A stretch of DNA of 64,000 nt, taken from Anaerolineaceae bacterium. Lineage in GTDB: Bacteria; Chloroflexota; Anaerolineae; Anaerolineales; Anaerolineaceae. Under the pieces are notes generated by a model. It made no database searches. It worked only from the letters and a program-made list of their open reading frames with translations, and was not told where the DNA came from. Positions 1 to 64,000 of the stretch are shown here, piece by piece (within the stretch, counting starts at the first letter, position 1; each line of letters begins with the position of its first letter). The stretch lies in contig DAOUGM010000015.1 of NCBI GenBank assembly GCA_034428895.1, positions 743 through 64,742 on the forward strand. The letters run 5' to 3'. The translations under genes were made by a program, and so were the position numbers.

Positions 1-1996
1 GGTTGATCACCGTGCCGCAGTCGTGAACGATCACAAAGCGGTCGATTTTTGGTTTGCAGGTTTCGGGATCGATATCCAGGATGACTGCGCAGGCACCTGA
101 ACCGGTCGCTCCATGCGGAGGGCCGTAATAGGCTGTGGCTTCGAGTCCGGGTTCAACGCCGGGTTCGACAACGCCGCGCATGGGATTGGCTTTGGCAGCC
201 AATTCACCCAGAGAGATTTTTTCCTCCGGGTTCCCTTTTACACAAACATAACCTTCACAGAGTTCGATCTGATCTTCCGGCACACCATCAAATGCTTTGC
301 TGGCGGTGGTGAAGATCTTGGCGCGAACTTTCTGGGCGGCGAGGTGCGCGGCGGTGCTCACCAGGGTGGCTCCGCGGCTGGCGAAGGTGCCGGCACCCCA
401 GGAGAATTGCCCGGTATCACCAGTGATCACTTTGACATCTTCAACTCTTACATTGAGCTGTTCAGCCACGATCTGGGCAAAAACTGTAAAATGTCCCTGT
501 CCCTGGGTGCTATAACCGGTTGCCATGGTTACCTTGCCGTTGGTGCTGACGGTAACGCGGCAGCCTTCGTAAGGTCCGACGGCGGTGCCTTCGGTGAAGG
601 CAACCACGCCAATGCCCAGACGTTTACCTTCCTGGCGGGCTTTCGGTTGAATTTCCTTGCGGAATTTTTCGTAATCCACCATTTCCAGGCATTGTTTCAT
701 GTTTGCGAGGTAGTCACCGCTATCGAGCACATTGGAGACGAAATCCTGTCCGATGACGCCGGTCTTGTATGGCATATCTTTGGCATTCAACAGGTTCTTC
801 AACCGCAGCTCCGCAGGATCCATGCCGAGTTTTCGGGCAGCGAAGTCCATCATGCGTTCCATCACGAACACGCCTTCTGAACGTCCGGCGCCGCGGACGG
901 GAGTGACCACCATGGTGTTGGTAAACACCATGCGGATCTGGGTGTAATAATTGGGAATTCGGTAATTGCTGACCGTGTGAGTTTGAGTGTTCAACGGAAC
1001 GGTCATTCCGTAGGAATCGTATGCACCGGTATTGTGGTAGAACACATCCTTGAGTCCAAGGATCGTGCCGTCTTTCTTGAAAGCGATCTCGCAATGATGC
1101 ACCTGGTCGCGTTCGGAGGTGGTCGCCAGGAAGTTTTCGCGCCGGTCCTCGATCCATTTGATCGGTCGTTTCAATTTTTTCGAGATCCAGGGCAGCAAGA
1201 CGTCATCCGCCTGGGAACTCATCACCTTGGGCCCAAAGCCGCCGCCAATGAAGGGCGTGACCACATGCACCTGGCTTTCTGCAAGCTCAAGTGCGCGCGC
1301 GATCGAGCCGCGAATGGTAAGCGGTGATTGGGTGGTTGCCCAAATGCTCATTTCCTGGTTGCGTTCATCCCAATTGGCGATAAAGCCGCGGTTTTCCATG
1401 GCTGCGGCTGCTACATGTTCCACCAGCATGCGTTTGGAAATCACGAAATCGGCGTTTTTCTTTGCTTCTTCATAATCACCCACCTGTTGTGTAACCAGGG
1501 CTGCCATGTTCGAGGGGAGGTCTTCATGAACCAGAACGGAATTGTCCTCCCAGGCTTTTTCGAGATCCACCACAGCCGGCAGCGGTTCCACATCCACGAT
1601 GATGTCATCGAAGGCATCTTCGGCGATGTAACGGGATTCGGCAATGACCACAGCCAGGGGTTCACCGGAAAAACGGATCTTGCCTTTGGCAATGGGCACC
1701 AGCGTGCGTGCGTTGAATTGAGAATCGGGGATGGCTGTTGGCGGTGGAACCTGAAGCGGGCCGGGTTTCCAGAAATCTCCAAAGTCATCGGCTGTGTAAA
1801 TTGCCACTACACCCGGCCGTTTGCGTGCTTCGCTAACATCGATCTTCAGGATACGTGCGTGCGCATAATCGCTGCGCAAAAAAGCCGCATGCAGCATACC
1901 GGGTAATTCGATATCATCAATGAATTTCGCATTACCGGTAAGCAGGTATTTGTCTTCCAGACGTTTAATGGGTTGGCTTAGATATTTTCCAGTCAC
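1..1996 (-). CDS. Molybdopterin-dependent hydroxylase large subunit (CoxL/xanthine dehydrogenase family, form-II-like); C-terminal part lies outside the window
   Basis: Absent from the ORF track because the frame runs off the window edge. Hand translation of the minus strand from GTG at 1996 (RBS AGGTGAGG just upstream) gives VTGKYLSQPIKRLEDKYLLTGNAKFIDDIELPGMLHAAFLRSDYAHARILKIDVS... The same frame gives TPVRGAGRSEG at about 881-910 and IVHDCGTVIN at positions 2-31. It lies directly downstream of the CoxM- and CoxS-like genes. Confidence 0.85.
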   Translation of the reverse strand, partial: MTGKYLSQPIKRLEDKYLLTGNAKFIDDIELPGMLHAAFLRSDYAHARILKIDVSEARKRPGVVAIYTADDFGDFWKPGPLQVPPPTAIPDSQFNARTLVPIAKGKIRFSGEPLAVVIAESRYIAEDAFDDIIVDVEPLPAVVDLEKAWEDNSVLVHEDLPSNMAALVTQQVGDYEEAKKNADFVISKRMLVEHVAAAAMENRGFIANWDERNQEMSIWATTQSPLTIRGSIARALELAESQVHVVTPFIGGGFGPKVMSSQADDVLLPWISKKLKRPIKWIEDRRENFLATTSERDQVHHCEIAFKKDGTILGLKDVFYHNTGAYDSYGMTVPLNTQTHTVSNYRIPNYYTQIRMVFTNTMVVTPVRGAGRSEGVFVMERMMDFAARKLGMDPAELRLKNLLNAKDMPYKTGVIGQDFVSNVLDSGDYLANMKQCLEMVDYEKFRKEIQPKARQEGKRLGIGVVAFTEGTAVGPYEGCRVTVSTNGKVTMATGYSTQGQGHFTVFAQIVAEQLNVRVEDVKVITGDTGQFSWGAGTFASRGATLVSTAAHLAAQKVRAKIFTTASKAFDGVPEDQIELCEGYVCVKGNPEEKISLGELAAKANPMRGVVEPGVEPGLEATAYYGPPHGATGSGACAVILDIDPETCKPKIDRFVIVHDCGTVIN

Positions 1997-2010
1997 AGTT
2001 CACCTCACCT

Positions 2011-2493
2011 TTACTTTTTCTGAGAGATCTTCTCGGCCGCGTCTTTAACGGCTTCAACGATCTTCTCATATCCTGTGCACCGGCAGATATTGCCGTCAAT
2101 GGCTTCGCGAATCTCTTCTTCTGAAGGAGTTGGATTTTCTTCGAGGAAGGGGACAAGGGTCATCAGGAATCCGGGAGTGCAGAATCCGCATTGCAATGCA
2201 TGCTTATCGGTAAAAGATTGCTGCAGGGGATGAAGATTTTCGGGTGTACCCAGTGATTCGACAGTGCGAATTTCGTGACCATTTGCCTGGACAGCGAACA
2301 TCAAGCAGGAACGGATCGGTTCACCATCGAAAATGATGGTGCAGGCTCCGCATATGCCGTGTTCACACCCGACATGCGTGCCCATCAATCCAAGATCGTG
2401 GCGCAGGAAGTCACTCAAAAGCAAGCGGGGTTCCGCTTCGCGTTGATAGACTGCACCGTTTACTGTAACGGAAATTGGAAATAGCTGGCTCAT
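2011..2493 (-). CDS. (2Fe-2S)-binding small subunit of a molybdenum hydroxylase (CoxS family)
   Basis: 160 aa with two cluster motifs, CEHGICGACT and CGFCTPGF...CRCTGY. There is a 1-nt gap to the upstream FAD subunit gene. Confidence 0.9.
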   Translation of the reverse strand: MSQLFPISVTVNGAVYQREAEPRLLLSDFLRHDLGLMGTHVGCEHGICGACTIIFDGEPIRSCLMFAVQANGHEIRTVESLGTPENLHPLQQSFTDKHALQCGFCTPGFLMTLVPFLEENPTPSEEEIREAIDGNICRCTGYEKIVEAVKDAAEKISQKK

Positions 2494-2494
2494 G

Positions 2495-3379
2495 TTATCC
2501 TCCTCTTTTCGCGCGGGCGACGGCTTCAGTCAGGGAGCGTACGATCAACACACGAGTAATACTGCGCCTGTAATCCGCAGTGGCATGCAGATCGGTGGCT
2601 GGATCGATTTCAGAAGAGGCGCCTGCTTCAGCCACGGCTTCGATCGCCTCTTTTGAGGGTTCGTTTCCAACAAGAATCTCCACTGCCTTGGCAGACAGGA
2701 TGGGTAATTCACCGACACCCATCAAGATCATGCGAACATCCTTGCAGCGGTCATTTTCATCCAAAGTGACGATCGATGCGACCGCGGATTGGGCGTATCC
2801 GCCGCTCTGGCGCGAAACCTGTACATACTTTGCTCCAGTACGAGGTGCCCAGGGATGGATGACAACTTCAGAGAGCATTTCATCCGGTTCAATGACCGTC
2901 ATGAAAGGTCCAACGATCAGGTCAGGTGCATCCACCCATCGATCTTCCTTGCCTTTACCTTTAATCAAGCATTTCATGTTCATTACCATGGAAATGCTTG
3001 GCAATTGCCCGGCCGGGTCGGCATGCGCAATTGCACCGCCGAAAGTTCCTCGCCTTCTGATTTGCGGATGGGCAATGAATTTTGCCACTTCGGGGAGAAG
3101 CGGAAAGAGCCTGGCAACTTCGGTGTTATGTTCCACAACCGATACACGGGTCATCGTTCCGATCGCCAATCCGCCCTCAGATGTCGATTTTATGTACTCG
3201 AGTTCAGGAATATTGTTCAGATCCACCAACGCACCTGGTCGTGCCATACGGAAGTTCATTGCCGCGATCAAACTTTGACCGCCGGCAAGCACCTTGCCGT
3301 CATACCCAAGCTCTGCCAGCGTATCCAGCGCTTCATCCACGCTTTTTGGAGCATAATAGTCAAAATTTACTGGCTTCAT
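2495..3379 (-). CDS. FAD-binding medium subunit of a molybdenum hydroxylase (CoxM family)
   Basis: 294 aa with the AGGQSL FAD-binding motif. It is first in a three-gene M-S-L order typical of CoxMSL-type enzymes. Confidence 0.9.
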   Translation of the reverse strand: MKPVNFDYYAPKSVDEALDTLAELGYDGKVLAGGQSLIAAMNFRMARPGALVDLNNIPELEYIKSTSEGGLAIGTMTRVSVVEHNTEVARLFPLLPEVAKFIAHPQIRRRGTFGGAIAHADPAGQLPSISMVMNMKCLIKGKGKEDRWVDAPDLIVGPFMTVIEPDEMLSEVVIHPWAPRTGAKYVQVSRQSGGYAQSAVASIVTLDENDRCKDVRMILMGVGELPILSAKAVEILVGNEPSKEAIEAVAEAGASSEIDPATDLHATADYRRSITRVLIVRSLTEAVARAKRGG

Positions 3380-3421
3380 GTATATACAACCTCCTGTTTG
3401 CTTGCAGATTCAAAATCCCGA

Positions 3422-3467
3422 GGTATTGAAAATTGATACTAAAGAAAAATTGGTATTCAATGATACC
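3422..3467. promoter_or_regulatory. Two copies of a GGTAT-N-ATAC(C) inverted-repeat motif; candidate operator pair upstream of the Mo-hydroxylase operon
   Basis: GGTATTGAAAATTGATAC at 3422-3439 and GGTATTCAATGATACC at 3452-3467. They lie 43-88 nt upstream of the start at 3379 and overlap a weak TTGAAT-N16-TATCAA promoter on the minus strand. Confidence 0.35.
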
Positions 3468-3502
3468 AAAAACCTTCAGGGGAATGATTCCCCTGAAGGT
3501 TT
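3466..3502 (-). terminator. Rho-independent terminator after the cyclase gene
   Basis: Perfect 14-bp stem (3471-3484 pairs with 3488-3501, 3-nt loop). It is followed on the minus strand by a U-run (plus-strand A-run 3468-3472). Confidence 0.6.
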
Positions 3503-3515
3503 GAGTGTAAAAGGG

Positions 3516-5183
3516 TTACTCTTTGAAAGCTACGAAGCGACCCCACATGGATTCAGCTTCCATGGCTTTCTGCAGGTAGCAGCCGATGTAGTAGCGGCCG
3601 CTCTTGGCAGTAGCCAGGTCGCCAGCCAGGTTTTCGGCGTGCACGATCGTGTGCGGGAACAGGTTGAGGTGCATATCCTGGTAGTAATCTTTCATCGGAT
3701 ATAACTGATCCCAGTCTTTGCCAAAGTCTTTGATGAGCTTGGCATTGGCTTCGGCGAAGGTCTTTGGATGCCAGATGCGCATGATGGTGTTCATCGGGTG
3801 ATCTGCGGAAACGGCGTCGACACCGATCCACTTGATCTTCATCTTGATCGCCCAGGCGGAGAAATCAGGTGATGGGCCTGGATGCTTGACCATGTAGCGG
3901 AATTCATCGGAATCCTTGCTGTTCCAGCCGAATTTATTCCAGCCGGTCTTGATGATGAGGATATCGCCTTCGCGGACTTCAACCTTATCCATGATCATCT
4001 TGGGAGTGTAGACACTTGAATCACTTACAACGTCGGAGATATCAGCAATGACGCCGGGACCTACCCATTCTTTTAATGGAACCTCACCGATGGTGCGGCC
4101 ATTGGGGAAGAAGTGCTTTTCGCCGTCCATGTGCGTACCGAGGTGGATACTGGCGTTGCAGATGGAACCATTGCGGCCCATGCCGAAGTACTGGCCGCCC
4201 ACACGCTTGGTGTAGGTGACGGACAATGGAACGTAGTTCAGCCACTGGGGAGTCTGAACGCTGAACGGAACGGTCATATCGATCATTTCAGATCTCTTCA
4301 TATTTGACATGAAGTCGTCTTCCGACATACCTTCCGGCGCGGTCCAGGCAAAGACACGGCTCCAGGCGGTTTCAACTTCCTTGAACGGGATCGGCATGAT
4401 GCAGATCCAGGCGCGTTTGTTCTTGAGTTTATCGATGTCGCCCACGATGGCTTCAGCGAGAACCAGGTGCTTCTTGGGCATATCGATGTGGGTCAATTGG
4501 TAATACTCACCCTGCGGGAAGGTTTCATCCCAGGTTTTTCCGGTTTCTTTCAAGAGTTTTTCTTCCGCCAGTTTGAAGTGACTTTCATGCCAGCGGCGGA
4601 TGGGGGTATTCATTGGGTGTTCGGCTGCGCCGCAATCCACACCAACGACCTTCAGATCCATGTCCATGGCCCATTTGTAGAATTCCATGGAGGGGCCTGG
4701 ATGGCGAACGAGGAAACCGAATTCCATGCTTTCGACACCACCCTGGGCTTGCTTGTTCCTTACAGCGGCCTGATCCCAGGAATACTTGTGGTAACCGGTA
4801 TTGACGATGAGGATGTCACCCTTCTTGACTTCCACTTTGCTGAGGATCATTTCAGGGGTGTAAATGCTGTAATCCGAGACCAGGTCGGAGATGTCAGCGA
4901 CAACGCCAGGACCACAGAGATCGGTGAGGGGGATATCGGCGATGGCGCGCCCGCCGGAATGGAAGGCGGTTTCACCCACGAGGTGGGTACCGACTGTGTT
5001 GCTCCAGTTTAGGATTTGACCGTTGGCGCCTTGTCCGCCGCCGTAGGCGCCGGTGACACGTTTGAAGAAGTGCACCTCAAGAGCCTTTTCATGCGGATGC
5101 GGTGGGGTGAAGATACTGCAATCCTGGGTCAGATCGTACAATTTTGCACTGCTTAACATCTTAATAAAATCTTCTCGATTCAT
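3516..5183 (-). CDS. Tandem-duplicated cyclase-fold (kynurenine formamidase / isatin hydrolase family) protein
   Basis: 555 aa made of two homologous halves, for example GPGVVADISDLVSDYSIYTPEMILSKVEVKKGDILIVNTGYHKYSW against GPGVIADISDVVSDSSVYTPKMIMDKVEVREGDILIIKTGWNKFGW. The C-terminal half keeps HLGTHMDGEKH (HxGTHxDxxxH). The N-terminal half reads TVGTHLVGETAFH. Confidence 0.8.
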   Translation of the reverse strand: MNREDFIKMLSSAKLYDLTQDCSIFTPPHPHEKALEVHFFKRVTGAYGGGQGANGQILNWSNTVGTHLVGETAFHSGGRAIADIPLTDLCGPGVVADISDLVSDYSIYTPEMILSKVEVKKGDILIVNTGYHKYSWDQAAVRNKQAQGGVESMEFGFLVRHPGPSMEFYKWAMDMDLKVVGVDCGAAEHPMNTPIRRWHESHFKLAEEKLLKETGKTWDETFPQGEYYQLTHIDMPKKHLVLAEAIVGDIDKLKNKRAWICIMPIPFKEVETAWSRVFAWTAPEGMSEDDFMSNMKRSEMIDMTVPFSVQTPQWLNYVPLSVTYTKRVGGQYFGMGRNGSICNASIHLGTHMDGEKHFFPNGRTIGEVPLKEWVGPGVIADISDVVSDSSVYTPKMIMDKVEVREGDILIIKTGWNKFGWNSKDSDEFRYMVKHPGPSPDFSAWAIKMKIKWIGVDAVSADHPMNTIMRIWHPKTFAEANAKLIKDFGKDWDQLYPMKDYYQDMHLNLFPHTIVHAENLAGDLATAKSGRYYIGCYLQKAMEAESMWGRFVAFKE

Positions 5184-5209
5184 TTCTACTCCTTTTCCAC
5201 TAAAAAGAT

Positions 5210-6457
5210 TTAGTTGTAGCCGTATTTATCAGCAAAGGCAATTAAAGCGTCTTCGAAGACTTTCATCGGGGCTGAGACAACTCCCGCTCCAACCTGTCCG
5301 ACACCGGGATCCTTGTGAGCGACACCGGTGTTGACGCGCGGGGTGATCCCTTTTTCGACGACTTTGCGGATATCCACGCCTGTGGGGGTGCCGCGGAAAT
5401 CGAGGAACGGAATCGTGAATTGTTTATGCTCGGCATAGGTAATCTCGTACATGTCCATGGTGGTGTCAATGGCGTCCTTGGGTGCGCCGCCAATGAAGGT
5501 CACCAGGGCAGGCGCGGTCGCCATGGCAAATCCGCCAATACCGGCAGTCTCAGTGATCACGCTGTCGCCAATATCAGGGCAGGCGTCTTTTTCGCTGAAT
5601 CCAGGGAAGTACAGGGACTTCACCATGGGAGAGGGAGCGGTGAACCATTGATTTCCGAGACCGCTGACGCGGATACCCCAATCGGTACCGTTACGGGTCA
5701 TGACAGTGACGATCGTGCTGCCTTCGACGCTGTCACCAGCGTAGGTCATCGATTTGCAGCCTGCCATCACGGGGTTCAGGATGCTCAGGGCATTGTCGCC
5801 CAGGAATTTGATCACTTCGAATGCGGTGGCGGTATCTTTGGCGGTCTTGGCAATGTAAGGAGCCAACTGGGTGGTCCAAAGCACAGAAGCGGCATCGAGA
5901 CGGTTGTGACCATCGTCGCCCATGTGCAGGGCTTTGGAAAGGATGGCGCGGACGTCGATCCCGCCAGCGGCTTCGAGTGCGGCCTTGACGGTTGGACCCA
6001 AAACGGATTCCATCCAGCGCAGTTTGGCGATGACCTCATCACTGTAAGCGCCCATGCGCAATACTTTGCCGCGGCCTTCATTTAGGTTCGAGAAGCATTT
6101 AATACCGTGAGTCTGGTTTTCAACCACGTAAACGAGCTGCGAGGGGGCGATCACGCCAGCCATTGGGCCGGTGCACATATGATCGTGGCAAGGCGAAAAT
6201 TCAATTTTACCGGATTTAAGTAATTTTTCTGCTTCTTCAGCGGTCTTGGCTTTTCCTTCAAAGAGACAGGCACCGATCATGGCACCTTTCATCGGGCCAG
6301 ACATTCTTTCCCATGTGACGGGAGGTCCGGCATGCAGGAACATATTGTCCTTCATCCCGGGGACTACATCCAACGCCTTGGCCATGGTAGTGGCAACCGG
6401 GCGGGCTTCCATAAACCGTTCAACTACGTAAGAATTGGCTTTCTCAATATCAACCAT
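5210..6457 (-). CDS. ylbE: DUF1116 family protein (YlbE-like)
   Basis: 415 aa. Sequence resembles E. coli YlbE as I recall it, and it sits immediately downstream of an FdrA-family gene as in E. coli fdrA-ylbE. Confidence 0.8.
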   Translation of the reverse strand: MVDIEKANSYVVERFMEARPVATTMAKALDVVPGMKDNMFLHAGPPVTWERMSGPMKGAMIGACLFEGKAKTAEEAEKLLKSGKIEFSPCHDHMCTGPMAGVIAPSQLVYVVENQTHGIKCFSNLNEGRGKVLRMGAYSDEVIAKLRWMESVLGPTVKAALEAAGGIDVRAILSKALHMGDDGHNRLDAASVLWTTQLAPYIAKTAKDTATAFEVIKFLGDNALSILNPVMAGCKSMTYAGDSVEGSTIVTVMTRNGTDWGIRVSGLGNQWFTAPSPMVKSLYFPGFSEKDACPDIGDSVITETAGIGGFAMATAPALVTFIGGAPKDAIDTTMDMYEITYAEHKQFTIPFLDFRGTPTGVDIRKVVEKGITPRVNTGVAHKDPGVGQVGAGVVSAPMKVFEDALIAFADKYGYN

Positions 6458-6496
6458 GCTGCTTCCTCCAGGTTATAAGATTGGTTTGACCTGCAT

Positions 6497-8239
6497 CTAC
6501 TTTTTTGCGGGGGCTTTCATATTCTGCAGGATGTTCATCAGGCGTTCATTACCGCCAGCGGGTGGTTTCCACTCAACTTGGACACAAGGCGCATTTTGAG
6601 CCTTCATGTTTTCATAGAAGGATTCAAGTCCGACGTTAATGCAAGCCAACGGTTTCTTCAGGTTTTCGAGATCGACGGGTTTGCCGACGGCTGCGGTTTC
6701 AACCACATCGCGTTCGGCCAGGGCACGCATGGTGCGACCAACATAGCGGCAGATGACCTCGTTGCTGGTATCCACCAATGCACCGGCGGCTTTGAGCTGG
6801 GAGATCTGGGAATTGAGGTTTTGCGGATCTTCATCAGTACCGGTGGCAACACAAACAACTTCCAGGTGACGTCCGGCTTTCTTGGCTTCGGCAATGCATT
6901 TTGCAATCGCGGGAGCAATTTCGCTGGCGGGGTTGGGGTGGGAACCGTATCCGATCACGACATCCAACATGATCACCGCCACCTGGGGATCGCGCGCTTC
7001 TTCGTATAATCTGCGGATGCGCAACTCATTGTCCATCATCGGGTGCAGGCGGCCCTGGGTGAATTCATCTTCACCCAGATCGACGATGCAGTTTTCCTGG
7101 CTGACAAACGCATCGGGAAGCTGGAATTCTTTATTGATCGGGGAGTTTGCCAGCACTTTGGGCATATAGCCAGCCAGAATGTGCTGGGCTTCATAGGCCA
7201 ACGTACCACCGGAGAACAGACCGCGGAAATATTTCTGTTCCTTGGTAAATTTCTTGACTGGAAGGTCGTCGTCGCCGGTAAGTTTCGGGGGATTGTTCGC
7301 CAATTCAACTGCCAGGCGGGCAGCATCATCCAAGCCAGTGGCGAAGAAAAGATTTCCGTCGTGCAGGGTGGTGACGGGGCGGGCGATGAAGTTGACCACC
7401 ACAGGTTTTCCGGCTTTGCGGGCTTTCTTTAATACTTCTTCAGCAACCTTGGGTGAAGGCGGCTTGGAAGTGAGCACGATCACCTTGGTGTCTGGATCGC
7501 GTGCGAGGACATCCAGCGCCATGAGGAAGGTGATGGCGCCCACGTTTTCCTTCAGGTCGCGTCCACCGGTGCCGATGCCGAATGTGATACCGCTATTGAG
7601 CTGGTGAATACGAGAGGAAACCTGCTGTAGACCGGTTCCAGCGGCTGCAACAATGCCAATGGGGCCTTTGCGAACCTTGTTGGCGAAAGCCATGCCCATC
7701 CCATCCACGATTGCGGTACCGCAATCCGGACCCATGACCAGCAAACCCAGGTCGCGGGCTTCTTTCTTTAACAGGATTTCATTTTCTACAGAAACATTAT
7801 CGCTAAAAAGGTGGACATGTTTTCCCAGGCGCAGGCATTCGCGCGTAACTGCTGTTGCGTAACGCCCGGCAACGGAGACGATCACCCATCCGGCTTCCGG
7901 CAGTGCCTCGGCAGCCGACTCGATCGAGCGGGGGCGATACTCTTCTCCACCCTGTGATTTTCTTGCAGCCAGTAATTCATCGACCTTGGCCAGTGCATCC
8001 GAGGCTGCCTTGTCGTTTTCAGCCTTGACGACGATTGCCAGTTCATCGGGTTTGGCGGCTTTAACTTCTGGGGTATCCAGACCAATATGGGCGAGCAATT
8101 CTTTGTTGGAATCTGTGCCCATGACCACACCGGTATCTTCCACACCGGGTAACTCAGCCAGTGACCGCTGCAGCATCATTAATTTGGCTGAATCATAATA
8201 CACACCACTACGAATTTCAGTTTTTATAGTTGCCATCAT
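6497..8239 (-). CDS. fdrA: FdrA family protein (succinyl-CoA-synthetase-alpha-like, CoA-binding)
   Basis: 580 aa. The N-terminus VYYDSAKLMMLQRSLAELPGVEDTGVVMGTDSNKELL resembles FdrA (..FQDSVSLM..). Gly-rich CoA-ligase-like segments are present. Confidence 0.85.
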   Translation of the reverse strand: MMATIKTEIRSGVYYDSAKLMMLQRSLAELPGVEDTGVVMGTDSNKELLAHIGLDTPEVKAAKPDELAIVVKAENDKAASDALAKVDELLAARKSQGGEEYRPRSIESAAEALPEAGWVIVSVAGRYATAVTRECLRLGKHVHLFSDNVSVENEILLKKEARDLGLLVMGPDCGTAIVDGMGMAFANKVRKGPIGIVAAAGTGLQQVSSRIHQLNSGITFGIGTGGRDLKENVGAITFLMALDVLARDPDTKVIVLTSKPPSPKVAEEVLKKARKAGKPVVVNFIARPVTTLHDGNLFFATGLDDAARLAVELANNPPKLTGDDDLPVKKFTKEQKYFRGLFSGGTLAYEAQHILAGYMPKVLANSPINKEFQLPDAFVSQENCIVDLGEDEFTQGRLHPMMDNELRIRRLYEEARDPQVAVIMLDVVIGYGSHPNPASEIAPAIAKCIAEAKKAGRHLEVVCVATGTDEDPQNLNSQISQLKAAGALVDTSNEVICRYVGRTMRALAERDVVETAAVGKPVDLENLKKPLACINVGLESFYENMKAQNAPCVQVEWKPPAGGNERLMNILQNMKAPAKK

Positions 8240-8423
8240 CGCTCCTGAAAGATGAGATATAAGGATTACCTTTCAATTCACAAAACGAGGTACCGCGAAA
8301 CCTTGCGGATATTCGTTTTGGCGGCAGGCTATGTCAAATTTTTAAATTTCGGCACTTCTGATCACCGACTTTGTTTTCGTGCTCACCAACTCATCGGGGG
8401 GCAAAAGCTTTTGGCGCAATTCA

Positions 8424-8452
8424 ATATAACACGAACAAATTATCCGCGTCAA
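8424..8452 (-). promoter_or_regulatory. Candidate sigma-70 promoter for the fdrA operon
   Basis: Minus strand reads TTGACG (8447-8452), 17-nt spacer, TTATAT (8424-8429). It lies about 185 nt upstream of the fdrA ATG. Confidence 0.3.
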
Positions 8453-8493
8453 ATTACCTTAATCAAAAAAATCACTGACAAATAACATTAGCA

Positions 8494-8538
8494 AAAAAAC
8501 CTCCTCTATAACCTGCAAAGCAAGGAAGAGGAGGTTTT
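8494..8538 (-). terminator. Rho-independent terminator after the 8560..9285 gene
   Basis: 11-bp stem: AAACCTCCTCT (8497-8507) pairs with AGAGGAGGTTT (8527-8537). It is followed on the minus strand by a 7-U run (plus-strand A-run 8493-8499). Confidence 0.6.
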
Positions 8539-8559
8539 ACTGATCATTTTGCCAGCAAA

Positions 8560-9285
8560 TTACAGGTCAACCGTCTCGGGAACGCGGAAGTTTTCGTTGG
8601 CTTTCTTGACCGCGGGATCAACATTGAAGTTCAAATCTTGACCGATAATTTCTTTGATGTAATTCTTGACACGTTTCTGCCAGTTTTCCTGATCCAGGTA
8701 GAAGATCTTGGCGCCGCCAAGTTCATGCTGCATCTGAGGATAGGGTTTGGTGGGTTGTGCCATGGTGAGGCCAGCCATCTTCCAGCCGTTGTAGCTTTCG
8801 AAGGTCGACCACCATTCCTTGACCTTGAGCATTTCCATTGCATAGTAGGTCTTGGCGTAGTACATCGGCCAGCCCAGGCGAGCCTTGCGGGAGAAGGCGA
8901 GGGTGTGCAGGCTGATGGCGACGTCTTTGTCCCATGCGCGGCCGTTTGCGAAACCAAGCCATTCACCGTCAACAAGTCCCATCATGGTGAAGGGATCTTT
9001 GAGGCGTTTGCGGATGAGGGCCAGGATTTCACCGTAAACACGAACACCGACGATATCATAGAAGTCTTTTTCGACTTTCATGACTTTTTCGAGGTAACCA
9101 AGTGCGGGTTTAATGTCGCTTTCTTTAATGGAGCGAATGTAGAGGATGCGTCCGTCTTTAAGGGTAAGCTGAGCATCAGGCCACGCAGGGAGATCCATCG
9201 GGGGCGCTTGAAGAATGGCTTCGATTTCGCGCACGTCGATTTTCATCTCTTCGGTAGAAACGGGGGTTGGGAGATCTACTTTCAT
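8560..9285 (-). CDS. Hypothetical protein (possibly an acyl-CoA N-acyltransferase-like fold)
   Basis: 241-aa ORF with coding-like composition and its own terminator. I recognise no diagnostic motif. The ILYIRSIKESD... start of a GNAT-like beta-strand is only suggestive. Confidence 0.55.
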   Translation of the reverse strand: MKVDLPTPVSTEEMKIDVREIEAILQAPPMDLPAWPDAQLTLKDGRILYIRSIKESDIKPALGYLEKVMKVEKDFYDIVGVRVYGEILALIRKRLKDPFTMMGLVDGEWLGFANGRAWDKDVAISLHTLAFSRKARLGWPMYYAKTYYAMEMLKVKEWWSTFESYNGWKMAGLTMAQPTKPYPQMQHELGGAKIFYLDQENWQKRVKNYIKEIIGQDLNFNVDPAVKKANENFRVPETVDL

Positions 9286-9605
9286 TTCAAATCCTTTTCT
9301 AAAAGATGATATTTTTTACTGCAAAATCAGTATAGCATCCACCCATACCCAAGTCAATCAAACATCGGATAAATGGACGAAATAGGGACTTATGTAACAT
9401 TTTAAAGTATGCATTTGTCCAGCGGTGAGGGGAGTTTCGTTACGTTCAAATCGACATAAAAAACATTAACGGCGCGGAGTAAAATCTCAAAATTGAGTTA
9501 AGAAAGAATGAATGGTGTTTGTAAAAGGCCCATCCAGACAGGTAAAACAAAGGGTGAAAGAAGGATTGTGCTATATACTGGGATATATTATTAACACTTG
9601 GAGGT

Positions 9606-9935
9606 ATGGAATCGATGGAGAATGACCAGTATTTGCTCACCGTATTTTTTAAACACAATCAATCCAAAAACCTGGACGAAATTCAAGCCCTTCTCAGAGA
9701 ATCCGGATTTTGGAAGGATTTTCCACCCCAGGGTATGGAAATTGTCTCTTGGTATGTGATGATGGGGATCGGGCACGTGGTGACTCTCAAGGTGCCGTCC
9801 TCGCGCCTGCGTGAGATCAACATGATCATCGAAAAGAAATCCTGGAAAGCCTTCACAACTGAATTTTATCCCACCTATGATTTTCACCCTTTTTATCAAA
9901 AGTTCCACGAAGAAGCCCTCGAACAACACAAGTAA
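9606..9935 (+). CDS. Small hypothetical protein (possibly DUF3303-like)
   Basis: 109 aa with a good RBS (TTGGAGGT directly before the ATG) and a terminator hairpin downstream. The family assignment is from memory only. Confidence 0.5.
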   Translation: MESMENDQYLLTVFFKHNQSKNLDEIQALLRESGFWKDFPPQGMEIVSWYVMMGIGHVVTLKVPSSRLREINMIIEKKSWKAFTTEFYPTYDFHPFYQKFHEEALEQHK

Positions 9936-9940
9936 CGTAA

Positions 9941-9964
9941 AAGGCAGCCGATCCCGGCTGCCTT
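9941..9964. terminator. Stem-loop between convergent genes (bidirectional terminator candidate)
   Basis: 10-bp stem: AAGGCAGCCG (9941-9950) pairs with CGGCTGCCTT (9955-9964), 4-nt loop. The U-run is better on the minus-strand transcript. Confidence 0.5.
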
Positions 9965-9996
9965 GGATTACTTCCCTATAAACTGCTGTAAAGGTT

Positions 9997-11388
9997 TTAT
10001 TTTCCGTATTTTTTAAAGTGCGGAGCAAACAGCGCTTCCGGGTCGGGAATGTTGGCGGGGATGGGATAAGCCACCCAGGTGACATTGAGGAAGTGTTTGA
10101 TGTTGATATTCTCAGTGGTGGAGTTCCCGCCCCAGGAACCGCAGCCCAGGGTCATGGAAAACGGCATGCCGTTCTCCCAATCGCCGCTGTTGCCCACGCT
10201 CTGCGCCTGTCTCACCATCATGCGGCTGACCTTGGCTTTGAGCGCCAGTTCCATAATATGTTCTTCATTAATAGAATGGATGCCGCAGGAATGACCGTAT
10301 CCACTGAAGCCAGTAATATCGATGACCATCTGAACGGCTTTGTCGAAATCCTTGTATTTCCACAGGGTCAGCACGGGGGAAAGTTTTTCAGCCGAGAACA
10401 TGTCTTCAGGGCCAATGTGTTCGCCAAGCACCATGATGAATTTTGTGCCTTCAGGGACGTTAATTCCAGCTTCGGTGGCAATCGTCTTAACGCTCTTGGC
10501 GATGATCTTCCCGCTCAAGTGTTTTCCATCCGGCCACATTGCGGCTTTTAATTTGGCGCGCTCTTCTCCGGTCACCAGGTAACCACTCTGTTTCTTCAGT
10601 TCTGCCAGCAGGTCTTCAAAAACGCTCTCGTGGATGATGATGTTGTTTTCGGCGGAGCATGAGGTGGCATTGTCGAAGGTTTTCCCCTTGAAAATCTTCA
10701 CTGCAGTGGTTGGTAGATCGGCAGTCTCATCGACGATCACCGTGGCGTTACCGGCTCCCACGCCATACGCAGGTTTCCCGCTGCTGTAAGCGGGCTTGAC
10801 AACACCCGCGCCGCCGGTCGCCAATACCAGGTCGACTTTGCTCATCAATTCCTGTGAAAGTTCCAGGGTAGGCTCTTCGATATACTGGATCAGATCTTCA
10901 GGGGCGCCAACTTTTTTCAAGCCCTTGCGCATCTCCATGCAAATCGCGGCGCAGGTCTTTTTGGCTTTGGGATGAGGGGAAAAGATGACAGCATTGCGCG
11001 CTTTCAAGATCATCAAACCATTGCAGGGCATGGTGGAAGAGGCATTGGTCATGGGGGTGATGGCACCGACCACACCGATGGGTTTGGCGATCTTGACCAG
11101 CCCTTTTTCAGGCACGCGTTCGATCACGCCAACAGTTTTTACTCCCTGAAGATCGCGCAGAACTCCGATGGTCTTCTTCTGGTGTTTGGCGACCTTGTCT
11201 TCATAAACGCCCAACCCGGTCTCGTCCACTGCAAGACGGGCAACCGCCTTTGCCGTTTCCAGTTTGTAGGATTCCCAGCCAACCGCCAGTACCATCTCAT
11301 CCACTTTTTCTTGCGGCCAGAATTCGATCACTTTCTGGGCTTCTTTTGCACGCTGCAACATCAGGTCAATATTATCGGTCATCTCCAT
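9997..11388 (-). CDS. CoA-acylating aldehyde dehydrogenase (SucD / EutE / PduP-like)
   Basis: 463 aa. It has the ALDH-superfamily layout without the long N-terminal arm, the catalytic Cys context NATSCSAEN, and a length and sequence feel like Clostridium-type succinate-semialdehyde dehydrogenase (acylating). The start could instead be the ATG at 11382. Confidence 0.8.
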   Translation of the reverse strand: MEMTDNIDLMLQRAKEAQKVIEFWPQEKVDEMVLAVGWESYKLETAKAVARLAVDETGLGVYEDKVAKHQKKTIGVLRDLQGVKTVGVIERVPEKGLVKIAKPIGVVGAITPMTNASSTMPCNGLMILKARNAVIFSPHPKAKKTCAAICMEMRKGLKKVGAPEDLIQYIEEPTLELSQELMSKVDLVLATGGAGVVKPAYSSGKPAYGVGAGNATVIVDETADLPTTAVKIFKGKTFDNATSCSAENNIIIHESVFEDLLAELKKQSGYLVTGEERAKLKAAMWPDGKHLSGKIIAKSVKTIATEAGINVPEGTKFIMVLGEHIGPEDMFSAEKLSPVLTLWKYKDFDKAVQMVIDITGFSGYGHSCGIHSINEEHIMELALKAKVSRMMVRQAQSVGNSGDWENGMPFSMTLGCGSWGGNSTTENINIKHFLNVTWVAYPIPANIPDPEALFAPHFKKYGK

Positions 11389-11426
11389 GCTCCAATCTTT
11401 TTAAGTAATATTTATTCATACCTTTG

Positions 11427-12701
11427 TTACTTGGCTGCGGCTGCCAGGGAGGCTTCGAAAATGTTTAAAGCCTCATCCATCTGCTCCCGCGTTACCACCA
11501 GCGGCGGGATCCAGCGAATGGTATTATCCCACGGACCGGCGGTTAGAAGCATCATATTGCGGTCTGCGCATTCGTGCTGAACTGCCTTGGTGAGTTTCTT
11601 ATCCGGGTTGCCTTTTGCATCACGGAATTCCGAGCCGATCATCAATCCGCGCCCGCGGATATCGGCGATTTGCGGATATTTCTCTTGCAGACGGCTTAAA
11701 CCTGCCACCAATTGGGCTCCGCGCTGCTGCGCATTTTCGAGCATTTTTTCCTCTTTCATGGCCTGGATGGTCGCTATTCCTGCCGCGGCAGCCACCGCAT
11801 TTCCGCCATACGTACCACCATGAGATCCGGGTATCCACTTCGACATCAAGTCCAGGCGGCTGATCACGCCGGAGATGGGCATACCGGAAGCCAGACCTTT
11901 TGCTACGGTCATTACATCCGGCTCGATATCGAAGTGCTGGTGACCGAACCATTTTCCAGTGCGGCCGAACCCGGATTGCACTTCATCCAGGACCAGCAAT
12001 ATGCCATATTTGCTGGTGAGTTCCCGCAATCCTTTCATAAACGAGAGCGGAGGAACGACATATCCACCTTCGCCGATGATCGGCTCGATGAACACGGCGG
12101 CTGTTTCCTGTGGAGCGGTTTGGGTGGCAAGCAGCAATTCCAATTCGTCCAGGCACCATTGGCTGGTCTTTTCTTCATCCCATCCATAACGCAGCGCGTA
12201 TGGATATGGCGATACATAGACGCCTGCCATCAGAGGCTGATAACCGACCTTGTAAATCGTTTTTGAGGTGGTCATCGCCATGGTGGCGTTGGTGCGTCCA
12301 TGAAAACTTCCCTGGAAAACGATCACGTTGGGTCTGCCGGTGGCGTGACGCACGAGCTTCAACGCCCCTTCGACGGCTTCAGCCCCTGAATTGCTGAAGA
12401 AGAATCCATCCAACGATCCGGGGACGATCGTTCTTAGTTCCGCTACCAGTTCGAGCATTGGTTTGTGGGTGACGAGGTTGGCCTGACCGTGAATGAGCAA
12501 TCCAGCCTGTTTCCGGATCGCCTCTACAACCTTTGGATGGCAGTGACCGGTGTTGGTTACACCGATACCACAGGTAAAATCGAGGATCTTCCTGCCATCG
12601 GTTGCATAGAGGTAACTGCCTTCCGCATGATCCACAATGATATCCGAGTAATGCGTCCAAACTGGTGAAAGATGCTTGAAATTGTCCTGGTAATCTGTCA
12701 T
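11427..12701 (-). CDS. Class-III PLP aminotransferase (4-aminobutyrate / omega-amino acid aminotransferase-like)
   Basis: Motifs FSNSGAEAVE, LDEVQSGFGRTG and the Schiff-base Lys in TVAKGL. Start revised to ATG at 12701 (MTDYQ..., RBS AAGAGG), because the ORF-track N-terminal extension looks non-coding. Confidence 0.85.
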   Translation of the reverse strand: MTDYQDNFKHLSPVWTHYSDIIVDHAEGSYLYATDGRKILDFTCGIGVTNTGHCHPKVVEAIRKQAGLLIHGQANLVTHKPMLELVAELRTIVPGSLDGFFFSNSGAEAVEGALKLVRHATGRPNVIVFQGSFHGRTNATMAMTTSKTIYKVGYQPLMAGVYVSPYPYALRYGWDEEKTSQWCLDELELLLATQTAPQETAAVFIEPIIGEGGYVVPPLSFMKGLRELTSKYGILLVLDEVQSGFGRTGKWFGHQHFDIEPDVMTVAKGLASGMPISGVISRLDLMSKWIPGSHGGTYGGNAVAAAAGIATIQAMKEEKMLENAQQRGAQLVAGLSRLQEKYPQIADIRGRGLMIGSEFRDAKGNPDKKLTKAVQHECADRNMMLLTAGPWDNTIRWIPPLVVTREQMDEALNIFEASLAAAAK

Positions 12702-13014
12702 ATGAGTTTTCCTCTTAATGATAAAAAATCGAAAGCCACCGAATTTCTTCAGGAACAATCCTTGAAGTTTTCGCTGGGCGGATTTCCGTACAAGTTTCAG
12801 CTAAAAATATTGTATGTCATTTCAATGTTACATCAACGTCAATGCAAGGTCCGTGGATGGAACGTTCCTCTGAAGATGCAAGGGGTTTAAAGTTCCATAA
12901 ACAAAAAAATATGTAGCGTATCAGTACAGGGAGTTCCCCGATCTTGATTTTTCATTATTGGGTTGAAAAATGGATCAGGGAACTCATTTTCTTATGGCTT
13001 ATTGATCAGTAACT

Positions 13015-14220
13015 CTACCACTCTTTAATGCCCCAGGGGAAGCCAAATTCGGCCATCAGGTCCATGAAGGGTACGGGGTCAAAGTATTCGGGGCCTTCCA
13101 CACCGGCGGCTTTCCAGACGCCCTTGCTGAGCAATTCCATGCCGATCACGGCATTGAAGGCAGTTTGGGTAACGACCACCTGGCAGCCAAACTTCTTCAT
13201 GCTCCACTTGTTGTCTGCCACCTGGTACAGGTAGACGTTTTTCTCCTTGCCGTCCTTTTTCCCTTTGACCCAGGTTCCGGCGCAGGTTTGTCCTTCCATG
13301 AGCGGGCCCAGGTGGGCGGGGTCGGGCAGGCAGGCGGCAACCACGTCACGCGGAGCGACCTCGACTTTTCCAACCTTGATGGGTTCCTTGTTGTCCAGTC
13401 CGAGCAGGTGGAGGGTTTTCAGAATGCCGATGAATTCATCACCCAGACCATACTTGAAGGTCACGCGGTTGCATTTAATATAGCGCGGCGCAAGCAGTAC
13501 TTCTTCGTGTTCCACGTTCACACATTCCACCTTGCCGATTCCCTCCGGGAATTCGAATACTTCCTTCTCTGAGAAGGGTTCAGTGGTGAACCATTTTTTG
13601 CCCTTTTCCCAAATGACGGGCGGGTTCAGGCATTCTTCGATCGTGGTCCAGATGGAGAAGTTGGGTGCGAAATCATAACCTTTAACGATCAGGTTGGCAC
13701 CGTCACGAACGTTGATTTCATCCACTTCGTCGAAAAGATGTGTGGCAGCATATTTGGCGAACACGTCTGCCATGCCCGGTTCGACACCCAGACCCAACAA
13801 CGCCAGGATGCCTTTTTCCTTCCATTCTTTGGCGCGTGCGAACTGGTAATCTCCCAATTTGACGCCGGTTTTCGAATAAGGTGTCTTGGGGTGCGGGTGC
13901 GACAGGGTCATCGCCATATCCATATAGTTGCATCCCACATTGTAGGCTGCGTCAAAGATCACTTCATTAAAACTGGGATCGCAAGCGTTCATGATCAGAT
14001 CGACCTTATATTTCTTGGCGAGCTTTTCGATCATTTCGATCTTGCGGGCGTCGATGAACTCCACCGGGAAGCGAGCCGGGTCTTTGATCTTTGCCTGAAC
14101 TTCCTCGGCGCGCGTTTTATTGTAGTCGGCCAATACCATTTTTTCGAGCCAGGGACGCCTGGCCGCCATTACGGCAATTGCCTCGCCAACACCGCCAACT
14201 CCAACCAGCAATACCTTCAT
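13015..14220 (-). CDS. Saccharopine dehydrogenase family NAD(P)-binding protein (carboxynorspermidine-dehydrogenase-like)
   Basis: Rossmann motif KVLLVGVGGVG at the N-terminus and the length and layout of the saccharopine dehydrogenase family. Start set to the second ATG (14220), 6 nt after GGAGG. Confidence 0.75.
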   Translation of the reverse strand: MKVLLVGVGGVGEAIAVMAARRPWLEKMVLADYNKTRAEEVQAKIKDPARFPVEFIDARKIEMIEKLAKKYKVDLIMNACDPSFNEVIFDAAYNVGCNYMDMAMTLSHPHPKTPYSKTGVKLGDYQFARAKEWKEKGILALLGLGVEPGMADVFAKYAATHLFDEVDEINVRDGANLIVKGYDFAPNFSIWTTIEECLNPPVIWEKGKKWFTTEPFSEKEVFEFPEGIGKVECVNVEHEEVLLAPRYIKCNRVTFKYGLGDEFIGILKTLHLLGLDNKEPIKVGKVEVAPRDVVAACLPDPAHLGPLMEGQTCAGTWVKGKKDGKEKNVYLYQVADNKWSMKKFGCQVVVTQTAFNAVIGMELLSKGVWKAAGVEGPEYFDPVPFMDLMAEFGFPWGIKEW

Positions 14221-14249
14221 AACCATCCTCCTATATCCTCTTTTTAAAT

Positions 14250-15848
14250 TTATTCCTCAACGGTATCCAAAACATACGGATCGACATCCGGGATATCTTT
14301 TTTGATCCATTTTCGAATTGGGAAATAGAGGACGGCGCCAACCGCCATGGCGATCAATCCCCAGCCAATTGCACCCTCCCATCCAAAGTCCAGCACCTGG
14401 CTGACAATGGCGAGTATGATGATTGTGAGAGGCGCAACGACGATGTAGATGAGACCCCAAACGCCTCCAGGTACGCGGTTACGCGGTAACTCCGGGCGCT
14501 TGATACGCAAGGCCACCAGTGCAAAGATCTCCGCCATCAGTACCAGCATATTCAGAAAAACATCGATGACTACCAGGTTCTGAAAGGCGGAGGTGGAGAA
14601 TATGAGGTAAAACACTCCGCATATGAGGATCGACACCCACGGCGTACCGTACTTGGGATGAACCTTGTTCAACCAGGTGGGCATCATACCGTCCTCGGCC
14701 ATGGCGTATGGCACGCGCGTACCTCCCAGTCCATTACCGATGAACAAACCGATCATCGAGAAGATGGCGGATATACCCACGATCGCGCCGAGGAAGTAGG
14801 AGAGCGGGCTGTTCTTTCCGGCAACTACGTCGCCGATACGGTGAGCAATGGTGGGGAATTCCCAACCGGCATCGATCGTGGGATCAACTCCCCAGCTCAT
14901 CATCTGTTCGTTTGTGATACCCTGTTCGTTGAGGATCGGGCCAATTCCGACACCGGTTTCAGCCTCTTCGATACCCCAAACCAGGTATTGCCCATCGGTT
15001 CCCGCGCCGCCGTATAAACCGGCTACGGTTGGGATGGAATAGGAAAGGATGGCGGCAATCAAGACCAGCACCATCGCGCGCGGATAGGTTTTCTTCGGGT
15101 TTTTGATCTCGTCGCCGGCTGCGGTTGGAAGTTCCCACCCCATGAAGTTCCACATGGCCACGTAAATACCGACACTCAATGCCCCCAGCAGGTTTTTACC
15201 GTTAACGGCTGCTCCACCAGGCAGGAAGGGAATATCGGTGGGGGTGCCGTTGACGATCCATGCATAAATTCCAAAACCGGACATGACCACCAGCGGGATG
15301 ATCATCAAAACGCCCAGCCAGCTTGCGGTTAGACCGGAAAGTTTGGCACCGCGCATGTTCAACAGGGAAATGGCAATGATCAAAACTGCGGCCACCAGCC
15401 AGGAGAGAAGGTCGGAAGAAACTTCCACCCCGAAAATCGTGGCACCTTCATTGAGGGCAGGGATGAAGTAACTGAGATACCAGGCTGTCCACACCGGGTA
15501 AATGGAGACATCCACCCAGGAAACCACCCAGTTCATCCATCCAGACATGAATCCAGCGAATGGGCCGAAGGCTTGTTTGACCCAGTGGTAATATCCACCT
15601 TCCACCGGCATCATCGATTGCATTTCCCTCACCATGAGCATATTGGGGATGCTGAATACTATTGGTGTTACTACCATCAACAACAATGCCAGTCCGGGCC
15701 CTGAAAGACCGACCATCGGCTCCGCCCCGAATGCGCCACCGCACACCGTAAAATAGATCAAGCCAAAAAGCGGAATGAGAGTTAATTCCCTTTTTAGTTT
15801 TTTCTTTTCGGCAGCAACGAGACTACCCTTATCCATTTCCATTGTCAT
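14250..15848 (-). CDS. APC-superfamily amino acid / polyamine permease
   Basis: About 12 predicted TM segments with APC-like sequence. Start revised to ATG at 15848 (MTMEMDKG..., RBS AAAGGAG 6 nt upstream). Confidence 0.85.
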   Translation of the reverse strand: MTMEMDKGSLVAAEKKKLKRELTLIPLFGLIYFTVCGGAFGAEPMVGLSGPGLALLLMVVTPIVFSIPNMLMVREMQSMMPVEGGYYHWVKQAFGPFAGFMSGWMNWVVSWVDVSIYPVWTAWYLSYFIPALNEGATIFGVEVSSDLLSWLVAAVLIIAISLLNMRGAKLSGLTASWLGVLMIIPLVVMSGFGIYAWIVNGTPTDIPFLPGGAAVNGKNLLGALSVGIYVAMWNFMGWELPTAAGDEIKNPKKTYPRAMVLVLIAAILSYSIPTVAGLYGGAGTDGQYLVWGIEEAETGVGIGPILNEQGITNEQMMSWGVDPTIDAGWEFPTIAHRIGDVVAGKNSPLSYFLGAIVGISAIFSMIGLFIGNGLGGTRVPYAMAEDGMMPTWLNKVHPKYGTPWVSILICGVFYLIFSTSAFQNLVVIDVFLNMLVLMAEIFALVALRIKRPELPRNRVPGGVWGLIYIVVAPLTIIILAIVSQVLDFGWEGAIGWGLIAMAVGAVLYFPIRKWIKKDIPDVDPYVLDTVEE

Positions 15849-15969
15849 AGAGCGCTCCTTTGCAAAAACAGTATCAAAATTACGTTTACACCGATGCAAA
15901 TTGGATTTACACCGACTGACGCCTGGATTGGAATACCGTTAATAAAGGACTACTCCGGTAAGTTGTTTC

Positions 15970-16452
15970 TTACGGGTTTTCAGGTTCTATGCAATATGAG
16001 GGTATGTGCCAGATGTGGTCGTCTTTAATCTTGTTCGGGACAAAGGAAATGTGGGTTTTTCTCACACCGGGGATCTTGCCAACGATTTCGGTGACGAAGT
16101 TGAACAATTCGCTATTGTTGCGGGCAAAAACCTGGATGCTGATGTCGGTATCGCCGGTTGAGTAAGCGATATAGCTTACCAATTCGTATAAAGCAAGCGA
16201 TTCGGCAATTTCAAGAACTTGAGACGGTTCTACTTCAATGTAGACATCCGCGCATACCGATAAACCTAAAGCCGAAGCGTTGACATTGCCGCGAACAGTA
16301 ATAATTTCATTCTTGATCAAGCGGTCGATCCGGTAACGCACCGCCCGCTCAGAAATGCCGCCGATCTGTGAAGCGATCTTCGCACAGCTCATCCTGCCGT
16401 CCTCGATGAGAAGGTCTGAGATTTTCTTGTCAATCACGTCTATTTTAATCAT
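15970..16452 (-). CDS. Lrp/AsnC family transcriptional regulator
   Basis: 160 aa with an N-terminal HTH (DKKISDLLIEDGRMSCAKIASQIGGISERAVRYRIDRL) plus a C-terminal RAM/AsnC_trans_reg domain. It is divergent from the PatA-like operon. Confidence 0.9.
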   Translation of the reverse strand: MIKIDVIDKKISDLLIEDGRMSCAKIASQIGGISERAVRYRIDRLIKNEIITVRGNVNASALGLSVCADVYIEVEPSQVLEIAESLALYELVSYIAYSTGDTDISIQVFARNNSELFNFVTEIVGKIPGVRKTHISFVPNKIKDDHIWHIPSYCIEPENP

Positions 16453-16642
16453 TATTACCCTTTTTTATTTCCGAGATATACATATATTATAGATATTATT
16501 TCCGAAAATACAATAACTGATCGAGGTTTCTTGTGAATTCCTTCAATAATCCTCCTCTTATCAACACGAATATTTTTTTCCATAATGGAATTGACACTTT
16601 TTGACCAGCCAAACCCAATGAATATAGTACAGAAATTCCTAC

Positions 16643-16670
16643 TTGACAACAGGTCTTTTTTTCGTAATAA
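16643..16670 (+). promoter_or_regulatory. Candidate sigma-70 promoter for the patA-like / SSS operon
   Basis: TTGACA (16643-16648), 16-nt spacer, TAATAA (16665-16670), in the AT-rich divergent intergenic region. Confidence 0.3.
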
Positions 16671-16780
16671 TAATTTGTAGGTAAAAACGGCAACAATCTC
16701 TCAAAAATCCTGTAATATCGGTATTATTTATTAATTTATTGGGTGAAATCGGCAGATATTTTGGCACGTTGTGTTTCCAT

Positions 16781-16801
16781 TTAACTTGTCGATCAAGTTA
16801 A
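16781..16801. promoter_or_regulatory. 8-5-8 perfect inverted repeat just upstream of the patA-like RBS
   Basis: TTAACTTG-tcgat-CAAGTTAA, ending 16 nt before the GGAGGAG RBS of the gene starting at 16830. Confidence 0.3.
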
Positions 16802-16829
16802 TAATCCAGACCAGATTGGAGGAGATGAA

Positions 16830-18188
16830 ATGCCACAAGATTTACAAGATGCATTATCTTATTCGAATCGATGGTTGGAACTCATCGAGAAGCCCGAGGT
16901 TACCCCGACCGAGGGAAAGGAGATCATTGAAGAGAGCAAGAAAAACTTTGCTGACTACTTCAACCGAAACTGGCTCGAATACCGTAAATCGGTGACAGAG
17001 GCGGGAGATTGGGCTTGTGTTGAATGGAACGGCCGGGGCGCGATCTTTAAAGATGTCCTGGGTCGCGAATATATCGACTGCCTGGGTGGGTACGGCATGA
17101 TGGATCATGGATGGAGTCATCCTGATGTGGTGAAAGCGGTGGCAGCCCAGTTACGGCGCACACCCATGCCCAGCCAGGAATTGATCGATCCATTGAGGGG
17201 AGTATTGGCCAGGATGATGGCAGACATTACTCCCGGGGATATTAAGTATTCCTTCTTCTGCGCCAGCGGTACGGAATCCATCGAAGGCGCCATAAAACTG
17301 GCAAAGATGTACACTCAGAAATCCGCTTTCATCGTTGCCACCAAGGCTTTCCACGGCAAAACCATGGGTTCTCTTTCCATGATGGGTAAGGCTGATTATC
17401 GTCAACCGCCCGGACTTTTATATGGAGGTCCAGTTTATCATGTGCCCTACGGTGACGCCGCAGCAGTAGAGAAACAACTTGAGATATGCGACCAAGTCGG
17501 CATCGGTGTTGCAGCTGTGCTGATGGAACCCATCCAGGGTGAAGCCGGTGCGATCGTTCCGCCCGATGACTTCTGGCCGCGCATTCGAAAGGCAACCAAA
17601 GATCACGGCGTTCTGCTCATCGCCGACGAGGTTCAGACCGGACTCGGCAGAACCGGCAAGCTTTGGGGTGTGGATCATTGGGATGTCAAACCTGATATCG
17701 TGGCCATTGCCAAGTCACTGGGCGGCGGCGTGATGCCTATCAGCGCATTCTGCTCCACCGAGGAAATCTGGCAGTGCATGATGTATCCAAATCCATTCAT
17801 CCATACCACCACTACGGGCGGCGGTGCGCTGGCCTGCTCGGCAGCCATTGCCTCCATTAACGTAGCCCTCAGGGATGATTTTCCAAAGCAGGCGGCTGAC
17901 AAAGGCGCCTATCTGCTGCCCAAATTGCAGGAAATTGCCAAGAAACATTCAAATATTTATAACTTCGTGTGCGGCAAGGGTCTGCTGATCGGACAGCACT
18001 TCAAGGAATCCGAGGTTGGATATAAAGTAGCCGCAGGATTATTCAAACGCGGCGTCCTGGTGGCAGGTACGCTGACCAGCGCGCATACCATCCGCATCGA
18101 GCCTCCGATTGTGATCACCTACGAACAGATCGACGAGGTATTGAACAGGCTGGAAGATACATTAAAGGAAATCAATGCTTCGCTGTAA
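16830..18188 (+). CDS. patA: Putrescine (diamine) aminotransferase-like class-III PLP aminotransferase
   Basis: 452 aa. The N-terminal segment NRNWLEYRKSVTEAGDWACVEW...EYIDCLGGYG and the downstream SQELIDPLRGVLA, IKYSFFCASGTESIEGAIKLAK, ADEVQTGLGRTGK and AKSLGGGVMPI closely parallel E. coli PatA/YgjG as I remember it. Confidence 0.8.
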   Translation: MPQDLQDALSYSNRWLELIEKPEVTPTEGKEIIEESKKNFADYFNRNWLEYRKSVTEAGDWACVEWNGRGAIFKDVLGREYIDCLGGYGMMDHGWSHPDVVKAVAAQLRRTPMPSQELIDPLRGVLARMMADITPGDIKYSFFCASGTESIEGAIKLAKMYTQKSAFIVATKAFHGKTMGSLSMMGKADYRQPPGLLYGGPVYHVPYGDAAAVEKQLEICDQVGIGVAAVLMEPIQGEAGAIVPPDDFWPRIRKATKDHGVLLIADEVQTGLGRTGKLWGVDHWDVKPDIVAIAKSLGGGVMPISAFCSTEEIWQCMMYPNPFIHTTTTGGGALACSAAIASINVALRDDFPKQAADKGAYLLPKLQEIAKKHSNIYNFVCGKGLLIGQHFKESEVGYKVAAGLFKRGVLVAGTLTSAHTIRIEPPIVITYEQIDEVLNRLEDTLKEINASL

Positions 18189-18230
18189 TTCGTCCTTTGT
18201 TTTTCCATTCTTTATTTAAGGAAGGGTCTA

Positions 18231-19889
18231 ATGATTCTAGAAGGTTACGAATACGCTTGGCTGGTTTTTCTGTTCATCGCGATTTTCTTCGCCGTCCGCC
18301 TGGTCGTGGGTATTTGGGCGGGAAGGAAGGTTCAAGATAATACAGACTACGTTGTGGCGGGTCGAAGGCTGCCGATTCATATGGCAGCGGCTTCGATCAT
18401 GGCCACCTGGTTCGCCGCCGAGACCTTGATGGGTGCTTCGGAGACAGCGTACGACTATGGGTTCCAGGGTGTTGTTTTCGACCCCTTTGGAGCTTCAGCC
18501 TGTCTCTTCCTATCCGGTTTCCTGTTTGTCAGGCTCATGCGTCGGGCGAAATATCTCACCATCGTGGATTTCTTTGAACGCCGCTATAACAAGCTCACGG
18601 TCGTGCTCACGGTCATCGCCGAATGCTTGACTTACTTCTCCTGGACGGCAGCGCAAATCGTTGCCGGTGGTGCGATCGCGCAGGGCATCTTCGGATTGGA
18701 TCCGGTCTGGGGGATGGTCATCGTCATCACCATTGTGGCAGCGTACACAACCATGGGCGGTATGATGGCGGATACCTTGCTGGATTTCTTCCAGATGTTC
18801 CTCACCGCCATTGGCATCAGCCTGGTATTCGTGTTTATGCTCAAGGCCGTGGGCGGGTTCCCGGGTTTGTTCGAGGGCGCGGGATCCACATATGTTTCGG
18901 AGCCTTTTAAACTGCTTCCCATCAAGGGTGAGGGGTACCTGGGTTATACGGGATTAACCGGCTGGATGTATTGGCTGGCAGCCTGGATGGCCATTGGACT
19001 GGGTTCGGTAGCCACCCAGGACTTGATGCAGCGTTCGATGGCTGCCCGCAACCAGGCGACCTCCGTTTACGGTTCTTACTTTGCAGGTGTGCTCTATTTG
19101 TTCTTTGGCATCATGAGCCCGTTGATCGGCATCATGACCTACAAGCTGCAGCCGGGAATGGAAGACATCAGTTACCTGCTGGTAAATGCGGCCATGACGC
19201 ACATGCCGGCGATCCTGACCGCCATCTTCATTGCAGCCCTGGTTTCGGCACTGATGAGCACCTCTGACAGTTCCCTTCTTGCAGGAGCTTCGGCAGTGAC
19301 CGAAAACCTGATCCCATTGATCACTGGGAAGAAATTGGAAGGAAAAGCAGCATTGTGGTGGACCCGCGGAATGGTCATCTTCAATGCTGCGGTCGGGCTG
19401 TCCATCGCACTCTGGGCGCAAACCATTTATGAACTGTCGGTGGTTGCCTGGACCTTGCTGCTGGTTGGTCTTTTCACTCCTTTTGCACTGGGAATGTACT
19501 GGAAGAAAGCAAATGCTTGGGGAGCCAACGCGGCGTTCATCGGCGGATTCCTGGTATGGATCCTGGCGACCCTCTTCTTCTTCAATACCGGGTTGGCAGG
19601 GCAATCCACCGCGGTTGTCTGTGAATATACTGTCGATATGGGTGTTTACAGCGATGGCTGGTGGTGTGCGTTCTGGGATGCAGTATATATTTCTTCCTTT
19701 GTTGCTTTCTTCTCCGCCATCATTCTCATGGTGGTGGTCTCCCTTGCCACGCAGAAGGCATGCCCGCCGAAGAAACTGGTGGACTACTACGGCGAGCCGA
19801 TCGATATGCGTGTCAAACTCAACCTTGGGTTGCTGCCGATCAAGGACGCCTTCCGCAAGATTACCAAGGAAGAAAAAGAGATCACCTAA
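18231..19889 (+). CDS. Sodium:solute symporter (SSS) family transporter
   Basis: 552 aa with about 13 TM segments and an SSS-like N-terminus (VVAGRRLP.., ..AETLMG..). It is co-transcribed with the patA-like gene across a 42-nt gap. Confidence 0.85.
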   Translation: MILEGYEYAWLVFLFIAIFFAVRLVVGIWAGRKVQDNTDYVVAGRRLPIHMAAASIMATWFAAETLMGASETAYDYGFQGVVFDPFGASACLFLSGFLFVRLMRRAKYLTIVDFFERRYNKLTVVLTVIAECLTYFSWTAAQIVAGGAIAQGIFGLDPVWGMVIVITIVAAYTTMGGMMADTLLDFFQMFLTAIGISLVFVFMLKAVGGFPGLFEGAGSTYVSEPFKLLPIKGEGYLGYTGLTGWMYWLAAWMAIGLGSVATQDLMQRSMAARNQATSVYGSYFAGVLYLFFGIMSPLIGIMTYKLQPGMEDISYLLVNAAMTHMPAILTAIFIAALVSALMSTSDSSLLAGASAVTENLIPLITGKKLEGKAALWWTRGMVIFNAAVGLSIALWAQTIYELSVVAWTLLLVGLFTPFALGMYWKKANAWGANAAFIGGFLVWILATLFFFNTGLAGQSTAVVCEYTVDMGVYSDGWWCAFWDAVYISSFVAFFSAIILMVVVSLATQKACPPKKLVDYYGEPIDMRVKLNLGLLPIKDAFRKITKEEKEIT

Positions 19890-19960
19890 TATTAGTTGCG
19901 TTGTGTGCGAGGTAATTGCTTCGCCCCACACACGCGAATTGTGATCACATGTATAATGGA

Positions 19961-19992
19961 TGGCGTCCAAAGTCAACCGGCTTTGGACGCCA
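19961..19992 (+). terminator. Strong stem-loop downstream of the SSS gene (possible terminator, no adjacent U-tract)
   Basis: 12-bp stem: TGGCGTCCAAAG (19961-19972) pairs with CTTTGGACGCCA (19981-19992). It is followed by an A-run, not a T-run. Confidence 0.35.
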
Positions 19993-20043
19993 AAAAATCC
20001 AAGTCTTTTTTCAAACGATCAGAACCAACCGATAAGGATCAAC

Positions 20044-20571
20044 ATGCCCGGAATCAGCAACGTTGAATTAAAATTTCTGCTTTTGATATTTGGGATCATG
20101 CTGCTCGTAGTGTTTCTGGTACGCAAAGCGGTAAAAAAAGTAAGGAAAGATCAAGAATCCAGGAGTACGACAAGGAAAACCCCGGAACAAACCGAGAAAC
20201 CAAAATTGACGGAAGAACAATTCACAAAATCGTGGAAAAGTCTTTCTTATTTATTGCTGCTTGTGGCAGCCGGCAACCTGTACATGGTGTACACGGCTGT
20301 GCGGGATGCCCTACAGGTAACTGGCGGAGCATGGATCTGGTGGATCGATGCTGTGTTCAGCCTGCTGGCAGCGGCTGCAGCGGTGTTCATCTGGCGTAAT
20401 GAATCCAAACTGTGGGTTTATGTCTACTTTATGTTTACACTCCTGCCGATTTTTCTCTTCATGTCGATCAAAGGCACCAACTATAAGGTGAGCGCTCTTG
20501 TCCATCTTTTCCCGCTGGTTTTACTTTATTTTGTGCTGCAACCAGTGTGGAGAAACTTGAAAGAGGGATAA
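20044..20571 (+). CDS. Hypothetical membrane protein
   Basis: About 4 hydrophobic segments. Start moved to ATG at 20044 (MPGISNVELKFLLLIF..., RBS AAGGA), because the ORF-track N-terminus overlaps the stem-loop. Confidence 0.5.
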   Translation: MPGISNVELKFLLLIFGIMLLVVFLVRKAVKKVRKDQESRSTTRKTPEQTEKPKLTEEQFTKSWKSLSYLLLLVAAGNLYMVYTAVRDALQVTGGAWIWWIDAVFSLLAAAAAVFIWRNESKLWVYVYFMFTLLPIFLFMSIKGTNYKVSALVHLFPLVLLYFVLQPVWRNLKEG

Positions 20572-20594
20572 TTCCTTATGCAACTTAAAATATC

Positions 20595-20632
20595 ATCCCC
20601 CGGCAAACATTACAAACCAGGGGATTCTTTTT
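20595..20632. terminator. Weak hairpin plus T-run between convergent genes
   Basis: ATCCCCCGG ... CCAGGGGAT (one mismatch, 13-nt loop) followed by TCTTTTT. Confidence 0.35.
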
Positions 20633-20640
20633 CCCAACTT

Positions 20641-21993
20641 TCAAATGATATGACTCACGGCTTCACGGAAAACCCTTGTGTGATAATCAATATCTTTTTC
20701 GCTAACGTCGGGCGCAATCAAAGCCATGTTGTGGAAGGGGGTCATTAAAATACCGCGGTTCATGGCTGCCAGGTGCATGTAGCGATCCAGTTCCGCATCC
20801 ACAGCAGCCTCGGCATCGCCGCCGTTGCGCGGCAGGTGATCGCAGAACCAGTATTCCGCACGGCAGCCGAGACGGTTGATTACCCATGGTAATTGAAATT
20901 CGTCCATGACCTGTTTGACACCCTCCGTGAAACGAACGGCTAACGGGATGGTGTGGGCATAGGTCTCATTGCTCAAAGTGTTTTCGAGCGTGTAGCGCAT
21001 GGCCGCGAGGGAAAGCGCGTTGCCCGCCAGGGTTCCGCCGATGCCGCCGACGTCCGATTCATCCACCTGGATGCTTTTTGAAACCTTTTCGCCGACCTCC
21101 TCCGAAAGACCGTACACCGCTGCCGGTACGCCGCTGCCGATGGTCTTTCCCACGGTGAGGATATCCGGTTCCAGCCCGGCTTCCCCGGTATAACCGCCGG
21201 GCCCAGCGCACATGGTGTGAGTCTCATCGATGACCAGCAGCGTACCGTACTTGCGGGTAAGCTCGCGCAAGGCTTGATGGTAACCGGGATCGGGATGAAT
21301 GATCCCAATGTTGGTCATCACCGGTTCGGCCAACACACAGGCCACGTCGCCGGGCGCCAGTGCCTGTTCGAGGGCGGGAATATTATTCCAGGGGATGACG
21401 CGGGTGGTAACGACGGGGTTAACCTGCGGACCAATCGCGCCGGGGCGCGGACCGGGAATGCCGTCATTTATGGTGATAAGCGTTTCATCCACGGAACCGT
21501 GATAACAGTAGTCATACACCAGCACGTAAGGGCGTTTGGTGATGTGGCGGCAGAGCCTGAGAACGAAGCGGTTGGCGTCGGTTGCGGTGAGGGTGGTCTG
21601 CCAGTACTTGAGCTTAAAGCGTCGCTGCAGTTCTTCACCCACCCAGATGGCATCCTCGGTGGGCAGCATGAAGGTGATGCCTTTATCGAGCTGCTCCTTG
21701 ATCTTCTGTACGGGAAGGTCGGGGGAGTGACCGACCATGGCGCCGGTGTCTCCCAGGCAAAAATCCAGGAACTGCCTGCCGTCGGCGCAGGTAAAGGACG
21801 CGCCTTTCGCATGACTGACGAACAACGGAAAACCGCCTGCCCAACGCACCATCCAGTTCATGGGGACGCCGTCCAGCAGGCAGCCTTTCGCGCGTTCATA
21901 CAACGCGTGACACTTTGGATGGTCTTGGGCGAATTGCTTCAACTCTTGTTGCAAAGCGCGATCCAATTTATTCCGGTCGATCGTGGCCATCAC
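20641..21993 (-). CDS. Class-III PLP enzyme of the glutamate-1-semialdehyde aminomutase-like subgroup (omega/beta-transaminase candidate)
   Basis: 450 aa with VIDETHTMCAGPGG and the Lys in TVGKTIGSGVP. The overall pattern resembles GSAM-like transaminases. Confidence 0.75.
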   Translation of the reverse strand: MMATIDRNKLDRALQQELKQFAQDHPKCHALYERAKGCLLDGVPMNWMVRWAGGFPLFVSHAKGASFTCADGRQFLDFCLGDTGAMVGHSPDLPVQKIKEQLDKGITFMLPTEDAIWVGEELQRRFKLKYWQTTLTATDANRFVLRLCRHITKRPYVLVYDYCYHGSVDETLITINDGIPGPRPGAIGPQVNPVVTTRVIPWNNIPALEQALAPGDVACVLAEPVMTNIGIIHPDPGYHQALRELTRKYGTLLVIDETHTMCAGPGGYTGEAGLEPDILTVGKTIGSGVPAAVYGLSEEVGEKVSKSIQVDESDVGGIGGTLAGNALSLAAMRYTLENTLSNETYAHTIPLAVRFTEGVKQVMDEFQLPWVINRLGCRAEYWFCDHLPRNGGDAEAAVDAELDRYMHLAAMNRGILMTPFHNMALIAPDVSEKDIDYHTRVFREAVSHII

Positions 21994-22198
21994 TTCGTTC
22001 TCCTTATGACTGTGGATTGACTAGACAAATTAATTATATTGAATGCGAAAAAAAACAACCTCGTAAATCGAAGTATTTTTACCGTTCTTTGCCTCTGTTG
22101 TTGATCGGAAGAGAAATAAATGATCGCCCAAAATCGAGTTGAATTCGGAGAAAATGAAAAATCAAGGTTTAAAAAACTGAACGAGGATTGAAGATCTG

Positions 22199-24025
22199 TC
22201 AGCGGTCCATAAACTGGCGCTCATAGAGCTGGGCGTACAGACCCTTTTGCTTGATCAGCGCGGCATGGGTTCCCTGTTCCATAATCTTCCCTTTGTTGAG
22301 GACGTACACCCAATCGGCGTTGCGGACGGTGCTCAAGCGGTGGGCGATCACAATCGCAGTTCTGCCGTGCAGAAGGTGGGTCAATGCTTCCTGAATCAGT
22401 GATTCTGTGATGGTGTCGATATTGGCGGTCGCTTCATCGAGGATCAGAATGCGGGGGTTGGTGAGCAAAGCACGGGCGATGCTGATCAATTGGCGCTGTC
22501 CTTGAGAAAGGTTTACGCCGCCCTCCAGCACGCGGGTGGAGTATCCTTCAGGCAGACGGCTGATGAAATCATGAGCGTTGGCCTTGCGGGCGGCTTCTTC
22601 GATCTCATCCTTCGTGGCTTCAGGCATACCGTAGGCGATGTTCTCTTCGATCGAGCGGGAGAAGAGGAATGGATCCTGGGAGATGATGCGCACCTGCTTG
22701 CGCAGCGATTGCAAGGTGACATCGCGGATGTCGTGCTCGTCGATGCGGATCGATCCGTCGCTGACATCGTAAAACCTGGTGATCAGGTTGGCGATGGTCG
22801 TTTTGCCTGCCCCGGTGGGTCCAACCAGTGCTGCGGTTTTGCCGGGATCGATGGCGAGATCGATATCATGCAGCACCAGCGGGGTATCCGGCCGGTAGCG
22901 GAAGGATACATGGGAAAAGGTGATCTTTCCAACCGTTTCAGGCAGATCCACCGCGTCCTCACGATCGGTAATTTCCAGGGGGGTATCCAGTAATGTGATC
23001 ACCTGTTCACCGCCGGCCATGGCGGATTGAAAAGTGGTGTAAATGCGGCTGAGTTCCTGGATGGGTTGGAAGAAGCGGGAGACGTAGGTCAGAAACGCCA
23101 CCAGCACACCCAGGGTGACCTGTACATCGATGACAAAATGACCGCCGAACCATAACACGATCACCGTGGCCGTCATCCCCAAAAACTCGATGGCAGGCAG
23201 AAATATGAACGAGAGGTTCATCGCCTTAATGTAGGCATCGCGGTTATCGAGATTGACCTGTTCAAAACGCGCCTGCGAGGTTTCCTCCTGGGTGAATGCC
23301 TGGATGGCGCGCATGCCGTTGATATCCTCCGCCAGGTCGCCGACCACCGCTGCCACCCTGGAACGGGTTTCGCGGAAAGCGCTGCGCGCCTGTCGCGAAA
23401 AGAGCCAGGTCGCCAGGAACATTAATGGCAGGACGGCAAAGGTCAGTAATGCCAGTTTGGCATTCATGGTCAGCATGATGACGACAATCCCAATCAACAC
23501 CACCGCATCGCCCAGAAGCGTGACCACGCCCTGCGAAAGGAGTTCGTTGATCTCGGCAACATCATTGATCACATGGGATACGGTTACGCCAACGATACGG
23601 CGGTCATGGTATGACGGCTGCAGACGCTGCAGGTGGCGGAAGAGGTCGCCGCGCATGGTGGAGAGCACTTTTTGACCCACCCAGGAAAGCAAGTAACTTT
23701 GACTGGAGCTGACGAAGTAAAGCGCGATGAAGGATGCCGCGATCATTAATGCGATCTTGACCAACCCTGCCCGGTCGCCAGGGGTGATGTATTGGTCGAT
23801 TGCCACCTTGACCAGGTATGGAGAAAGCAGGGTTAAGCCGGACTGCAGCAGGGTGAGCAACAAGGCTGCCAGCATCTTCCACTGGAACGGGCGAAGGTAG
23901 GCGAGCATGCGGCCGATCACCCTGCGGTTGAACACCTCTCCCTCCCGCTGCCCCGGGCTGCCGAAGTCTTCCAGCAGAGAGCGCGGACCCAAACCGGCCG
24001 AAGAAGGACCGATGGAGAAGCTCAC
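22199..24025 (-). CDS. ABC exporter, fused permease/ATPase (consensus Walker B, deviant signature)
   Basis: 608 aa with Walker A GPTGAGKT, signature LSQGQRQ, Walker B ILILDEAT and H-loop AHRLS. The GTG start overlaps the upstream stop (GTGA), and the RBS is GGAGGAG. Confidence 0.9.
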   Translation of the reverse strand: MSFSIGPSSAGLGPRSLLEDFGSPGQREGEVFNRRVIGRMLAYLRPFQWKMLAALLLTLLQSGLTLLSPYLVKVAIDQYITPGDRAGLVKIALMIAASFIALYFVSSSQSYLLSWVGQKVLSTMRGDLFRHLQRLQPSYHDRRIVGVTVSHVINDVAEINELLSQGVVTLLGDAVVLIGIVVIMLTMNAKLALLTFAVLPLMFLATWLFSRQARSAFRETRSRVAAVVGDLAEDINGMRAIQAFTQEETSQARFEQVNLDNRDAYIKAMNLSFIFLPAIEFLGMTATVIVLWFGGHFVIDVQVTLGVLVAFLTYVSRFFQPIQELSRIYTTFQSAMAGGEQVITLLDTPLEITDREDAVDLPETVGKITFSHVSFRYRPDTPLVLHDIDLAIDPGKTAALVGPTGAGKTTIANLITRFYDVSDGSIRIDEHDIRDVTLQSLRKQVRIISQDPFLFSRSIEENIAYGMPEATKDEIEEAARKANAHDFISRLPEGYSTRVLEGGVNLSQGQRQLISIARALLTNPRILILDEATANIDTITESLIQEALTHLLHGRTAIVIAHRLSTVRNADWVYVLNKGKIMEQGTHAALIKQKGLYAQLYERQFMDR

Positions 24026-25860
24026 AGTTGCTCCTCCTGTCTTTTCAATTGTTGATTGTATATGCCGCGATAGAGTTGTGATGTGTTCAACAGGCTCTCG
24101 TGGGTTCCGCGGGCGGCGATCTGACCTGCATCGAGCACCAGGATTACATCCGCATCGCGCACGGTGCTGAGGCGGTGGGCAATGACAAAGGTCGTGCGCC
24201 CCTGAACGAGATTGGCGAAAGCCATCTGGATCAGGTGTTCAGTCTCGGTATCGACGGAGGACGTGGCATCATCCAGGATCAGGATACGCGGGTTGAGCAG
24301 CAATGCCCTGGCGATCGCCAGGCGTTGTTTCTGTCCACCGGAGAGTGTGACGCCGCGCTCTCCAACACGCGTATCGTACCCCTGGGGCTTTTGCATGATG
24401 AACTCGTGCGCCTGGGCAGCTTGCGCAGCGCGGATGATCTCCTCTTCACTGGCGTGCCTGCTGCCAAACGCGATATTCTCCCGAATCGAGGCAGCAAAAA
24501 GGGTGGTTTCCTGCAGCACGATGCCAATCTGCCTGCGTAAGGATTGCAAAGTCACTTCACGAATATCTTTCTCATCGATCAATATGCGCCCGTCCGTTGG
24601 GTCATAAAAACGGGGAATGAGGTTGATGATGGAGGATTTCCCTGAACCGGTGCTTCCCAATAAGGCAACTTTCTGTCCAGGCTGGATGTCGAATGATATG
24701 TTCTTCAATATCTTATTGCGTCCGTAACTGAACGAGACGCCGTCGAAGCGCACACGCCCCTTGATCCTGCCAATGGATCGGGCACTGGGGGTATCGCGCA
24801 CCTCGGACACAGTATCGAGTACGTCGAATATCCGTTCCGACGCGGCGCCACCAATGGCCACCGCCGGAATGATCATTCCGAGGCGGCGGATGGGATCCAC
24901 CAGTTGCCCCAGGTAGCTGATGAAAGCCACCACCACCCCGATGGTCAACTGGCCGTTGATCACCTGCGTGCCGCCGTAGAGAACAATCGCCACCATCCCC
25001 AGGTTGGCGATGAGGAAAAGGAGGGGGATGTTCCATGCCTGCATGCGCGCCGAGCGCTTCGAAAGGTCGAACCAGAGATCATTTTCTTTATCAAAACGTT
25101 CGATCTCGGCATCTTCCTGAACGTAGGCTTTAACCACGCGGTTGCCGCGCAGGTTTTGTTCCACTGCTGTGGTCAACCTGGCGAGCTGTTTTTGCACCTG
25201 CAGCGAAAGCGGGCGAAAACGGATGCCAAAGCGCAGAGCCTGCAAGACCAGGAATGGAAAGGTGATGAATACCAGCAGCGCCAGCCTGTAATCCATGATC
25301 AGCATGACCACCATGGTTGTTAAAAGAAGGAGAACACCTTCCAGGATACGCAGGCTGGCGCGACCGGTGAGAAAACGCACGCGTTCCACATCCTGGATGG
25401 CGCGCGAAAGCAATTCGCCAGTCTCGGATTGATCATGGAAGGAGAAGGACAGGTGGGTGAGTTTCTTTTGAAGTTCGTTGCGCAGGTCAAAGGCGACGTT
25501 CTGTGAAGCCACCTCACTCCACTTGCCCTGGAAGTAGTTGAAGACACCCTTGAGCAGGGTGAGACCCAGCAGCGCTAGGACGGACCAGGATAGCACGTCC
25601 AGGCGCTTTCCATCGATGCCGGTGTCAATGATGCGTTGAATGAATTGTGGGATCAGGGTGTTCAGCGCCAGGATACCCAGCAGGGATAAATAGGCTCCTG
25701 CGGTTTGCTTCCAGTAGGGAGCCAGGTAGCCGAAAACCCTCCGCAAAACCTTCAGCAACGGAGTGGAGGGTTTGGGCAGCGGCATCAATTGTTCTTGGAA
25801 ATGAGTCGCGGACACTTGGGCATCAACTCCAGCAATTTCTAGCATACTACAAAAAATCAA
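24022..25860 (-). CDS. ABC exporter, fused permease/ATPase (degenerate catalytic site subunit)
   Basis: 612 aa with Walker A GSTGSGKS, signature LSGGQKQ and Walker B ILILDDAT (Asp replaces the catalytic Glu). The true start is uncertain: TTG at 25860, ATG at 25845 or ATG at 25785. Confidence 0.85.
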   Translation of the reverse strand: MIFCSMLEIAGVDAQVSATHFQEQLMPLPKPSTPLLKVLRRVFGYLAPYWKQTAGAYLSLLGILALNTLIPQFIQRIIDTGIDGKRLDVLSWSVLALLGLTLLKGVFNYFQGKWSEVASQNVAFDLRNELQKKLTHLSFSFHDQSETGELLSRAIQDVERVRFLTGRASLRILEGVLLLLTTMVVMLIMDYRLALLVFITFPFLVLQALRFGIRFRPLSLQVQKQLARLTTAVEQNLRGNRVVKAYVQEDAEIERFDKENDLWFDLSKRSARMQAWNIPLLFLIANLGMVAIVLYGGTQVINGQLTIGVVVAFISYLGQLVDPIRRLGMIIPAVAIGGAASERIFDVLDTVSEVRDTPSARSIGRIKGRVRFDGVSFSYGRNKILKNISFDIQPGQKVALLGSTGSGKSSIINLIPRFYDPTDGRILIDEKDIREVTLQSLRRQIGIVLQETTLFAASIRENIAFGSRHASEEEIIRAAQAAQAHEFIMQKPQGYDTRVGERGVTLSGGQKQRLAIARALLLNPRILILDDATSSVDTETEHLIQMAFANLVQGRTTFVIAHRLSTVRDADVILVLDAGQIAARGTHESLLNTSQLYRGIYNQQLKRQEEQL

Positions 25861-25911
25861 GGGTACGTTAGGTTATCCCCAACCAAATGTCATCAATAGC
25901 AAAAACGAAGG

Positions 25912-26769
25912 TTATAAAATAATTTTTTTGCCGGTCAATGCCGGCTGCAGTTCGATGCTGCTGTGGTTCTGCTGGAAAGTACGAGAAACCAGGGCGTAAT
26001 GGTGCAAATCCCAGAAGTCTTCCTTCTCCCGTCCAATTTCCTGCAAATGAGCGATCACCAACCTTGCCGGCTGCAGGTGAGAGAAGAAAGCATAAAAATC
26101 TTCCAAATAAGGAAGAGTTTCCTGAAGCGCGCAGCCTTTGCCCAGCCAGAGATGAGCAAAGACTCCGTCCAGTCTGCCAAAATCGGGAAGTCCTGTACAG
26201 TCATACTGGCGGGTATCGCCAGGGAAAAGCCAGCGTCTGCCTTTGAACTCCGCCAGGTACCCCATTTCCGGAATTCCATGATCTCCGTTGTAATGGAGGG
26301 CGTTGAACGGGGTGAGTCTCAATCCATCGATGTGAAACTGTTTGCCGGGACTGGGGATAATGATGCTGTCGCTGCGCAAGCCGGCACGCTCGACGGCCAG
26401 GTCGAGCATGAACTCGGGGATGACCCAGCGGATGGGAAGATCGCGCAGCGCATGGATCAACTGCACATCGAAGTGATCGTTATGCGCGTGAGATAGCACG
26501 ACCAGTTCCAATTTGGCGAGGTCTTCAGACAGGTCGCACGAATGCGAGAGATGGATACGATGAAGAAGAAAGTACGGATCCAGTGCCCAACGGACATTGC
26601 AGGTGTGGAAAAGGTAATTGGCTGAATAGGTCAACCAGGCGGCATCTTCAGTGCTGTTTGTCTGCCATTCATCGATGATCTTTTGCCAGAGGGATGGATA
26701 TTCCCCGGCGATTGTTTTGCTCGGATCGTGGGTGGATGCTGCTTGAACACCGTTGGCATCATTCCGCAT
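25912..26769 (-). CDS. MBL-fold metallo-hydrolase (UlaG / COG2220-like)
   Basis: 285 aa with the HxHxDH motif in VLSHAHNDHFD. It overlaps the upstream PfkB gene by 11 nt (ATGCGGAATGA). Confidence 0.75.
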   Translation of the reverse strand: MRNDANGVQAASTHDPSKTIAGEYPSLWQKIIDEWQTNSTEDAAWLTYSANYLFHTCNVRWALDPYFLLHRIHLSHSCDLSEDLAKLELVVLSHAHNDHFDVQLIHALRDLPIRWVIPEFMLDLAVERAGLRSDSIIIPSPGKQFHIDGLRLTPFNALHYNGDHGIPEMGYLAEFKGRRWLFPGDTRQYDCTGLPDFGRLDGVFAHLWLGKGCALQETLPYLEDFYAFFSHLQPARLVIAHLQEIGREKEDFWDLHHYALVSRTFQQNHSSIELQPALTGKKIIL

Positions 26770-27655
26770 AGTATTGGTCTATGAAGGCTTCCACTTCGCT
26801 GATGGGGCGGTCGAACGGACCCTTGCGTTCCATCTTCAGGCTGGTTACCGCAGCCGCCCATTTTCCGGCTTCGCGCGGAGGCAGGGTGAGGCGTTTGGAG
26901 ACATAAGATCCCACGCAGGTATCTCCGCGGCCGCTGCGGCCTTCCATGGAATTGGAGTGGAAGCGATAATGGTAACATTTCCCTTCCGCGTGGATCATCA
27001 CGCCCTCACTGTGCGTGAGGACGATCTCTTTCGGTCCAAGGGCGGCGAAGATCCTGGCGGCTTTTTCGATGTCCGTCTCACCGGTCAGGTATTCAGCCTC
27101 CACCGCGTCTGATTTCAGAATGTCGAGGTTTTTCAATACCTCGGCCATTTCTTCCCAAGGTTCATATACGAGCGCTTCTCCGCGCACCACGCGCACGAAT
27201 CCCTGAACATCGGCGGAAAGGAGCACATTGTTTTTCTTACGCAAGGTTGTAAAGAACTCAGGCTCCACTTCGCCGCGCAAACTGGGGCTCACCACCACGG
27301 CGCGGGCTTCCAGACCTTCCAGGTGTTCGGGCTGAATGGTTCCGGCGATCCCTTTCACGTACAAATTCCTTTTATCCACATCGTGGGTCTTGTATTCCAA
27401 CGTCATCAAGGTGGAAGAGGGAGAATACACCGGGAAGCAATCGATGCCGTCCTTTTGAATATTCTTTACCACATGTTCGTCTTCTTTTGCCAGGCGGGTG
27501 ACAACGGCGGCTTTGATTCCCAGGGATTTGCCGGCATGGGCGGCATAGTTCATTCCTCCGCCGTCAAGGTAGTGGGTGCCGTCCGGGGTGATGATGGTAT
27601 CTTTTGTGTAATTTCCGGCAAATATTACGTCATAGAGCTTCAATGTATTCGTCAT
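26759..27655 (-). CDS. PfkB-family carbohydrate / phosphosugar kinase
   Basis: 298 aa with the ribokinase-like N-terminal GG dipeptide region (YLDGGGMNYA) and a C-terminal anion-hole-like motif (GRGDTCVGSY). Confidence 0.8.
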   Translation of the reverse strand: MTNTLKLYDVIFAGNYTKDTIITPDGTHYLDGGGMNYAAHAGKSLGIKAAVVTRLAKEDEHVVKNIQKDGIDCFPVYSPSSTLMTLEYKTHDVDKRNLYVKGIAGTIQPEHLEGLEARAVVVSPSLRGEVEPEFFTTLRKKNNVLLSADVQGFVRVVRGEALVYEPWEEMAEVLKNLDILKSDAVEAEYLTGETDIEKAARIFAALGPKEIVLTHSEGVMIHAEGKCYHYRFHSNSMEGRSGRGDTCVGSYVSKRLTLPPREAGKWAAAVTSLKMERKGPFDRPISEVEAFIDQYYAE

Positions 27656-27668
27656 GGATCACCTTAGG

Positions 27669-28682
27669 TCAGAAAATATTAATCAGAGCAGGAACACCCT
27701 TTGTTAATACCCAATAAATTCCGGCGGCTAAAAGACCCGTTGCAGGGATGGTGAAAAGCCAGGCGGAAGCGATTTCTCCTGCAACATGCCAGCGCACTTT
27801 ACTGAAGCGCTCGGCTGCGCCCACCCCCATGATGGCGGAACTAACCACTTGGGTGGTGCTGACAGGTCCCCCCAGGAGGGAGGAAAATAAAACAACGACG
27901 GCTGCAGATGCCTGGGCTGAAAAACCATGAATGGGTCGAATTTTATAAAATTTGGAGCCAAGAGTCTTGATCAAGCTCCATCCGCCAATGGCTGTGCCGA
28001 TTGAAATTGCCAGGGCGCTGACCAAAATTACCCAAGGGAAAACAGTAAATTGCGTGGTGATTCCGCTGATCATCAACCCAAGAGCGATGATCCCCATCGA
28101 CTTTGGAGCATCATTGCTCCCCATGCCCAATGCCGGTCCGAGGGCGGTGAATATTTGCATTTTTTTAAATAACTCATTGGCCCGCGGAGTGGCTTTCCAA
28201 CACAAGAGCCTGACAATGTTGGCAAATAACCAACCCGCGAAAAATCCAAAAAATGGGGAGATAAAAAGGAAGATCAGGATTTTACCCAATCCTGCGATAT
28301 TGAGCACAGCAAATCCAGCCTTCATTGCAACTGCACCCAAAATTCCACCGATCAAGGCGTGAGAGGAACTGCTTGGTATACCAAGAATCCAGGTAACCAC
28401 GTTCCAAGCGATGGCACTCACAAGAGCAGCGATCAAGACCATCATGTTGATATGCTCGGAGGTCACAATTTCATTACCGATCGTGTCTGCGACCTTGACA
28501 CCGAAAACATACGGTCCGCAGAAGACTGCCACGGCGGTAAGCAGAAGCGCAAGCTGCGGCCGTATGGCGCGCGAGGATATCATGGTCGCCACGATATTAC
28601 TGGAATCATGAATACCGTTCAAAAAACTATATAGAAGCGCCAGGACGATTAAAATGATCAACAGCATGGGCATGTAGTACAT
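27669..28682 (-). CDS. pit: Inorganic phosphate transporter, PiT family
   Basis: 337 aa with the PHO4 signature FLNGIHDSSNIVATMISSRAI and a second repeat MGSNDAPKSMGII. Confidence 0.9.
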   Translation of the reverse strand: MYYMPMLLIILIVLALLYSFLNGIHDSSNIVATMISSRAIRPQLALLLTAVAVFCGPYVFGVKVADTIGNEIVTSEHINMMVLIAALVSAIAWNVVTWILGIPSSSSHALIGGILGAVAMKAGFAVLNIAGLGKILIFLFISPFFGFFAGWLFANIVRLLCWKATPRANELFKKMQIFTALGPALGMGSNDAPKSMGIIALGLMISGITTQFTVFPWVILVSALAISIGTAIGGWSLIKTLGSKFYKIRPIHGFSAQASAAVVVLFSSLLGGPVSTTQVVSSAIMGVGAAERFSKVRWHVAGEIASAWLFTIPATGLLAAGIYWVLTKGVPALINIF

Positions 28683-28686
28683 CCCT

Positions 28687-29307
28687 CTAGGTGGTCTTCA
28701 CAATGATATCTGCGATCACGTTCGCGGCCTCGTCACCGCGGTCAGCCGCGTTGCTCAGGTGCCGGTAGACCTCGCGTAATTTCATGATCTTCACGATGGT
28801 TGGAACATCATTTACATCGGTGAACAGGTCAGCCAGGGCCTCACGATAGACTGCCTCCACCTGATTTTCAAGTGCTTTCGCACGGCGCGCATGTTCCTGC
28901 GCTACACCCGGATGATCGGTCAAGCGGTCGATCGCGCTCAGCAATTCAAAGGTGGCGTCCCGCAAAAGGGTGCAGATCTGCACCATGTACTTGGTGGTAT
29001 CCACCTTCAGGATCACGATCTCAGTCATGGTACTGTAGGCATAATCCAAAATGTCATCGATGGCACGCGAAAGGGCGAAGATATCTTCACGGTCGAAAGG
29101 CGTGATAAACGTACGGTTCAACTCATCGATCAAGATGCGGCGCGATTCGTCGGCTTCTTTTTCCTTGGCGGTCAATTCATCCGCCAGCGATTTGGCAGGA
29201 AACAATATATAAGATTTCAACAGTTCTATCCCTTCAAGGGTGAGGGATGCCTGCTCGTGGATGAGGTGAATAAAGATATTGCGGCGTTTCTTGAAGATCT
29301 TAAACAT
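28687..29307 (-). CDS. DUF47 / PhoU-like phosphate transport regulator (PiT-associated)
   Basis: 206 aa, helical, with the typical partner position immediately upstream of pit (4-nt gap). Confidence 0.8.
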   Translation of the reverse strand: MFKIFKKRRNIFIHLIHEQASLTLEGIELLKSYILFPAKSLADELTAKEKEADESRRILIDELNRTFITPFDREDIFALSRAIDDILDYAYSTMTEIVILKVDTTKYMVQICTLLRDATFELLSAIDRLTDHPGVAQEHARRAKALENQVEAVYREALADLFTDVNDVPTIVKIMKLREVYRHLSNAADRGDEAANVIADIIVKTT

Positions 29308-29328
29308 TTTCCTTCCTCCTACTCTTTC

Positions 29329-31038
29329 CTAGATTCTTTCAACGCAGCCGGCGCTCACGAGGAATTCCATTCCCTGACGCAGTTGCTCAATGGATAGACC
29401 CGGTTCAACTTCCAGTGTACGGCATGCCGTGACCGGCAGGTAACGGGCAACCATGCGGAAATCCACGTCGCCGGTCCCCGGCTGCTGGTGGTCGGTGATC
29501 CCTTTTACATCATGCAAATGTGTACCGACGATGCGATGCCCAAACCACCTGAGCCAATCTTCATGATCGCACAATCCCAGGGCGCTCAAGGTCTGCGCAT
29601 GCCCCGTGTCGTACTGAAACCCGAACCAGCTTTCCTCGCAGAGGTTCAACAGCTTTTCCATCTCACCCGGGATGGGAATATCATAATATCGATAACGATT
29701 TTCCAACCCGATTTTCAACCCGCAGGAACGGGAAAAATCGATCACTTCCTGGATGCTTTTCAGCACCTGATCCAAATGCGGACCAGCCACTTGGGCACGG
29801 TGGGTTATCAACTCATTTTTCAGTTGTTCATATTCTCGCGTGTTTTTCAGTCCTTGTTTATACAACTCTCTCAGCCGCCGGTCGCGCGAGCGGTCTCCCA
29901 TGATCATACCCGGATGAATGACGACACTTTTCGAACCCAGATGGTATGCCAGGTCGATCGATCTCTTGATGATGTCGACACCTTTAATGCGCCGGTCTTC
30001 CTCCAGTGAGGATACCTGGTAGTCATTCACCTTGATGTCGTCTACAGTATAAACTGCCGGGCAGGGATCGTGAACGGTTGAAATATAAAAGCGGTCCTTG
30101 TCCCATTGCTCGAATAATGCGGGAACGACCTTGTGGTTGAGTTCAAAGCGGCCAAAACCAGCCAAACGGGCTTGATAAAATGTATCGTTGAAAGGAATAG
30201 ATTGATCGATACCCCACATGGTGGAAAGAGCGGCGTCGAACAGGGAAACCGGTTCGATAGGAGTAGAACTAGCAGAAGTGGTTTTTACTCCTGGATAGAT
30301 ATCCAGCAATTCACTTAAACGCCGAATCGAATGATCGGGTTTCGGCAGCAGATGTCCGTCTTTTTCCGGTTCAAAATCATCCAAATCGGTTTCATCAGAG
30401 TCATACCCTTCGGCATTGATCAGCACTGCCTGACCGTAATTCGATTGGCGCGCGCCCAGCAAGTCCCTCGAAGGGCGGTCGCCAACATAAACGCACTCTT
30501 GCGGGTGAACCCCGGTTAATCGGGCGGCTTCCAGGAATAGGGAAGGATGAGGTTTTCGGCGACCGAAAACGCAGGACAGGATGACGCAGGAAAAGAGATC
30601 GGCAAGCCCTGTTTCGGCCAGGATCTGGTATGCCTCCACGGAAGAGGTTGTGTTGCTGATCAACCCCAGTTTATAACCGCGCTTCGACAGGGCGCGCATC
30701 GTTTCCGCCATATCAGGCAGAAGACGCTTTTCATTCGATTCGCGCCACATCTGGTTGATCTTGACTGCATTTTCTCGAATAAAATCGACTGGATGGTCGG
30801 GCAGTAAAAACCGTGACCAAAGGTCAGCCTCGGCAAGCTCAAGGTAGGCAGGTTTGCTCCAACGGCGGTAGGCTTTTTCTCCCTTATGGATGCGTGAGAT
30901 GAATTCCTCGGGGGAGGTTTTTTCTCCCAGGAAGACGATCAGTTCTTTGGTTTTTTCGAGGTTGCGGCCTTGCTGGGAATTCGAAACGCGCAGCGTGCCG
31001 CCGATATCAAAAAAGAGGGCTTTAATGGTTGATTGCAT
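29329..31038 (-). CDS. Fusion protein: HAD-like hydrolase domain (motif I DIGGT) plus xylose-isomerase-like TIM barrel (AP_endonuc_2 family)
   Basis: N-terminal part: FFDIGGTL, LGLISNT, RRKPHP, YVGDRPSRD. C-terminal part: IHPG, GLENRY, YDTGH, HLHD...DH..PGTGDVDF, as in sugar-phosphate isomerases/epimerases of this fold. Confidence 0.8.
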   Translation of the reverse strand: MQSTIKALFFDIGGTLRVSNSQQGRNLEKTKELIVFLGEKTSPEEFISRIHKGEKAYRRWSKPAYLELAEADLWSRFLLPDHPVDFIRENAVKINQMWRESNEKRLLPDMAETMRALSKRGYKLGLISNTTSSVEAYQILAETGLADLFSCVILSCVFGRRKPHPSLFLEAARLTGVHPQECVYVGDRPSRDLLGARQSNYGQAVLINAEGYDSDETDLDDFEPEKDGHLLPKPDHSIRRLSELLDIYPGVKTTSASSTPIEPVSLFDAALSTMWGIDQSIPFNDTFYQARLAGFGRFELNHKVVPALFEQWDKDRFYISTVHDPCPAVYTVDDIKVNDYQVSSLEEDRRIKGVDIIKRSIDLAYHLGSKSVVIHPGMIMGDRSRDRRLRELYKQGLKNTREYEQLKNELITHRAQVAGPHLDQVLKSIQEVIDFSRSCGLKIGLENRYRYYDIPIPGEMEKLLNLCEESWFGFQYDTGHAQTLSALGLCDHEDWLRWFGHRIVGTHLHDVKGITDHQQPGTGDVDFRMVARYLPVTACRTLEVEPGLSIEQLRQGMEFLVSAGCVERI

Positions 31039-31065
31039 GAGGACTCGTTTCTAAAAGTGATTGGT

Positions 31066-32496
31066 TCAATTTTTAAGGATTGATACTTCAAGAAGCTCGT
31101 TAAACGTATCTATATACACGTCTGCCACGGCATTCTGTTCATAATTGAAGGCGATGGTTTTCATGCCCACGGCCCTGGCACCCTCAAGTTCGTATGCCTT
31201 GTGCCCCACGAAGACGGCTTCTTCAGGGGGAATGCCTGTCTGCCGTATGGCTTCTTCATACATGATCGGATGCGGCTTTCGCATGCCCATTTCCTTTGAG
31301 CTGATGACTACGTCCCACACGCAGCCAAATCCGTGCTGGTCGAACCAGGCTAATTTCCTGGAGAAATGCATGGCTGTATCGGTGATGATGCCGAGGATGA
31401 AACCTTTTTCCTTCAAGCAGTTGATCGTTTCAGGCACCCCTTCGACGATGGCAACCGTGTCATCATCCTGCCGGATGGCTTTCATCCCTTCCTGGATTTC
31501 GTCGAGGTCAATAATTCCGTATAACCGGATCAATTTTTCGTAATACTCCCGGCGTTCGATCTTCCCGGAAAACGCCAGGTCTCTCAAGCGCATTCTTTCC
31601 GTTTCAAAATCGGGAACTGGTTGCAATATTTTACCTGAAAGATATGCTTTCAGGTGTTTTTCCTTTTCAGGCCGGTAATACAGGATATCACCGGCATCAA
31701 AGAATATGGCTTTGATCTTTCGTTCTGCGGCAGTGTGTGTTCCTCTCCGTTCCTTGTGGATTTCATTTTTCAGGATCGGCAGCAGCTCATTCATGTTATC
31801 GATCACGACATCAGGCACGGCGCCTTCATCTTTTTCTCCATCATCATACTGATGGCGAATTTGAATGGCCAGTTGAAACCCCGCCTTTTTTGCCCCCAAT
31901 ATGTCGCGGCTGATCTTGTCTCCGATATAGGCACACGCACCGGTGGGGAAATTTGCCAGCCTTGCCGCGTGATAGAAAATGGACGGATCGGGTTTCCGCC
32001 GTCCGTATTGCGAGGATAGTATGATCGGGTCAAAGTATTGCTTGACCCCGTAATTTTCCAAAGTTATGGGAACCTGTGTGAGACTTTGCGTGTTGCTGAT
32101 GCATCCAATGTGCAAACCAAATTTCTGAATTGCTGCCAGTACTTGCGGCAACTCCGGCCGCATCTCACGAATATAAAATTTCGCTTCATATAAGTAGGAT
32201 AGATCTTCGGATATTTTTTTTAGCGCGTGAAGATCGATCGGCAGGTCGTTGAAAACATACTTCGACCAAATTACAAAGGTCGGCAGCTCGATCCTGGAGG
32301 TGAAATTCCATTTCCGGTAGGCGCCGATGCCGTGAGAGATCAGATCAGTCAATTGCTGATCGTCCAATGGCAAAGAAATGCCGGTAGTTTCGAGGCATTC
32401 GCGAAAGAGGTGAACTCGACTCAAGCGAAATTCTTTGGTAAATCGGAAGCTCTCGATGGTTCCGCCCACATCAAAGAAAATCGCTTTTAGGTCCAT
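31066..32496 (-). CDS. Double HAD-domain protein (two tandem HAD-like domains)
   Basis: Domain 1: FFDVGGTI, IGCISNT, RRKPDP, YIGDKISRD. Domain 2: FFDAGDIL, LGIITDT, MRKPHP, FVGHKAYELEG (motif IV Asp replaced by His). Confidence 0.8.
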   Translation of the reverse strand: MDLKAIFFDVGGTIESFRFTKEFRLSRVHLFRECLETTGISLPLDDQQLTDLISHGIGAYRKWNFTSRIELPTFVIWSKYVFNDLPIDLHALKKISEDLSYLYEAKFYIREMRPELPQVLAAIQKFGLHIGCISNTQSLTQVPITLENYGVKQYFDPIILSSQYGRRKPDPSIFYHAARLANFPTGACAYIGDKISRDILGAKKAGFQLAIQIRHQYDDGEKDEGAVPDVVIDNMNELLPILKNEIHKERRGTHTAAERKIKAIFFDAGDILYYRPEKEKHLKAYLSGKILQPVPDFETERMRLRDLAFSGKIERREYYEKLIRLYGIIDLDEIQEGMKAIRQDDDTVAIVEGVPETINCLKEKGFILGIITDTAMHFSRKLAWFDQHGFGCVWDVVISSKEMGMRKPHPIMYEEAIRQTGIPPEEAVFVGHKAYELEGARAVGMKTIAFNYEQNAVADVYIDTFNELLEVSILKN

Positions 32497-32562
32497 TTGG
32501 TTTCTCCCAATAATCTGTTGTCAAAAAATCCAAAATTTTTCGAGTATCTATAATTCTGGTCG

Positions 32563-32594
32563 TCAGGCACGGACCTGATCAGATCCGTGCCTGA
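32563..32594 (-). other. Stem-loop between the SBP gene and the downstream HAD gene (mRNA stabiliser or partial terminator candidate)
   Basis: 11-bp stem: TCAGGCACGGA (32563-32573) pairs with TCCGTGCCTGA (32584-32594). There is no clear U-tract on the minus strand. Confidence 0.4.
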
Positions 32595-32623
32595 TATTTC
32601 GACCGATCGGTTGAATGGTGTGT

Positions 32624-33853
32624 TTACTTCGCCAGGTTGAGCAGATAGAAATCGCGTGCTTCGACCATGTGGTCATAAGTGTATTGTTCTGCGATCAACC
32701 AGGTCATCGACTGCATTTCTTCCAGGGTCTTTTGACCTTCAGGAACCACATAGGAGGTGTCGGGGAAGAAGGTTCCAAACTTGGCCCATGGCTTCCTGCC
32801 TTCTTCACTGGTCTGCCACTTGATCCACAATTTGGCTGCATTGGGGTGAGGAGCCTGGTTGATAATGCCCAGGTAGCTCTGGCTCTGAATACCCAGGACG
32901 GGGGTGATTCCCCAGCAGGGTTCAAACGCCAGATTTCCATCGAGAACATCAGGATAATTGGAATATGAACCCAGAGCCATATAGCTATCCTTCATTCCCG
33001 GGGTGGCGAAAGCCGTATCGACCTCATCGCCGCCCGGTTCGGGGATCGGACCGTTCTGGGCAAAGCGTTTCAACCACAGCCAGCCGGCATCCGGAGTATC
33101 CGCATCCAAGACAGGTTCGGACCCGTACAGCTCCACGTAGGCGGCTTTCAATTCGTCTGCATGATAGGCGATGGTAATGAGTTTGCTCAGGGTGGATGCA
33201 TCATTGAGAGGATCCTCGATGAAGAATTTGCCTTTCCACTCAGGATTGGTGAATTCCCAAATGTTCTTAACCGGGCAGGTTTCGTTCAGCTCAGAGTTGT
33301 AGGCGAACACGCTGGTGCCCAGGCGGCTCATCAATAACGGTTGTGTGTATTGCTCGGGGGTTACAGCAAGCAGGTTATCCGGAACGAAGCGCCAGACATA
33401 TTTTTTCGGCAGCACATTGCCGACAAGTTCCGCGCCGCCGCTGCTTGCCCAAACATCACCGGTGAAGGCGCCGGCTTTTTGCTCTTCGACTGTCTTGAGC
33501 AGCACATCGTCGCCGCCGAGGTCGAAGGCCTGTACTTTAATGCCGGGATATTTTTCCATGAAACCTTCCGCGGCTTTTTCGATCTTGGAGGTGTTCGCGT
33601 AAACCAGCACTTCACCTTCCGCAATGGCGGCTGCTTCGATGGCGGCCCAATCCTGGGCACCTGTATCATACGGGCCAAGCTGATTGGCTTTTAACCATTC
33701 CTCTTGAGGGGTGAGCGGGGCCTCGGTGGCCGGGGCTTCGGTAGCCGCAGGGGGCGCAGCAGTTTCTGCTGGAGGGGCGGCTGTTGGGGTGGCGCAGGCG
33801 GCCAGAAAACTGATCAACAGTACAAGCGTTACAAATCGAAACAACGTTTTCAT
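32624..33853 (-). CDS. ABC transporter substrate-binding lipoprotein, AfuA/FbpA-like family
   Basis: 409 aa with a signal peptide plus lipobox (LISFLAAC), then the linker ATPTAAPPAETAAPPAATEAPATEAP. The body resembles iron(III)/Afu-type periplasmic binding proteins. Confidence 0.8.
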   Translation of the reverse strand: MKTLFRFVTLVLLISFLAACATPTAAPPAETAAPPAATEAPATEAPLTPQEEWLKANQLGPYDTGAQDWAAIEAAAIAEGEVLVYANTSKIEKAAEGFMEKYPGIKVQAFDLGGDDVLLKTVEEQKAGAFTGDVWASSGGAELVGNVLPKKYVWRFVPDNLLAVTPEQYTQPLLMSRLGTSVFAYNSELNETCPVKNIWEFTNPEWKGKFFIEDPLNDASTLSKLITIAYHADELKAAYVELYGSEPVLDADTPDAGWLWLKRFAQNGPIPEPGGDEVDTAFATPGMKDSYMALGSYSNYPDVLDGNLAFEPCWGITPVLGIQSQSYLGIINQAPHPNAAKLWIKWQTSEEGRKPWAKFGTFFPDTSYVVPEGQKTLEEMQSMTWLIAEQYTYDHMVEARDFYLLNLAK

Positions 33854-33967
33854 TTACCTTCCTCCTTGAATGAATAGGAACAGGACTAACTTTTATTGAC
33901 CGATTGGACGAATCTTGTTTCCCTGAGTACCTCCTTTTTACCTGATGCAGGGACAATCTACTTTTAA

Positions 33968-35050
33968 TTATCCGGTGACTAAATTCCCGGATTCCTTGTC
34001 ATATAGATTGACCGCATCCTCATCAAACGACAGCCACACTTTTTGATCCATTTGGATTTTGCTGACACCCATTTCTCTGATGGTCAGCTCTGTGTCTCCC
34101 TTGCGGGCAACGATGGTGGTTTCAGCACCTGATGGTAATACTGAATAAGCCTGGAATTCGACTGCGCTCCTATTGGGAGTGATGTGAATTGTGATGTCTT
34201 CCGGGTGAATTCCAACGACAACGTCACCTGTCTTGCCGTATGTCCTTACCGGGACATTGAATTTTCCAATATCGACTTCATTTTTTCCGGATACCCAGCC
34301 TGGAAGCAAATTGACCTTTGGATTACCGATAAAATCTGCCACAAAGAGATTGGCCGGGCAGTGATAGATCCTGTCAGGAGAGTCGATTTGCTGGATGACG
34401 CCTTCTTTCATCACGGCGATGTTGCTTGACATGGTCATGGCCTCAACCTGGTCGTGGGTCACATAAACAGTAGTGGCTCCGGAAACATGATGCAGGCGTT
34501 TGATTTCTGTGCGCATATCCATTCTCAGGCGCGCATCGAGGTTGGATAGGGGTTCATCCATGAGAAATACCTTCGGTCGATATGCCAGCATGCGGGCCAG
34601 TGCGATACGCTGCTGCTGTCCGCCGCTCATCTCACGCGGATAACGGTCCTCATATCCGCTCATTTTTACTTCTTCCAGGGCTTCCTTGACCCGCTTGCTC
34701 ATTTCCTCTTTGCTCATTTTCTGCATTTCAAGGGCAAAGGTAATGTTCTTATAAACATTCATGTGAGGCCACAACGCATAATTCTGGAACACAAGACCGA
34801 GGTCGCGCTGACCGGGTGGAAGGGAGATGCCTTTGGAATGAGAATAGACCAGCTTGTTGCCGATCAGGATTTCTCCGTCATTGGGATCTTCGAGTCCGGC
34901 CAGGCAGCGCAGCAAGGTGGTCTTTCCGCAACCTGAAGGCCCGAGCAGTGTCAAGAAAGTTCCAGGGTCGATCGTCAACGAGACATCATTGACTGCCACA
35001 ACGTCGCCAAATTTTTTTGTGAGATTTTTAATAATGATGGGGGTTTCCAT
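33968..35050 (-). CDS. ABC transporter ATP-binding protein (FbpC/PotA/MalK type with C-terminal TOBE-like domain)
   Basis: 360 aa with Walker A GPSGCGKTT, signature MSGGQQQR, Walker B VFLMDEPLSNLD and H-loop YVTHDQ. Confidence 0.9.
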   Translation of the reverse strand: METPIIIKNLTKKFGDVVAVNDVSLTIDPGTFLTLLGPSGCGKTTLLRCLAGLEDPNDGEILIGNKLVYSHSKGISLPPGQRDLGLVFQNYALWPHMNVYKNITFALEMQKMSKEEMSKRVKEALEEVKMSGYEDRYPREMSGGQQQRIALARMLAYRPKVFLMDEPLSNLDARLRMDMRTEIKRLHHVSGATTVYVTHDQVEAMTMSSNIAVMKEGVIQQIDSPDRIYHCPANLFVADFIGNPKVNLLPGWVSGKNEVDIGKFNVPVRTYGKTGDVVVGIHPEDITIHITPNRSAVEFQAYSVLPSGAETTIVARKGDTELTIREMGVSKIQMDQKVWLSFDEDAVNLYDKESGNLVTG

Positions 35051-35062
35051 GATCCATTCTCC

Positions 35063-36898
35063 TTACATTCCAAGGCCTTTTTTCAGGCTGCCGCCACGGA
35101 AACGGCTGATAATAAAATTGCCGATCAGAACAAGAACGATCAGCAGGATGATGACCGCATCTGCCTGTTGTTCGTTGCCATTTTCAATGTATCTCATGGT
35201 CATACTGGCCAGAACTGCTGTGGTAGGAGTGACCAGCAGGATGATGAGGGATAGTTCGCGCATCGTGGTAATGAATGTCAGCAGGAAGCCCGACACAAAG
35301 CCGGTGCTGGTCAGCGGAAATATGACGCGCTTGAAGCGCTGCCAGGGGGAAGCCCCGGCAATGGCGGCTGCCTCCTCAAGCTCTTTGCTCACCTGCAGCA
35401 TGGCCGATACACCACTGCGCGCAGAATAGGGAATATGCTTGGCAACCGATACCACCACCAGCAGCGCAAAAGTGCCGTAAAGCGGTGGAATTGGCCCCAC
35501 AGATCTCGTAAACATCGAGATGTAAACTGCGCCGAAAGCAATGCCAGGGATGACATAGGGAATGAACGACATTTGCTCGACAATTTTGGATAACCTCGTA
35601 CCGCGCCCCTTAACGATCGCGTAGCCCAGGATCACGCCCAGTAATGCCGTGAAGAGGGCGGTCAGCAACGACAGCCGGATGGAGTTCCATGCGCCGCGCC
35701 AGATCCTGTTGTTCAACAGGATCCCGGGTTCTCCGTTATTGATCGAGATATCTCCTTTGCCGATCCAATGGGCTAAAGTGAAATTGCTCAGGCTGTAGTC
35801 GCCGGTGCGCAGCATCAGCGTGCTGTAGACCAGGAGAGCAAGGGGCAAAACTGCAATGATGAATTCGAACACAACTACGAGCGCAGTAAAGATGACCTTA
35901 AAATTACGCAGTTTTACCTTTTTTGCCATGAAACCACGCCCGCCAATGGTTTCGTAACTCTTCCTGGTGCCAACCAATTTCTGGTTGATCATGATGGTCA
36001 CCATGGCAAAAAGGATCAAGATGATGGCGAGTACGAACCCGTCTCCATAGTTGCCAATTCCGGTGTTGGAACGCAGCATGGTGGAAAGTGTGTAATATCC
36101 CACCGGAACGCCGAGCACGTTGGGGCCGCCAAAGGTCCCCATAGTCTTGGAAAAGGTCATAATGAATCCCGAGGCGATTGCCGGAATGACCAGTGGGAAG
36201 GTGATCTTTCTCATGATGCGCCAGCGTCCGGCGCCAGCCAGTTCCCCGGCTTCTTCAAGGGATGAATCGATCGATAAAAGCGCAGCAGAAACAAAAAGGA
36301 AGAAAAAGGTGTAATAATGCAATCCGCTGCTGACGATGATGGGGAATGGCCCGTATGCCAGCCAGTCTGGCGTTGGAGCCCCCGTGATGAACTCGAGAAA
36401 ACCGGGCGTCCCCCCCGATTTTTGGTTTTTGAACAGCACCGTCCAGGCCATGGCGATCGTCCAGGAGGGCATGATGTAGGGAATGGTTGCCAGCATGTTG
36501 ATAATGCCTTTTCCCGGCACGTCGGTGCGCACCACCATCCATGCCATCAGACCGCCAATGATCAGTGCCAGACCTGTTGCGCCCAGCGAAACAGTCACAG
36601 AATGCATGAGCGGCTCGTAGGTCATGATCCTGGCAATTTTGCTGGTCAACATCCTCAACCAGTGATACCAGGTAAAATCGCCTACATTTGCATCCTTGAG
36701 TACACGCAGGTCATTTTCCTGGACCGTGATCGTGGTCATGAGCATGCGGTAAAGGGGGATGATGACCATGTACACCATGACCGCCAGCATGATCAGGGAC
36801 AACACCACATGGGGGGAGGTTATCCAACGGAAGAACCTCCGCAGATAAGCCAGCCATTTCTCGGAAGAATCTTGTCTTGAGTCTGATAAAACAGCCAT
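35063..36898 (-). CDS. ABC transporter permease, fused double transmembrane domain (FbpB/AfuB-like)
   Basis: 611 aa with two BPD-type permease repeats, each carrying an EAA-like loop (LEEAGELAGAGRW.. and LEEAAAIAGASPW..). Confidence 0.9.
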   Translation of the reverse strand: MAVLSDSRQDSSEKWLAYLRRFFRWITSPHVVLSLIMLAVMVYMVIIPLYRMLMTTITVQENDLRVLKDANVGDFTWYHWLRMLTSKIARIMTYEPLMHSVTVSLGATGLALIIGGLMAWMVVRTDVPGKGIINMLATIPYIMPSWTIAMAWTVLFKNQKSGGTPGFLEFITGAPTPDWLAYGPFPIIVSSGLHYYTFFFLFVSAALLSIDSSLEEAGELAGAGRWRIMRKITFPLVIPAIASGFIMTFSKTMGTFGGPNVLGVPVGYYTLSTMLRSNTGIGNYGDGFVLAIILILFAMVTIMINQKLVGTRKSYETIGGRGFMAKKVKLRNFKVIFTALVVVFEFIIAVLPLALLVYSTLMLRTGDYSLSNFTLAHWIGKGDISINNGEPGILLNNRIWRGAWNSIRLSLLTALFTALLGVILGYAIVKGRGTRLSKIVEQMSFIPYVIPGIAFGAVYISMFTRSVGPIPPLYGTFALLVVVSVAKHIPYSARSGVSAMLQVSKELEEAAAIAGASPWQRFKRVIFPLTSTGFVSGFLLTFITTMRELSLIILLVTPTTAVLASMTMRYIENGNEQQADAVIILLIVLVLIGNFIISRFRGGSLKKGLGM

Positions 36899-36988
36899 CT
36901 GATTTCACCTCTCTTGCGTTGATACAAAGTGGAAAAGGAGCCACTAATCTTCGAATACAGGGGCGGTCAATCAGTCGTGCAAATCAGG

Positions 36989-37873
36989 TCACTCTCCGTT
37001 GTTGTTCAACGCTTTCAATTGCTCCCGCAGCGAATCCAGTTTGTCCAGTGTCGGCATGATGGTTTCCTGCTCTTCGCCGGCAACGGAAAGGAGCAATGCG
37101 TTGATCACCGTCATGGGTACAACCAGGGAGTGGAATTCCCCCACCGGTCCACGGCGCGCTGCGAGCATCACGTCCGCCTTGTCGCCCAGGAGAACATCCA
37201 ACGTGTCGGTGAGCATGATGATGGGGCAGCCTACCTTTTTGCCGTAATCCAGGACGAGATTCAAAGCGGGATTCTGATCGAAAAAGCAGATGACGAAAAG
37301 CAGGTCGTTTTTGGTTAACTGCAGCAGCGGTTCGAGCATTTCGCGGCCGGAGGTCTTGAGGGGGATGACATGTTTTCCGAAACGATGCAGCCGGATTTCC
37401 ATGAGATCCACCAGGGAGATGGAAGGCCCAAGACCGAATACGAAGATGCGCTGGTGGGAATGCATCAGTTTTACGGCCTTGTTCATGGCTTTGCGGTCAA
37501 TGGATTCCAACGCCTGGGTCAGGTAATCGATCTCGGTGGCAGTGGTGCGCTCAAAAATATCTCCCCCTTCGCGCATTTCATCCAGGCGGCCCCGCAAGCG
37601 TGCCGAGTGCGTGACGCGCTGCCGGAAATTCTGCTGAAGAACGGCACGCATGGCTGGGTAACTGCCAAAGCCCAGCGTTCTGGCAAAACGAACCAGGGTT
37701 GCCTCGCTCAAGTCCAGGCGCCTGGCAATCTCCCCCGCGGAAAGGAACGCAGATTCCTCCTGGTTCTTGCGCAGGAAATTGGCGATGCGCTTCTCACTTT
37801 TTGTGAAACTGGCGAATTGTTCACTGATCAAAAGGCTGAAATCGACATTTTGGGGTAGTTTTTCGTCAGTCAT
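36989..37873 (-). CDS. RpiR/MurR-family transcriptional regulator (HTH_6 plus SIS phosphosugar-binding domain)
   Basis: HTH region SEKRIANFLRKNQEESAFLSAGEIARRLDLSEATLVRFARTLGF followed by a SIS domain (IFVFGLGPS...). Start revised to ATG at 37873 (MTDEKLPQ...). Confidence 0.85.
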   Translation of the reverse strand: MTDEKLPQNVDFSLLISEQFASFTKSEKRIANFLRKNQEESAFLSAGEIARRLDLSEATLVRFARTLGFGSYPAMRAVLQQNFRQRVTHSARLRGRLDEMREGGDIFERTTATEIDYLTQALESIDRKAMNKAVKLMHSHQRIFVFGLGPSISLVDLMEIRLHRFGKHVIPLKTSGREMLEPLLQLTKNDLLFVICFFDQNPALNLVLDYGKKVGCPIIMLTDTLDVLLGDKADVMLAARRGPVGEFHSLVVPMTVINALLLSVAGEEQETIMPTLDKLDSLREQLKALNNNGE

Positions 37874-37941
37874 GTACCACCTGGATATTTGATTAATGAA
37901 AAAAGGGAAAAACGACAATATCGCAAATGGTGTATGACCAC

Positions 37942-37983
37942 TTGCATTTGCAACAGTATACAGCAAATTAAAAATATATGCAA
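37942..37983 (-). promoter_or_regulatory. Candidate sigma-70 promoter with an adjacent TTGCA-AA-TGCAA palindrome (candidate RpiR operator)
   Basis: Minus strand: TTGCAT (37978-37983), 17-nt spacer, TATACT (37955-37960), then TTGCAAATGCAA (37942-37953) at about +1. More TTGCA half-sites lie upstream (TTTGCAATTTTACTTGCAT). Confidence 0.45.
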
Positions 37984-38014
37984 GTAAAATTGCAAAGAAG
38001 GTTGTTCTCCCTGG

Positions 38015-39220
38015 TTAATGATTGGATAAGCCATCACCCAAAACCTTTTGGAGATCTGTCGTAAGCCAGATCTCGGCATTCGTGGTATCGACCAGCATGT
38101 CGCATGTCTTCATTTGCGGTCGGTAGACCTCTTCCGCCATGATGTATTGCTCCCGGAAATAGCGGTTCAGGAAATACATCAACTCATACTTCTTGCGGTA
38201 CTCCATGTCGCGCTTCCATTTTCTCTTCAACCGGATTTCATCATCGGTCAGATAAACCACTTTGAGGCTGATCATGCTGGCGATCTCAGGCAGGAGGAAC
38301 GGGAAATTCCCTTCCATGAATATTACATCGGCAGCGGGTACATAAATGGGCGTGCATCCAGGTCTCAGGTTTCCCTGCATGTCGTGGCTGGATGTGGCAC
38401 GCACGAAATCATACCGGGGAATGCTGATCGCTTTTCCATGATAGATATCCATTAGCGATTGCTTGAACAGTTCATAATGCAGGGCTTCCTTCCCGCGCGA
38501 GTCGATGCCGTGTTCCTCCCTGAAATCGCGGTCGGTCAGGAAATTGTCCATCTCGATGCCGATCACTTTTCTTCCGGTGCGCTCGAATGCTTCCCGCAGC
38601 CGCTCGACGATCTCTGTTTTCCCGGCCGCGGTTTGCCCAGCGATGGCAATAATTACGGGTAACCCTTTCAACGCAGCCAGCTTTTGGATCGTACTGAGAA
38701 AACACTCGTCCACCTCGGCATTTGCCTGTTGGAATAATTTGTATCCAACCGATTGCACGTGATCAAAAAGATCACGGCGGCTCTCGAATTTCCGCCAGGG
38801 TTTGTACGCCAGGTGAGCCTCGATCTCGGGTGTGAAATATGCCGTACGGTGGAGGAAATAAAATCCGCGGATGTCGAAATAGAAATGCTTCTTGATCCAA
38901 TCCGGCGGGTAGGCTTCCGTTACCAATCCCACACACAGCATGCGCGTCAGGTTAAGGATGTTTTCATCCATCACAATTCGACCCCCGATGCGGGGTTTGA
39001 GCTGGACGGCTTCGTAAAAATTGATGTTGTTGACCTTTCTCTCGATCTCCAACATGGAATCCGGTTTTACTGCCTCCCACCCATCCGCCAGATGCACGCC
39101 TTCGCAAGCGTAGTGAAATTCATCCAATTCCAGGTCAGCCATGCCAGGGCAAACGGACTTCATTTTTTCATACAATGCCGGCAGGCAATCCTGCAGGGAA
39201 GATCGGGATGACACGCTCAT
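38015..39220 (-). CDS. Two-domain protein: unrecognised N-terminal domain (~190 aa) plus uridine kinase / phosphoribulokinase-family P-loop kinase domain (paralog A)
   Basis: 401 aa with P-loop IAIAGQTAAGKTE. The rest follows the Udk/PRK pattern: MDNF...(H)YELF...G..ISIPRYDF...DVIFMEGNFPF...LKVVYLTDDEIRLKRKWKRD. It is a paralog of 40453..41655. Confidence 0.75.
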   Translation of the reverse strand: MSVSSRSSLQDCLPALYEKMKSVCPGMADLELDEFHYACEGVHLADGWEAVKPDSMLEIERKVNNINFYEAVQLKPRIGGRIVMDENILNLTRMLCVGLVTEAYPPDWIKKHFYFDIRGFYFLHRTAYFTPEIEAHLAYKPWRKFESRRDLFDHVQSVGYKLFQQANAEVDECFLSTIQKLAALKGLPVIIAIAGQTAAGKTEIVERLREAFERTGRKVIGIEMDNFLTDRDFREEHGIDSRGKEALHYELFKQSLMDIYHGKAISIPRYDFVRATSSHDMQGNLRPGCTPIYVPAADVIFMEGNFPFLLPEIASMISLKVVYLTDDEIRLKRKWKRDMEYRKKYELMYFLNRYFREQYIMAEEVYRPQMKTCDMLVDTTNAEIWLTTDLQKVLGDGLSNH

Positions 39221-39226
39221 AAAAAG

Positions 39227-40432
39227 TTATGCTCCGTATTTCGCAAGACGTCCAGCATGCCCAAGGGCGAGGGGCATGATGCTTGTAGCCGGGATGCACC
39301 CCAGGCTGCCATGCGCACAGGCGCGTTCGCCGAATTGGGAGATCCCTTCGGGCCGGCACGTGCTGGAGTACAGCAGCAGGGGGACGGGATGCCAGCTGTG
39401 GGATTGCAGCACTGCCGGGGAGGAATGATCCCCTCCGATGATGAGTACATCCGGCTGCAGCTCTGTGACATGCGGCAGCAGTGCGTCGAACTCTTCAATG
39501 GCCTTGACCTTGCCGTCGAAATCGCCCATCTCGCCGCAGGTATCGGTCTTTTTAAAATGAAGATAAAAGAAATCGTAGTTCTGCCAGTGTTTCTCCATTG
39601 CCGCGAACTCATCCGCCAGGATTGTTCCACCAACGGGCAATACCTCCATCCCCACCAGCCTGGCGACCCCGCGGTACATTCCGTTGACCGCCACGGCTGC
39701 GGAGGTTATCTTATAGAGGTCAGTAAAGCTGGCCAGTGTGGGAAATTTTGAAAAACCGCGCAGCATGATCATATTGGCGGGTGAATGTCCTTTTAACACC
39801 ATCCTGGCTTTGGCGATGAATTCATTCACGATCTCAGCGGTTTTCGCAGAACCGGGTGTGCGTGGGTTGGCGGGATACGGCGGCACCCCGTTGATCAACG
39901 GATCCGAATCCGTCAGGTCGGCTTCGAGACCCCTGGCGCGCAGGATAAATGCAAAGCGGTGTTCTTTTACCGGTTCGACAAACAGCTCCACCCCATCGAT
40001 CTGGATTGCACGCAAAAGTTCCACCAGTTGTGCGCTCTCTGCCGATGGGATCCGTCCGGCACGCCTGTCGATGACCCGCCCATGCTCATCGACCGTACAG
40101 AAATTTCCCCGCGCCGCGATGTCATCGGGGCCAACCTCGAAATCCACCCCCAGCGCTTCCAGAACGCCTCGGCCAATCTCGTTTTTGATGGGATCGTAAC
40201 CAAAGAGCGCCAGGTGCCCCGGACCGCTGCCGACGGTGATGCCAGGTCCGGCAGGCTGGCTCAAACCCAGGAGAGAACGATTGGCGAGGGCATCCAGGTT
40301 GGGAGTGAAAGCAGTTTCCAGCTCGGTCTTTCCTCCCACCTCGCGTGGTAAACCGCCCAGGCCGTCCAGAATGAGCATGACAATTTTGCTGGTCGCCGGA
40401 ACGGTTTGTTTTTGAAAAAAGGATGTAAACAT
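39227..40432 (-). CDS. apgM: ApgM-type (archaeal-type, cofactor-independent) phosphoglycerate mutase family protein
   Basis: 401 aa with IVMLILDGLGG, the catalytic-Ser context VGSGPGHLALFGYDP, and the C-terminal GGDHSSP and H..PVP metal-ligand motifs of the alkaline-phosphatase superfamily. Confidence 0.8.
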   Translation of the reverse strand: MFTSFFQKQTVPATSKIVMLILDGLGGLPREVGGKTELETAFTPNLDALANRSLLGLSQPAGPGITVGSGPGHLALFGYDPIKNEIGRGVLEALGVDFEVGPDDIAARGNFCTVDEHGRVIDRRAGRIPSAESAQLVELLRAIQIDGVELFVEPVKEHRFAFILRARGLEADLTDSDPLINGVPPYPANPRTPGSAKTAEIVNEFIAKARMVLKGHSPANMIMLRGFSKFPTLASFTDLYKITSAAVAVNGMYRGVARLVGMEVLPVGGTILADEFAAMEKHWQNYDFFYLHFKKTDTCGEMGDFDGKVKAIEEFDALLPHVTELQPDVLIIGGDHSSPAVLQSHSWHPVPLLLYSSTCRPEGISQFGERACAHGSLGCIPATSIMPLALGHAGRLAKYGA

Positions 40433-40452
40433 GGCAATCCTCGATCAATCAT

Positions 40453-41655
40453 TCATGGTTGTGGGAACGATGAGAGATCTAATCCTTGAGCAAGTTTTGA
40501 TGTGACCCAGAGCGCTGCTCCGGTGGTATCCACGACCATATCACATAAAGACATCAAAGGGCGATACACTTCCTCCGCCCGCAGGAACTGGGTCCTGAAA
40601 TAACGGTTGCAGAAATAAACCTGGTCGTATTTCTTGCGGTAATCGATATCCCGCCGCCACTTGCGTTTGAGCCGCACCGGATCGTCAGTCAAATAGACGA
40701 TTTTCAACCCCACCCACTGGGCGATTTCGGGCAAATGGAAGGGGAAATTGCCTTCCAGGAAGATGATATCCGCCGGGTCAATTTGAATGGGTGTCTGCCC
40801 GGGTCGAAGATTTCCGTCGAGGTCGTGGCTCGAAGTGGTGGTGATGAAGTTGTAGCGCGGGATATTGACCGTTCGCCCCTGCATGAGATTTTGCAGGCTG
40901 TTGCGGAAAATCTCAAAGTGGATCACGTTCTGATCCAGTACCTTGCCGTCGCGAAAGCTGCCGTCCTTATAAAAGTTGTCCATTTCAATGGAAACGATGC
41001 TCTTGCCGCGTTGTTGAAACATCTCTTTCAGCCTTTGGGCAATTTCCGTTTTCCCTGAACCGGAAGGGCCTGCGAGGGTCATAAGAAAGGGAAGCGGAGC
41101 AGTCTCAACCAGTTTATGAACGATGTGCATGAACGCCTGGTCGATTTCCTCGTTTGCCGCAATGAACTCCCGCAGGCCGATGTCCTGGCGGCTTTCGAAG
41201 GTTCTTTGTTTTTTCTCGAAAAGTAAGCGCGGTTTTTCATTCAAATGCCCGCGGACCTCCGGAGGAAAATACTCTGTCCGAACGAAGAATAAAAAACCGC
41301 GAATATCAAAGTAAAACAGGTTGCCGATCCAGTCCACCGGGTAAGTACCGGTTACCAATCCTTTGAACAAAGTCTGCGCGAGTTGAACGATGGTTCGATC
41401 AAGTACGATATGATCTTCTCTCAGCGGTTTGAGTTGTATGCCGCTGAAGAATTTGTGCTGGCGAACGCGTGTTTCGATTTCCTCCACGCCCGGGAGAGGA
41501 ACGCTTAACCAGCCGGATTCGGGAATAAGGTTGCCGAGTGCATAATCGAACTCATACCATTCAAGATCGTTGATCCCCGGACAGACCTTTTTCATTGCAT
41601 CGAAAAGGATGCGGGAGAAAAGCCCGCGATCATTCAGGATCGAGGCATCGATCAT
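40453..41655 (-). CDS. Two-domain protein: unrecognised N-terminal domain plus uridine kinase / PRK-family P-loop kinase domain (paralog B)
   Basis: 400 aa with P-loop TLAGPSGSGKTE. It is collinear with paralog A over its full length, for example CPGINDLEWYEFDYA, YPVDWIGNLFYFDIRGFLFF, NIPRYNF and IVYLTDDPVRLKRKWRRD. Confidence 0.75.
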   Translation of the reverse strand: MIDASILNDRGLFSRILFDAMKKVCPGINDLEWYEFDYALGNLIPESGWLSVPLPGVEEIETRVRQHKFFSGIQLKPLREDHIVLDRTIVQLAQTLFKGLVTGTYPVDWIGNLFYFDIRGFLFFVRTEYFPPEVRGHLNEKPRLLFEKKQRTFESRQDIGLREFIAANEEIDQAFMHIVHKLVETAPLPFLMTLAGPSGSGKTEIAQRLKEMFQQRGKSIVSIEMDNFYKDGSFRDGKVLDQNVIHFEIFRNSLQNLMQGRTVNIPRYNFITTTSSHDLDGNLRPGQTPIQIDPADIIFLEGNFPFHLPEIAQWVGLKIVYLTDDPVRLKRKWRRDIDYRKKYDQVYFCNRYFRTQFLRAEEVYRPLMSLCDMVVDTTGAALWVTSKLAQGLDLSSFPQP

Positions 41656-41658
41656 CGT

Positions 41659-43266
41659 TTATCCTCCATAATAATGCTGACCCATGCCTAACACCAATGC
41701 ATCGTATGCTTTTTTGATCCTGGTATAGTTGCCGTCGCGATCGAGGGCGATCCCGCGGCCGACGGCTGTGACAATTTGTCCAACTCCGATCGCGGCGATC
41801 TTGTGTTCGAGTTTTTCAAGCAGGGCGGGCGCACTGCCGGGTTCGGTGCTCCTGCCGTCGAAAATTAAATGAAGATAGACTTCCTGTAAACCCTTTTCAC
41901 TCGCCATCTGAAGTAAAGCGAGAGGGTAGTCAATACAGCCGTGGGAGCTCTTTTCGGTGAGCAGTCCGATCAAATGCAAACTGGTCTTGCGCTGCAATAC
42001 GCCGTCGATCGCATGAAGAAAGACCTCGTTTTTTGAAAAGGTGCCATCACCCAATGAATTATCGAGGCGCACATCGTCCTGCTCGATGATCCGCCCGGCG
42101 CCGATATTCAAATGTCCGGCCTCGGAGTTGCCGTTCTTTCCGGCTCGAAGCCCGACGTCTTCCCCTGCGGCTTGCAGTTGTGCAAGACCATACCGCTGCA
42201 GCAAACCATCCCAGATCGGGGTGCGCGCGAGAAATATGGGGTTGGTATCGTCGTCTTTGCCAATGCCCCAGCCGTCCAGGATGATCAGAAGTACCTTTCT
42301 TCTTTCTCCATATTCGTGATTTGCGATAAGGTTGTTTCCGGTCATGGAGTCCGGAACGTTCAAGCCCATGGCCGACAGTATTGTCGGAGCAAGGTCGGCA
42401 AGCTTACCGTTGGAAACACGTAAGGGTTTACTGCTTTTAGGGTCGATCAGGACCAGGGGCACCGGGTTCGCGGTATGAGAGACGTGCGGTTTTCCTTCCT
42501 CGGTGAAGAGCTGTTCAAGGTTGCCGTGGTCGGCGGTGACCGCGATCACGTAACCGGCGGTTGTGGCTGTTTTAACGACTTCACCCAGGTGACAATCAAG
42601 TGCTTCGGCGCATTGGATCTTGGCTTCACGATTCGATGTATGCCCGATCACATCCCCGTTGGCAAAATTGGTCACGATCAGGTCATAACCTGCCTGGATG
42701 GCCCGGGTGACTTCCCGGGTGACCTCGGGCAGGTTGAGCTGCGGCACCTGGTCGAATGGGATGCCTTTAGGCGAGGGGATGCGTTCATCTGTTTCACCAT
42801 GAAAAGGCTGATTATTTCCACCGTTAAGGAAGAAGGTCACATGGGCGAATTTCTCGGATTCCGCGCAATGGAACTGGCTCAAGCCGGCGCGGCTGACCGC
42901 TTCTGCAAGCGTGCCCTTGATCTGCGAGGGCAGGAAAGCCACCGGCAGGTCCTTGAATTTTTCGTGGTACAGCGTAAGGATGACAAATTCGAGGGGAGCC
43001 AGGTTCAGGCGTTGAAAATGCGGAAAATTAATATCAGTGAAAGCCTCGGTCAGTTCGATCTCGCGCTCGCCGCGCCGGCAGCAAAAAATGACGCCATCCC
43101 CCGGGCTGATCACTCCGACGGGAGTGCCGGATTCATCGACGCGCACCAACGGCTCCATCGAGTAATCTGTTTGCCCGGCTGCATATGCCTGTTCGACAGC
43201 CCTGGCCAGTTGAATTCCTCCATGCGAGAGATCGTTTTTCATCTTCATCCCTTTCGCCTCACTCAC
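41659..43266 (-). CDS. GpmI-type cofactor-independent phosphoglycerate mutase homolog with circularly permuted domain order
   Basis: 535 aa. Residues ~1-315 match the C-terminal part of canonical iPGM (AESEKFAHVTFFLNGG, NFANGDVIGH, VTADHGN, SHTANPVP, LADLAPTILSAMGL, MTGNNLI). Residues ~323-535 match the canonical N-terminal part (KVLLIILDGWG, GNSEAGHLNIGAGR, SLHLIGLL, IFDGRS, GRGIALDRD). Confidence 0.8.
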   Translation of the reverse strand: MSEAKGMKMKNDLSHGGIQLARAVEQAYAAGQTDYSMEPLVRVDESGTPVGVISPGDGVIFCCRRGEREIELTEAFTDINFPHFQRLNLAPLEFVILTLYHEKFKDLPVAFLPSQIKGTLAEAVSRAGLSQFHCAESEKFAHVTFFLNGGNNQPFHGETDERIPSPKGIPFDQVPQLNLPEVTREVTRAIQAGYDLIVTNFANGDVIGHTSNREAKIQCAEALDCHLGEVVKTATTAGYVIAVTADHGNLEQLFTEEGKPHVSHTANPVPLVLIDPKSSKPLRVSNGKLADLAPTILSAMGLNVPDSMTGNNLIANHEYGERRKVLLIILDGWGIGKDDDTNPIFLARTPIWDGLLQRYGLAQLQAAGEDVGLRAGKNGNSEAGHLNIGAGRIIEQDDVRLDNSLGDGTFSKNEVFLHAIDGVLQRKTSLHLIGLLTEKSSHGCIDYPLALLQMASEKGLQEVYLHLIFDGRSTEPGSAPALLEKLEHKIAAIGVGQIVTAVGRGIALDRDGNYTRIKKAYDALVLGMGQHYYGG

Positions 43267-43284
43267 CTTGAGCTGGCAAATGGT

Positions 43285-44073
43285 CTATTCCAACCCGCTC
43301 GATGTGGATAATTCGACTGTGCGAATCTTCTCCATGCACACCTGCGGGACCTTGGGGAAGAGCTGTAATAGCTCACTAAACTCGTAGATAACGGCATCCG
43401 GTTTGTTTTCTTCTGTGACTGATTCCTGCGCCAAATCCTCCGGACTGATCATGATGACGACCATGCCGAAGCCGGCGTTGCGCGTACCGGTCACATCACG
43501 CTGCAGGTTGTCGCCGACATAGACGCATTTGGCGGGTTCCGTTTCAGCGCGGCGTGCAGCTTCATAATAGATCTCCGGATCCGGTTTGCGTACGCCCATC
43601 ACCGAGGAGAGCACCACGGATTTGAAATATCCGGCCAGGTTGTCGGCTTCCAGCCAATCCGGTATTTCCCTGGAGGTGATCACGTTGCTGATCAAGCCCA
43701 GGGTGTATCCACGGCGGTGAAGCTCGGCAACCACTTCACTGCCGTTTTCCACCATCACCCTGAGTCCCATGGACTGGCGATACTGGTAGGTCAATTCAAG
43801 TCCCAATGGGGCAACTTTTTCCGCCGGAAACTCCGGTGCCAACCAGCGCGTCCATAACTCCGACTCGGGAGCCTCTTTGAGGTTGGCAAAAGCCCACTTT
43901 CGGTATACCTTATATCGTTCGTCCACTTTTTGAATAAATGAATCCGGATCCTCATGCGTGCCCAACAGTTCAACGATCCTGCGCCTGGCTCGGGCTTGAT
44001 GGTCTTCATTGGGCGTCAGGATGCGCAGGGTATTGCCGACGTCCAGGAAAATTGCTTCGATCTCAGGGTTCAT
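43285..44073 (-). CDS. HAD-like hydrolase, DVGNT subfamily (paralog 2)
   Basis: Motifs IFLDVGNTL, LGLISNV, VRKPDP, YVGDNLQRD. Start revised to ATG at 44073 (MNPEIEAIF..., RBS AAGGGAAG), which removes the overlap with the upstream paralog. Confidence 0.8.
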   Translation of the reverse strand: MNPEIEAIFLDVGNTLRILTPNEDHQARARRRIVELLGTHEDPDSFIQKVDERYKVYRKWAFANLKEAPESELWTRWLAPEFPAEKVAPLGLELTYQYRQSMGLRVMVENGSEVVAELHRRGYTLGLISNVITSREIPDWLEADNLAGYFKSVVLSSVMGVRKPDPEIYYEAARRAETEPAKCVYVGDNLQRDVTGTRNAGFGMVVIMISPEDLAQESVTEENKPDAVIYEFSELLQLFPKVPQVCMEKIRTVELSTSSGLE

Positions 44074-44101
44074 TTTTCGGTCTTCCCTTATGAAGAATGG
44101 G

Positions 44102-44833
44102 TTATTTGCGGGGTGGAAAAATATCCAGCAGTTGGCGGGTTTCCTTGATGGCGTAATCCGGTTGATGTTCCCCACTCGGAGGTTCTTTTGCCAGGGTGGC
44201 AGGCTCTTCAAAGAGGATCATCATCCCAAATCCGGCTGCGCGCGTCCCATCCACATCGCGCACCGGGTTATCACCCACGTAAGCGCATTTGGCGGGTTCC
44301 ACGCCGATATCGCGAGCAGCCATCCAATAAATTTCAGGGTCGGGTTTTCGATACCTTACTTTGGATGAGAGGATTACGGTTTTTAAGTATTTACCCAGAC
44401 CCTCGCTTTCCATCCAATCCGGGATCTCGGTCTCGGTGATGGTGTTGGCAATGATGCCCAGTTTATAACCGCGGCGGTCGAGCTCAATGATGGTCGATTT
44501 GGCGTCATCACGCGGAACCCGTCGTCCGTCATGATCGCGCCACAAACGGGTCAGTTTGCCAGCCATGGGAGCGATCTTCTCATAGGGGTAATCGGGGAGG
44601 AGGTGGATGGTCCATAATTCCTTCTCTGAGGCTTCGACCAGCGTTTCCTTGGATGTTTTGCGGTGTTTTTTCCATCGGGTTTCGAGCTTTTCGAAGAATT
44701 CCTCTTCGGTTTCCGTGGTGCCAACCAGCGCCATTAAGTCCTTGCGGGCCTGGGCTTGAAACTCAGGCTCTTCCAACAGAATTCGCAACGTGTTGCCGAC
44801 ATCCAGAAAAATGGCTTCAATTTCGGAATTCAT
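44102..44833 (-). CDS. HAD-like hydrolase, DVGNT subfamily (paralog 1)
   Basis: 243 aa with motifs IFLDVGNTL, LGIIANT, YRKPDP, YVGDNPVRD. RBS is CAGGAG. It is the first gene of the co-directional array. Confidence 0.8.
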   Translation of the reverse strand: MNSEIEAIFLDVGNTLRILLEEPEFQAQARKDLMALVGTTETEEEFFEKLETRWKKHRKTSKETLVEASEKELWTIHLLPDYPYEKIAPMAGKLTRLWRDHDGRRVPRDDAKSTIIELDRRGYKLGIIANTITETEIPDWMESEGLGKYLKTVILSSKVRYRKPDPEIYWMAARDIGVEPAKCAYVGDNPVRDVDGTRAAGFGMMILFEEPATLAKEPPSGEHQPDYAIKETRQLLDIFPPRK

Positions 44834-44903
44834 GTTTGCTCCTGAATGAAAGTATGGATATCTTGCAAAATAAGGAAAAATGAAATAAAACTTACATTTG
44901 TAT

Positions 44904-44932
44904 ATATTACGACATTACAAATTAAAATGCAA
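44904..44932 (-). promoter_or_regulatory. Candidate sigma-70 promoter for the HAD/mutase/kinase array
   Basis: Minus strand: TTGCAT (44927-44932), 17-nt spacer, TAATAT (44904-44909), about 70 nt upstream of the ATG at 44833. Confidence 0.35.
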
Positions 44933-45104
44933 GAGATCGTTCAGGAGATACTATTTAGTCGAGAAATCCTCACGGCCTTGAGAATCTTCGATCAGTGTCC
45001 ATATTCAATTCTTAAAATTTTCAACAATATCTAAAAAAGAGTCAATTTCCTGAGATAATAAACAAGGGGGGCAAAAATATTTATTTGTTGGAAGGTTGAA
45101 TAAT

Positions 45105-47114
45105 ATGCACGAACTCCCACTTTTGATTAATATTACCATCGCTCTTGTTGCTGCATTTATTGGAGGAATTCTTGCCAAGCGCATCGGGCTTCCAACCATT
45201 GTCGGGTATCTACTCGCAGGCATAGTCATTGGTCCTTTCACCCCTGGATTTGTTGGAGATGTAGAAACCATTCAGCAATTGGCTGAGCTGGGGGTCATCT
45301 TTTTAATGTTTGGGGTCGGACTGCATTTTTCTCTGCCGCAGTTATGGCGGGTGCGGAAGATCGCCATTCCTGGTGCGTTGATCCAGACGGCGCTTGCCAC
45401 ATTGGCGGGTGTGGGGTTAACCCAATTGTGGGGATGGAGCCTTTCCGCCAGTGTTGTACTTGGTTTATCGATCTCGGTCGCCAGCACCGTGGTTTTGCTG
45501 CGCGGACTGATGGATAACAACCTGCTCAATTCTTCACACGGTCAGGCTGCTGTGGGCTGGTTGGTGATGGAAGACATTCTTTCGGTAATGATCCTGGTGT
45601 TCATGCCCGTATTGGTACCAGGCGAAAGTGGTTTTCAATGGGGAAGCATGGCCATTACTCTGCTTAAAGCCGCTGCCTTTGGTGTGATCATGTTCTTTGT
45701 TGGCACGCGGTTGATCCCCTGGATGCTCGAACGGGTGGCGCATATGCATTCCCGCGAGTTATTCATCCTGGTTGTATTGGTGGTTACGCTGGGTACAGCC
45801 ATGGCGGCGGCGAACTTGTTCGGGGTTTCGTTGGCCCTCGGTGCTTTTGTGGCAGGAGCCATCATCAGTCAATCGCATCTCAGCCATCAGGTGGGTGCGG
45901 ATGTTTTTTCTTTCCGTGAAGCCTTTAGCGTTCTATTCTTCGTCTCGGTTGGAATGCTGGTCAACCCTGTTTTCCTCTGGCAAAACCTGGGCCAGGTGGC
46001 AGCCCTTTCTGCCCTGGTAATCATTGGTAAATTAATCATTGTTTTGCTGATGTCATTTTTCTTTCCTCAACCGGTTCGTACCTTCGTTATCATTGCGGTC
46101 GGGCTGAGCCAGGTCGGCGAGTTTTCCTTCATTCTCGGGCAGGGCGGACTGGCAGCAAATTTGCTGACCTCCAACCAGTACTCATTGATCCTGGCAGCCT
46201 CGCTCATTTCAATGACAGCCAACCCATTTATGTACAGGTTGATCAAGCCGCTGGAGAAGCTGATGCATCGGATTCCCGCATTTCATGCCAAGGCAGAACA
46301 AAAGGTGCAAATTTTGGAACCTCCGGAAAAACCGCTCAAGGATCATGTTGTCATCGTTGGTTATGACCGGGTCGGAAAACACATGGTGGATGTGCTCACC
46401 TCTCTCAACATTCCGCTCATGGTGGTTGAGGAAGACGTGGATCGGATCTCAGAAATTCAAAAGCGGAACATAAAAGCACTTTTTGGGGATGCCTCCAATT
46501 CTGAAGTGTTGAACCAAACCAACCTGCCGTGTGCCCGGGTGCTCGTGTCCACCATTCCTGATGAAACAGCCACAGCCATGATCGTCACCAAGGCGCGCGA
46601 TCTGGCACCTGAGTTGACCATTGTAGCGCGTTCTGCAACGCAGAATGGCGTGGGAGAACTTGCCCGGCTGGGTGCGAATTACATTGTCCAGCCTGAACTG
46701 GAAGGCGGGTTGGAATTACTGCATCACACCTTGCTGGAATTGGGATTCCCGCTACGCGAGGTTCACGAATATGCCCAGGCGGTACGACGTGACCATTACA
46801 ATCTTGAGGTGATGAGCGCCGACGAGCACCGCACATTGGATGAAATGCTCCTGGCATTTGAAGGGATCGAGATTTCCTGGGTTAAGGTGGATGAAAACAG
46901 TCCACTGGTTGGAATTACGCTGGCGGGTGCCGGGATCCGAGCGCGGACGGGCGCCTCAGTTGTAGCGCTGATTCGAGAGAACACGCTTTACCCGAATCCG
47001 AAATCCAGCAGTATTTTCGAAGTCGGCGACAGGCTGGGGTTGATCGGTGAAAACGAGCAGATCGAAGCCGCCCGCCGGATTGTACACCCTGAAACGGGTG
47101 AAGCAGAAGCTTGA
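45105..47114 (+). CDS. CPA2-family monovalent cation:proton antiporter with C-terminal RCK (TrkA-N / TrkA-C) domains (KefB/YbaL-like)
   Basis: The N-terminus GLPTIVGYLLAGIVIGPFTPGF is typical of Kef-type exchangers. The C-terminus has the Rossmann motif HVVIVGYDRVG. Start set to ATG at 45105, 9 nt after GGAAGG (the ORF-track start is a TTG). Confidence 0.85.
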   Translation: MHELPLLINITIALVAAFIGGILAKRIGLPTIVGYLLAGIVIGPFTPGFVGDVETIQQLAELGVIFLMFGVGLHFSLPQLWRVRKIAIPGALIQTALATLAGVGLTQLWGWSLSASVVLGLSISVASTVVLLRGLMDNNLLNSSHGQAAVGWLVMEDILSVMILVFMPVLVPGESGFQWGSMAITLLKAAAFGVIMFFVGTRLIPWMLERVAHMHSRELFILVVLVVTLGTAMAAANLFGVSLALGAFVAGAIISQSHLSHQVGADVFSFREAFSVLFFVSVGMLVNPVFLWQNLGQVAALSALVIIGKLIIVLLMSFFFPQPVRTFVIIAVGLSQVGEFSFILGQGGLAANLLTSNQYSLILAASLISMTANPFMYRLIKPLEKLMHRIPAFHAKAEQKVQILEPPEKPLKDHVVIVGYDRVGKHMVDVLTSLNIPLMVVEEDVDRISEIQKRNIKALFGDASNSEVLNQTNLPCARVLVSTIPDETATAMIVTKARDLAPELTIVARSATQNGVGELARLGANYIVQPELEGGLELLHHTLLELGFPLREVHEYAQAVRRDHYNLEVMSADEHRTLDEMLLAFEGIEISWVKVDENSPLVGITLAGAGIRARTGASVVALIRENTLYPNPKSSSIFEVGDRLGLIGENEQIEAARRIVHPETGEAEA

Positions 47115-47137
47115 GATTTTGTGAAAGAAAAGAAATG

Positions 47138-47178
47138 AAACAAGGTCTGCAATTGAATTCTGCAGACCTTGTTTTTAT
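47138..47178 (+). terminator. Rho-independent terminator after the antiporter gene
   Basis: 14-bp perfect stem (47138-47151 pairs with 47161-47174) followed by a T-run. Confidence 0.7.
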
Positions 47179-47198
47179 CGGTGAACCGAAACTCAGCC

Positions 47199-48017
47199 TT
47201 AACCTTTCAACGAACCGGCCATCATACCGCGGATAAAGTATCTTCCAAGAAGGACGTAAACCAGCAAGGTGGGCAAAGCCGCCAGCAGCGAGGCGGCCAT
47301 CTGAACGTTCCAGGCAATGATCTGACCGCCTGCCAGGTTGTTTAATGCCACGGTGACCGTCCAGTTCTTGGAACTGGTGAGCACAACCGAAAAAAGAAAA
47401 TCATTCCACGCCTGGGTGAATTGCCAGATCAAGACGACCACAAAGCTGGGAAGGGAGATGGGCAGCAAAATGCTCCAGTAGATACCCAGCATACCCGCGC
47501 CGTCAATTTTCGAGGCTTCTACCAGTTCGTTTGGAATGCTGGCATAATAATTGCGGAAAGTTAACGTGGTGATGGGAATGCCGTAAATGATGTGGGTAAG
47601 GATCAATCCCGGCAGTCCTCCATAGAGATCGATCTTGTGCATAAAATCCACCAGCGGGATCAAAATGGATTGGTAGGGGATGAACATACCGAAAAGGATC
47701 AGCGGGAAAATGATATCGGCACCCTTAAACTTCCACTTTGCCAGGACATAACCATTTAGTGACCCCAATATGGAGGATATCACTGCAGCAGGGATGACCA
47801 TGCGGATGCTGTTCCACAGGTATGGCTTCAAATGTTCGAAGGCTTGAATAAAATTGGCAACACTCAAGTGTTTGGGGAGGTTCCACATGGTTTTAATGCT
47901 GACTTCATCCAGTCCTTTCAGGCCGGTGACCAGCATTACGTACATGGGCATCAAGTAGAAGATCGCCAACAGGACCAGGGGAATATAGCTCAGGTAGCGG
48001 GTTTTGCTGCGGATCAT
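47199..48017 (-). CDS. Carbohydrate ABC transporter permease (MalG-like)
   Basis: BPD-type permease with the EAA loop (LVEASKIDGAGMLGIYW). Start revised to ATG at 48017, which overlaps the upstream stop (ATGA). Confidence 0.85.
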   Translation of the reverse strand: MIRSKTRYLSYIPLVLLAIFYLMPMYVMLVTGLKGLDEVSIKTMWNLPKHLSVANFIQAFEHLKPYLWNSIRMVIPAAVISSILGSLNGYVLAKWKFKGADIIFPLILFGMFIPYQSILIPLVDFMHKIDLYGGLPGLILTHIIYGIPITTLTFRNYYASIPNELVEASKIDGAGMLGIYWSILLPISLPSFVVVLIWQFTQAWNDFLFSVVLTSSKNWTVTVALNNLAGGQIIAWNVQMAASLLAALPTLLVYVLLGRYFIRGMMAGSLKG

Positions 48018-48904
48018 AGCTGAGCCTCCCTTCGCAGAGAGTAGAACAAATATGGAATGATCAGAACTGCCACACTGATCAAAAGCAGGATACTGATGGC
48101 AGCGCCGCTGCCGTAAAGATGCGCGTCGAAGGTTGTGTTCCACATATAAATGGAAGGCATATCCAGCGCATATTGCTTGCCCACAGTGGCGATGATGAGG
48201 TCGAAGGTCTTGAGCGACATGTGCCCGAGAATGATCAATGCGCTTAATGTGACCGGCCGCAGCAGGGGCAACACAATATGTCGAAATATTCCGAGTTCCG
48301 TGGCGCCGTCCACACGGGCGGCTTCACGCAGTTCATCCGGAATGGCGCGCAGGCCTGCAAGGTACAGCGCCATGCAATACCCTGAGAGCTGCCAGACGGC
48401 TGGAATGGCGATGAATGCCATTCCCCAGCCGGGAGTGGCAGTATAGTTGCTGAACATAAAATCCAGACCTAGTTTATTAAAGAGCAGGTTGAGACCCGTC
48501 ATGCGTGAACCGGTGGCAGGGTTCATCAACCAGCGCCAGGCTACACCGGTAACAATGTACGAAATAGCCATGGGAAACAGGAAAAGGCTCCTGAAAAATC
48601 CTTCCCCTTTTAATCCCTGGTCAAGCAGCAGGGCGGTGATCAACCCCAGAACCAGGGTGCCGACGATGAAGGGAACCGTGAATAGCAGTGTGTTGCGAAT
48701 ATCCACTTGAAAACGCGGATCGTTGGTGAGCAGGTTGATATAGTTCTTAAAACCCACCCAGGTATAATCGGGTAAAATGCCCTTCCACCCGGTGAACGAT
48801 ACCCGCGCAGTCCATCCAATGAAGCCGTAAATAAAGATTGCCACGGCCAGGATGGAGGGGGACACGAGTAAAAATGCTTGCCATTTTTCTTTTTTATTCC
48901 GCAT
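48014..48904 (-). CDS. Carbohydrate ABC transporter permease (MalF/UgpA-like)
   Basis: 296 aa, 6 TM segments, EAA loop LREAARVDGATELGIFRHI. Confidence 0.85.
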   Translation of the reverse strand: MRNKKEKWQAFLLVSPSILAVAIFIYGFIGWTARVSFTGWKGILPDYTWVGFKNYINLLTNDPRFQVDIRNTLLFTVPFIVGTLVLGLITALLLDQGLKGEGFFRSLFLFPMAISYIVTGVAWRWLMNPATGSRMTGLNLLFNKLGLDFMFSNYTATPGWGMAFIAIPAVWQLSGYCMALYLAGLRAIPDELREAARVDGATELGIFRHIVLPLLRPVTLSALIILGHMSLKTFDLIIATVGKQYALDMPSIYMWNTTFDAHLYGSGAAISILLLISVAVLIIPYLFYSLRREAQL

Positions 48905-49011
48905 GGAAAATCCTATGTGTCGAAAAAAGATTCAAAATGATACCAGATATAAATAATATAGACACTCAATGATTTAATTTATTGGGCGATACGGGATGAT
49001 TCGATTGAACC

Positions 49012-49043
49012 CGGTCATCGGGAGAATCCTCTCCCGATGACCG
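49012..49043 (-). other. Intra-operon stem-loop after the sugar SBP gene
   Basis: 14-bp perfect stem: CGGTCATCGGGAGA (49012-49025) pairs with TCTCCCGATGACCG (49030-49043), 4-nt loop. No U-tract follows. Confidence 0.45.
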
Positions 49044-49060
49044 TTGGATTCAAAAACTGA

Positions 49061-50422
49061 TTACTTGCAAGGACCGGATGCAGCGCAGGAACTGACCAGA
49101 AGTGCTTGCAGTTTTGCGCCGTCCTTATCGGTCAGATAGGCACCGAAGCCATCATTGATAGCGGCTTTCCAGGTGTCGTTGGCAACCACGCCGTGCCACA
49201 ATGATCCGACAACCTTGTCGGTCTTCCAGTCCGCCATGGCAGACTGCAGATAGACGTTGTACAGGGAGACGTCCGCATCGCTGCGAGCCGGGATGGAACC
49301 TTTAACAGGATTGAAGGCATCCTGTCCCTCTTTGGAACCGCAGAGGGTCAGCCACTTGATGGCGGCATCGCGGTGCTTGGCACCCACAGGCAGGTTGAAG
49401 CTGTCGGAGAGGAAGTCATAGGAACCCTTGGTTCCGGGAACTGCCATCCATGCGTAGTCAGTTTCAGGAGTGAGTCCCAGGTTCCCGCCTTCGGTCGTTC
49501 CGGCGAAGTATCCATCAGCCCAGTCGCCCATGATGTTGAAGGCTGCATCGCCATCGGCAACGAGTTTGGATGCGTCCTGCCAGGTCAAGGTCGCGTAATC
49601 TGTATTGGCATAGGAGAGAAGCTTGGCAAAGTTCTCGATGGATTTTTTGACACCTTCGCTTGCCCAATCCGACTCGCCATTCCACAGCGCGGTGTAGGTG
49701 TCTGCACCCACAGTGGCCAGCAGAACAGTTTCATACATATGGACGACGGTCCACTGTTCACCGAGTGCCAGCGGGGCTTCCATGCCGGCAGCTTTGAGGG
49801 CTTCGAGGGCAGCGAGGAAGCTGTCGAAGTTCGTGGGATCGGGAGCGGCAACATTGTACTGGGCTAGGACCTTGGGGTTGTACCACAACACATTGGCGCG
49901 GTGAATGTTCACTGGAACGGAATAGGGGTGACCATCCTGTGAAATCAAGGGGATGAGGGTGGCCGGGAATACATCATACCAGCCGTTTTCCGCATAGAGG
50001 TCATCCAATGGTTCCAACTGTCCGGCAGCCACATAGGTACCAATCATTTCCTGTCCGGCATGCCCCTGGAATGAATCGGGGGGATCGCCCGCGGAAAGAC
50101 GGGTGGCCAGCACGGCCTTGGCATTCGAGCCGGCACCGCCGGCAACCGCCGCGTTGATGAACTTAATGGTTGGATACTTTGCATTCCAGATGGCGATCAT
50201 CGCATCCAGTCCTGCGGCTTCACCGCCGCCCGTCCACCAGGAGAATACCTCCAACTCGGTATCACCAGCGGGAGCTTCGGTAGCGGGTGGGGCTGCCGGT
50301 GCTTCGGTGGCAGCAGGGGCTTCAGTGGCTACAGGCGCCTCCGTGGCTTTGGCGCAGGCCGCCAGTAGCAATGTGGCTACTAGCACGATTGCAATCACGA
50401 TCGTAATTCTCTTGTTTGACAT
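49061..50422 (-). CDS. Carbohydrate ABC transporter substrate-binding lipoprotein (SBP family 1)
   Basis: 453 aa with lipobox LLLAAC followed by the linker ATEAPVATEAPAATEAPAAPPATEAP. The body is typical of sugar-binding proteins. Confidence 0.85.
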   Translation of the reverse strand: MSNKRITIVIAIVLVATLLLAACAKATEAPVATEAPAATEAPAAPPATEAPAGDTELEVFSWWTGGGEAAGLDAMIAIWNAKYPTIKFINAAVAGGAGSNAKAVLATRLSAGDPPDSFQGHAGQEMIGTYVAAGQLEPLDDLYAENGWYDVFPATLIPLISQDGHPYSVPVNIHRANVLWYNPKVLAQYNVAAPDPTNFDSFLAALEALKAAGMEAPLALGEQWTVVHMYETVLLATVGADTYTALWNGESDWASEGVKKSIENFAKLLSYANTDYATLTWQDASKLVADGDAAFNIMGDWADGYFAGTTEGGNLGLTPETDYAWMAVPGTKGSYDFLSDSFNLPVGAKHRDAAIKWLTLCGSKEGQDAFNPVKGSIPARSDADVSLYNVYLQSAMADWKTDKVVGSLWHGVVANDTWKAAINDGFGAYLTDKDGAKLQALLVSSCAASGPCK

Positions 50423-50621
50423 TCTTTCTCCTCCTCTGAGTATTTGGATAGGCTTATCTTGACATCGGTCTTGGAACTTAAGCCATATATTGATTATATA
50501 GTTCCGAATTTTAAATACAACTGTCTGTAAAGATTTGTTCCGATCCCCCTTTGATATTAAAAAGGTCGATTGAGAAATAGGAATACATGATCCTCGAGGT
50601 CCCCTTGCTGATATTTTTTAT

Positions 50622-50649
50622 TTGACGTGTTGAACGTGTAACCTAATAC
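50622..50649 (+). promoter_or_regulatory. Candidate sigma-70 promoter preceding a ~200-nt leader
   Basis: TTGACG (50622-50627), 16-nt spacer, TAATAC (50644-50649), with an A/T-rich UP-like tract upstream. Confidence 0.3.
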
Positions 50650-50813
50650 AGTCTCAATTTGAAAATATTATTATTTCGTGCTAGACTTTAAGTACATCGA
50701 CGACAACATCCACCGTTTTTGGAGCATTTTTATCCGACTTTGTCGCGGAGGATCGTTGATGGCAATGTAGTCCATAGAAGTTTTTAACAGCCCTGGTTCA
50801 TAAAAAATATTGC

Positions 50814-50853
50814 ACAACCCGGAAACGATGGCCGTTCTCCGGGTTGTTTTTTT
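50814..50853 (+). terminator. Intrinsic-terminator-like hairpin plus T7 run lying immediately upstream of an RBS (attenuator or sRNA 3' end candidate)
   Basis: ACAACCCGGA (50814-50823) pairs with TCCGGGTTGT (50838-50847), with inner AACG/CGTT pairs. It is followed by TTTTTTT, and the RBS AAAGGAGG of the 50870 ORF begins about 4 nt later. Confidence 0.5.
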
Positions 50854-50869
50854 CAAAAGGAGGTGAAGC

Positions 50870-51163
50870 ATGAAAACCAGGATCTTATGCGCGTGCCTTG
50901 TCGTGCTCATCAGTGCTGCAGCCTGTACCAGTCAGCCTTCTGCGGCCAAACCCTTCAATAAGGAATCAAAAACCCTGATGACGGCCGGGCATTACTCACT
51001 TATATTTCTGCCCACTGGTTCCCACCTCGAGCGGATTATCCCCATGACGGGAAAGACCGGCGTATCCACAAACAAGAATAAGAGATGTGAGTTGCAAACG
51101 GTAGGTGTTCTTTCACGCTTTGGTCGTTCATTAATGCACCGCTGCTTGAATACCAACCATTAA
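50870..51163 (+). CDS. Small hypothetical lipoprotein
   Basis: 97 aa with a strong RBS (AAGGAGGTG, 5-nt spacing), a signal peptide and lipobox (LISAAAC). Confidence 0.5.
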   Translation: MKTRILCACLVVLISAAACTSQPSAAKPFNKESKTLMTAGHYSLIFLPTGSHLERIIPMTGKTGVSTNKNKRCELQTVGVLSRFGRSLMHRCLNTNH

Positions 51164-51475
51164 AACGGGAGATAAGTCAATGATTTAAATAAACTGATGA
51201 TTGTTTGCAGTCGTCGGGAGGGGGGGCAATTTTTTGATCAATATTGAGAGAAACGGGCGGATGCAATTTTTAAGGTAGAACAGGCTCTTCTAGTTCACAA
51301 AGAGTAATTTCCATTTACTTTGAGGGATTCACATAACTTGCCGAATTTCAAGACCATGGCGATCAGAAATAATAAATCCCAAAATATGCTACTTGTGATA
51401 AAATTTGGATTCCCGCAACGTTACATAACATACAACATTATTGATCAGGGATACATCTTTTATCTATAGGTAGTC

Positions 51476-52267
51476 ATGAAAAAGAAGACCCTTTGGTTTA
51501 CTGCGGCACTTGCCATTAGTTCTGTAATACTGTTTTTTCAAATTCAATCAAGTTTACCCGCATTCACAAGCCCAGATCTGGCAGCTTCCAGAGATCGACA
51601 AGCCGAGCCTGCACTGCAAAACAAGTTTAAATCTACCCAGGCTGTAAAGGCAGAACAGGTACATGTTGCAGTCATCAGAGGCAGCGATCAACTGGCATCT
51701 GCAACCGGAGGCGAGGAATTCATTCAGACTTCCATAAACGCGTCTGCCTTCACGTCCCTCCAGGCAGATTATTCCATCGCAAACACCCACAACGGTCAAT
51801 TTCCATCTCTTGAGGAATTCGCTGCCGATGTCAGGGCACATGGCATGGGAGGACTTTGGGCGGATGGACTTTTCGCGTACCGATTCTATGCCGCCGAATG
51901 GGGTATAGTGCCGGATTCCTCAAATACTGCTTCATATTCCAGGTTGGATGGATATCATGGATTTTTCATTCATAATTACCTGGGCGGCAGTCGGTTGTAT
52001 GCCGTGTCCGGTGGAATACGAGTCGCTGTGATCGGGACGGAGGGAATCGATTGGTATGAGATCAACGGTATCCATCGCTTTGCCGGAACGAGCACCGGGA
52101 ACGGCTGTGAATATATTGCTCCATTTTATGACTGGAATGGGGGGAACTCTTACAGCGCTTTGGATCTTCTTAAAACCTACTATACCTCTCCTTTTGCAAT
52201 CCAAACGTGTATCTGTACTGGAAATAAAAATGGGATGCTGATCCTGACGGGATCACCGATATATTAA
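51476..52267 (+). CDS. Hypothetical secreted or membrane-anchored protein
   Basis: 263 aa with an N-terminal signal/anchor (MKKKTLWFTAALAISSVILFF). I recognise no family. Confidence 0.5.
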   Translation: MKKKTLWFTAALAISSVILFFQIQSSLPAFTSPDLAASRDRQAEPALQNKFKSTQAVKAEQVHVAVIRGSDQLASATGGEEFIQTSINASAFTSLQADYSIANTHNGQFPSLEEFAADVRAHGMGGLWADGLFAYRFYAAEWGIVPDSSNTASYSRLDGYHGFFIHNYLGGSRLYAVSGGIRVAVIGTEGIDWYEINGIHRFAGTSTGNGCEYIAPFYDWNGGNSYSALDLLKTYYTSPFAIQTCICTGNKNGMLILTGSPIY

Positions 52268-52760
52268 GCGAATTTTCTGTTGCAGATTTCCAATGGTTGA
52301 ATGTAACGGCACTTTACATCCTTCGAAATGGATAGATTTCAGGATTTCATATCGCCAAATTTAAAATTTGGTAAATATCGAGATTCAATTTAAGATTTGC
52401 CACTTGTTTGTGACGCGGACGACTGCTTCTTCTGTACATAGAAGTCAGTCGAAGCATAGAAAATAAAGATGCAGTCCTGACAATCGTTTATGCCAAGGAA
52501 CCTTCATTCCACCTCACGCGATGCGGAAGTGAAACAGGTATTCTTTTGACATTTGTAATTATTTGGTAAATAAACAATCAATCTCTCAAATAAAAAAAAT
52601 TTCCAAATAGATAATTCTTCTCTCAATTTCACTGGGCAATGGCGGAATGGTCATGCACAAAATGAGTTAAGTTATACTTAATTGCAGGCATAACTTCAAT
52701 GATCATCGATCCAACAACCTGGACCTCATTCCACCAATATTGTGAAGGAGAAATTACGAT

Positions 52761-53912
52761 ATGCCCCTGAACGAAAGTGAATTGATTACCTTTGCGCAGC
52801 GGCTGGTGCGCGCGAAGAGCATTACCGGTAGCGAACAGGAAGTTATCAACGTTCTTTTCACCGAAATGATGAAACTTGGCTACGACAGGACCCGGGTGGA
52901 CGAAACCGGCAACTTGATCGGCACCATTGAAGGGGAGAAAGACGGCCCGACCATTTTACTGGACGGACATTGCGACACGGTGGATGCGAACCCGCCCGAC
53001 TGGAAGCACGCTCCGTGGGCGGCAGAAATCGAGAACGGCAGGCTCTACGGGCGCGGTGCGGCGGACATGAAGGGTTCGCTGGCAGCCATGATCCATGCCG
53101 CTGCTGCGATCGACCGCAGCCGTCTTGCCGGGCGGATTGCCGTCAGCGCCACGGTAACGGAGGAGAACGTGGAGGGCGGATCGCTACGCAGTGTGGTCGA
53201 GGCGGTCCATCCTGATTACGTGGTGATCGGCGAAGCCACTGAGCTCAACCTCAACCGCGGCGGGCGCGGACGGGCTGAAATCCAGGTTTCGACTTTTGGA
53301 CGTTCCGCGCATTCCTCCTCACCTTCCGCCGGGCGTTGCGCAGTCACCGACATGATGCGTGTCCTCCAGGCCATCCAGAATCACAAAGACCCGGTCGATC
53401 CTTTCCTCGGCGCCGGTTCAATGGTGTTGACAGACATCATTTCCGAACCGTATCCCGGTCATTCCGTGATCCCTTATCGCTGCCGCGTCACATACGACCG
53501 GCGGCTGCTTCCCGGTGAGACCAATACAGGGATCATTGAGGTTCTACGAACCCTTCCCGGCCTCGAAGATATTCAATATGAGGTTGGGCTGGTTACGCAG
53601 GAAGAACGCACTCACACCGGGGTAGTGCTTGAGGGCGAGAAATTCTTTCCGGCCTGGATCTTTCCGGAAACCCATCCATTCGTGACCACAGCGAAACGCG
53701 GCCTGGAAGTGGCGGGTCTGACCCCCAGAATTGGCGGATACCGTTTCTGCACCAACGGTGCATATTGCGCGGGCGTGATGGGCATTCCCACGGTTGGGTT
53801 TGGCATCGGACGTGAAGAGGATGCTCACATTGCAGATGAATCCATCGCTGTGGCGGACCTGCTGACTGCCGCTCGCGGATACCAGGGTATCATCCAGGCT
53901 GTTTGTTCGTGA
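52761..53912 (+). CDS. M20-family metallohydrolase, YgeY/ArgE/DapE-like (paralog 1)
   Basis: 383 aa with LLDGHCDTV, GRGAADMKG and the C-terminal FCTNGAYCAGVMGIPTVGFGIGREEDAHIADE, parallel to the YgeY FSTNG...GIP.IGFGPG...AH motif. RBS is GAAGGAG. Confidence 0.85.
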   Translation: MPLNESELITFAQRLVRAKSITGSEQEVINVLFTEMMKLGYDRTRVDETGNLIGTIEGEKDGPTILLDGHCDTVDANPPDWKHAPWAAEIENGRLYGRGAADMKGSLAAMIHAAAAIDRSRLAGRIAVSATVTEENVEGGSLRSVVEAVHPDYVVIGEATELNLNRGGRGRAEIQVSTFGRSAHSSSPSAGRCAVTDMMRVLQAIQNHKDPVDPFLGAGSMVLTDIISEPYPGHSVIPYRCRVTYDRRLLPGETNTGIIEVLRTLPGLEDIQYEVGLVTQEERTHTGVVLEGEKFFPAWIFPETHPFVTTAKRGLEVAGLTPRIGGYRFCTNGAYCAGVMGIPTVGFGIGREEDAHIADESIAVADLLTAARGYQGIIQAVCS

Positions 53913-53981
53913 ACTAGGCGAAATTCGCCCGAATTTCACCGACCCATTTCAAACTTATTTTTACCGATTATTGAGGTAACC

Positions 53982-55289
53982 ATGAGAAACACGCATTTGA
54001 TCTCCCGGGCTGAGGCGTTGACGGAATCGCGCCGCTGCCTGGGCTGTTATGATGCCCCATGTGTTCAGGCTTGCCCGGCAGGAGTGAATGTTCCCATGTT
54101 CATCCGCCGCCTGCTTGAAGACAACATCCAGGGCTCCGCGCACCTGATCTATCAGGCCAACCCGCTGGCGGTCACCTGCGGTTGTGTGTGCCCAACCTCA
54201 ACCTTGTGCGAGGGCGCCTGTGTTTTAAAAGACCTCGGGCAAACCCCGATCCGCATCGGAGCGCTGCAGGTCTACGCTTCCAGTCAATATGAAGGGTTGG
54301 ACGAAACCAAGCAAATCGACCGACCGGCAAAGGTCGCAGTCATTGGCGCGGGACCCGGCGGATTGGGCTGCGCGGTTCAACTTGCAAGATTGGGTCACCG
54401 GGTGCATGTGTTCGATCAATCAAAGACCCTCTCCGGTCTGGTCGAGAGGGTGATCCCGGCCCACCGTCTTCCGCGGGAAGCAGTGACACTGGATACGAAA
54501 CGTATCCAGAATATGGGCATCATATTTCATTTGAACCAGAGGATCGACAAAACCCAGGCTGAGAAATTGCGCGCAGCTTATGACGCGATTTTCGTGGCTG
54601 CCGGTTTGGACGGGATCAATGCATTTGATGTGCCTGGTTTTGATTTGCCCGGTGTTTCCCCAGCCATGGATTATCTCGAACAAGCAAGCACGTATGCCAG
54701 GGGAGAAGCCGAATCTCCGCTGACTGGTAAAAAGGTGGCGGTCATCGGAGGGGGGAACGTCGCGCTGGACGCGGCTGTGGTCGCCAAACGGTTGGGTGCT
54801 GAACGGGTGATCGTCCTCTACCGGCGGACAATGGAACAGATGCCGGGTTGGGAAAGCGAATACCTGGAAGCGACCGCCCTGGGGGTGGAATTCCGCTGGT
54901 TAACCATCGTGGAAGAAGTGGTCGGCAACGGGGATGGGGTGAAAGCGGTAAAACTGGCATCCATGCGCCTGGGTGAAGCGGGCAGCGACGGTCGCCGCAA
55001 GGTGGAACGCGATCCGCAGGGAGAAAAATGCATAATGCAGTGCGACCAGGTGATCCACGCTCTGGGACAGACGCTTGACCCCGATATTGCTGAAACTTTT
55101 AGGCTAGCGATCAATCCGCACGGCACGCTTGCGGTGGATGCGGCAACGCATCGGGCAGGGGACTTGAACATTTTTGCCGGCGGTGAGTGCGTTAGCGGCG
55201 GCTCGTCCGTGGTGCACTCGATGAGCCAGGGGATGAAAGCTGCTAGACAGATTGATCAATGGTGGATGGAAAAGGCAGGTGCGGCATGA
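53982..55289 (+). CDS. preT: NAD-dependent dihydropyrimidine dehydrogenase subunit PreT-like (GltD-like FeS flavoprotein)
   Basis: 435 aa with the N-terminal Cys-rich CLGCYDAPCVQACPAGVNVP and the dinucleotide motifs VAVIGAGPGG and VAVIGGGNVALD, collinear with E. coli PreT as I recall it. Confidence 0.8.
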   Translation: MRNTHLISRAEALTESRRCLGCYDAPCVQACPAGVNVPMFIRRLLEDNIQGSAHLIYQANPLAVTCGCVCPTSTLCEGACVLKDLGQTPIRIGALQVYASSQYEGLDETKQIDRPAKVAVIGAGPGGLGCAVQLARLGHRVHVFDQSKTLSGLVERVIPAHRLPREAVTLDTKRIQNMGIIFHLNQRIDKTQAEKLRAAYDAIFVAAGLDGINAFDVPGFDLPGVSPAMDYLEQASTYARGEAESPLTGKKVAVIGGGNVALDAAVVAKRLGAERVIVLYRRTMEQMPGWESEYLEATALGVEFRWLTIVEEVVGNGDGVKAVKLASMRLGEAGSDGRRKVERDPQGEKCIMQCDQVIHALGQTLDPDIAETFRLAINPHGTLAVDAATHRAGDLNIFAGGECVSGGSSVVHSMSQGMKAARQIDQWWMEKAGAA

Positions 55290-56521
55290 GAAATATCGAT
55301 CTGGGGGTTCAGTTCGCCGGGGTAAATTTCATCAATCCGTTCATGATCGCGGCATCTCCATCCACCAACTCCAGGGAGATGACCGCCCGGGCTTTCGAAG
55401 CCGGGTGGGCAGGTGCGGTATTGAAAACCGTTTCGCCGGTGGGCAATCCCATACCGCTGGTGTATCCGATGATGTCCAGCCTGGAACCGGGAGCAAACAT
55501 GCTTGCGCTGCACAATATTGACTTGCTTTCCGATAAACTGGCGAACGAATGGATGGAGGATGTGGCGTGGCTGAAAACAAGGTTCCCCGCTCACAGGGTC
55601 ATCCTGAGCATTGTGGGTGAATCGAAGCAGGATTGGGTTAATCTTGTTCGGCAGGCAGAGGAATGCGGCGCGGACATGATTGAAGCCAGCATCTCCTGTC
55701 CGCAGGGTTCGATGGTGGAAGGTGAACAGGCGGCCGACGGCTGGATGATCAGCCAGGATGCTCACCTGACCGAGAAGGTTACCGGCTGGATCTGCCAGGC
55801 GGCTTCGAAGATTCCTGTGTATGTCAAAATTACTTCCGGCGTTACCGATATCCAATCCATTGCCCGGGCGGTGGAACGCGGGGGCGCTGCCGGGGTATGC
55901 GTGATCGACTCGATCGAGGGCATCGTGGGAGTCGACCTGGAGAGTTACTCGCCGCTGCCGTCGGTGCAGGGATTCGGTGCGCACGGGGGCGTGACGGGCA
56001 AGGCCATCAAGCCGGTTGCACTGCGCTGCGTGGCGGATATCTCCAGCACGGTCAGTCTGCCGGTGATCGGCGTGGGTGGCATCTATGACTGGAGGGATGC
56101 TTTGCAATTTGTCTTGCTGGGCGCCTCGGCATTGCAGGTCTGCACAAGCGTGATGCAGCGCGGTTTTGGTTTGATCGACAACCTGCTGGACGGCATGACG
56201 CGCTGGCTGGATCGAAAAGGATATTCCAGCCTGGAACAGGTGAGGGGGCAGGCTCAGCCGCATATCAAGGGGGTCGAGGAACTTTCACCGCGCGATGTAG
56301 TCCTCTCGCATATCGATCTATCGGCATGCATTCACTGCGGTTTATGTCATGTGACCTGCCGAGACGGCGCGCACGGTGCGATCCTATTCGCTCCCGACCG
56401 TATCCCCATTGTGGATGAAACACGCTGCGTGGGATGCGGTTTGTGCGCGCAGGTATGTCCGGTTGCGGATTGCATCTCCATGGAATTCATCCGCGCAGGA
56501 GAAATCGAATCCGGTAGTTGA
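55286..56521 (+). CDS. preA: Dihydropyrimidine dehydrogenase subunit PreA-like (DHOD-like TIM barrel plus two 4Fe-4S motifs)
   Basis: GVNFINPFMIAASP..AGWAGAVLKT resembles PreA. The C-terminus has CIHCGLCHVTC and CVGCGLCAQVCP. Start revised to ATG at 55286, which overlaps the preT stop (ATGA). Confidence 0.85.
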   Translation: MRNIDLGVQFAGVNFINPFMIAASPSTNSREMTARAFEAGWAGAVLKTVSPVGNPIPLVYPMMSSLEPGANMLALHNIDLLSDKLANEWMEDVAWLKTRFPAHRVILSIVGESKQDWVNLVRQAEECGADMIEASISCPQGSMVEGEQAADGWMISQDAHLTEKVTGWICQAASKIPVYVKITSGVTDIQSIARAVERGGAAGVCVIDSIEGIVGVDLESYSPLPSVQGFGAHGGVTGKAIKPVALRCVADISSTVSLPVIGVGGIYDWRDALQFVLLGASALQVCTSVMQRGFGLIDNLLDGMTRWLDRKGYSSLEQVRGQAQPHIKGVEELSPRDVVLSHIDLSACIHCGLCHVTCRDGAHGAILFAPDRIPIVDETRCVGCGLCAQVCPVADCISMEFIRAGEIESGS

Positions 56522-56578
56522 ATGAGTGGTCATCGCTACCTCACTCTGTATTATTCGTGGTGACTGGAGGTGTAGGAA

Positions 56579-59371
56579 ATGGTTGAACTGTTCGAACTCC
56601 AATGCAACGTGAATGGTAATGAGATCAAGGCACAGGTTCCTTCTGAGTTGACCCTGATGTCTTTTCTACGCGATTACCTCAACCTGACGGGTACCAAGAA
56701 CGGCTGCGCCAGCGGTCACTGCGGTGCCTGCACAGTGATTGTGGACGGTAAAGCGATACGTTCCTGCCTGGTGCGCATGGGCAAAGTCAAACCGGGTTCA
56801 AGGATCGAGACCATTGAAGGGCTATCCATTGACGGGCAGCTTCACCCGTTGCAGCATATGTTCATTCAATATGGGGCAGTGCAGTGTGGATACTGCACGC
56901 CGGGCATGATCATGTCTGCCAAGGCACTCATCGAGGCCAATCCTCAACCAAGCGACGAGGAGATCAAAACTCATCTGACCAGGAACCGCAACATCTGCCG
57001 CTGTACCGGATACACCAACATCATCCGTGCTGTGCGGGCAGCCGCCGAAGTGATGGCTTCAGGCGAGAAGCTGCCGCCGCTGGGCGACTGGGGAAAGGAG
57101 ATCAAATCCACCCAGCTCCTCGAGGATGCCATTGGTAAGGTGACAGGCACCACCCGCTACGGCGGCGACATCAAAATGGAAGGTATGTTGTACGGGAAGA
57201 TCCTGTGGTCTGAGCACCCGCATGCCGAAATTCTCAGCGTGGATGCCTCGGAAGCCCTGGCCGTGCCGGGAGTGAAGACCGTGGTTACCGCCTGGGATCT
57301 GAAAGGCATCAACCGTGCCGGAATTGTTTCGGTCAACCGCGACCAACCGGCCATTGCCGGGAATGGACAAAAAGCGCGTTACATTGGTGATTCCATCGCC
57401 TCCGTTTTTGCTGAAAGCGAGGCGATTGCAGAAGAAGCGCTAGAGAAGATCAAAGTGGAATACAAGGTGCTGCCGCCTGTATTGAGCTGGCAGGAGGCTG
57501 CCAAAGCGGACGCTCCCCTTGTGCACTCCAAGGGAAACCTGATGCATCACTGCCAGATTGTGCGCGGTGATGTGGATGAAGCTTTTAAACAATGTGCGGT
57601 GGTGATCGAGAGGGAATACGAAACCCCTCGCGTGGAGCACGGTTTCATGGAACCTGAATCGGGGCTTGCCTTTCCCAGCCATGACGGCGGGGTAACCGTC
57701 ATGCACGGCTCGCAGAGCGTTTTTGACGACCGTTCGCAGATTGCCGAGGAACTCAACCTGCCCGAGGAAAAGGTGCGCGTGGTTCAGATTGCCCAGGGGG
57801 GATCCTTTGGCGGCAAGGAAGATCCCATTTTTCTGGCTCACCTGGCTTTGGGGGCACTCAAGACCGGAAGACCGGTGAGGATCGTGCTGACCCGTCCGGA
57901 ATCGCTGCGGGTGCATGCTAAGCGCCATCCTGCGTGGATGTGGTACAAGACCGGTGCTGACAAGGATGGGCACGTGCTGGCGATCGATTATCGGGTGATC
58001 CTCGATACCGGCGCCTATATGTCGCTGGGTTTCGACGTGCTCGAAAACATGGTGGTCTTTGGCGCAGGCCCTTACTTTGTGCCCAACCTGCGCATGGACG
58101 GCAAGGCCTGGTACACCAACAATGTCCTGTGCGGTGCCATGCGCGGATTCGGTGTCAACCAGGTGGCTTTTGCGCTGGAACAAAACATGGACGAGATGGC
58201 TCGAGCCCTCAGCATCGATCCTTTCGAATTTCGCCTGATCAATGGATTGGAAGCCGGTATGCCCAGCGCTTCCGACCATGTGCTGGAATTGGGCGTAGCC
58301 GCGCACAAGGAAACCGTTTATGCTGCAAGAGACGCGCTAAGGAAGCTTGACCTACCCAAATCAAGCGGCAATAAAAAAATTGGTATCGGCGTGGCGTCGG
58401 CGGTGAAAAATGTGGGTTACGGGCACGATATCCCTGAAAGCGCCGGAACGATCATCGAAATGGACAAGACCGGATTGGTGACGATCAAGGTGTCACACCA
58501 TGAATACGGTCAGGGAGGGTTGGCCGGTCAGGCCAAGCTGGTCATCAATGAACTGGGAATCCCCATCGAAAAGATCAAAGTGATCGGCCCGGATACGGAA
58601 TTGACGATCCCCACCGGTGCCTCGACTGCTTCGCGGCAGACATTCTTGACCGGAAATGCCACGGTGATGGCGTGCCGATCGCTGCGCGACGATCTGTTTG
58701 GGCGTGCGGCGGAAATACTGGATGAGCCTCCGTACAAGTTGGCATTTCAGGATGATCGCATCGTCGATCCGCACAGCGGAAAGAGCGTTCCGCTTTCGGA
58801 ACTGGGCGAAAAGTTTACATGCAGGCGCATCTATTATCCTCCGCGCACAGCTGCCATGCTCTCCGTGGGAGAAAAGAGCCGCTGGGGGGAGTCTGATTTC
58901 ATGTCGCGCATGACGCACTGGGTCTATGCATACGGCACACAGGTTGCGGTGGTGGAAGTGGATGTCGAAAGCGGTGAGGTAAAGGTGCTCACCGTCATCG
59001 CCGCAGCAGATGTTGGCAAACTTCTTAACCGCATGATCTTCGACGGTCAGGTGCAAGGTGCTGTTGTGCAGGGTGTGGGATTTGCCCTCAAAGAGGAATA
59101 CATTGTTGAGAACGGCATCAACCTGACCAATTCGCTGCACATGCTGCATCTGCCCACGGCGGATGACACGCCGTTAATTATCCCGGTGCTGGTCGAGGTT
59201 CCGCATCCCTTTGGACCCCAGGGAGTCAAGGGGTTCGCAGAAGCGCCTTCGCTGGCGACCGCCGGGGCGATCGCCAATGCCATTTATGATGCCGTCGGCG
59301 TGCGGCTGACATCCCTGCCGATGAAGAAAGAAAAGGTGCTGGCCGCCATCCGCGAAAAGCAAGAACTTTGA
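56579..59371 (+). CDS. Fused [2Fe-2S] plus molybdopterin-binding xanthine-dehydrogenase-family protein (XdhD-like), no FAD domain
   Basis: 930 aa. The N-terminus has GCASGHCGACTV and CGYCTPGM...CRCTGY. The rest is an aldehyde oxidase/xanthine dehydrogenase a/b-hammerhead and Mo-binding region (GGSFGGKED, CGAMRGFG). Confidence 0.85.
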   Translation: MVELFELQCNVNGNEIKAQVPSELTLMSFLRDYLNLTGTKNGCASGHCGACTVIVDGKAIRSCLVRMGKVKPGSRIETIEGLSIDGQLHPLQHMFIQYGAVQCGYCTPGMIMSAKALIEANPQPSDEEIKTHLTRNRNICRCTGYTNIIRAVRAAAEVMASGEKLPPLGDWGKEIKSTQLLEDAIGKVTGTTRYGGDIKMEGMLYGKILWSEHPHAEILSVDASEALAVPGVKTVVTAWDLKGINRAGIVSVNRDQPAIAGNGQKARYIGDSIASVFAESEAIAEEALEKIKVEYKVLPPVLSWQEAAKADAPLVHSKGNLMHHCQIVRGDVDEAFKQCAVVIEREYETPRVEHGFMEPESGLAFPSHDGGVTVMHGSQSVFDDRSQIAEELNLPEEKVRVVQIAQGGSFGGKEDPIFLAHLALGALKTGRPVRIVLTRPESLRVHAKRHPAWMWYKTGADKDGHVLAIDYRVILDTGAYMSLGFDVLENMVVFGAGPYFVPNLRMDGKAWYTNNVLCGAMRGFGVNQVAFALEQNMDEMARALSIDPFEFRLINGLEAGMPSASDHVLELGVAAHKETVYAARDALRKLDLPKSSGNKKIGIGVASAVKNVGYGHDIPESAGTIIEMDKTGLVTIKVSHHEYGQGGLAGQAKLVINELGIPIEKIKVIGPDTELTIPTGASTASRQTFLTGNATVMACRSLRDDLFGRAAEILDEPPYKLAFQDDRIVDPHSGKSVPLSELGEKFTCRRIYYPPRTAAMLSVGEKSRWGESDFMSRMTHWVYAYGTQVAVVEVDVESGEVKVLTVIAAADVGKLLNRMIFDGQVQGAVVQGVGFALKEEYIVENGINLTNSLHMLHLPTADDTPLIIPVLVEVPHPFGPQGVKGFAEAPSLATAGAIANAIYDAVGVRLTSLPMKKEKVLAAIREKQEL

Positions 59372-59395
59372 CTTGATTTTAGATGAATCATGATT

Positions 59396-59424
59396 AAAAC
59401 GCTGCCACCTCAGGCAGCGTTTTT
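59396..59424. terminator. Rho-independent terminator between convergent genes
   Basis: 11-bp stem: AAAACGCTGCC (59396-59406) pairs with GGCAGCGTTTT (59413-59423), with A-run and T-run flanks, so it could work in both directions. Confidence 0.65.
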
Positions 59425-59458
59425 GGATTGTCTACCGTCCAGCAACCACGCGGATCGA

Positions 59459-60835
59459 TCAATCGGGATAACAGGGACGCAGGAGGAGTTCGCCGGACGG
59501 TTCTTGATCGACCAGGCGGCCGCTTTCAATAATGGGATTTCCGCGTAGGATGGTCGTTTCCACCCGACCGGCGACTTCCAACCCCTGGTAGAGGGAATGG
59601 TCGGAATTTGAGTGAAGCTTGCTGGCGTCGATATTCGAGCGTCCCCCGGGATCATAGATCACCAGGTCGGCATCACTGCCCTCCGCGATCACGCCTTTGC
59701 GCGGGTAAAGGTTGAAGAGTTTGGCCGGGTTCGCGGACATCAGCGCGACCATCTGTCCGATATTTATTTTCTTTGAGACAACACCGTAAGTGTATATTAA
59801 AGGAAGGCTGGTTTCGATACCCCCTGCACCGCCTGGGATTGCCCTGAAATCGTCCCCGCCCTTGGTCTTCTGCTCGATGGTATAGGGGCAGTGATCGGTG
59901 GCTATGGTGCTGATGCCGGCGGATCGGAGCGCCTGCCACAGTTTATCCTGGTCCTCCTGCCCGCGAAGGGAGGGGGCGAGGATGAAATATGCCGCAGCCG
60001 GTTTTCCCGTTTTGTACGACTCTTCAGTGAACATGAGGTAATGCGGGCAGGTCTCTCCACTTACTTTCAAACCGGAGAGGTGTGCTTCAGTGACCATCTG
60101 TGCACCTTCACGGGTATTGATGTGAGCGATATGGATGCGTGCATTGAGTTGCTTCGCATAGTCGATCACGCGCCGGGTGGCCTCCACATCGGCAATCCGG
60201 GGGTGCGCCTGTGGGTAGAAGCGGATGGCAGTGCTGTTGGCCTGTTCCATCCGGTGGATCGCCTGGTTGACCAGGGTACCATCTTCAGCATGGAAGCAGA
60301 TCATGGTTTTCAAACTGCTGGAGGTTCTTAACAAGGTGAGGATATCCTCATCGGCGAGTTGAAAACCGGAATAGGCCATATAGATCTTGAAACTGGTGAT
60401 TCCCCTGCCGGCAGCTTCTGCCATCTCTGCCAGAGTTTGCGCGGTCACTTTGCGGATGATGAGGTGAAAACTGTAATCCACATAGGAAACGCCCTGGGCT
60501 TTCCCGATTTCCTTGTCCAGCGCGGAAATGATGCCTGAATTCTCTTCCGGAATGACGTATTCAATGATGGTGGTCACACCTCCGAATGCAGCCGAGAGGG
60601 TGCCCGAGTGGAAATCGTCCACAGAATCGAAACTCTCAGAAGGCCACGGCAGGTGCACGTGGGTATCGATCAACCCCGGCAGGATGTATTTCCCTCCGGC
60701 ATCAATGGTTCTCTCTGCCTGAAGATCAAGGTTGCTTCCAACCTGGCAAATCTTTCCATCCAGAACGGCAACATCGCTTTCAAATGGGCCGCTGGCATTT
60801 ACGCAAAGACCATTCTTGATCAATAATTGAAGCAT
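59459..60835 (-). CDS. Dihydropyrimidinase / D-hydantoinase (cyclic amidohydrolase)
   Basis: 458 aa with LPGLIDTHVHL, DDFHSGTLSAAFGGVTT, the carboxylated-Lys context SFKIYMAY, and HAED. Confidence 0.9.
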   Translation of the reverse strand: MLQLLIKNGLCVNASGPFESDVAVLDGKICQVGSNLDLQAERTIDAGGKYILPGLIDTHVHLPWPSESFDSVDDFHSGTLSAAFGGVTTIIEYVIPEENSGIISALDKEIGKAQGVSYVDYSFHLIIRKVTAQTLAEMAEAAGRGITSFKIYMAYSGFQLADEDILTLLRTSSSLKTMICFHAEDGTLVNQAIHRMEQANSTAIRFYPQAHPRIADVEATRRVIDYAKQLNARIHIAHINTREGAQMVTEAHLSGLKVSGETCPHYLMFTEESYKTGKPAAAYFILAPSLRGQEDQDKLWQALRSAGISTIATDHCPYTIEQKTKGGDDFRAIPGGAGGIETSLPLIYTYGVVSKKINIGQMVALMSANPAKLFNLYPRKGVIAEGSDADLVIYDPGGRSNIDASKLHSNSDHSLYQGLEVAGRVETTILRGNPIIESGRLVDQEPSGELLLRPCYPD

Positions 60836-61166
60836 CTTGCCTCCAGAGATTCTATGTTGATGCAGTGATTGAACTGAAAGTAAGTCCCTTGATTAGCAAT
60901 CTAACTCTAACTCAATAGCAAAAAATTCGCAAACGATTTCCGTTAACCCGGCCCTTGGACTCTGTGGGTGACCCCGGCTTTGGTCATTGACCGTTGGCGG
61001 CTCTGTCTAGTAAAATTGCACCAGTAGTGCAAATCGATTATTTTTGGTCATATTCTGTTCCATCGGATTTTCAATCCAAAAACCAGTAGAATAACATTCG
61101 GGTTATGGCGTTCAGAAGAATTGAATGCCAGCCATATTACGAGTGCACGATAACTGAGAGGAATAA

Positions 61167-62387
61167 ATGGACGTCCAAAAAGAGATTAAAAACAGGGTTG
61201 CTGAAAAACAAAACGAGATCGTTCAATTTATGAGAGATATATGCGCCATCCCATCCATGGAATCGCAGATTGGACCTGTGGGCGAACGGATTCAGGCTGA
61301 AATGCGTAAACTGGGCTACGATGAAGTGCGTTTCGACAAGATGGGTAATACCCTGGGGCGCATTGGCAATGGGGCCAAGGTTCTGGTCTACGATTCCCAT
61401 ATCGATACGGTGGGCATCGGCGACAGGAACAATTGGAAATGGGATCCTTTTGCCGGCAAGGTGGAAGACGGCAAGTTGTATGCGCGCGGCGCGTGCGATG
61501 AAAAGGGCAGCACACCAGGCATGGTGCACGGATTGGCGATCGCACGCGACCTGGGTCTGCTGGAAGGTTTCACGGTCTACTATTTTGGCAACATGGAAGA
61601 GTGGTGCGACGGTATTGCCCCCAATGCCTTTGTCGAAGCTGACCCCAAGGTGAAACCGGATTTCGTTCTCATCGGTGAACCCACCATGATGAACGTCTAC
61701 CGCGGGCACAAAGGCCGCATTGAACTGAAGATTACGGCCACCGGGCGCTCGGCTCACGCGGCAGTCCATTACACCGGCGATAATGCTGTGTACAAGATGA
61801 TCTCGATCATCAACCTGATTCGCGAGCTTGACCGCCGCATGCGCTTTGGCATGGGACACCATCCAGTGCTCGGTAATCCATCCATTGCCATCACCGATGT
61901 GGAAGCCAGGACGAATTCCATCAATGCCGTTCCTGACCAGTTTACGATCTATATTGATCGGCGTGTCACCCTCAGCGAACCGCATGATGATGTCATTAAT
62001 TTGATCAAGGGTCTGATCCCCGATTACCTGCAGAACGAGATTCATGTCGAGGAGTTGTTCTATGACACTCCTTCATATACTGGATATGTATTTCCGTTAA
62101 ACAAGTACTTTCCGGCGTGGTTGTTGGAAGAATCGCACCCCCTGGTAAAAGCAGGAATGGATTCCATTCATGACCTATGGGATGAAGCGCGACCCCTGGG
62201 AACCTGGGATTTTTCCACCAACGGCACCTATTGGGCGGGAAAGGCTGGTATTCCCTCGATCGGTTTTGGGCCGGGAGACGAGCGGGATGCACATACACCC
62301 ACTGAGAACGTTTCTCTGCAGGAAGTCGTGGATGCCACTGAGTTTTATGCCTATTTACCGAAGAAATTGAAGGAAATCCTGAAGTAA
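61167..62387 (+). CDS. ygeY: YgeY-family M20 metallohydrolase (paralog 2)
   Basis: 406 aa. FMRDICAIPSMES, DSHIDTVG, NWKWDPF, ARGACDEKG and FSTNGTYWAGKAGIPSIGFGPGDERDAHTPTE run in parallel with E. coli YgeY as I remember it. Confidence 0.85.
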   Translation: MDVQKEIKNRVAEKQNEIVQFMRDICAIPSMESQIGPVGERIQAEMRKLGYDEVRFDKMGNTLGRIGNGAKVLVYDSHIDTVGIGDRNNWKWDPFAGKVEDGKLYARGACDEKGSTPGMVHGLAIARDLGLLEGFTVYYFGNMEEWCDGIAPNAFVEADPKVKPDFVLIGEPTMMNVYRGHKGRIELKITATGRSAHAAVHYTGDNAVYKMISIINLIRELDRRMRFGMGHHPVLGNPSIAITDVEARTNSINAVPDQFTIYIDRRVTLSEPHDDVINLIKGLIPDYLQNEIHVEELFYDTPSYTGYVFPLNKYFPAWLLEESHPLVKAGMDSIHDLWDEARPLGTWDFSTNGTYWAGKAGIPSIGFGPGDERDAHTPTENVSLQEVVDATEFYAYLPKKLKEILK

Positions 62388-62412
62388 TCTCAGGATGAGG
62401 ATCATCGAAAAC

Positions 62413-62439
62413 AAACAGCCGGCCAAACCGGCTGTTTTT
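62413..62439 (+). terminator. Rho-independent terminator after the ygeY-like gene
   Basis: 10-bp stem: AAACAGCCGG pairs with CCGGCTGTTT, 5-nt loop, followed by a T-run. Confidence 0.65.
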
Positions 62440-62476
62440 GCATACCAAAGACAAAGCCATTGAATTTTTATGGATC

Positions 62477-62698
62477 TTATTCTTTCACTTCGTGTGAAAA
62501 CACTTCACCTAGTTCCACTCCAAATGCATCTGCCAGGCGGAAGGCAAGCTCAAGGGAAGGCGAATACTTGCCTGCCTCGATGGCGATGATGGTCTGCCTG
62601 GATACCCCTGCTTTTTCCGCGAGCTCCTGTTGGGTCATTTCGTTGGCAAAGAAGCGCAGCTTGCGAATGTTGTTGGAAATTTCGATCTTTTTTCCCAT
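62477..62698 (-). CDS. Small XRE/Cro-C1 family HTH transcriptional regulator
   Basis: 73 aa: [60 protein letters not shown].. Start revised to ATG at 62698, 1 nt after the upstream stop. Confidence 0.8.
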
Positions 62699-62699
62699 G

Positions 62700-63197
62700 C
62701 TATACTCCCCCCCGGTAATAAATAAGCTGCGCCACGCCTTCACACAAAGAACCAACAGAGAACGAAATGTAGAAAATGTTAAGCATGACCTCGGGTGGGT
62801 AATTGAGAACCAGTGAAACGAGAGCACCCACAAAACCGATCCCGGCAATGGTAAAACCGACTCGCGAGGATTTCAGTTCGATGAGTTTATCTCTTTCATC
62901 TTCGACCGTCTCCAGCTTGATCGATTTTTCAATTTCCTTTTCGTCGCACTGATTTTCACGGATCGTCTTCTTCACCGCGATGGAAACAGAAAGCAGAATG
63001 TGAAAGACGATCTGAATGATGATGGTCACGCCGATGCCAATGCCGATGAAGATCAACATGGTGACTGCCCAAAATTTTAGGTCGCCAGGGGTAACCAAGC
63101 CCGCCTGGTATTTGTCGAAGGCATAGATGCAGTAGGCTGCCAATACCAACAGCCCTGAAAAAATGCTTGTGATCGTTCTTTTTTCCTGGTAAGACAT
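62700..63197 (-). CDS. Hypothetical 4-TM membrane protein co-transcribed with the XRE regulator
   Basis: Start revised to ATG at 63197 ([13 protein letters not shown]..., RBS AAAGGAG 5 nt upstream). The ORF-track start lies inside the operator arm. Confidence 0.6.
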
Positions 63198-63222
63198 TTT
63201 TACTCCTTTGAGATAGTAAATA

Positions 63223-63266
63223 TTACTTGACATATAGTATCATATAATATACATAATGTCAAGTAA
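63223..63266 (-). promoter_or_regulatory. Sigma-70 promoter (TTGACA-17-TACTAT) embedded in an 11-bp perfect inverted repeat (candidate XRE operator)
   Basis: Arms TTACTTGACAT (63223-63233) and ATGTCAAGTAA (63256-63266). On the minus strand the -35 TTGACA (63257-63262) lies in one arm, the -10 TACTAT is at 63234-63239, and the second arm covers about +1. Confidence 0.55.
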
Positions 63267-63714
63267 ACATTACATTACAATAAAGTTAAAAATCTCCATC
63301 TCTTTTCCATCCTGCACTCAAGGTCAATTCAGAATCGTTTTGGTATTACCGGTGTGTCGGGAAAATTCTTACATTCAGATTTGGGTGACGGGAATCCAGG
63401 CAATTGATTGATCAGATTCAGATTCAAATAAAGCGTCACACACGAGGATAAGCGTGATGGCTTTCCCTTTTTGATTTTTATAGTCCCGGTTCAATTGGGT
63501 GTTTGATTCCTGTGTGTTTATGTGTGCGCCATACCATATGTTTCCGACCAGGTTTGTTCTTCCATCACTACGTTGGAATCCTGCAAAACGGAAAATACTA
63601 TAGAGCCCATGAGAAAGATCCTTATGGCGTTGCCATTCCGAATCTTACTTGGGCTCGTTAATCAGTCGTTTCGAGATATATCCCAATAATGATCAGGTGA
63701 GCGTAGACAGTTGG

Positions 63715-64000
63715 TTACTCGGTCCACCCGGGGGTTTCGCAGGTATTGATATCCCCAGTCTGTAATCCGTCCAGCAGTGCCGCCTGGCGCTGGTCGGAGG
63801 ATCCATGGGTCCAGGTTTCAGGGGAGACATACCCCTGCGTTTGGCTTTGAATGCGGTCGTCTCCCACGGAAGCCGCGGCATCCAGGCTCTGAGTGATTTC
63901 ATCATTGGTCACTTGAGCCAGGTAACCGGTTTCGACCGCATGATTTACCCAGACCCCGGCCAGGCAATCTGCCTGGAGTTCGGTGTACACCGACATACTC
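63715..64000 (-). CDS. YpfJ-like neutral zinc metallopeptidase (PF04228-like), N-terminal part outside the window
   Basis: The C-terminal sequence ..[14 protein letters not shown]...[47 protein letters not shown] matches the conserved tail of this family as I recall it. The frame is open to the window edge. Confidence 0.7.

Follow-up and report, generated by a model that had tools for sequence, protein, structure and literature searches.

An operon-like module of putative phosphate-ester enzymes conserved across Anaerolineae, with a candidate role in organophosphate import

Sixteen consecutive minus-strand genes of an Anaerolineaceae bacterium form a single operon-like module that is conserved across the class Anaerolineae. 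According to the ORF listing and translation, they occupy positions 25912-44833 (~19 kb) of the window, by which we mean the whole stretch of 64,000 nucleotides analysed. Judging from the encoded sequences, and with a probability of about 0.5, we propose that the module brings in a small anionic organophosphate and remodels its phosphates in the cytoplasm, without chemistry on the carbon skeleton. The features of the locus are as follows.

25912..26769, minus strand: MBL-fold metallo-hydrolase, 285 aa, HAHNDH motif (Pfam Lactamase_B_2)
26759..27655, minus strand: predicted TM0415-type PPi-dependent ribokinase-family kinase, 298 aa (PDB 1vk4/5ysp, E 2e-46)
27669..28682, minus strand: PiT-family inorganic phosphate transporter, 337 aa (Pfam PHO4, 2.6e-82)
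28687..29307, minus strand: DUF47/PhoU_div protein (Pfam PF01865, 1e-18)
29329..31038, minus strand: fusion of a HAD domain (aa 1-250) and an AP_endonuc_2 TIM barrel (aa ~256-569) (Pfam)
31066..32496, minus strand: double HAD protein, 476 aa (two HAD stretches in Pfam)
32563..32594, minus strand: 32-nt near-perfect palindrome, directly 3' of the SBP gene
32624..33853, minus strand: SBP lipoprotein of the Fbp/Afu/P5PA branch, 409 aa (sequence and profile matches)
33968..35050, minus strand: ABC importer ATPase, 360 aa (Pfam ABC_tran and OB_MalK/TOBE_2)
35063..36898, minus strand: fused ABC importer permease, 611 aa (two Pfam BPD_transp_1 domains)
36989..37873, minus strand: RpiR-family regulator, HTH_6 and SIS (Pfam), probable start at Met32
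38015..39220, minus strand: kinase A, 401 aa (Pfam PRK at residues 190-379)
39227..40432, minus strand: ApgM-type cofactor-independent phosphoglycerate mutase homolog, 401 aa (Pfam PhosphMutase and Metalloenzyme)
40453..41655, minus strand: kinase B, 400 aa (Pfam PRK at residues 193-376)
41659..43266, minus strand: piPGM, circularly permuted cofactor-independent phosphoglycerate-mutase-like enzyme, 535 aa (alignment to iPGM)
43285..44073, minus strand: HAD2, paralogous single HAD-IA domain (Pfam), sequence MNPEIEAIFLDVGNTL
44102..44833, minus strand: HAD1, single HAD-IA domain, 243 aa (Pfam HAD_2/Hydrolase), motif I FLDVGNT
44834..45095, minus strand: upstream intergenic region, presumed operon promoter (262-nt gap before the first gene)

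The domain content reported in an earlier note, which was made from the sequence alone, was recovered in Pfam and NCBIfam searches: two single HADs, a double HAD, the HAD and AP_endonuc_2 fusion, ApgM, two PRK/Udk-like kinases, RpiR, the fused permease, the ABC ATPase, the SBP, DUF47, PiT (PHO4) and the MBL-fold protein. Its count of 18 genes has to be lowered to 16, since 18 is reached only by counting in the ABC exporter gene pair at 22199-25860, which lies beyond the region it described. The gaps, read along the plus strand from MBL/PfkB to HAD2/HAD1, are -11, 13, 4, 21, 27, 127, 114, 12, 90, 48, 6, 20, 3, 18 and -110 nt; most had been said to be under 30 nt, as holds for 11 of the 15 junctions. 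Over-long ORF calls account for both the -110 overlap and the 90-nt gap. The most likely start of HAD2 is Met47 (44073), the gap then being 28 nt, and that of RpiR is Met32 (37873) of the listed ORF; the orthologs of HAD2 and RpiR are 249-257 and 291-295 aa long, respectively. The upstream intergenic region is common to the operon and a divergent Na+/H+ exchanger gene and would serve as promoter. It contains a sigma-70-like site at 45045-45017 on the minus strand, such sites being no commoner here than in shuffled sequence, and an Rfam search of the region matched no family. The palindrome, detected in a repeat search, consists of two 16-nt arms of 94% complementarity that abut without a spacer and is possibly an mRNA-stabilising hairpin. 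Within the window, the genes flanking the module are for pyrimidine and purine catabolism.

Across ~80 species-level Anaerolineae/Chloroflexota genomes the genes of the set remain clustered, in every case on a single strand. The set is found in two gene orders with differing domain fusions, and since it nevertheless stays together, it is one functional module. When 49 loci with full 10-kb flanks, each from a different species genome, were compared, 742 of 742 matches to the window proteins lay on the strand of the kinase. The occurrence among these loci was 45 for piPGM, 36 for ApgM, 42 for RpiR, 43 for the permease, 47 for the ATPase and 46 each for the SBP and the double HAD, and 21/49 had a second kinase copy. 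The earlier claim of a conserved co-directional module thus passed the synteny check, which had been named decisive beforehand. Redox, aldolase and glycosidase genes never form part of the set in the loci compared, nor does any additional recurrent enzyme family. It had also been claimed that the set fits no characterised pathway, and indeed ApgM is the only cluster protein above any NCBIfam equivalog cutoff (NF003160, 563 bits vs. 468); a description of the cluster was not found in the searchable literature. The ABC proteins are typically 65-88% identical across loci, and the PPi kinase is 71-93% identical among its best 120 database matches. Conservation this high would be more usual for a housekeeping role than for a peripheral catabolic route, which counts against our main reading.

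All the enzymes plausibly act on P-O bonds, in line with the earlier observation that nearly all products act on phosphate esters. In the proposed scheme, the compound would be imported by the Fbp/Afu-type membrane-anchored binding lipoprotein, the fused permease and the ATPase. Cleavage of a phosphoester or phosphodiester bond would fall to the endonuclease IV/CbiR-like TIM barrel, possibly together with the MBL protein, and four or five non-canonical HAD domains would remove or hand on phosphoryl groups. Hydroxyls would be re-phosphorylated by one or two Udk-like kinases using ATP and by the TM0415-type kinase using PPi, while the two alkaline-phosphatase-superfamily mutases would shift phosphate between adjacent hydroxyls. 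Released Pi would be balanced by PiT and DUF47, and RpiR/SIS would sense a phosphorylated intermediate. The sequences show which genes are present, that one mutase is circularly permuted, that active-site residues and synteny are conserved, that one kinase bears the PPi signature and that no other enzyme recurs; we infer how the steps are ordered, which way flux runs, what each HAD and the TIM barrel do chemically, and what the substrate is. A phospho-acid-sugar substrate and bisphosphorylated intermediates may be supposed; the substrate candidates are a glycerate-type acid, a cyclitol/polyol phosphate and a ribosyl phosphate.

The permuted GpmI-like mutase had been recognised correctly, and the circular permutation is exact: residues 322-532 of piPGM align to residues 3-213 of Bacillus stearothermophilus iPGM, and residues 23-315 to 219-510 (E 2e-108). 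The metal ligands, the catalytic Ser62, H123 and R153 are kept in 62/62 homologs, and R185, R191, R261, R264 and K336 each in 61/62. The suggestion of a glycerate-like ligand fits: residues contacting phosphoglycerate are kept in 61-62 of the 62 homologs. D154 is Ser in every one of them, which suggests a ligand other than plain phosphoglycerate. A route close to that of the earlier note, in which a compound containing glycerate or resembling phosphoglycerate enters by import and is turned into 2-PG/3-PG via bisphosphorylated or positional-isomer intermediates, has to be weighed. It would make use of both phosphoglycerate-mutase homologs, ApgM being above its equivalog cutoff and the piPGM contacts being kept, and its phosphoglycerate product would need no C-C or redox enzyme. 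Glycerate 3-kinases occur within the PRK/Udk fold, the lid of the kinases is basic, and the best-scoring models for the HADs are phosphoglycolate-phosphatase-like, although below cutoff. We nevertheless regard this route as unlikely, because of the Ser in place of D154 in all permuted mutases and the absence of ApgM from 13/49 loci, and because it leaves five HADs, the putative TIM-barrel esterase and the inositol-kinase-related PPi kinase unexplained. The two mutases could also be housekeeping phosphoglycerate mutases sited here for co-regulation, which counts against our main reading.

The protein described earlier as a PfkB kinase has no Pfam match at E<=0.01, but a strong match to TM0415, a ribokinase-family protein, bears the assignment out. 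It contains RSGRGD (the RXGRGD motif) and all the donor-signature residues K171, F221, R229, R232 and M266. Among 120 homologs K171, R229 and R232 are present in 120 and F221 in 117, and the M266 position is hydrophobic (V/I/M/L). The kinase is thus predicted to be an ortholog of the TM0415-type kinase and to use PPi, not ATP. The Levilinea saccharolytica homolog No. 49, with which it has the acceptor-site pattern N78L/S89L/L116S in common, was shown to be PPi-dependent; its action on myo-inositol was unspecific, with three positions phosphorylated, and the authors took the true acceptor to be another compound (PMC5931981).

The sole biochemically anchored gene of the cluster is orthologous to PPi-dependent myo-inositol kinases (TM0415, Levilinea No. 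49). This invites a cyclitol/inositol route, in which an inositol-type (poly)phosphate or a phosphodiester thereof would be taken up or recycled, with HAD, TIM and MBL enzymes stripping phosphates, mutases repositioning them and kinases re-installing them. A multiply phosphorylated ring would suit the many phosphate-handling domains, the TIM-domain profile also reaches IolE and TM0416, and in Bellilinea (L084) the PPi kinase adjoins LacI, GFO_IDH_MocA, ADH and AP_endonuc_2 genes, inositol-catabolic in appearance. We regard this route as unlikely, given the lack of specificity of No. 49 on myo-inositol, the phosphoglycerate-type Arg/Lys pocket retained by piPGM and the few invariant basic residues of the SBP; inositol dehydrogenase, IMPase and MIPS were not found in the cluster.

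All HAD domains of the window lack the Asp+2 general acid. Across homologs, four of the five domain families have D-x-G-[NG]-T as motif I (D-x-N-G-T in a minority) and the fifth has D-A-G-D-[IV], and the canonical D-x-D was seen in only four loci, all in the fifth family. HAD1 (TIGR02253/TIGR02252-like, below cutoff) has D-x-G-N-T in ~58/61 homologs. HAD2 lacks Asp+2 in every listed homolog variant, most having D-x-G-N-T and a minority D-x-G-G-T/D-x-N-G-T. The double HAD protein (TIGR02253, 183.7 bits summed over both domains), which is two genes in the second architecture, has FFDVGGT in its N-domain and FFDAGDI in its C-domain, where VGH replaces the motif IV GD. The Mg-binding GDxxxD is present in 4/5 HAD domains. 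Because Asp+2 is missing, the HADs are not canonical phosphatases, and good leaving groups or phosphoryl transfer would suit them better than simple hydrolysis.

The TIM-domain profile, from a domain that is a stand-alone gene in other genomes, is closest to the uncharacterised MJ1311 (3.8e-19), followed by UlaE, Endo IV, IolE and TM0416; the top NCBIfam match is the CbiR phosphodiesterase (2.4e-5, below cutoff). The HPG, D-x-G-H, H-L-H-D and D-H motifs align with the Endo IV ligands at motif level, the hhalign probability being low, and the His/Asp/Glu motifs are invariant. CbiR shows that small-molecule phosphodiesterases occur in the TIM-barrel superfamily (PMC7733943). With this endonuclease IV/CbiR-like His/Asp/Glu set, the barrel may act as a phosphoesterase and not as an epimerase, and the phosphosugar epimerase or isomerase suggested earlier is disfavoured. 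A UlaG-type MBL enzyme was not borne out either (NF008688, 14.9 bits vs. a cutoff of 306); matches to solved structures are weak (UPF0173, 0.004; NAPE-PLD, marginal at 0.07). The MBL gene comes after the PPi kinase in L085 and L086.

Kinases A and B (48% identity) have an orphan N-terminal domain (aa 1-185 of kinase A) ahead of a Udk/PRK-like P-loop kinase domain, and the match of kinase A to UCK1/UCK2 in the PDB is confined to its C-terminal half. The AlphaFold2 model of kinase A has a mean pLDDT of 85.7. The orphan domain is found in just 64 representative clusters among 1.84 billion proteins; kinase A has >2300 homologs, chiefly in Anaerolineae, at ~60% identity. Conserved features are Walker A, the Udk-type catalytic Asp and the lid RLKRKWKRDxDYRKKY, and the very basic lid suggests that the acceptor is already anionic. 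The substrate could be a ribose-phosphate compound, e.g. a nucleotide fragment or ribosyl phosphodiester. The nearest relatives of the kinases are uridine-cytidine kinases, of which they retain the catalytic Asp as well as Tyr, Phe and His in the P-x-Y-D-F...H segment, but the residue aligned with UCK2 Asp84, a ribose-binding residue, is not conserved. Endo IV and CbiR, which the TIM barrel resembles, both cleave beside (deoxy)ribose phosphate, and the RpiR-family regulator and sub-threshold HAD matches to pyrimidine nucleotidases would also fit; the mutases, however, are iPGM/ApgM-like and not phosphopentomutase-like, and the set contains no nucleoside phosphorylase or hydrolase. Nucleobase catabolism adjoins the module in this window but not in L001, L003 or L084. 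Altogether, a ribosyl substrate seems decidedly unlikely.

DUF47, the usual partner of PiT, adjoins it in L003, L085, L086 and many other loci, and PiT is duplicated in L085 and L086. Many putative phosphoesterases, a Pi transporter and its PhoU-like partner in one operon, with an importer class that takes in phosphonate and sugar-phosphate systems, could indicate that the module frees Pi from imported organophosphates and not for carbon use. Simple Pi release, however, gives three kinases and two mutases no role, the regulator is of the metabolite-sensing RpiR/SIS type and not Pho-type, and PiT is a low-affinity carrier, atypical for Pi starvation; phosphorus scavenging is quite improbable.

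The transporter had been called Afu/Fbp-like, and the SBP profile (38 homologs) places it in the Fbp/Afu/P5PA branch, with matches to Fbp-like 7f6p (2e-18), AfuA 4r72 (4e-7) and PLP-binding P5PA 6wce (1e-6). The SBP has the lipobox LAAC followed by a Pro/Ala/Thr linker and matches no NCBIfam model, iron-SBP models included. A fused permease with an ATPase is typical of the Fbp/Afu/Phn/Thi class; the permease (top NCBIfam match PhnU2, 167 bits, under the cutoff of 593) is two separate genes in L052, and the ATPase, with its C-terminal OB/TOBE regulatory domain, is UgpC/PhnT2/FbpC-like, all below cutoff in NCBIfam. An ordinary ferric-iron Fbp transporter only incidentally adjacent to phosphate enzymes is highly improbable: although SBP homologs carry the JGI label 'iron(III) transport system substrate-binding protein' and iron binding was the annotation under which the best solved relatives were deposited, the transporter genes lie inside the enzyme set on the same strand in both gene orders (43-47/49 loci), iron-SBP models are not matched, and the structural branch also holds the AfuA (sugar-phosphate) and P5PA (PLP) binders. 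Across the 38 homologs, the invariant SBP residues are for the most part aromatic or acidic and rarely basic, unlike those of a polyanion binder; a neutral or zwitterionic ligand would also be compatible, which counts against an anionic organophosphate.

If the module does import and rework an organophosphate, as we prefer to read it, the product would probably join lower glycolysis as a phosphoglycerate-like acid, since the permuted mutase keeps a phosphoglycerate-type pocket. A PPi-driven kinase, as predicted in this module, is of a rare type, and its finding here is new.

The cluster consists of 16 consecutive minus-strand open reading frames at positions 25912-44833 of the window, delineated by ORF listing and translation.

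Genes of the cluster in the order of transcription
44102-44833, minus strand, HAD protein HAD1
43285-44073, minus strand, HAD protein HAD2 (over-long ORF call corrected)
41659-43266, minus strand, circularly permuted iPGM-like mutase (piPGM)
40453-41655, minus strand, kinase B (Udk/PRK-like)
39227-40432, minus strand, ApgM-type mutase
38015-39220, minus strand, kinase A (Udk/PRK-like)
36989-37873, minus strand, RpiR regulator (start corrected)
35063-36898, minus strand, fused ABC permease
33968-35050, minus strand, ABC ATPase
32624-33853, minus strand, substrate-binding lipoprotein (SBP) of the ABC importer
31066-32496, minus strand, double HAD protein
29329-31038, minus strand, HAD-TIM barrel fusion
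28687-29307, minus strand, DUF47 protein
27669-28682, minus strand, PiT transporter
26759-27655, minus strand, PfkB-like kinase (PPi kinase)
25912-26769, minus strand, MBL-fold hydrolase

The domain calls of the earlier note were all confirmed by Pfam and NCBIfam, the PfkB-like kinase itself having no Pfam match at E<=0.01. The tight spacing described there also held, with 11 of the 15 junctions being shorter than 30 nt after the starts of HAD2 and RpiR were corrected. The cluster had been counted as eighteen genes, but that number needs two further genes downstream (22199-25860), and the cluster proper has 16. Both extra genes come after the MBL gene, in the same orientation, and encode ABC_membrane + ABC_tran half-transporters of the exporter kind. 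The same pair is found directly after the PPi kinase in a Bellilinea sp. locus (L084), so it may be loosely linked to the module. The base composition of the cluster is the same as that of its flanks. No RNA element was found in the Rfam search of positions 20000-52000, and promoter and terminator scans gave signals no better than those in shuffled sequence.

Just upstream of the cluster, also on the minus strand, lies a second ABC importer of the CUT1 sugar type (47199-50422), comprising two permeases and one SBP_bac_8 binding protein. Between it and the cluster stands a divergent Na+/H+ exchanger-TrkA gene (45096-47114). Nucleobase catabolism is encoded in both flanks (1-21993 and 51476-63233), by genes that include the following.

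Nucleobase-catabolism genes in the flanks
53982-56521, dihydropyrimidine dehydrogenase, PreT/PreA-like
56579-59371, xanthine-dehydrogenase-like molybdoenzyme, with its FAD subunit at 2495-3379

The flanks also encode an amidohydrolase, M20 peptidases, AllG, a CoA-ligase-like protein, four class-III aminotransferases and an aldehyde dehydrogenase. At the homologous loci L001, L003 and L084 no such neighbourhood was seen beside the cluster.

Kinase A has more than 2300 database homologs with about 60% identity. Scanning one genome per species yielded 200 loci, 80 of which were kept; nearly all of them are from Anaerolineae/Chloroflexota MAGs, joined by Levilinea saccharolytica KIBI-1 and by MAGs assigned to Leptolinea and Longilinea. 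Comparison of the 16 window proteins with the loci by tblastn recovered the same gene set, on the same strand in 742/742 matches. Among the 49 loci that are centred on kinase A and have complete 10-kb flanks, piPGM is present in 45, ApgM in 36, RpiR in 42, the permease in 43, the ATPase in 47, the SBP in 46 and the double HAD protein in 46. Since their distance from kinase A exceeds 10 kb, the genes for DUF47, PiT, the PfkB-like kinase and the MBL protein mostly fall outside these loci. Loci centred on the PfkB-like kinase read ...HAD-TIM(x2)-DUF47-PiT(x2)-PfkB-MBL. In a second architecture (L009, L021, L033, L052 and others) the same families follow the order RpiR-ABC-TIM-HAD-HAD-HAD-piPGM-ApgM-TIM-kinase-PiT-DUF47-PfkB; here the TIM barrel and the HAD domains are encoded separately, and in some cases the permease is split. 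That the gene set is kept despite such rearrangement is strong evidence of functional coupling. Chance adjacency is ruled out by the synteny statistics, and the cluster is one conserved module.

Across the variant architectures examined, no dehydrogenase, aldolase, glycosidase or lyase was ever recruited to the cluster. Extra enzymes in the rearranged clusters were considered as a link to central metabolism and rejected, as only an unrelated ABC-F protein, sigma factor, STAND NTPase, MFS transporter and FAD oxidase were found. Copy number is variable, the loci concerned being L085, L086, L001, L030, L066, L068, L073 and L083: PiT occurs twice in L085 and L086, the HAD-TIM fusion is duplicated in many genomes, and one or two single HADs precede the permuted mutase. 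In L085 the MBL gene is followed by an extra kinase of the kinase A/B family (11775-13525). It seems to be split in two, a 147-aa ORF without a Pfam match and an ORF of 265 aa with the PRK domain; a shikimate-kinase-like P-loop protein comes next. The databases annotate the genes in generic terms ('uridine kinase', 'iron(III) transport system substrate-binding protein', 'sugar/nucleoside kinase', 'hypothetical protein'), and no description of the cluster was found in the literature searched.

The PPi kinase aligns with Thermotoga maritima TM0415 from end to end (E 2e-46). In this family the use of PPi is set by K171, F221, R229, R232 and M266 together with an RXGRGD motif (PMC5931981). All five residues are present in the window protein, its motif reads RSGRGD and K-S-D-A-V-E is present as well. 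The 120 best database matches are 71-93% identical; K171, R229 and R232 are invariant in 120/120 of these closest homologs. Of the two bulky hydrophobic positions that occlude the ATP pocket (F221 and M266 in the window protein), the first is F in 117/120 and the second is always hydrophobic (V, I, M or L). The window kinase is thus predicted to be a PPi-dependent enzyme of the TM0415 type. Its acceptor pocket carries N78L, S89L and L116S, the pattern reported for 'homolog No. 49' of Levilinea saccharolytica (WP_062419767.1), for which the phosphoryl donor is PPi, not ATP/ADP, and the real acceptor was concluded to be another compound (Nagata et al. 2018, PMC5931981). Because the two proteins share this pattern, the operon would supply the missing physiological context for the Levilinea enzyme. 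In the Levilinea copy of the cluster (L053) the retrieved flank ends at PiT, and loci with the same architecture (L054, L056) have the kinase directly after PiT. The T. maritima gene lies within an inositol catabolic operon with dehydrogenases, whereas the window gene closes an operon of phosphotransfer enzymes and transporters. In Bellilinea sp. (L084, 1-9817) the PPi kinase is detached from the module and divergent to a LacI regulator. Its neighbours there (GFO_IDH_MocA, two zinc ADHs, a stand-alone AP_endonuc_2 barrel, FAD-linked oxidases and a creatininase-like gene) look like a set for cyclitol or sugar-acid catabolism. Tandem duplication of the PPi kinase also occurs, judging from the adjacent candidates AMJ93_05390 and AMJ93_05395 of Anaerolineae bacterium SM23_84 (supplement table, PMC5931981).

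Kinases A and B are 48% identical to each other, and the family is about 55-68% identical across species-level genomes. The C-terminal 210 aa have a P-loop fold with Walker A and the Udk catalytic Asp. Uridine kinase (Udk) is a single-domain protein of about 210 aa; compared to the uridine-cytidine kinase / phosphoribulokinase family, the window kinases have an additional N-terminal domain of 185 aa. They further differ from uridine-cytidine kinase in a 4-residue insertion before the conserved His and in a much more basic lid (RLKRKWKRDxDYRKKY). Their udk equivalog scores are 65-73 bits against cutoffs of 180-220 (NF004018, 73 and 70 against 180). The AlphaFold2 model of kinase A is confident (pLDDT 85.7), and its Foldseek matches in the PDB are confined to the C-terminal Udk/PRK/PanK domain, the N-terminal domain having no match there or in NCBIfam. 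Only 64 representative relatives of the latter were found among 1.84 billion proteins, all of them N-termini of the same kinase family or fragments thereof.

Two different mutases are encoded in the cluster. In piPGM, residues 322-532 correspond to iPGM 3-213 and residues 23-315 to iPGM 219-510, a short linker joins the old termini and the new termini lie near iPGM residue 216, so that the canonical domain order is not retained. The catalytic Ser62 and the seven metal (Mn) ligands (D12, S62, D403, H407, D444, H445, H462) are kept in all 62 full-length homologs. So are H123 and R153, while R185, R191, R261, R264 and K336 are each found in 61/62; these seven residues contact phosphoglycerate in the B. 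stearothermophilus structures. D154 is replaced by Ser in 62/62 and H125 mostly by Ser. Judged from the alignment, the pocket is phosphoglycerate-like yet consistently altered. The score of piPGM is over the TIGR01307 cutoff and under that of NF003897 (402 vs 862). ApgM scores 563.1 bits with NF003160, above the equivalog cutoff of 468, and is a predicted phosphoglycerate mutase. Like GpmI and ApgM, the window mutases retain the catalytic Ser of the alkaline phosphatase (AP) superfamily, the metal sites and the phosphoglycerate-contacting Arg/Lys/His; unlike GpmI, piPGM is circularly permuted and has D154S in every member. Also unlike in the glycolytic context, both mutases are co-encoded with kinases and HADs and not with glycolytic genes.

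The five HAD domains all belong to the HAD-IA type with a C1 cap, and their best matches by family and by structure are REG-2/CTE7-type proteins (the uncharacterised TIGR02253/TIGR02252 groups, PH0459 and HDHD3), which presumably also lack the canonical Asp+2. Across homologs motif I is D-x-G-[NG]-T in four domain families, with a minority of D-x-N-G-T, and D-A-G-D-[IV] in the fifth. These motifs thus lack the Asp+2 that serves canonical HAD phosphatases and mutases as general acid/base, and assignment as canonical HAD phosphatases, which have D-x-D-x-T/V, was rejected. Four of the five domains have both the motif III Lys, in RKP(D/H)P, and the Mg2+-binding motif IV GDxxxD (GDRPSRD, GDKISRD, GDNLQRD, GDNPVRD). 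In the C-terminal domain of the double HAD protein (31066-32496) motif I is DAGD[IV] and VGH replaces the GD of motif IV, so this domain may be catalytically inactive or regulatory; the canonical DADGV is retained in four genomes. Unlike the REG-2/CTE7 type, the window HADs come as four or five paralogous domains encoded together, some of them joined to one another or to the TIM barrel.

A 28-sequence profile of the TIM barrel matched best the uncharacterised MJ1311 (3.8e-19), followed by UlaE, endonuclease IV, IolE and TM0416. The invariant HPG, Y-D-x-G-H, H-L-H-D and D-H align with 6/9 Zn ligands of the trinuclear metal site of E. coli endonuclease IV at low hhalign probability: H109, D179, H182, H216, D229 and H231 have aligned equivalents, the family scores being far below cutoff, and H69, E145 and E261 have plausible invariant counterparts, again with low hhalign probability. 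The best NCBIfam model was CbiR, at a sub-threshold 24 bits vs 105. CbiR is a cobamide-remodelling phosphodiesterase, and the superfamily thus includes small-molecule phosphodiesterases (PMC7733943). With the endonuclease IV-like motifs, this precedent favours a phosphoesterase, with moderate confidence only, over the phosphosugar epimerase or isomerase proposed previously. In contrast to endonuclease IV and CbiR of the same AP_endonuc_2 superfamily, the window barrel is fused to a HAD domain. The MBL protein has an HxHxDH motif and no informative relatives. Its reading as a UlaG-type lactonase was not borne out, the NF008688 score being 14.9 bits against a cutoff of 306 and no UlaG structure being among the PDB matches.

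The importer is an Afu/Fbp-type set with two BPD_transp_1 stretches in one 611-aa permease, a single ATPase with an OB/TOBE domain and a cluster-D SBP. The SBP is a lipoprotein whose profile matches Fbp-like proteins (2e-18), AfuA (4e-7) and the PLP-binding P5PA (1e-6); no NCBIfam family matched it, and its invariant residues are mostly aromatic and acidic. Its AlphaFold2 model, made with 25 homologs of 75-97% identity, had pLDDT 45 and was too poor for a fold search. The combination of an SBP, a fused 2 x 6-TM permease and one ATPase is shared with the AfuABC, P5PA (PLP) and Fbp (iron) systems. Compared to AfuABC, however, the SBP similarity is remote, and the Afu operon has no dedicated enzymes. 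Directly downstream of the SBP gene (32563-32594) lies a 32-nt near-perfect palindrome, TCAGGCACGGACCTGA/TCAGATCCGTGCCTGA, which may form a transcript-stabilising hairpin raising SBP expression relative to the other genes. The regulator is of the RpiR/MurR type (PF01418, HTH_6, 1.2e-14; PF01380, SIS, 8e-7) and reached no equivalog cutoff.

The earlier note had interpreted the locus as a candidate undescribed phospho-(acid)sugar system fitting no known pathway. The cluster has proved to be genuine and conserved, it is undescribed in the literature searched, and a route for a phospho-compound is plausible, although several component assignments had to be corrected. In the 16 genes and the variant architectures, the signature enzymes of the inositol (IolG/IolE/IolD), ascorbate (UlaD/E/F), phosphonate (PhnW/X, C-P lyase) and glycolytic (enolase etc.) pathways are absent. 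Assignments to UlaG/ascorbate, Iol, Phn or glycolysis, and membership in the Iol, Ula, Phn or Afu systems, were rejected, as defining enzymes are missing or family scores are sub-threshold.

In its workings the cluster resembles an ABC uptake-plus-catabolism operon under RpiR control. It is a closed gene set, made up of an importer, a metabolite-sensing regulator, a Pi carrier and about ten phosphoryl-transfer domains, and it has no carbon-skeleton enzymes; this points to a pathway that imports an organophosphate and rearranges its phosphates, a reading to which we give even odds (probability about 0.5). We infer the following steps. Bisphosphorylated intermediates would follow from the phosphorylated acceptors and effectors that are suggested by the basic kinase lids and the RpiR/SIS regulator. 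HADs without the general acid would suit good leaving groups (phosphoanhydrides, acyl phosphates) or phosphotransfer through a long-lived aspartyl phosphate. Pi would be set free by the PPi kinase, and more of it by any esterase steps, which would explain the dedicated PiT/DUF47 pair. The product delivered to central metabolism would be usable there and is probably phosphoglycerate-like.

More specific substrates can be proposed. A cyclitol or inositol phosphate and a glycerate-type acid are both rather unlikely, each being backed by one or two components and contradicted by others. The same balance of components applies to a ribosyl phosphate, which we regard as distinctly improbable. Pure phosphorus scavenging is more doubtful still, as it leaves the kinases and mutases unexplained, and iron uptake by the transporter is hardly credible given its fixed place inside the module.

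A bolder form of the organophosphate reading, about as improbable as a ribosyl phosphate substrate, is that the module is a previously unrecognised PPi-linked network in which phosphoryl groups are passed between carrier metabolites and not simply hydrolysed. The phosphoryl source would be the imported organophosphate or imported PPi itself; HAD phosphotransferases without Asp+2, mutases of the AP superfamily and a PPi kinase acting reversibly would carry out the transfers. The energy of the ester bonds would be kept as PPi (R-O-P + Pi <-> R-OH + PPi), with PiT supplying or removing Pi.

Few bacteria of anaerobic digesters, sediments and activated sludge are as abundant and as poorly understood as the Anaerolineae, and few of their lineage-specific gene sets are as conserved as this module. 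Three of its proteins are novelties open to direct testing, namely an iPGM that is circularly permuted by nature, a Udk-like kinase carrying an orphan domain and a HAD family that lacks the general acid. The module also gives genomic context to the question left by Nagata et al. (2018) about the true acceptor of PPi-dependent ribokinase-family kinases. One carrier, Levilinea saccharolytica KIBI-1, is in culture, which brings the pathway within experimental reach. If its phosphate chemistry is PPi-coupled, the module would be a new element in anaerobic energy and phosphorus metabolism; a PPi-linked network, if true, would be an energy-sparing trait found throughout the class of these anaerobes and would show what TM0415-type kinases do physiologically.

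Follow-up and report, generated by a model that had tools for sequence, protein, structure and literature searches.

A candidate Udk/PRK-fold kinase subfamily with an orphan N-terminal domain, encoded with two phosphomutase homologs in an Anaerolineae operon

Organisation of the locus

The window analysed here is a 64,000-nt stretch of contig DAOUGM010000015.1 from an Anaerolineaceae bacterium. It carries the following genes and features:

27669-28682, minus strand: PiT/PHO4 phosphate transporter
28687-29307, minus strand: PhoU_div/DUF47 protein, starting 21 nt downstream of the HAD-TIM gene
29329-32496, minus strand: HAD-HAD and HAD-TIM gene pair
29329-31038, minus strand: HAD fused to a xylose-isomerase-like TIM barrel, 569 aa (HAD-TIM)
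31066-32496, minus strand: HAD-HAD fusion, 476 aa
32624-36898, minus strand: ABC importer of the FbpABC/AfuABC/PhnSTUV type
32624-33853, minus strand: lipoprotein substrate-binding protein (SBP) of the importer
33968-35050, minus strand: ATPase of the importer
35063-36898, minus strand: fused double permease of the importer
36989-37966, minus strand: RpiR/MurR-family regulator (HTH_6 and SIS), likely starting at 37873 to give 294 aa
38015-39220, minus strand: kinA, 401-aa kinase (ORF; PF00485 on aa 190-379)
38015-38662, minus strand: Udk/PRK-type P-loop kinase domain of kinA, aa ~187-401
38663-39220, minus strand: orphan N-domain of kinA, aa 1-186
39227-40432, minus strand: ApgM-type cofactor-independent phosphoglycerate-mutase homolog, 401 aa (PF10143 and PF01676)
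40453-41655, minus strand: kinB, 400-aa paralog of kinA (ORF; BLASTP; PF00485)
40453-41094, minus strand: kinase domain of kinB
41095-41655, minus strand: N-domain of kinB, aa 1-187
41659-43266, minus strand: circularly permuted GpmI-type iPGM homolog (1EJJ alignment; TIGR01307 in two stretches); the ORF has 535 aa, but translation probably starts at 43248, for a length of 529 aa, the same as that of the homolog P0185
43285-44073, minus strand: HAD2, HAD-family hydrolase, 262 aa from the ATG at 44073, motif I DVGNT
44102-44833, minus strand: HAD1, HAD-family hydrolase, 243 aa, motif I DVGNT, first gene of the conserved operon

The permuted GpmI, kinB, ApgM and kinA genes follow one another in this order, and are separated by 3, 20 and 6 nt, respectively. 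Each kinase gene directly follows a mutase gene, as a sequence-only reading of the window had pointed out: kinB starts 3 nt after the end of the permuted iPGM gene and kinA 6 nt after that of ApgM. The mutase and kinase neighborhood described in that reading stands, but it is only the middle of a far larger conserved operon, which also includes the HAD hydrolases, the ABC importer, the RpiR regulator and the phosphate transporter. In the HAD domains of the operon, motif I carries Gly at Asp+2, and they may therefore not be ordinary phosphatases. A gene weakly resembling PfkB/KDG kinases is found downstream.

The importer shares the FbpABC architecture of the AfuABC loci of Actinobacillus and Citrobacter, including a fused double permease, an FbpC-like ATPase and a cluster-D SBP. 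AfuABC-type transporters have been mis-annotated as iron transporters and carry organophosphates (PMC4546632, PMC8427247). The SBP in the window gave no sequence match to the AfuA structures at E ≤ 1, and its sole similarity in the PDB is a distant one to Fe-binding proteins. Unlike the Anaerolineae operon, the AfuABC loci have no comparable set of kinase, mutase or HAD genes.

Two paralogous kinases

The kinA and kinB proteins are collinear across residues 16-394, with 186 identities in 379 positions (49%, E = 9e-142, BLASTP), which bears out the original view of the two ORFs as collinear paralogs. The proposed Udk/PRK-type nature of their C-terminal half is also borne out: PF00485 (PRK/Udk) covers residues 190-379 of kinA at 69.6 bits and 193-376 of kinB at 71.8 bits (Pfam cut-off 22), and the match to a known family is confined to residues ~190-380 in both. 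The AlphaFold2 model of kinA has a pLDDT of 89.8 and a pTM of 0.87.

Databases contain more than 2,300 members of the kinase family (identity ~55-80%), so the architecture is not due to chance. Many of these members carry the JGI label “uridine kinase”. The motif blocks that had been quoted from the two proteins are all present and invariant throughout the family, based on an alignment of 38 sequences and on 120 kinases drawn from 86 loci. They comprise CPG..DLE..EF.YA, FYFDIRGF.F..RT.YF, AG(Q/P)(T/S)..GKTEI, MDNF, IPRY(D/N)F, EGNFPF and YLTDD..RLKRKW(K/R)RD..YRKKY.

The N-terminal ~186 residues gave no match even at E ≤ 10 and have no relative in Pfam, NCBIfam, PDB sequences or Foldseek. Among 1.84 billion representative protein clusters, the domain was found in 64, always at the N-terminus of the same ~400-aa architecture; no relatives from plants, fungi or cyanobacteria turned up in the search. 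Sequence, profile and fold searches together mark it as a true orphan, in line with the initial failure to place it in any family. Fourteen positions are at least 97% invariant across both paralog clades, which indicates strong constraint. It is a lineage-specific α/β domain in which many aromatic and acidic residues are invariant, and AlphaFold2 places it confidently next to the kinase core (pTM 0.87). It may line the active site and could serve as an acceptor-binding or oligomerisation cap over the core.

The kinase core and its acceptor site

Among the 120 kinases, the P-loop G200-K201-(T/S)202, the catalytic Asp225 (aligned with UCK Asp62 and PRK Asp43), Glu303-Gly304 and the lid residues R330, R333, K334, R337 and R342 are invariant or nearly so. 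With these residues intact, both kinA and kinB are predicted to be catalytically competent.

Searched against the PDB, the family profile gave 64 bits for UCK2, 56 for PRK, 45 for Thermus Udk, 18 for GLYK (7xpc, confined to the P-loop region) and 11 for PanK. Foldseek with the full kinA model found UCK2 as the best match (E = 6e-12, target-normalised TM 0.71-0.73), with PRK and PanK coming next; with the C-domain alone, UCK2 was again the best match (E ~1e-11). The kinase half nevertheless falls below every curated cut-off: the Udk equivalog models, with cut-offs of 180 and 220 bits, give 73 and 65 bits, and the PRK NCBIfam model, with a cut-off of 236, gives 58. By profile score, it sits between uridine kinase and phosphoribulokinase, apart from glycerate 3-kinase and pantothenate kinase.

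With UCK/Udk (UCK1/UCK2, PF00485), the family shares the P-loop NMP-kinase-like fold (target-normalised TM ~0.7), 22-25% identity, the catalytic Asp, the EG motif, an R-rich lid and the Y-D-F motif. It differs in its ~190 extra N-terminal residues, a T-S-S-H-D insertion after Y-D-F that is specific to the family, and its operon context. Tyr270 and Phe272 are conserved and equal UCK2 Tyr112 and Phe114 in the alignment. In contrast, the equivalent of UCK2 Tyr65 is Leu, and that of Asp84, which we take to be the ligand of the ribose 2'/3'-OH, is a variable R/T/Q/L position in the 38-sequence alignment.

The loop D225-N-F-L-T-D230-R231-x-x-R234 aligns with D43-D-Y-H-S-L-D49-R50-K-Q-R53 of PRK (type II/plant-cyanobacterial, 6GVE/6HZK) rather than with the loop of UCK. 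R234 is invariant, and R231 is kept in 95 of 98 kinA-type and 15 of 22 kinB-type sequences. PRK Arg50 adjoins the active site; in Chlamydomonas, the corresponding Arg64 is required for the enzyme to be fully active, and the sugar phosphate has been proposed to bind to positively charged parts of the PRK active site (PMC6800369). The PRK-like D-R-x-x-R acceptor loop thus suggests that the acceptor may be a small anionic compound. However, the kinases lack the C-terminal extension of PRK, the equivalent of PRK His46 is Leu or Tyr, and the PRK Y-N-H motif reads Y-D-F.

The two mutases

The ApgM homolog reaches 563 bits against NCBIfam NF003160, above the 468-bit cut-off, and aligns with P. horikoshii 2ZKT at E = 1e-68, including the Ser/His/Asp motifs. 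In the permuted iPGM, residues 322-532 align with 1EJJ 3-213 and residues 23-315 with 1EJJ 219-510, and TIGR01307 (486 bits) is split over two stretches. The best 120 homologs are all full-length with an identical permuted order. In P0208 (786 aa), HAD2 is joined to the permuted iPGM.

The permuted iPGM keeps 1EJJ D12, S62, H123, R153, R185, R191, R261, R264, K336, D403, H407, D444, H445 and H462, and both mutases retain phosphoglycerate-type catalytic and basic residues. However, D154 is replaced by S and SDGGVHSH by TEKSSHGC, so the substrate of the permuted iPGM may differ from phosphoglycerate.

Conservation across Anaerolineae and kinase duplication

The operon is conserved across Anaerolineae over ~17 kb. 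Its upper part runs HAD, HAD, permuted iPGM, (kinase), ApgM, kinase and RpiR; its lower part consists of the FbpABC/AfuABC-like importer, HAD-HAD, HAD-TIM barrel, PhoU_div and PiT. In the 64 loci whose upstream sequence spans 5 kb or more, the kinase is preceded on the same strand by the permuted iPGM in 62, ApgM in 57 and HAD in 63, and the linkage of kinase and phosphomutase thus extends well outside this genome. RpiR lies behind kinA in 46 of 58 loci, with the HAD-HAD fusion present in 45 and HAD-TIM in 38 of the 58. PhoU_div/PiT is still linked to the kinase in four rearranged loci (L007, L009, L021, L083), and two loci (L082, L085) carry a kinase without adjacent mutases. A divergent LacI-UxaE-SDR-LarA-like module adjoins HAD1 in 26-37 loci.

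The description of the locus as a duplicated mutase-kinase module is not upheld, since the mutases come from different families, permuted GpmI and ApgM, and are not duplicates of each other. Nor is the mutase-kinase-mutase-kinase order fixed: only one kinase is present in 34 of the 64 related loci. In an NJ tree of the 120 kinases, kinB forms a deep paralog clade that is always found between the permuted iPGM and ApgM, while in other lineages a second kinase, from a separate duplication, lies after kinA. The kinase has been duplicated independently at least twice. Both clades have 49 positions in common, including all the catalytic ones, and only three changes are strictly clade-specific. As these are all conservative, no clear specificity switch is visible.

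Possible functions

Our preferred explanation, offered tentatively, is that kinA and kinB may form part of a subfamily of P-loop small-molecule kinases with the Udk/PRK fold that has not been described before and is restricted to Anaerolineae. The substrate would be a small anion (glycerate-like, sugar-acid or sugar-phosphate), and the product would be fed to the mutases. As we infer the nature of the acceptor and the order of the reactions, the kinase would use ATP to phosphorylate a hydroxyl of this substrate, a glycerate-like hydroxy-acid or sugar acid being the leading candidate and a sugar phosphate the next. The phospho-product would pass to the two co-transcribed cofactor-independent mutases, which would move the phosphate. 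The AfuABC-like transporter may import the (organo)anionic compound, RpiR/SIS may sense a sugar phosphate, the five atypical HAD domains may remove phosphate, and PiT may move inorganic phosphate.

Coupling of kinase and mutases is supported by the synteny in 62 of 64 loci, the gaps of 3-20 nt and the HAD-iPGM fusion, and an acid-sugar context by the LacI-UxaE-SDR-LarA-like module and the PfkB/KDG-like gene. However, if a kinase, mutases and phosphatases all worked on one metabolite, the result would be a futile cycle. The explanation is also weakened by the lack of specific likeness between the kinase domain and PRK-family glycerate kinase, by the unusual motif I of the HAD domains, by the D154 and SDGGVHSH changes in the permuted iPGM, by the two loci without adjacent mutases, by the SBP resembling only iron-binding proteins in the PDB, and by the conserved UCK-like Tyr270/Phe272, which would permit a nucleoside-like acceptor.

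It seems unlikely that the enzymes are specifically D-glycerate kinases, making 2- or 3-phosphoglycerate that iPGM and ApgM equilibrate toward enolase, coherent as this is with the genomic context. Class III D-glycerate 3-kinases (GLYK; Arabidopsis At1g80380, yeast YGR205W, PDB 7xpc) do belong to the PRK/UK superfamily (PMC2063504), as stated correctly in the sequence-only reading, which had proposed glycerate-type acid kinases. GLYK activity would suit the neighboring mutase homologs with their phosphoglycerate-type residues (ApgM passes the NCBI PGM equivalog cut-off), the invariant R234 could grip a carboxylate, and sugar-acid genes flank the locus. However, the family matches GLYK at only 18 bits, in the P-loop, and its N-domain has no plant, fungal or cyanobacterial relatives; the permuted iPGM departs at D154 and SDGGVHSH; and neither the presence of five HAD domains, a TIM barrel, an importer and PiT nor the occurrence of two distinct mutases and, often, of two kinases is accounted for.

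A PRK-like kinase that converts a monophosphate imported by the AfuABC-like transporter into a bisphosphate, such as 2,3-bisphosphoglycerate from 2-/3-PG or a pentose or hexose bisphosphate, is likewise rather doubtful. RpiR/SIS regulators sense sugar phosphates, and the several phosphatase-like domains and co-transcribed PiT point to high phosphate flux. The D-R-x-x-R loop (PMC6800369) and the import of sugar phosphates and PLP by FbpABC-like “iron” transporters (PMC4546632, PMC8427247) also fit. However, the kinases lack the His46 and Y-N-H features and score far below the PRK cut-off, no Calvin-cycle genes lie nearby, and the conserved locus has no Rubisco, R15P isomerase or bisphosphate aldolase.

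It is improbable that this is simply the lineage's ordinary uridine/cytidine kinase with a regulatory domain and incidental mutase adjacency. UCK1/UCK2 are the best sequence and fold matches, Tyr270/Phe272 and the “uridine kinase” label agree with this, and the HAD domains weakly match pyrimidine nucleotidases. However, the Udk equivalog cut-offs are missed, UCK2 Asp84 and Tyr65 have no conserved counterparts, the locus has no nucleoside phosphorylase or nucleoside transporter, and the mutase/HAD/ABC synteny in 62 of 64 loci with gaps of 3-6 nt argues that the adjacency is not incidental.

Equally hard to credit is the view that kinB is a non-catalytic or regulatory partner in a hetero-oligomer and that the pair does not represent two enzymes, each with its own substrate. 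UCK and PRK form obligate oligomers, and the positions shared by the clades, the lack of a clear specificity switch and the repeated duplication would fit, but kinB retains every catalytic residue, positions +3/+4 after the catalytic Asp are L-T in kinA and Y-K in kinB, and 7 of 22 kinB sequences have lost R231. UCK and PRK touch the acceptor at these positions, and a shift in kinB substrate is therefore equally possible.

Under the preferred explanation, Anaerolineae would possess a kinase subfamily of their own for a small anionic substrate. Should the substrate be D-glycerate itself, the enzymes would have taken the place of class I/II glycerate kinases in this lineage by non-orthologous replacement.

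An orphan domain on a known kinase fold

The two kinases described here have a known fold; what is new is their domain architecture and the uncharacterised conserved pathway to which their genes belong. Both open reading frames exist as described, on the minus strand of the window:

38015..39220 (-), kinA, kinase of 401 aa
40453..41655 (-), kinB, paralogous kinase of 400 aa

Pfam PF00485 (PRK/Udk) covers residues ~190-380 alone in both proteins. It scores 69.6 bits with kinA and 71.8 bits with kinB against a cut-off of 22 and matches over profile positions 1-189 of 196, which places both in the family and agrees with the sequence-only reading, in which the C-terminal half was taken to be of the Udk/PRK type.

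That reading could not place the N-terminal half in any family, and the database searches bear this out. Residues 1-186 of kinA and 1-187 of kinB have zero Pfam matches even at E <= 10, no NCBIfam model is matched, and phmmer against PDB sequences returns a single 12.7-bit chance match. When the isolated domain is modelled and searched with Foldseek, there is no match in the PDB (best E = 4) or in BFVD (best E = 1.3). Searched exhaustively with phmmer, 1.84 billion representative proteins contain the domain in just 64 clusters. It is N-terminal in every full-length cluster (~380-402 aa), and the shorter matches fit fragments of the same architecture. A diverged known domain is rejected on these Pfam, NCBIfam, PDB, Foldseek and phmmer results, and a degenerate copy of the kinase domain on an hhalign probability of 0.2%.

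The AlphaFold2 model of the whole protein is confident (pLDDT 89.8, pTM 0.87) and shows the N-terminal domain as mainly helical, with two short hairpins, packed on the kinase core. Modelled alone, the domain reaches a pLDDT of 78.6. Across 119 sequences from both paralog clades, invariance is 97% or higher at 14 positions of the domain: E34, F35, Y37, W48, D85, G98, W108, F115, D116, R118, F120, F122, N167 and D171. This pattern looks more like that of a ligand-binding site than that of a linker, and the domain is a candidate for a new Pfam family or a new fold.

The kinase half

The catalytic apparatus is intact in both kinA and kinB, including the P-loop, Asp225, Glu303 and the Arg/Lys lid. 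Walker A (G195..G200-K201-T202), D225 and lid residues R330, R333, K334, R337 and R342 are invariant or nearly so among 120 sequences, and the motif blocks picked out in the sequence-only reading were all found and are all invariant family-wide. Walker A, the catalytic Asp and the Arg-rich lid align with their counterparts in UCK1 and in PRK, the PRK sequences for the family alignment having been recovered from PDB alignments.

The loop following the catalytic Asp, D-N-F-L-T-D-R231-x-x-R234, aligns with D43-D-Y-H-S-L-D49-R50-K-Q-R53 of PRK and not with the UCK loop. R234 is present in 120/120 sequences, R231 in 95/98 of the kinA type and 15/22 of the kinB type. In PRK, Arg50 (Arg64 in Chlamydomonas) adjoins the active site, whose positively charged regions have been proposed to bind the sugar phosphate (PMC6800369). 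A T-S-S-H-D insertion after Y-D-F is specific to this kinase family.

The best NCBIfam matches are uridine-kinase equivalogs, followed by PRK, with every score far under its cut-off: 73.3 vs 180 bits and 64.8 vs 220.3 for Udk (NF004018 and TIGR00235), and 57.9 and 51.5 vs 236 bits for PRK (NF005655). The PRK substrate motifs D-D-Y-H and Y-N-H are replaced by D-N-F-L and Y-D-F, leaving D-R-x-x-R alone in common. We take the nucleoside contacts of UCK2 to be Tyr65, Asp84 (the ribose ligand), Tyr112, Phe114, His117 and Arg166. The equivalents of Tyr112 and Phe114 are conserved in the kinases, but Arg166 corresponds to Lys, Tyr65 to Leu (kinA) or Tyr (kinB), and Asp84 to a variable, unconserved position; the equivalent of His117 is ambiguous in the alignment owing to a 4-8-residue insertion.

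Searched against the PDB, the family profile scores 64 bits with UCK2, 56 bits with a cyanobacterial PRK and 45 bits with Thermus Udk, followed by 18.1 bits with GLYK (7xpc_A; E = 0.0086, query 178-232 only, which is the P-loop) and 11.5 bits with PanK (E ~0.8). By profile score, the kinase half sides with Udk and PRK and not with GLYK or CoaA: on this search, a specific affinity to class III glycerate 3-kinase (GLYK), with nothing beyond the P-loop, is rejected, as is one to CoaA. Foldseek with the full model ranks human UCK2 and UCK1 first (E ~1e-11, target-normalised TM ~0.7), then PRKs, then PanK; alignments to type I pantothenate kinase (CoaA) are poor, with an RMSD of 8-12 A. On this evidence, the kinase half is a distinct subfamily between Udk and PRK, and its acceptor is probably anionic.

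The operon

The kinase genes sit inside a tight minus-strand operon.

Genes of the operon, in order
44833-44102 (-), HAD1
44073-43285 (-), HAD2
43266-41659 (-), circularly permuted GpmI-type homolog (permuted iPGM)
41655-40453 (-), kinB
40432-39227 (-), ApgM homolog
39220-38015 (-), kinA
37966-36989 (-), RpiR
36898-32624 (-), ABC double permease, ATPase and SBP
32496-31066 (-), HAD-HAD
31038-29329 (-), HAD-TIM barrel
29307-28687 (-), PhoU_div
28682-27669 (-), PiT

The ~17-kb operon is kept at 55-85% protein identity across Anaerolineae, and the kinase-family protein alone has >2,300 database relatives. A scan of GTDB species genomes found 80 loci, nearly all in MAGs of Anaerolineae or other Chloroflexota; the full locus is also present in Levilinea saccharolytica KIBI-1 (locus L031), a named strain that we take to be cultured. 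The expected linkage of the kinase to mutase homologs holds well outside this genome. Where 5 kb or more of upstream sequence is available (64 loci), the same strand carries permuted iPGM in 62/64, ApgM in 57/64, a HAD in 63/64 and two or more kinases in 30/64. In the 58 loci that extend 8 kb or more downstream, RpiR, the permease and the SBP are each found in 46/58, the ATPase in 50/58, HAD-HAD in 45/58 and HAD-TIM in 38/58.

Promoter and terminator scans over 27-45.4 kb gave counts at or below those in shuffled sequence and were uninformative on operon boundaries. Long antisense ORFs (39257-39751 on the plus strand and similar) overlap the ApgM, kinA and iPGM genes and recur in other loci, each cluster covering 19-42 loci. 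These ORFs resemble shadow ORFs of highly conserved sense genes, not real genes.

Repeated duplication of the kinase

kinA and kinB are collinear paralogs, as had been noticed, with 49% identity over residues 16-394 (E = 9e-142). The proposal that a whole mutase-kinase module was duplicated is rejected on the gene orders and the kinase tree, and each of the two mutases is of a different family. In an NJ tree built from 120 kinases, there is one deep kinB clade, always located between permuted iPGM and ApgM, and a second, independent duplication nested within kinA. Copies from the latter mostly lie directly after kinA, while two (in loci L019 and L060) lie between permuted iPGM and ApgM. Several genomes (loci L026, L039 and L077) have kinases and permuted iPGM without ApgM. 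The duplication is limited to the kinase, and it is repeated.

The kinA and kinB clades have 49 invariant positions in common. The main difference between them is at positions +3/+4 past the catalytic Asp, where kinA has L-T and kinB has Y-K. The acceptor is contacted at these positions in UCK and PRK, which makes a subtle substrate shift or hetero-oligomerisation possible.

The neighbouring mutases

The GpmI-type homolog (41659-43266) is, by its alignment, a true circular permutant: query residues 322-532 correspond to 1EJJ 3-213 and residues 23-315 to 1EJJ 219-510, and the 486 bits against TIGR01307 are reached only by adding up two stretches that match out of order. Relative to 1EJJ, it keeps all metal ligands, Ser62 and every phosphoglycerate-holding basic residue (R153/R185/R191/R261/R264/K336). 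It departs from 1EJJ in the change of D154 to S and of SDGGVHSH to TEKSSHGC, which suggest a modified substrate site. The best 120 database homologs are full-length, in the same order and 64-99% identical, with Anaerolineae/Chloroflexi names, and one protein of 786 aa (P0208) is a HAD-permuted iPGM fusion. A literature search found no description of a circularly permuted iPGM.

The gene at 39227-40432 is assigned to the ApgM-type cofactor-independent phosphoglycerate mutases by its score and catalytic motifs. Its product passes the equivalog threshold of NF003160 (563 bits vs a 468 cut-off) and aligns with 2ZKT over the whole length (E = 1e-68).

HAD domains and the TIM-barrel fusion

The operon encodes five HAD domains (44102-44833, 43285-44073, 31066-32496 and 29329-31038, all on the minus strand), and in all of them motif I reads D-x-G-x-(T/I), for example FLDVGNT, FFDVGGT, FFDAGDI or FFDIGGT. 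Gly at Asp+2 is found in >90% of the orthologous HAD domains of 86 loci; motif IV retains the Mg-binding GDxxxD. In ordinary HAD phosphatases, Asp+2 is the general acid/base. Acyl or glycosyl phosphates, or other compounds with a good leaving group, may be the preferred substrates of the operon HADs. The E. coli glucose-1-phosphatase YihX has a similar DLGNV motif.

The product of 29329-31038 joins its HAD domain to a xylose-isomerase-like TIM barrel (AP_endonuc_2), whose nearest solved relative is the uncharacterised MJ1311 (3wqo). This fusion, kept in the majority of loci, is duplicated in some.

Transport and flanking genes

The ABC importer (32624-36898, minus strand) has the FbpABC/AfuABC/PhnSTUV architecture with a 611-aa fused permease, and it adjoins the RpiR/SIS regulator, which stands over it. 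Its SBP has just distant similarity to iron-binding proteins, and the loci split into two groups by SBP identity to the window protein (~36-43% and ~63-85%). Import of sugar phosphates and PLP has been demonstrated for "iron"-annotated transporters of the FbpABC/AfuABC architecture (PMC4546632, PMC8427247). The importer is likely mis-annotated as an iron transporter.

The PhoU_div (DUF47) and PiT/PHO4 pair (27669-29307, minus strand) begins 21 nt past the HAD-TIM gene, with which it appears to be co-transcribed. Because PiT and PhoU_div keep their linkage to the kinase where loci are rearranged (L007, L009, L021 and L083), and because an outlier kinase locus (L085) adjoins a Na/Pi cotransporter-PhoU pair, the data suggest that the kinase locus is tied to phosphate handling.

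Unbiased clustering of flanking ORFs identified a divergently transcribed set, made up of a LacI regulator, a UxaE-family epimerase, a short-chain dehydrogenase (SDR) and a LarA-like (Lar_N) gene, that abuts HAD1 in 26-37 loci, roughly half of related genomes. It occupies 1-4223 of locus L001, is found in 25-36 other loci and is absent from the window; it points to acid-sugar metabolism beside the operon.

At 25912-27655 (minus strand) of the window, a 298-aa protein without a Pfam match is followed by a metallo-beta-lactamase-fold hydrolase, a pair found near the kinase in several loci. The ortholog of the 298-aa protein in locus L082 matches PfkB, with weak NCBIfam matches to KDG-kinase/ribokinase; there, the pair directly precedes the kinase and no mutases are nearby. 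Of the full-length family members, the one that diverges most is P0135 (392 aa, with ~37% identity over the N-terminal domain), encoded in locus L085 (8658-12279). Its gene, which is not beside mutases, comes after that of a MobA/IspD-like nucleotidyltransferase and faces that of a DAGK/YegS-type lipid kinase, on a contig with many fragmented genes.

Possible function

Apart from one TIM-barrel isomerase or epimerase, the conserved enzymes (the kinase, two mutases and five HAD domains) perform phosphoryl transfer only. They are accompanied by the FbpABC/AfuABC-type importer, a sugar-phosphate-type regulator and a phosphate transporter. The kinase would phosphorylate a small anionic acceptor, and the mutases would then reposition the phosphate on its product. 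We tentatively favor a glycerate-like compound or sugar acid as the acceptor or, failing that, a sugar phosphate. A difficulty for this reading is that a kinase, mutases and phosphatases working on one metabolite would run a futile cycle; nor does the reading account for the HADs.

A broader proposal, which we regard as speculative and quite possibly wrong, gives the kinases the committed step in an undescribed pathway that would be shared across the class Anaerolineae. Its substrate, an organophosphate or acid sugar, would enter through the mis-annotated "iron-type" ABC transporter and be processed by phosphoryl transfer alone, through the novel-domain kinase, permuted iPGM, ApgM and five HADs without the Asp+2 general acid, with one TIM-barrel isomerisation and coupling to PiT phosphate transport. 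The N-terminal domain would be a new fold forming the acceptor site for a substrate foreign to known Udk/PRK enzymes.

Catabolism of phytate or inositol phosphates was suggested by the number of phosphatase domains, by PiT and by an SBP of the anion type, but was dropped as unsupported: neither an inositol dehydrogenase nor any other Iol gene belongs to the conserved core. Synthesis of compatible solutes (mannosyl- or glucosyl-glycerate) was rejected, as the locus lacks a glycosyltransferase.

Significance

Literature searches found no description of the kinase family, the N-terminal domain or the operon, nor did searches for Anaerolineae together with phosphoglycerate mutase, uridine kinase or PRK. 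The finding is robust and widespread, and it is directly testable in Levilinea saccharolytica KIBI-1, since this strain has the full locus.

Phosphoribulokinase is a marker of the Calvin cycle. Many family members are named "uridine kinase" by JGI, and the PF00485 match carries a risk that the kinases are mis-scored as phosphoribulokinase or uridine kinase in surveys of Anaerolineae MAGs. Anaerolineae are among the most abundant fermenters of anaerobic digesters, activated sludge, sediments and soils, and few have been cultured. In these organisms, the ~17-kb operon probably represents a central carbon- and phosphorus-handling route that is overlooked by current metabolic reconstructions.

Follow-up and report, generated by a model that had tools for sequence, protein, structure and literature searches.

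The window, a 64,000-nucleotide stretch of an Anaerolineaceae genome, encodes a protein with the fold of cofactor-independent phosphoglycerate mutase (iPGM) in a circularly permuted form that is evolutionarily maintained; its chain is opened at canonical position ~210-218, inside the transferase domain, and its old termini are joined. Literature searches for a permuted iPGM, or for any permuted member of the alkaline phosphatase superfamily, returned nothing relevant, in agreement with the initial annotation. The parts of the gene, with canonical residue numbers from alignment to the G. stearothermophilus iPGM (PDB 1EJJ), are as follows; the canonical domain boundaries at 76/77 and 310/311 follow the 1EJJ structure and the limits of the Pfam stretches.

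41659..43266, reverse strand: permuted iPGM-family ORF, 535 codons from GTG, stop codon at 41659-41661
42931..43200, reverse strand: transferase second half, residues ~23-112 (canonical ~219-310 in the 1EJJ alignment), with R65 (R261) and R68 (R264)
42322..42930, reverse strand: phosphatase C-part, residues ~113-315 (canonical ~311-510), with K139 (K336), D205/H209 (D403/H407), D246/H247 (D444/H445) and H264 (H462)
42304..42321, reverse strand: junction linker NHEYGE, residues 316-321, bridging the old C- and N-termini, conserved in length and variable in sequence
42082..42303, reverse strand: phosphatase N-part, residues 322-395 (canonical 3-76), with D331 (D12) and the nucleophile S381 (S62; codon 42124-42126)
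41671..42081, reverse strand: transferase first half, residues 396-532 (canonical 77-213), with H442 (H123), R472 (R153), S473, R504 (R185) and R510 (R191)
41848-41850, reverse strand: codon of S473, which replaces canonical D154

The ATG at 43248, with GAGG 8 nt upstream, is a likelier start than the GTG and gives a protein of 529 aa, the same length as a 99%-identical relative (P0001). Pfam analysis finds both iPGM domains, the alkaline-phosphatase-like phosphatase (Metalloenzyme, PF01676, 211.7 bits) and the iPGM_N transferase (PF06415, 159.2 bits), with scores far over the cut-offs and each in two stretches, the best spanning residues 113-303 and 402-530 respectively; weak Sulfatase and PglZ matches accompany Metalloenzyme. 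TIGR01307 also matches in two stretches that sum to 486.3 bits (cut-off 330.65), residues 21-314 corresponding to model positions 214-504, and the NF003897 score of 402 is below its cut-off of 862. In the 1EJJ alignment (E 1.9e-108) query residues 322-532 match 3-213 and residues 23-315 match 219-510, a two-piece match far beyond chance that departs from the collinear canonical topology of a phosphatase N-part, an inserted transferase domain and a phosphatase C-part. As a control, 46 plasmid-borne genes were matched at ~40% identity, the listed ones mostly annotated as gpmI, and all 12 listed matches align to the window protein in two pieces; the plasmid search found canonical gpmI only and no plasmid carrying the permuted form. 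The circular permutation claimed in the initial annotation is thus borne out by Pfam, TIGR01307 and 1EJJ, and the order is not collinear with GpmI; every motif it had quoted is present in the protein, the linker lies where it was placed, and the new termini do fall within the transferase domain.

The chain runs from the transferase second half through the phosphatase C-part, the 6-residue linker and the phosphatase N-part to the transferase first half, so that the phosphatase domain forms one unbroken stretch (~113-395) and the transferase domain is built from both chain ends, with both inter-domain hinges retained. An AlphaFold model of the protein is confident (pLDDT 90.6, pTM 0.83), including the block around the linker (residues 311-320, pLDDT 89). 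Foldseek returns iPGM structures only (E 1e-17, all at E<=1e-11) and aligns about half of the chain, as expected because the aligner is order-dependent. The core fold, with its bimetal site and Ser nucleophile, places the protein in the alkaline phosphatase superfamily. Archaeal-type iPGM (ApgM; NF003160/TIGR00306) and phosphopentomutase (DeoB) have the same superfamily metal core, but their similarity to the window protein is weak and local (E ~1e-9) and their cap domain is different, and the protein belongs clearly to the GpmI lineage. With canonical GpmI/GpmM (TIGR01307; PDB 1EJJ, 1O98, 2IFY, 5VPU) it shares the two domains, ~40-45% identity over both halves, the Ser nucleophile and the metal ligands (seven residues in all), eight of the nine substrate contacts and the two hinges; it differs in its permuted chain and its non-glycolytic context.

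At least 113 species-level genomes, most of them from Anaerolineae, contain orthologs collinear with the window protein, which answers the initial question of how widespread the permuted form is; 80 relative loci were retrieved from the 113 species genomes carrying a relative. More than 120 protein clusters match the window protein at 64-99% identity, with a collinear coverage of at least 96%. Orthologs also occur in the cultured Enterocloster asparagiformis and E. lavalensis, with more distant ones in Limnochordia and Desulfofervidus, and one and the same protein (WP_007708459.1) recurs, on 96 contigs, in assemblies made independently from cultured E. asparagiformis. The initial annotation had itself raised an assembly chimera, and the only thing that speaks for either this or a decaying, functionless remnant of a tandem gpmI duplication is the unusual domain order. 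The same architecture and cut site are shared by hundreds of independent assemblies from several phyla, among them the complete genome of an isolate, the mean column identity is 71% with invariant active-site residues (58-sequence alignment), the fold is confidently predicted and the base composition of the ORF is that of its flanks. We therefore reject both on conservation, and regard them as scarcely credible.

The permutation most likely arose, we infer, when a tandemly duplicated gene was fused in frame, head to tail, and then lost sequence from both ends. Permuted proteins have a junction of 25-29 aa, against 24-27 aa in virtual head-to-tail fusions of canonical proteins, exactly what joining a native C-terminus to a native N-terminus would give. 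The new termini lie between two helices predicted in the AlphaFold model (514-526 and 17-29), and this combination of a junction of native termini with new termini in a parent loop is consistent with duplication, fusion and truncation. Tandem-duplicated (BAB/ABA) intermediates, suggested initially as worth seeking, are absent among 270 classified proteins, including the best 150 representatives of 1.84 billion, and a duplication route could have left no surviving intermediates. The clade of the window gene, in which the otherwise invariant DGRD motif is changed, is recovered in 100/100 bootstraps, and monophyly of all permuted sequences in 3/100. A first NJ tree hinted at independent permutation origins; in the better-sampled tree, the main clade has the P0168 group and P0135 as its sisters, with weak support. 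We do not claim multiple origins; the permutation may have had a single origin or several.

These possible sister lineages, placed so in the point-estimate tree, belong to a very small group of permuted iPGMs with a canonical signature (P0168/P0286/P0288, P0135 and P0136, all uncharacterised metagenomic sequences), rarer than the window type and sharing its cut site and junction length. They keep DGRD, GRYYAMDRD and D263, whereas the window clade does not, and P0168 is located directly after pgi among housekeeping genes, whereas the window type is in an importer operon.

The equivalents of D12, S62, D403, H407, D444, H445 and H462 show no variation in 31 diverse permuted sequences or in the 58-sequence alignment, and the proposal that the nucleophile and all metal ligands are kept is confirmed in the 1EJJ alignment as well. 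Nine residues contact phosphoglycerate in iPGM: S62, H123, R153, D154, R185, R191, R261, R264 and K336 (PMC3886921). Eight of these are invariant in the 31 permuted sequences, and to that extent the substrate contacts are kept as first noted; the exception is D154, and the 'IFDGRS' quoted in the initial annotation conceals a clade-invariant change of this residue to Ser. Ser is present at this position in 24 of the 31 diverse permuted sequences and in all 76 orthologs of the window protein (76/76), versus Asp154 in 113/116 canonical enzymes. Permuted lineages show the DGRD variants DGRS, DGSD, NRHG, GRRG and DRPG, and the clade-wide swaps relative to canonical iPGM include M189 to Leu and D263 to Glu in addition to Asp154 to Ser.

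Because the catalytic and cage residues are invariant, we infer an iPGM-type chemistry, in which a bimetal centre (D331, D205, H209, D246, H247, H264) would activate Ser381, Ser381 would accept the phosphoryl group from the substrate, and an Arg/Lys/His cage (R65, R68, K139, H442, R472, R504, R510) would hold that substrate. The initial description of the enzyme as probably active is reasonable for phosphoryl-transfer chemistry, and 3PG/2PG mutase activity is putative. Such plain mutase activity is possible because TIGR01307 scores above its equivalog cut-off (486 vs 331) and eight of the nine contacts are kept, and with the full set of catalytic residues these features could also describe an ordinary glycolytic or gluconeogenic iPGM in permuted form, with D154S and the operon neighbours being incidental. 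The permuted type beside pgi shows that a permuted enzyme could plausibly serve glycolysis. Against an ordinary iPGM stand the near-constant Asp154 of canonical enzymes, the Ser of the orthologs, the variability of DGRD in permuted lineages and the genes that surround the permuted gene in the window:

44102-44833 and 43285 to ~44073, reverse strand: two paralogous HAD-IA (CTE7-like) genes directly upstream, with motif I DVGNT, without Asp+2
40453-41655, reverse strand: UCK/PRK-like kinase, downstream of the permuted gene
39227-40432, reverse strand: ApgM-type mutase, downstream
38015-39220, reverse strand: second UCK/PRK-like kinase, downstream
36989-37966, reverse strand: RpiR regulator
35063-36898, reverse strand: fused double permease
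33968-35050, reverse strand: ABC ATPase
32624-33853, reverse strand: Afu/Fbp-class binding protein
31066-32496, reverse strand: double-HAD protein, at the far end of this same-strand cluster
29329-31038, reverse strand: fusion of a HAD and a xylose-isomerase-like TIM barrel, also at the far end of this same-strand cluster

The kinase, ApgM and kinase genes downstream (38015..41655) are separated by 3-20 nt. Among the 43 loci with full flanks, 42 contain an importer component, 40 a HAD, 36 a kinase, 35 an RpiR and 32 an ApgM gene. In another lineage (P0024) the downstream one of the two HADs and the permuted iPGM form a single fused protein, a fusion that occurs in 3 samples; an Afu/Fbp-type importer adjoins distant permuted lineages too. 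The context of the permuted gene is not glycolytic, with no gap, pgk, tpi or eno linkage, and this linkage to importer, regulator, kinases, HADs and ApgM instead, together with a locus that has two permuted copies, makes an ordinary iPGM unlikely, even though the Firmicute copy, which lacks HAD, kinase and ApgM neighbours, has a class-3 FBPase gene ~4 kb away.

The two kinases have matches for their UCK/PRK P-loop half only, and their N-terminal domain has no detectable relatives. A PDB profile search places the binding protein in the Afu/Fbp class, within which the profile does not separate ligands, and the NCBIfam matches of the importer (UgpC, PhnT2 and PhnU2) are all sub-threshold. The class includes organophosphate binders (PMC4546632, PMC8427247) and also true iron transporters. 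The operon importer resembles the hexose/heptose-phosphate importer AfuABC and the pyridoxal-phosphate system P5PA (PMC4546632, PMC8427247) in pairing a fused double permease with a single ATPase and a binding protein of class D; the profile of the binding protein matches AfuA and P5PA, both distantly, and its best matches are deposited as iron-binding.

From the D154 change and the operon linkage we conclude that the permuted gene probably encodes a catalytically competent, specialised paralog and not a housekeeping PGM, likely a phosphomutase or phosphotransferase whose substrate is an imported, phosphorylated carboxylic acid akin to phosphoglycerate. The clade travels with an Afu/Fbp-type importer and, in Anaerolineae, also with the non-canonical HADs, the two UCK/PRK-like kinases, the ApgM-type mutase and RpiR. 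More tentatively, and with somewhat less than even confidence, we propose that the D154-variant permuted clade acts as a mutase or transferase on an imported phospho-acid other than phosphoglycerate, and lies at the heart of an undescribed pathway of uptake and processing in which the two kinases, the HADs without the catalytic Asp+2 and the ApgM-type mutase also take part. The permutation may have allowed the change in specificity, because it placed the chain termini in the substrate-holding domain.

The clade could instead have lost the mutase half-reaction and become a hydrolase, a phosphomonoesterase or phosphodiesterase that frees phosphate from imported organophosphates. Membership of the alkaline phosphatase superfamily would suit this, loss of a substrate-holding Asp could favour product release, and GDPD genes and importers adjoin the permuted gene in distant lineages. 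The RefSeq names of full-length members, which are 'hypothetical protein', 'alkaline phosphatase family protein' or 'sulfatase-like hydrolase' and not iPGM, point partly the same way, unlike those of truncated fragments, which are labelled iPGM. The whole transferase domain and the Arg/Lys cage are nevertheless invariant and would not be needed by a simple hydrolase, and the operon kinases fit phosphate scavenging poorly; we consider conversion to a hydrolase improbable, less likely still than an ordinary iPGM.

With the permuted iPGM, a family of textbook glycolytic enzymes gains a natural circular permutation that is clean and widespread. The enzyme has two domains and two hinges; the domain that is split in the canonical chain is here continuous and the one that is canonically continuous is here split, and canonical-signature and diverged permuted forms are both at hand for comparison. 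The permuted form is also an annotation blind spot, and metabolic reconstructions of Anaerolineae and of some gut Clostridia may miscount PGM genes in either direction. E. asparagiformis DSM 15981, cultured and sequenced, is a Firmicute entry point for experiments. To judge from the conserved operon, abundant fermentative Chloroflexota would have a pathway for using organophosphates; this putative pathway may be conserved across Anaerolineae, with a core of enzyme and importer that may reach gut Firmicutes and other phyla.

The minus-strand open reading frame at 41659..43266 (535 codons from a GTG, from which residues are numbered) is present as described in the initial annotation, and it is a clean circular permutation of iPGM, cut at canonical position ~214-218. 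The swapped order proposed there is borne out by a non-collinear alignment with the G. stearothermophilus enzyme (1EJJ; overall E 1.9e-108), in which query residues 322-532 correspond to 1EJJ residues 3-213 without gaps and residues 23-315 to 219-510, and the old termini are indeed fused through a short linker (residues 316-321, DNA 42304..42321). Pfam reports both iPGM domains, each in two stretches, the best of which are residues 113-303 for Metalloenzyme and 402-530 for iPGM_N (profile positions 2-130); TIGR01307 (486 bits) also matches in two stretches, with residues 21-314 at model positions 214-504. An ATG at 43248, 18 nt inside the frame and with GAGG 8 nt upstream, would give a 529-aa product, equal in length to the 99% identical database protein P0001, and this is likely the true start, the GTG start being probably over-extended. 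In a control tblastn against plasmids (46 records, ~40% identity), all 12 matches listed are in two pieces, and are mostly annotated gpmI.

Canonical iPGM has a discontinuous phosphatase domain, with the transferase domain inserted into it; the swapped segment order makes the phosphatase domain continuous and leaves the transferase domain closed by both chain ends. The exact boundaries below follow the 1EJJ description and agree with the limits of the Pfam stretches.

Segments of the permuted iPGM in chain order
Query ~23-112: transferase domain, second half (canonical ~219-310)
Query ~113-315: phosphatase domain, C-terminal part (canonical ~311-510)
Query 316-321: linker (no canonical equivalent)
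Query 322-395: phosphatase domain, N-terminal part (canonical 3-76)
Query 396-532: transferase domain, first half (canonical 77-213)

An alignment of 58 permuted homologs gave a confident AlphaFold2 model (pLDDT 90.6, pTM 0.83; 89 for the linker block). Foldseek matches it exclusively to iPGM structures in the PDB (E down to 1.4e-17); the alignments span just ~275-326 of the 535 residues at TM ~0.45, as expected when an order-dependent aligner meets a permutant. iPGM is a monomer with two hinge peptides connecting the phosphatase and transferase domains (PMC5382265).

The permuted form is widespread. The query has collinear matches, covering 96% or more of its length, in more than 120 protein clusters (64-99% identity), and 113 genomes among the GTDB species representatives encode a relative. 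Anaerolineae (Chloroflexota) predominate among the 80 fetched loci; Clostridiales are represented too, by the complete genome of [Clostridium] asparagiforme DSM 15981, by Enterocloster lavalensis and by others. When 1.84 billion representatives were searched exhaustively, the best 150 contained ~15 full-length permuted 50%-identity clusters, down to 39% query identity, some of them from Limnochordia, other Bacillota, Ca. Desulfofervidus auxilii and a Pseudomonadota-labelled MAG. An assembly artefact is ruled out by these collinear relatives, by the Firmicute protein WP_007708459.1, which is identical in independent draft and complete assemblies and on 96 contigs, and by a base composition of the gene similar to that of its flanks.

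For comparison of active sites, 31 diverse permuted sequences were un-permuted in silico and aligned with 116 canonical iPGMs and 1EJJ. The following positions are invariant in the permuted set, including the phospho-Ser and metal ligands that had already appeared to be retained.

Active-site equivalents (canonical, query)
Metal ligand: D12, D331
Nucleophile: S62, S381
Metal ligands: D403 and H407, D205 and H209
Metal ligands: D444 and H445, D246 and H247
Metal ligand: H462, H264
Substrate contact: H123, H442
Substrate contacts: R185 and R191, R504 and R510
Substrate contacts: R261 and R264, R65 and R68
Substrate contact: K336, K139

Nine residues contact 2-PG/3-PG (S62, H123, R153, D154, R185, R191, R261, R264 and K336; PMC3886921), and, in keeping with the earlier remark that most substrate Arg/Lys positions appear retained, the query has eight. 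The exception is Asp154, present in 113 of the 116 canonical enzymes and replaced by Ser473 in the query; Ser occupies this position in 24 of the 31 permuted representatives and, in the genome set, in 76/76 complete orthologs, among them those from Firmicutes. The replacement goes together with M189 to Leu and D263 to Glu, and the DGRD motif reads DGSD, NRHG, GRRG or DRPG in other permuted lineages. This motif is a hot spot for change in an active site that is frozen elsewhere. A turn to pure hydrolysis is less likely, because the transferase domain as a whole is under strong constraint. We infer iPGM-type chemistry, which would proceed via phospho-Ser381 on the bimetal centre with a conserved Arg/Lys/His cage gripping the substrate.

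Three permuted representatives (P0135, P0136 and P0168) have the same cut site yet retain DGRD, GRYYAMDRD and D263. The P0168 group is tiny (P0286-P0290, ~5 known relatives), and beyond it the best relatives are canonical enzymes at ~50% identity. The P0168 gene lies directly after pgi, overlapping its stop, among housekeeping genes (L084 4556-7626), and probably encodes a permuted glycolytic PGM. In bootstrapped neighbour-joining trees the variant clade with altered DGRD (28 sequences, including the window gene) and the P0168 group are each recovered in 100/100 replicates, and all permuted forms are monophyletic in just 3/100; in the point-estimate tree the P0168 group and P0135 branch successively as sisters to the variant clade. 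Since the cut site is identical in every lineage, one origin with later divergence would be the more parsimonious reading. The junction from MTG to LDGWG is 25-29 residues long in permuted proteins and 24-27 in virtual head-to-tail concatenations of canonical ones, as expected if tandem duplication was followed by in-frame fusion and trimming at the termini, the route by which the permutation would have arisen. No tandem-duplicated intermediate was seen among 270 classified proteins, including the best 150 of the 1.84 billion representatives.

The permuted gene lies in an operon on the minus strand, whose genes are given here in order.

Genes of the operon
44102-44833 (-): HAD
43285 to ~44073 (-): HAD
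41659-43266 (-): permuted iPGM
40453-41655 (-): UCK/PRK-like kinase
39227-40432 (-): ApgM-type mutase (NF003160, 563 bits)
38015-39220 (-): second UCK/PRK-like kinase
36989-37966 (-): RpiR regulator
35063-36898 (-): fused double permease
33968-35050 (-): ABC ATPase
32624-33853 (-): binding protein
31066-32496 (-): double-HAD protein
29329-31038 (-): HAD plus xylose-isomerase-like TIM barrel

From the first HAD gene to the RpiR start, neighbouring genes are 3-48 nt apart; further downstream the spacing is 12-127 nt. The second HAD frame (43285..44211, 308 aa) shares 110 nt with the HAD gene upstream, and its start is likely over-extended; Met47 (~44073), the likely true start, gives an inter-HAD gap of 28 nt. 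The linkage is conserved: of 43 related loci that extend 8 kb to either side, 42 have a transporter component, 40 a HAD, 36 a kinase, 35 RpiR and 32 ApgM, and a 786-aa HAD::permuted-iPGM fusion (P0024) occurs in the same operon in three independent samples (L081 8001-10361, L082 and L083). The archaeal-type (ApgM) iPGM stands between the two kinases, so that two different alkaline-phosphatase-superfamily 'phosphoglycerate mutases' are encoded together. The kinases are paralogous (400 aa each, 47% identical) and match uridine-cytidine kinase and phosphoribulokinase over residues ~187-378 alone; their conserved N-terminal ~185 residues have no matches in Pfam or PDB sequences. The four HAD-family genes encode five HAD domains (one gene being double), whose motif I is D-x-G-N/G-T (DVGNT, DVGGT, DIGGT) and lacks the Asp+2 that serves classical HAD phosphatases as general acid/base, as is the case in ~140 homologs in the related loci (L001-L080); from their motifs, these may not be ordinary phosphatases and may perform chemistry other than simple phosphomonoester hydrolysis. 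The 569-aa product at the distal end of the cluster fuses HAD to AP_endonuc_2, and stand-alone AP_endonuc_2 genes lie near the permuted gene in loci L073 and L081. Window positions 54001-60000 have a G+C of 0.56-0.58 versus ~0.50-0.53 elsewhere, with strongly positive GC skew.

The main alternative is that the window gene is simply the cell's PGM, as the eight of nine retained substrate contacts and a TIGR01307 score above the cut-off would allow; however, D154S is invariant in the clade, the DGRD motif is variable, an ApgM-type mutase is co-resident, and the gene is linked to a transporter and a regulator. These features suggest that the enzyme has a specialised, non-housekeeping role, in which its substrate would be a phosphorylated carboxylic acid, imported and akin to phosphoglycerate. 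The binding protein belongs by PDB profile search to the FbpA/AfuA class, with matches to AfuA (4r72-75), the pyridoxal-phosphate binder P5PA (6wce), a 2-AEP binder (4r6y) and entries deposited as iron binders. AfuABC was initially annotated as an iron system but is a hexose/heptose-phosphate importer (PMC4546632), and the ligand of P5PA is PLP (PMC8427247). In distant permuted lineages the kinases and HADs are absent but an importer of the same kind still adjoins, frequently with a LysR regulator, GDPD genes or a metallo-beta-lactamase/beta-CASP gene. GDPD (glycerophosphodiesterase) genes and this importer type lie beside divergent permuted genes at L091 5073-15548, which has two permuted copies ~6 kb apart, and L088 8666-9505.

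The permuted family goes unrecognised by curated annotation. Full-length members are named "alkaline phosphatase family protein", "sulfatase-like hydrolase/transferase" or "hypothetical protein" in RefSeq/NCBI, whereas truncated fragments of the same clusters carry the name iPGM in NCBI, a mismatch caused by the permutation. Full-text literature searches, of incomplete coverage, returned nothing relevant on permuted iPGM or permuted alkaline-phosphatase-superfamily enzymes. The permuted iPGM bears on the evolution of protein topology and on annotation, and offers a way into a putative, uncharacterised organophosphate pathway of Anaerolineae and some gut Clostridia.
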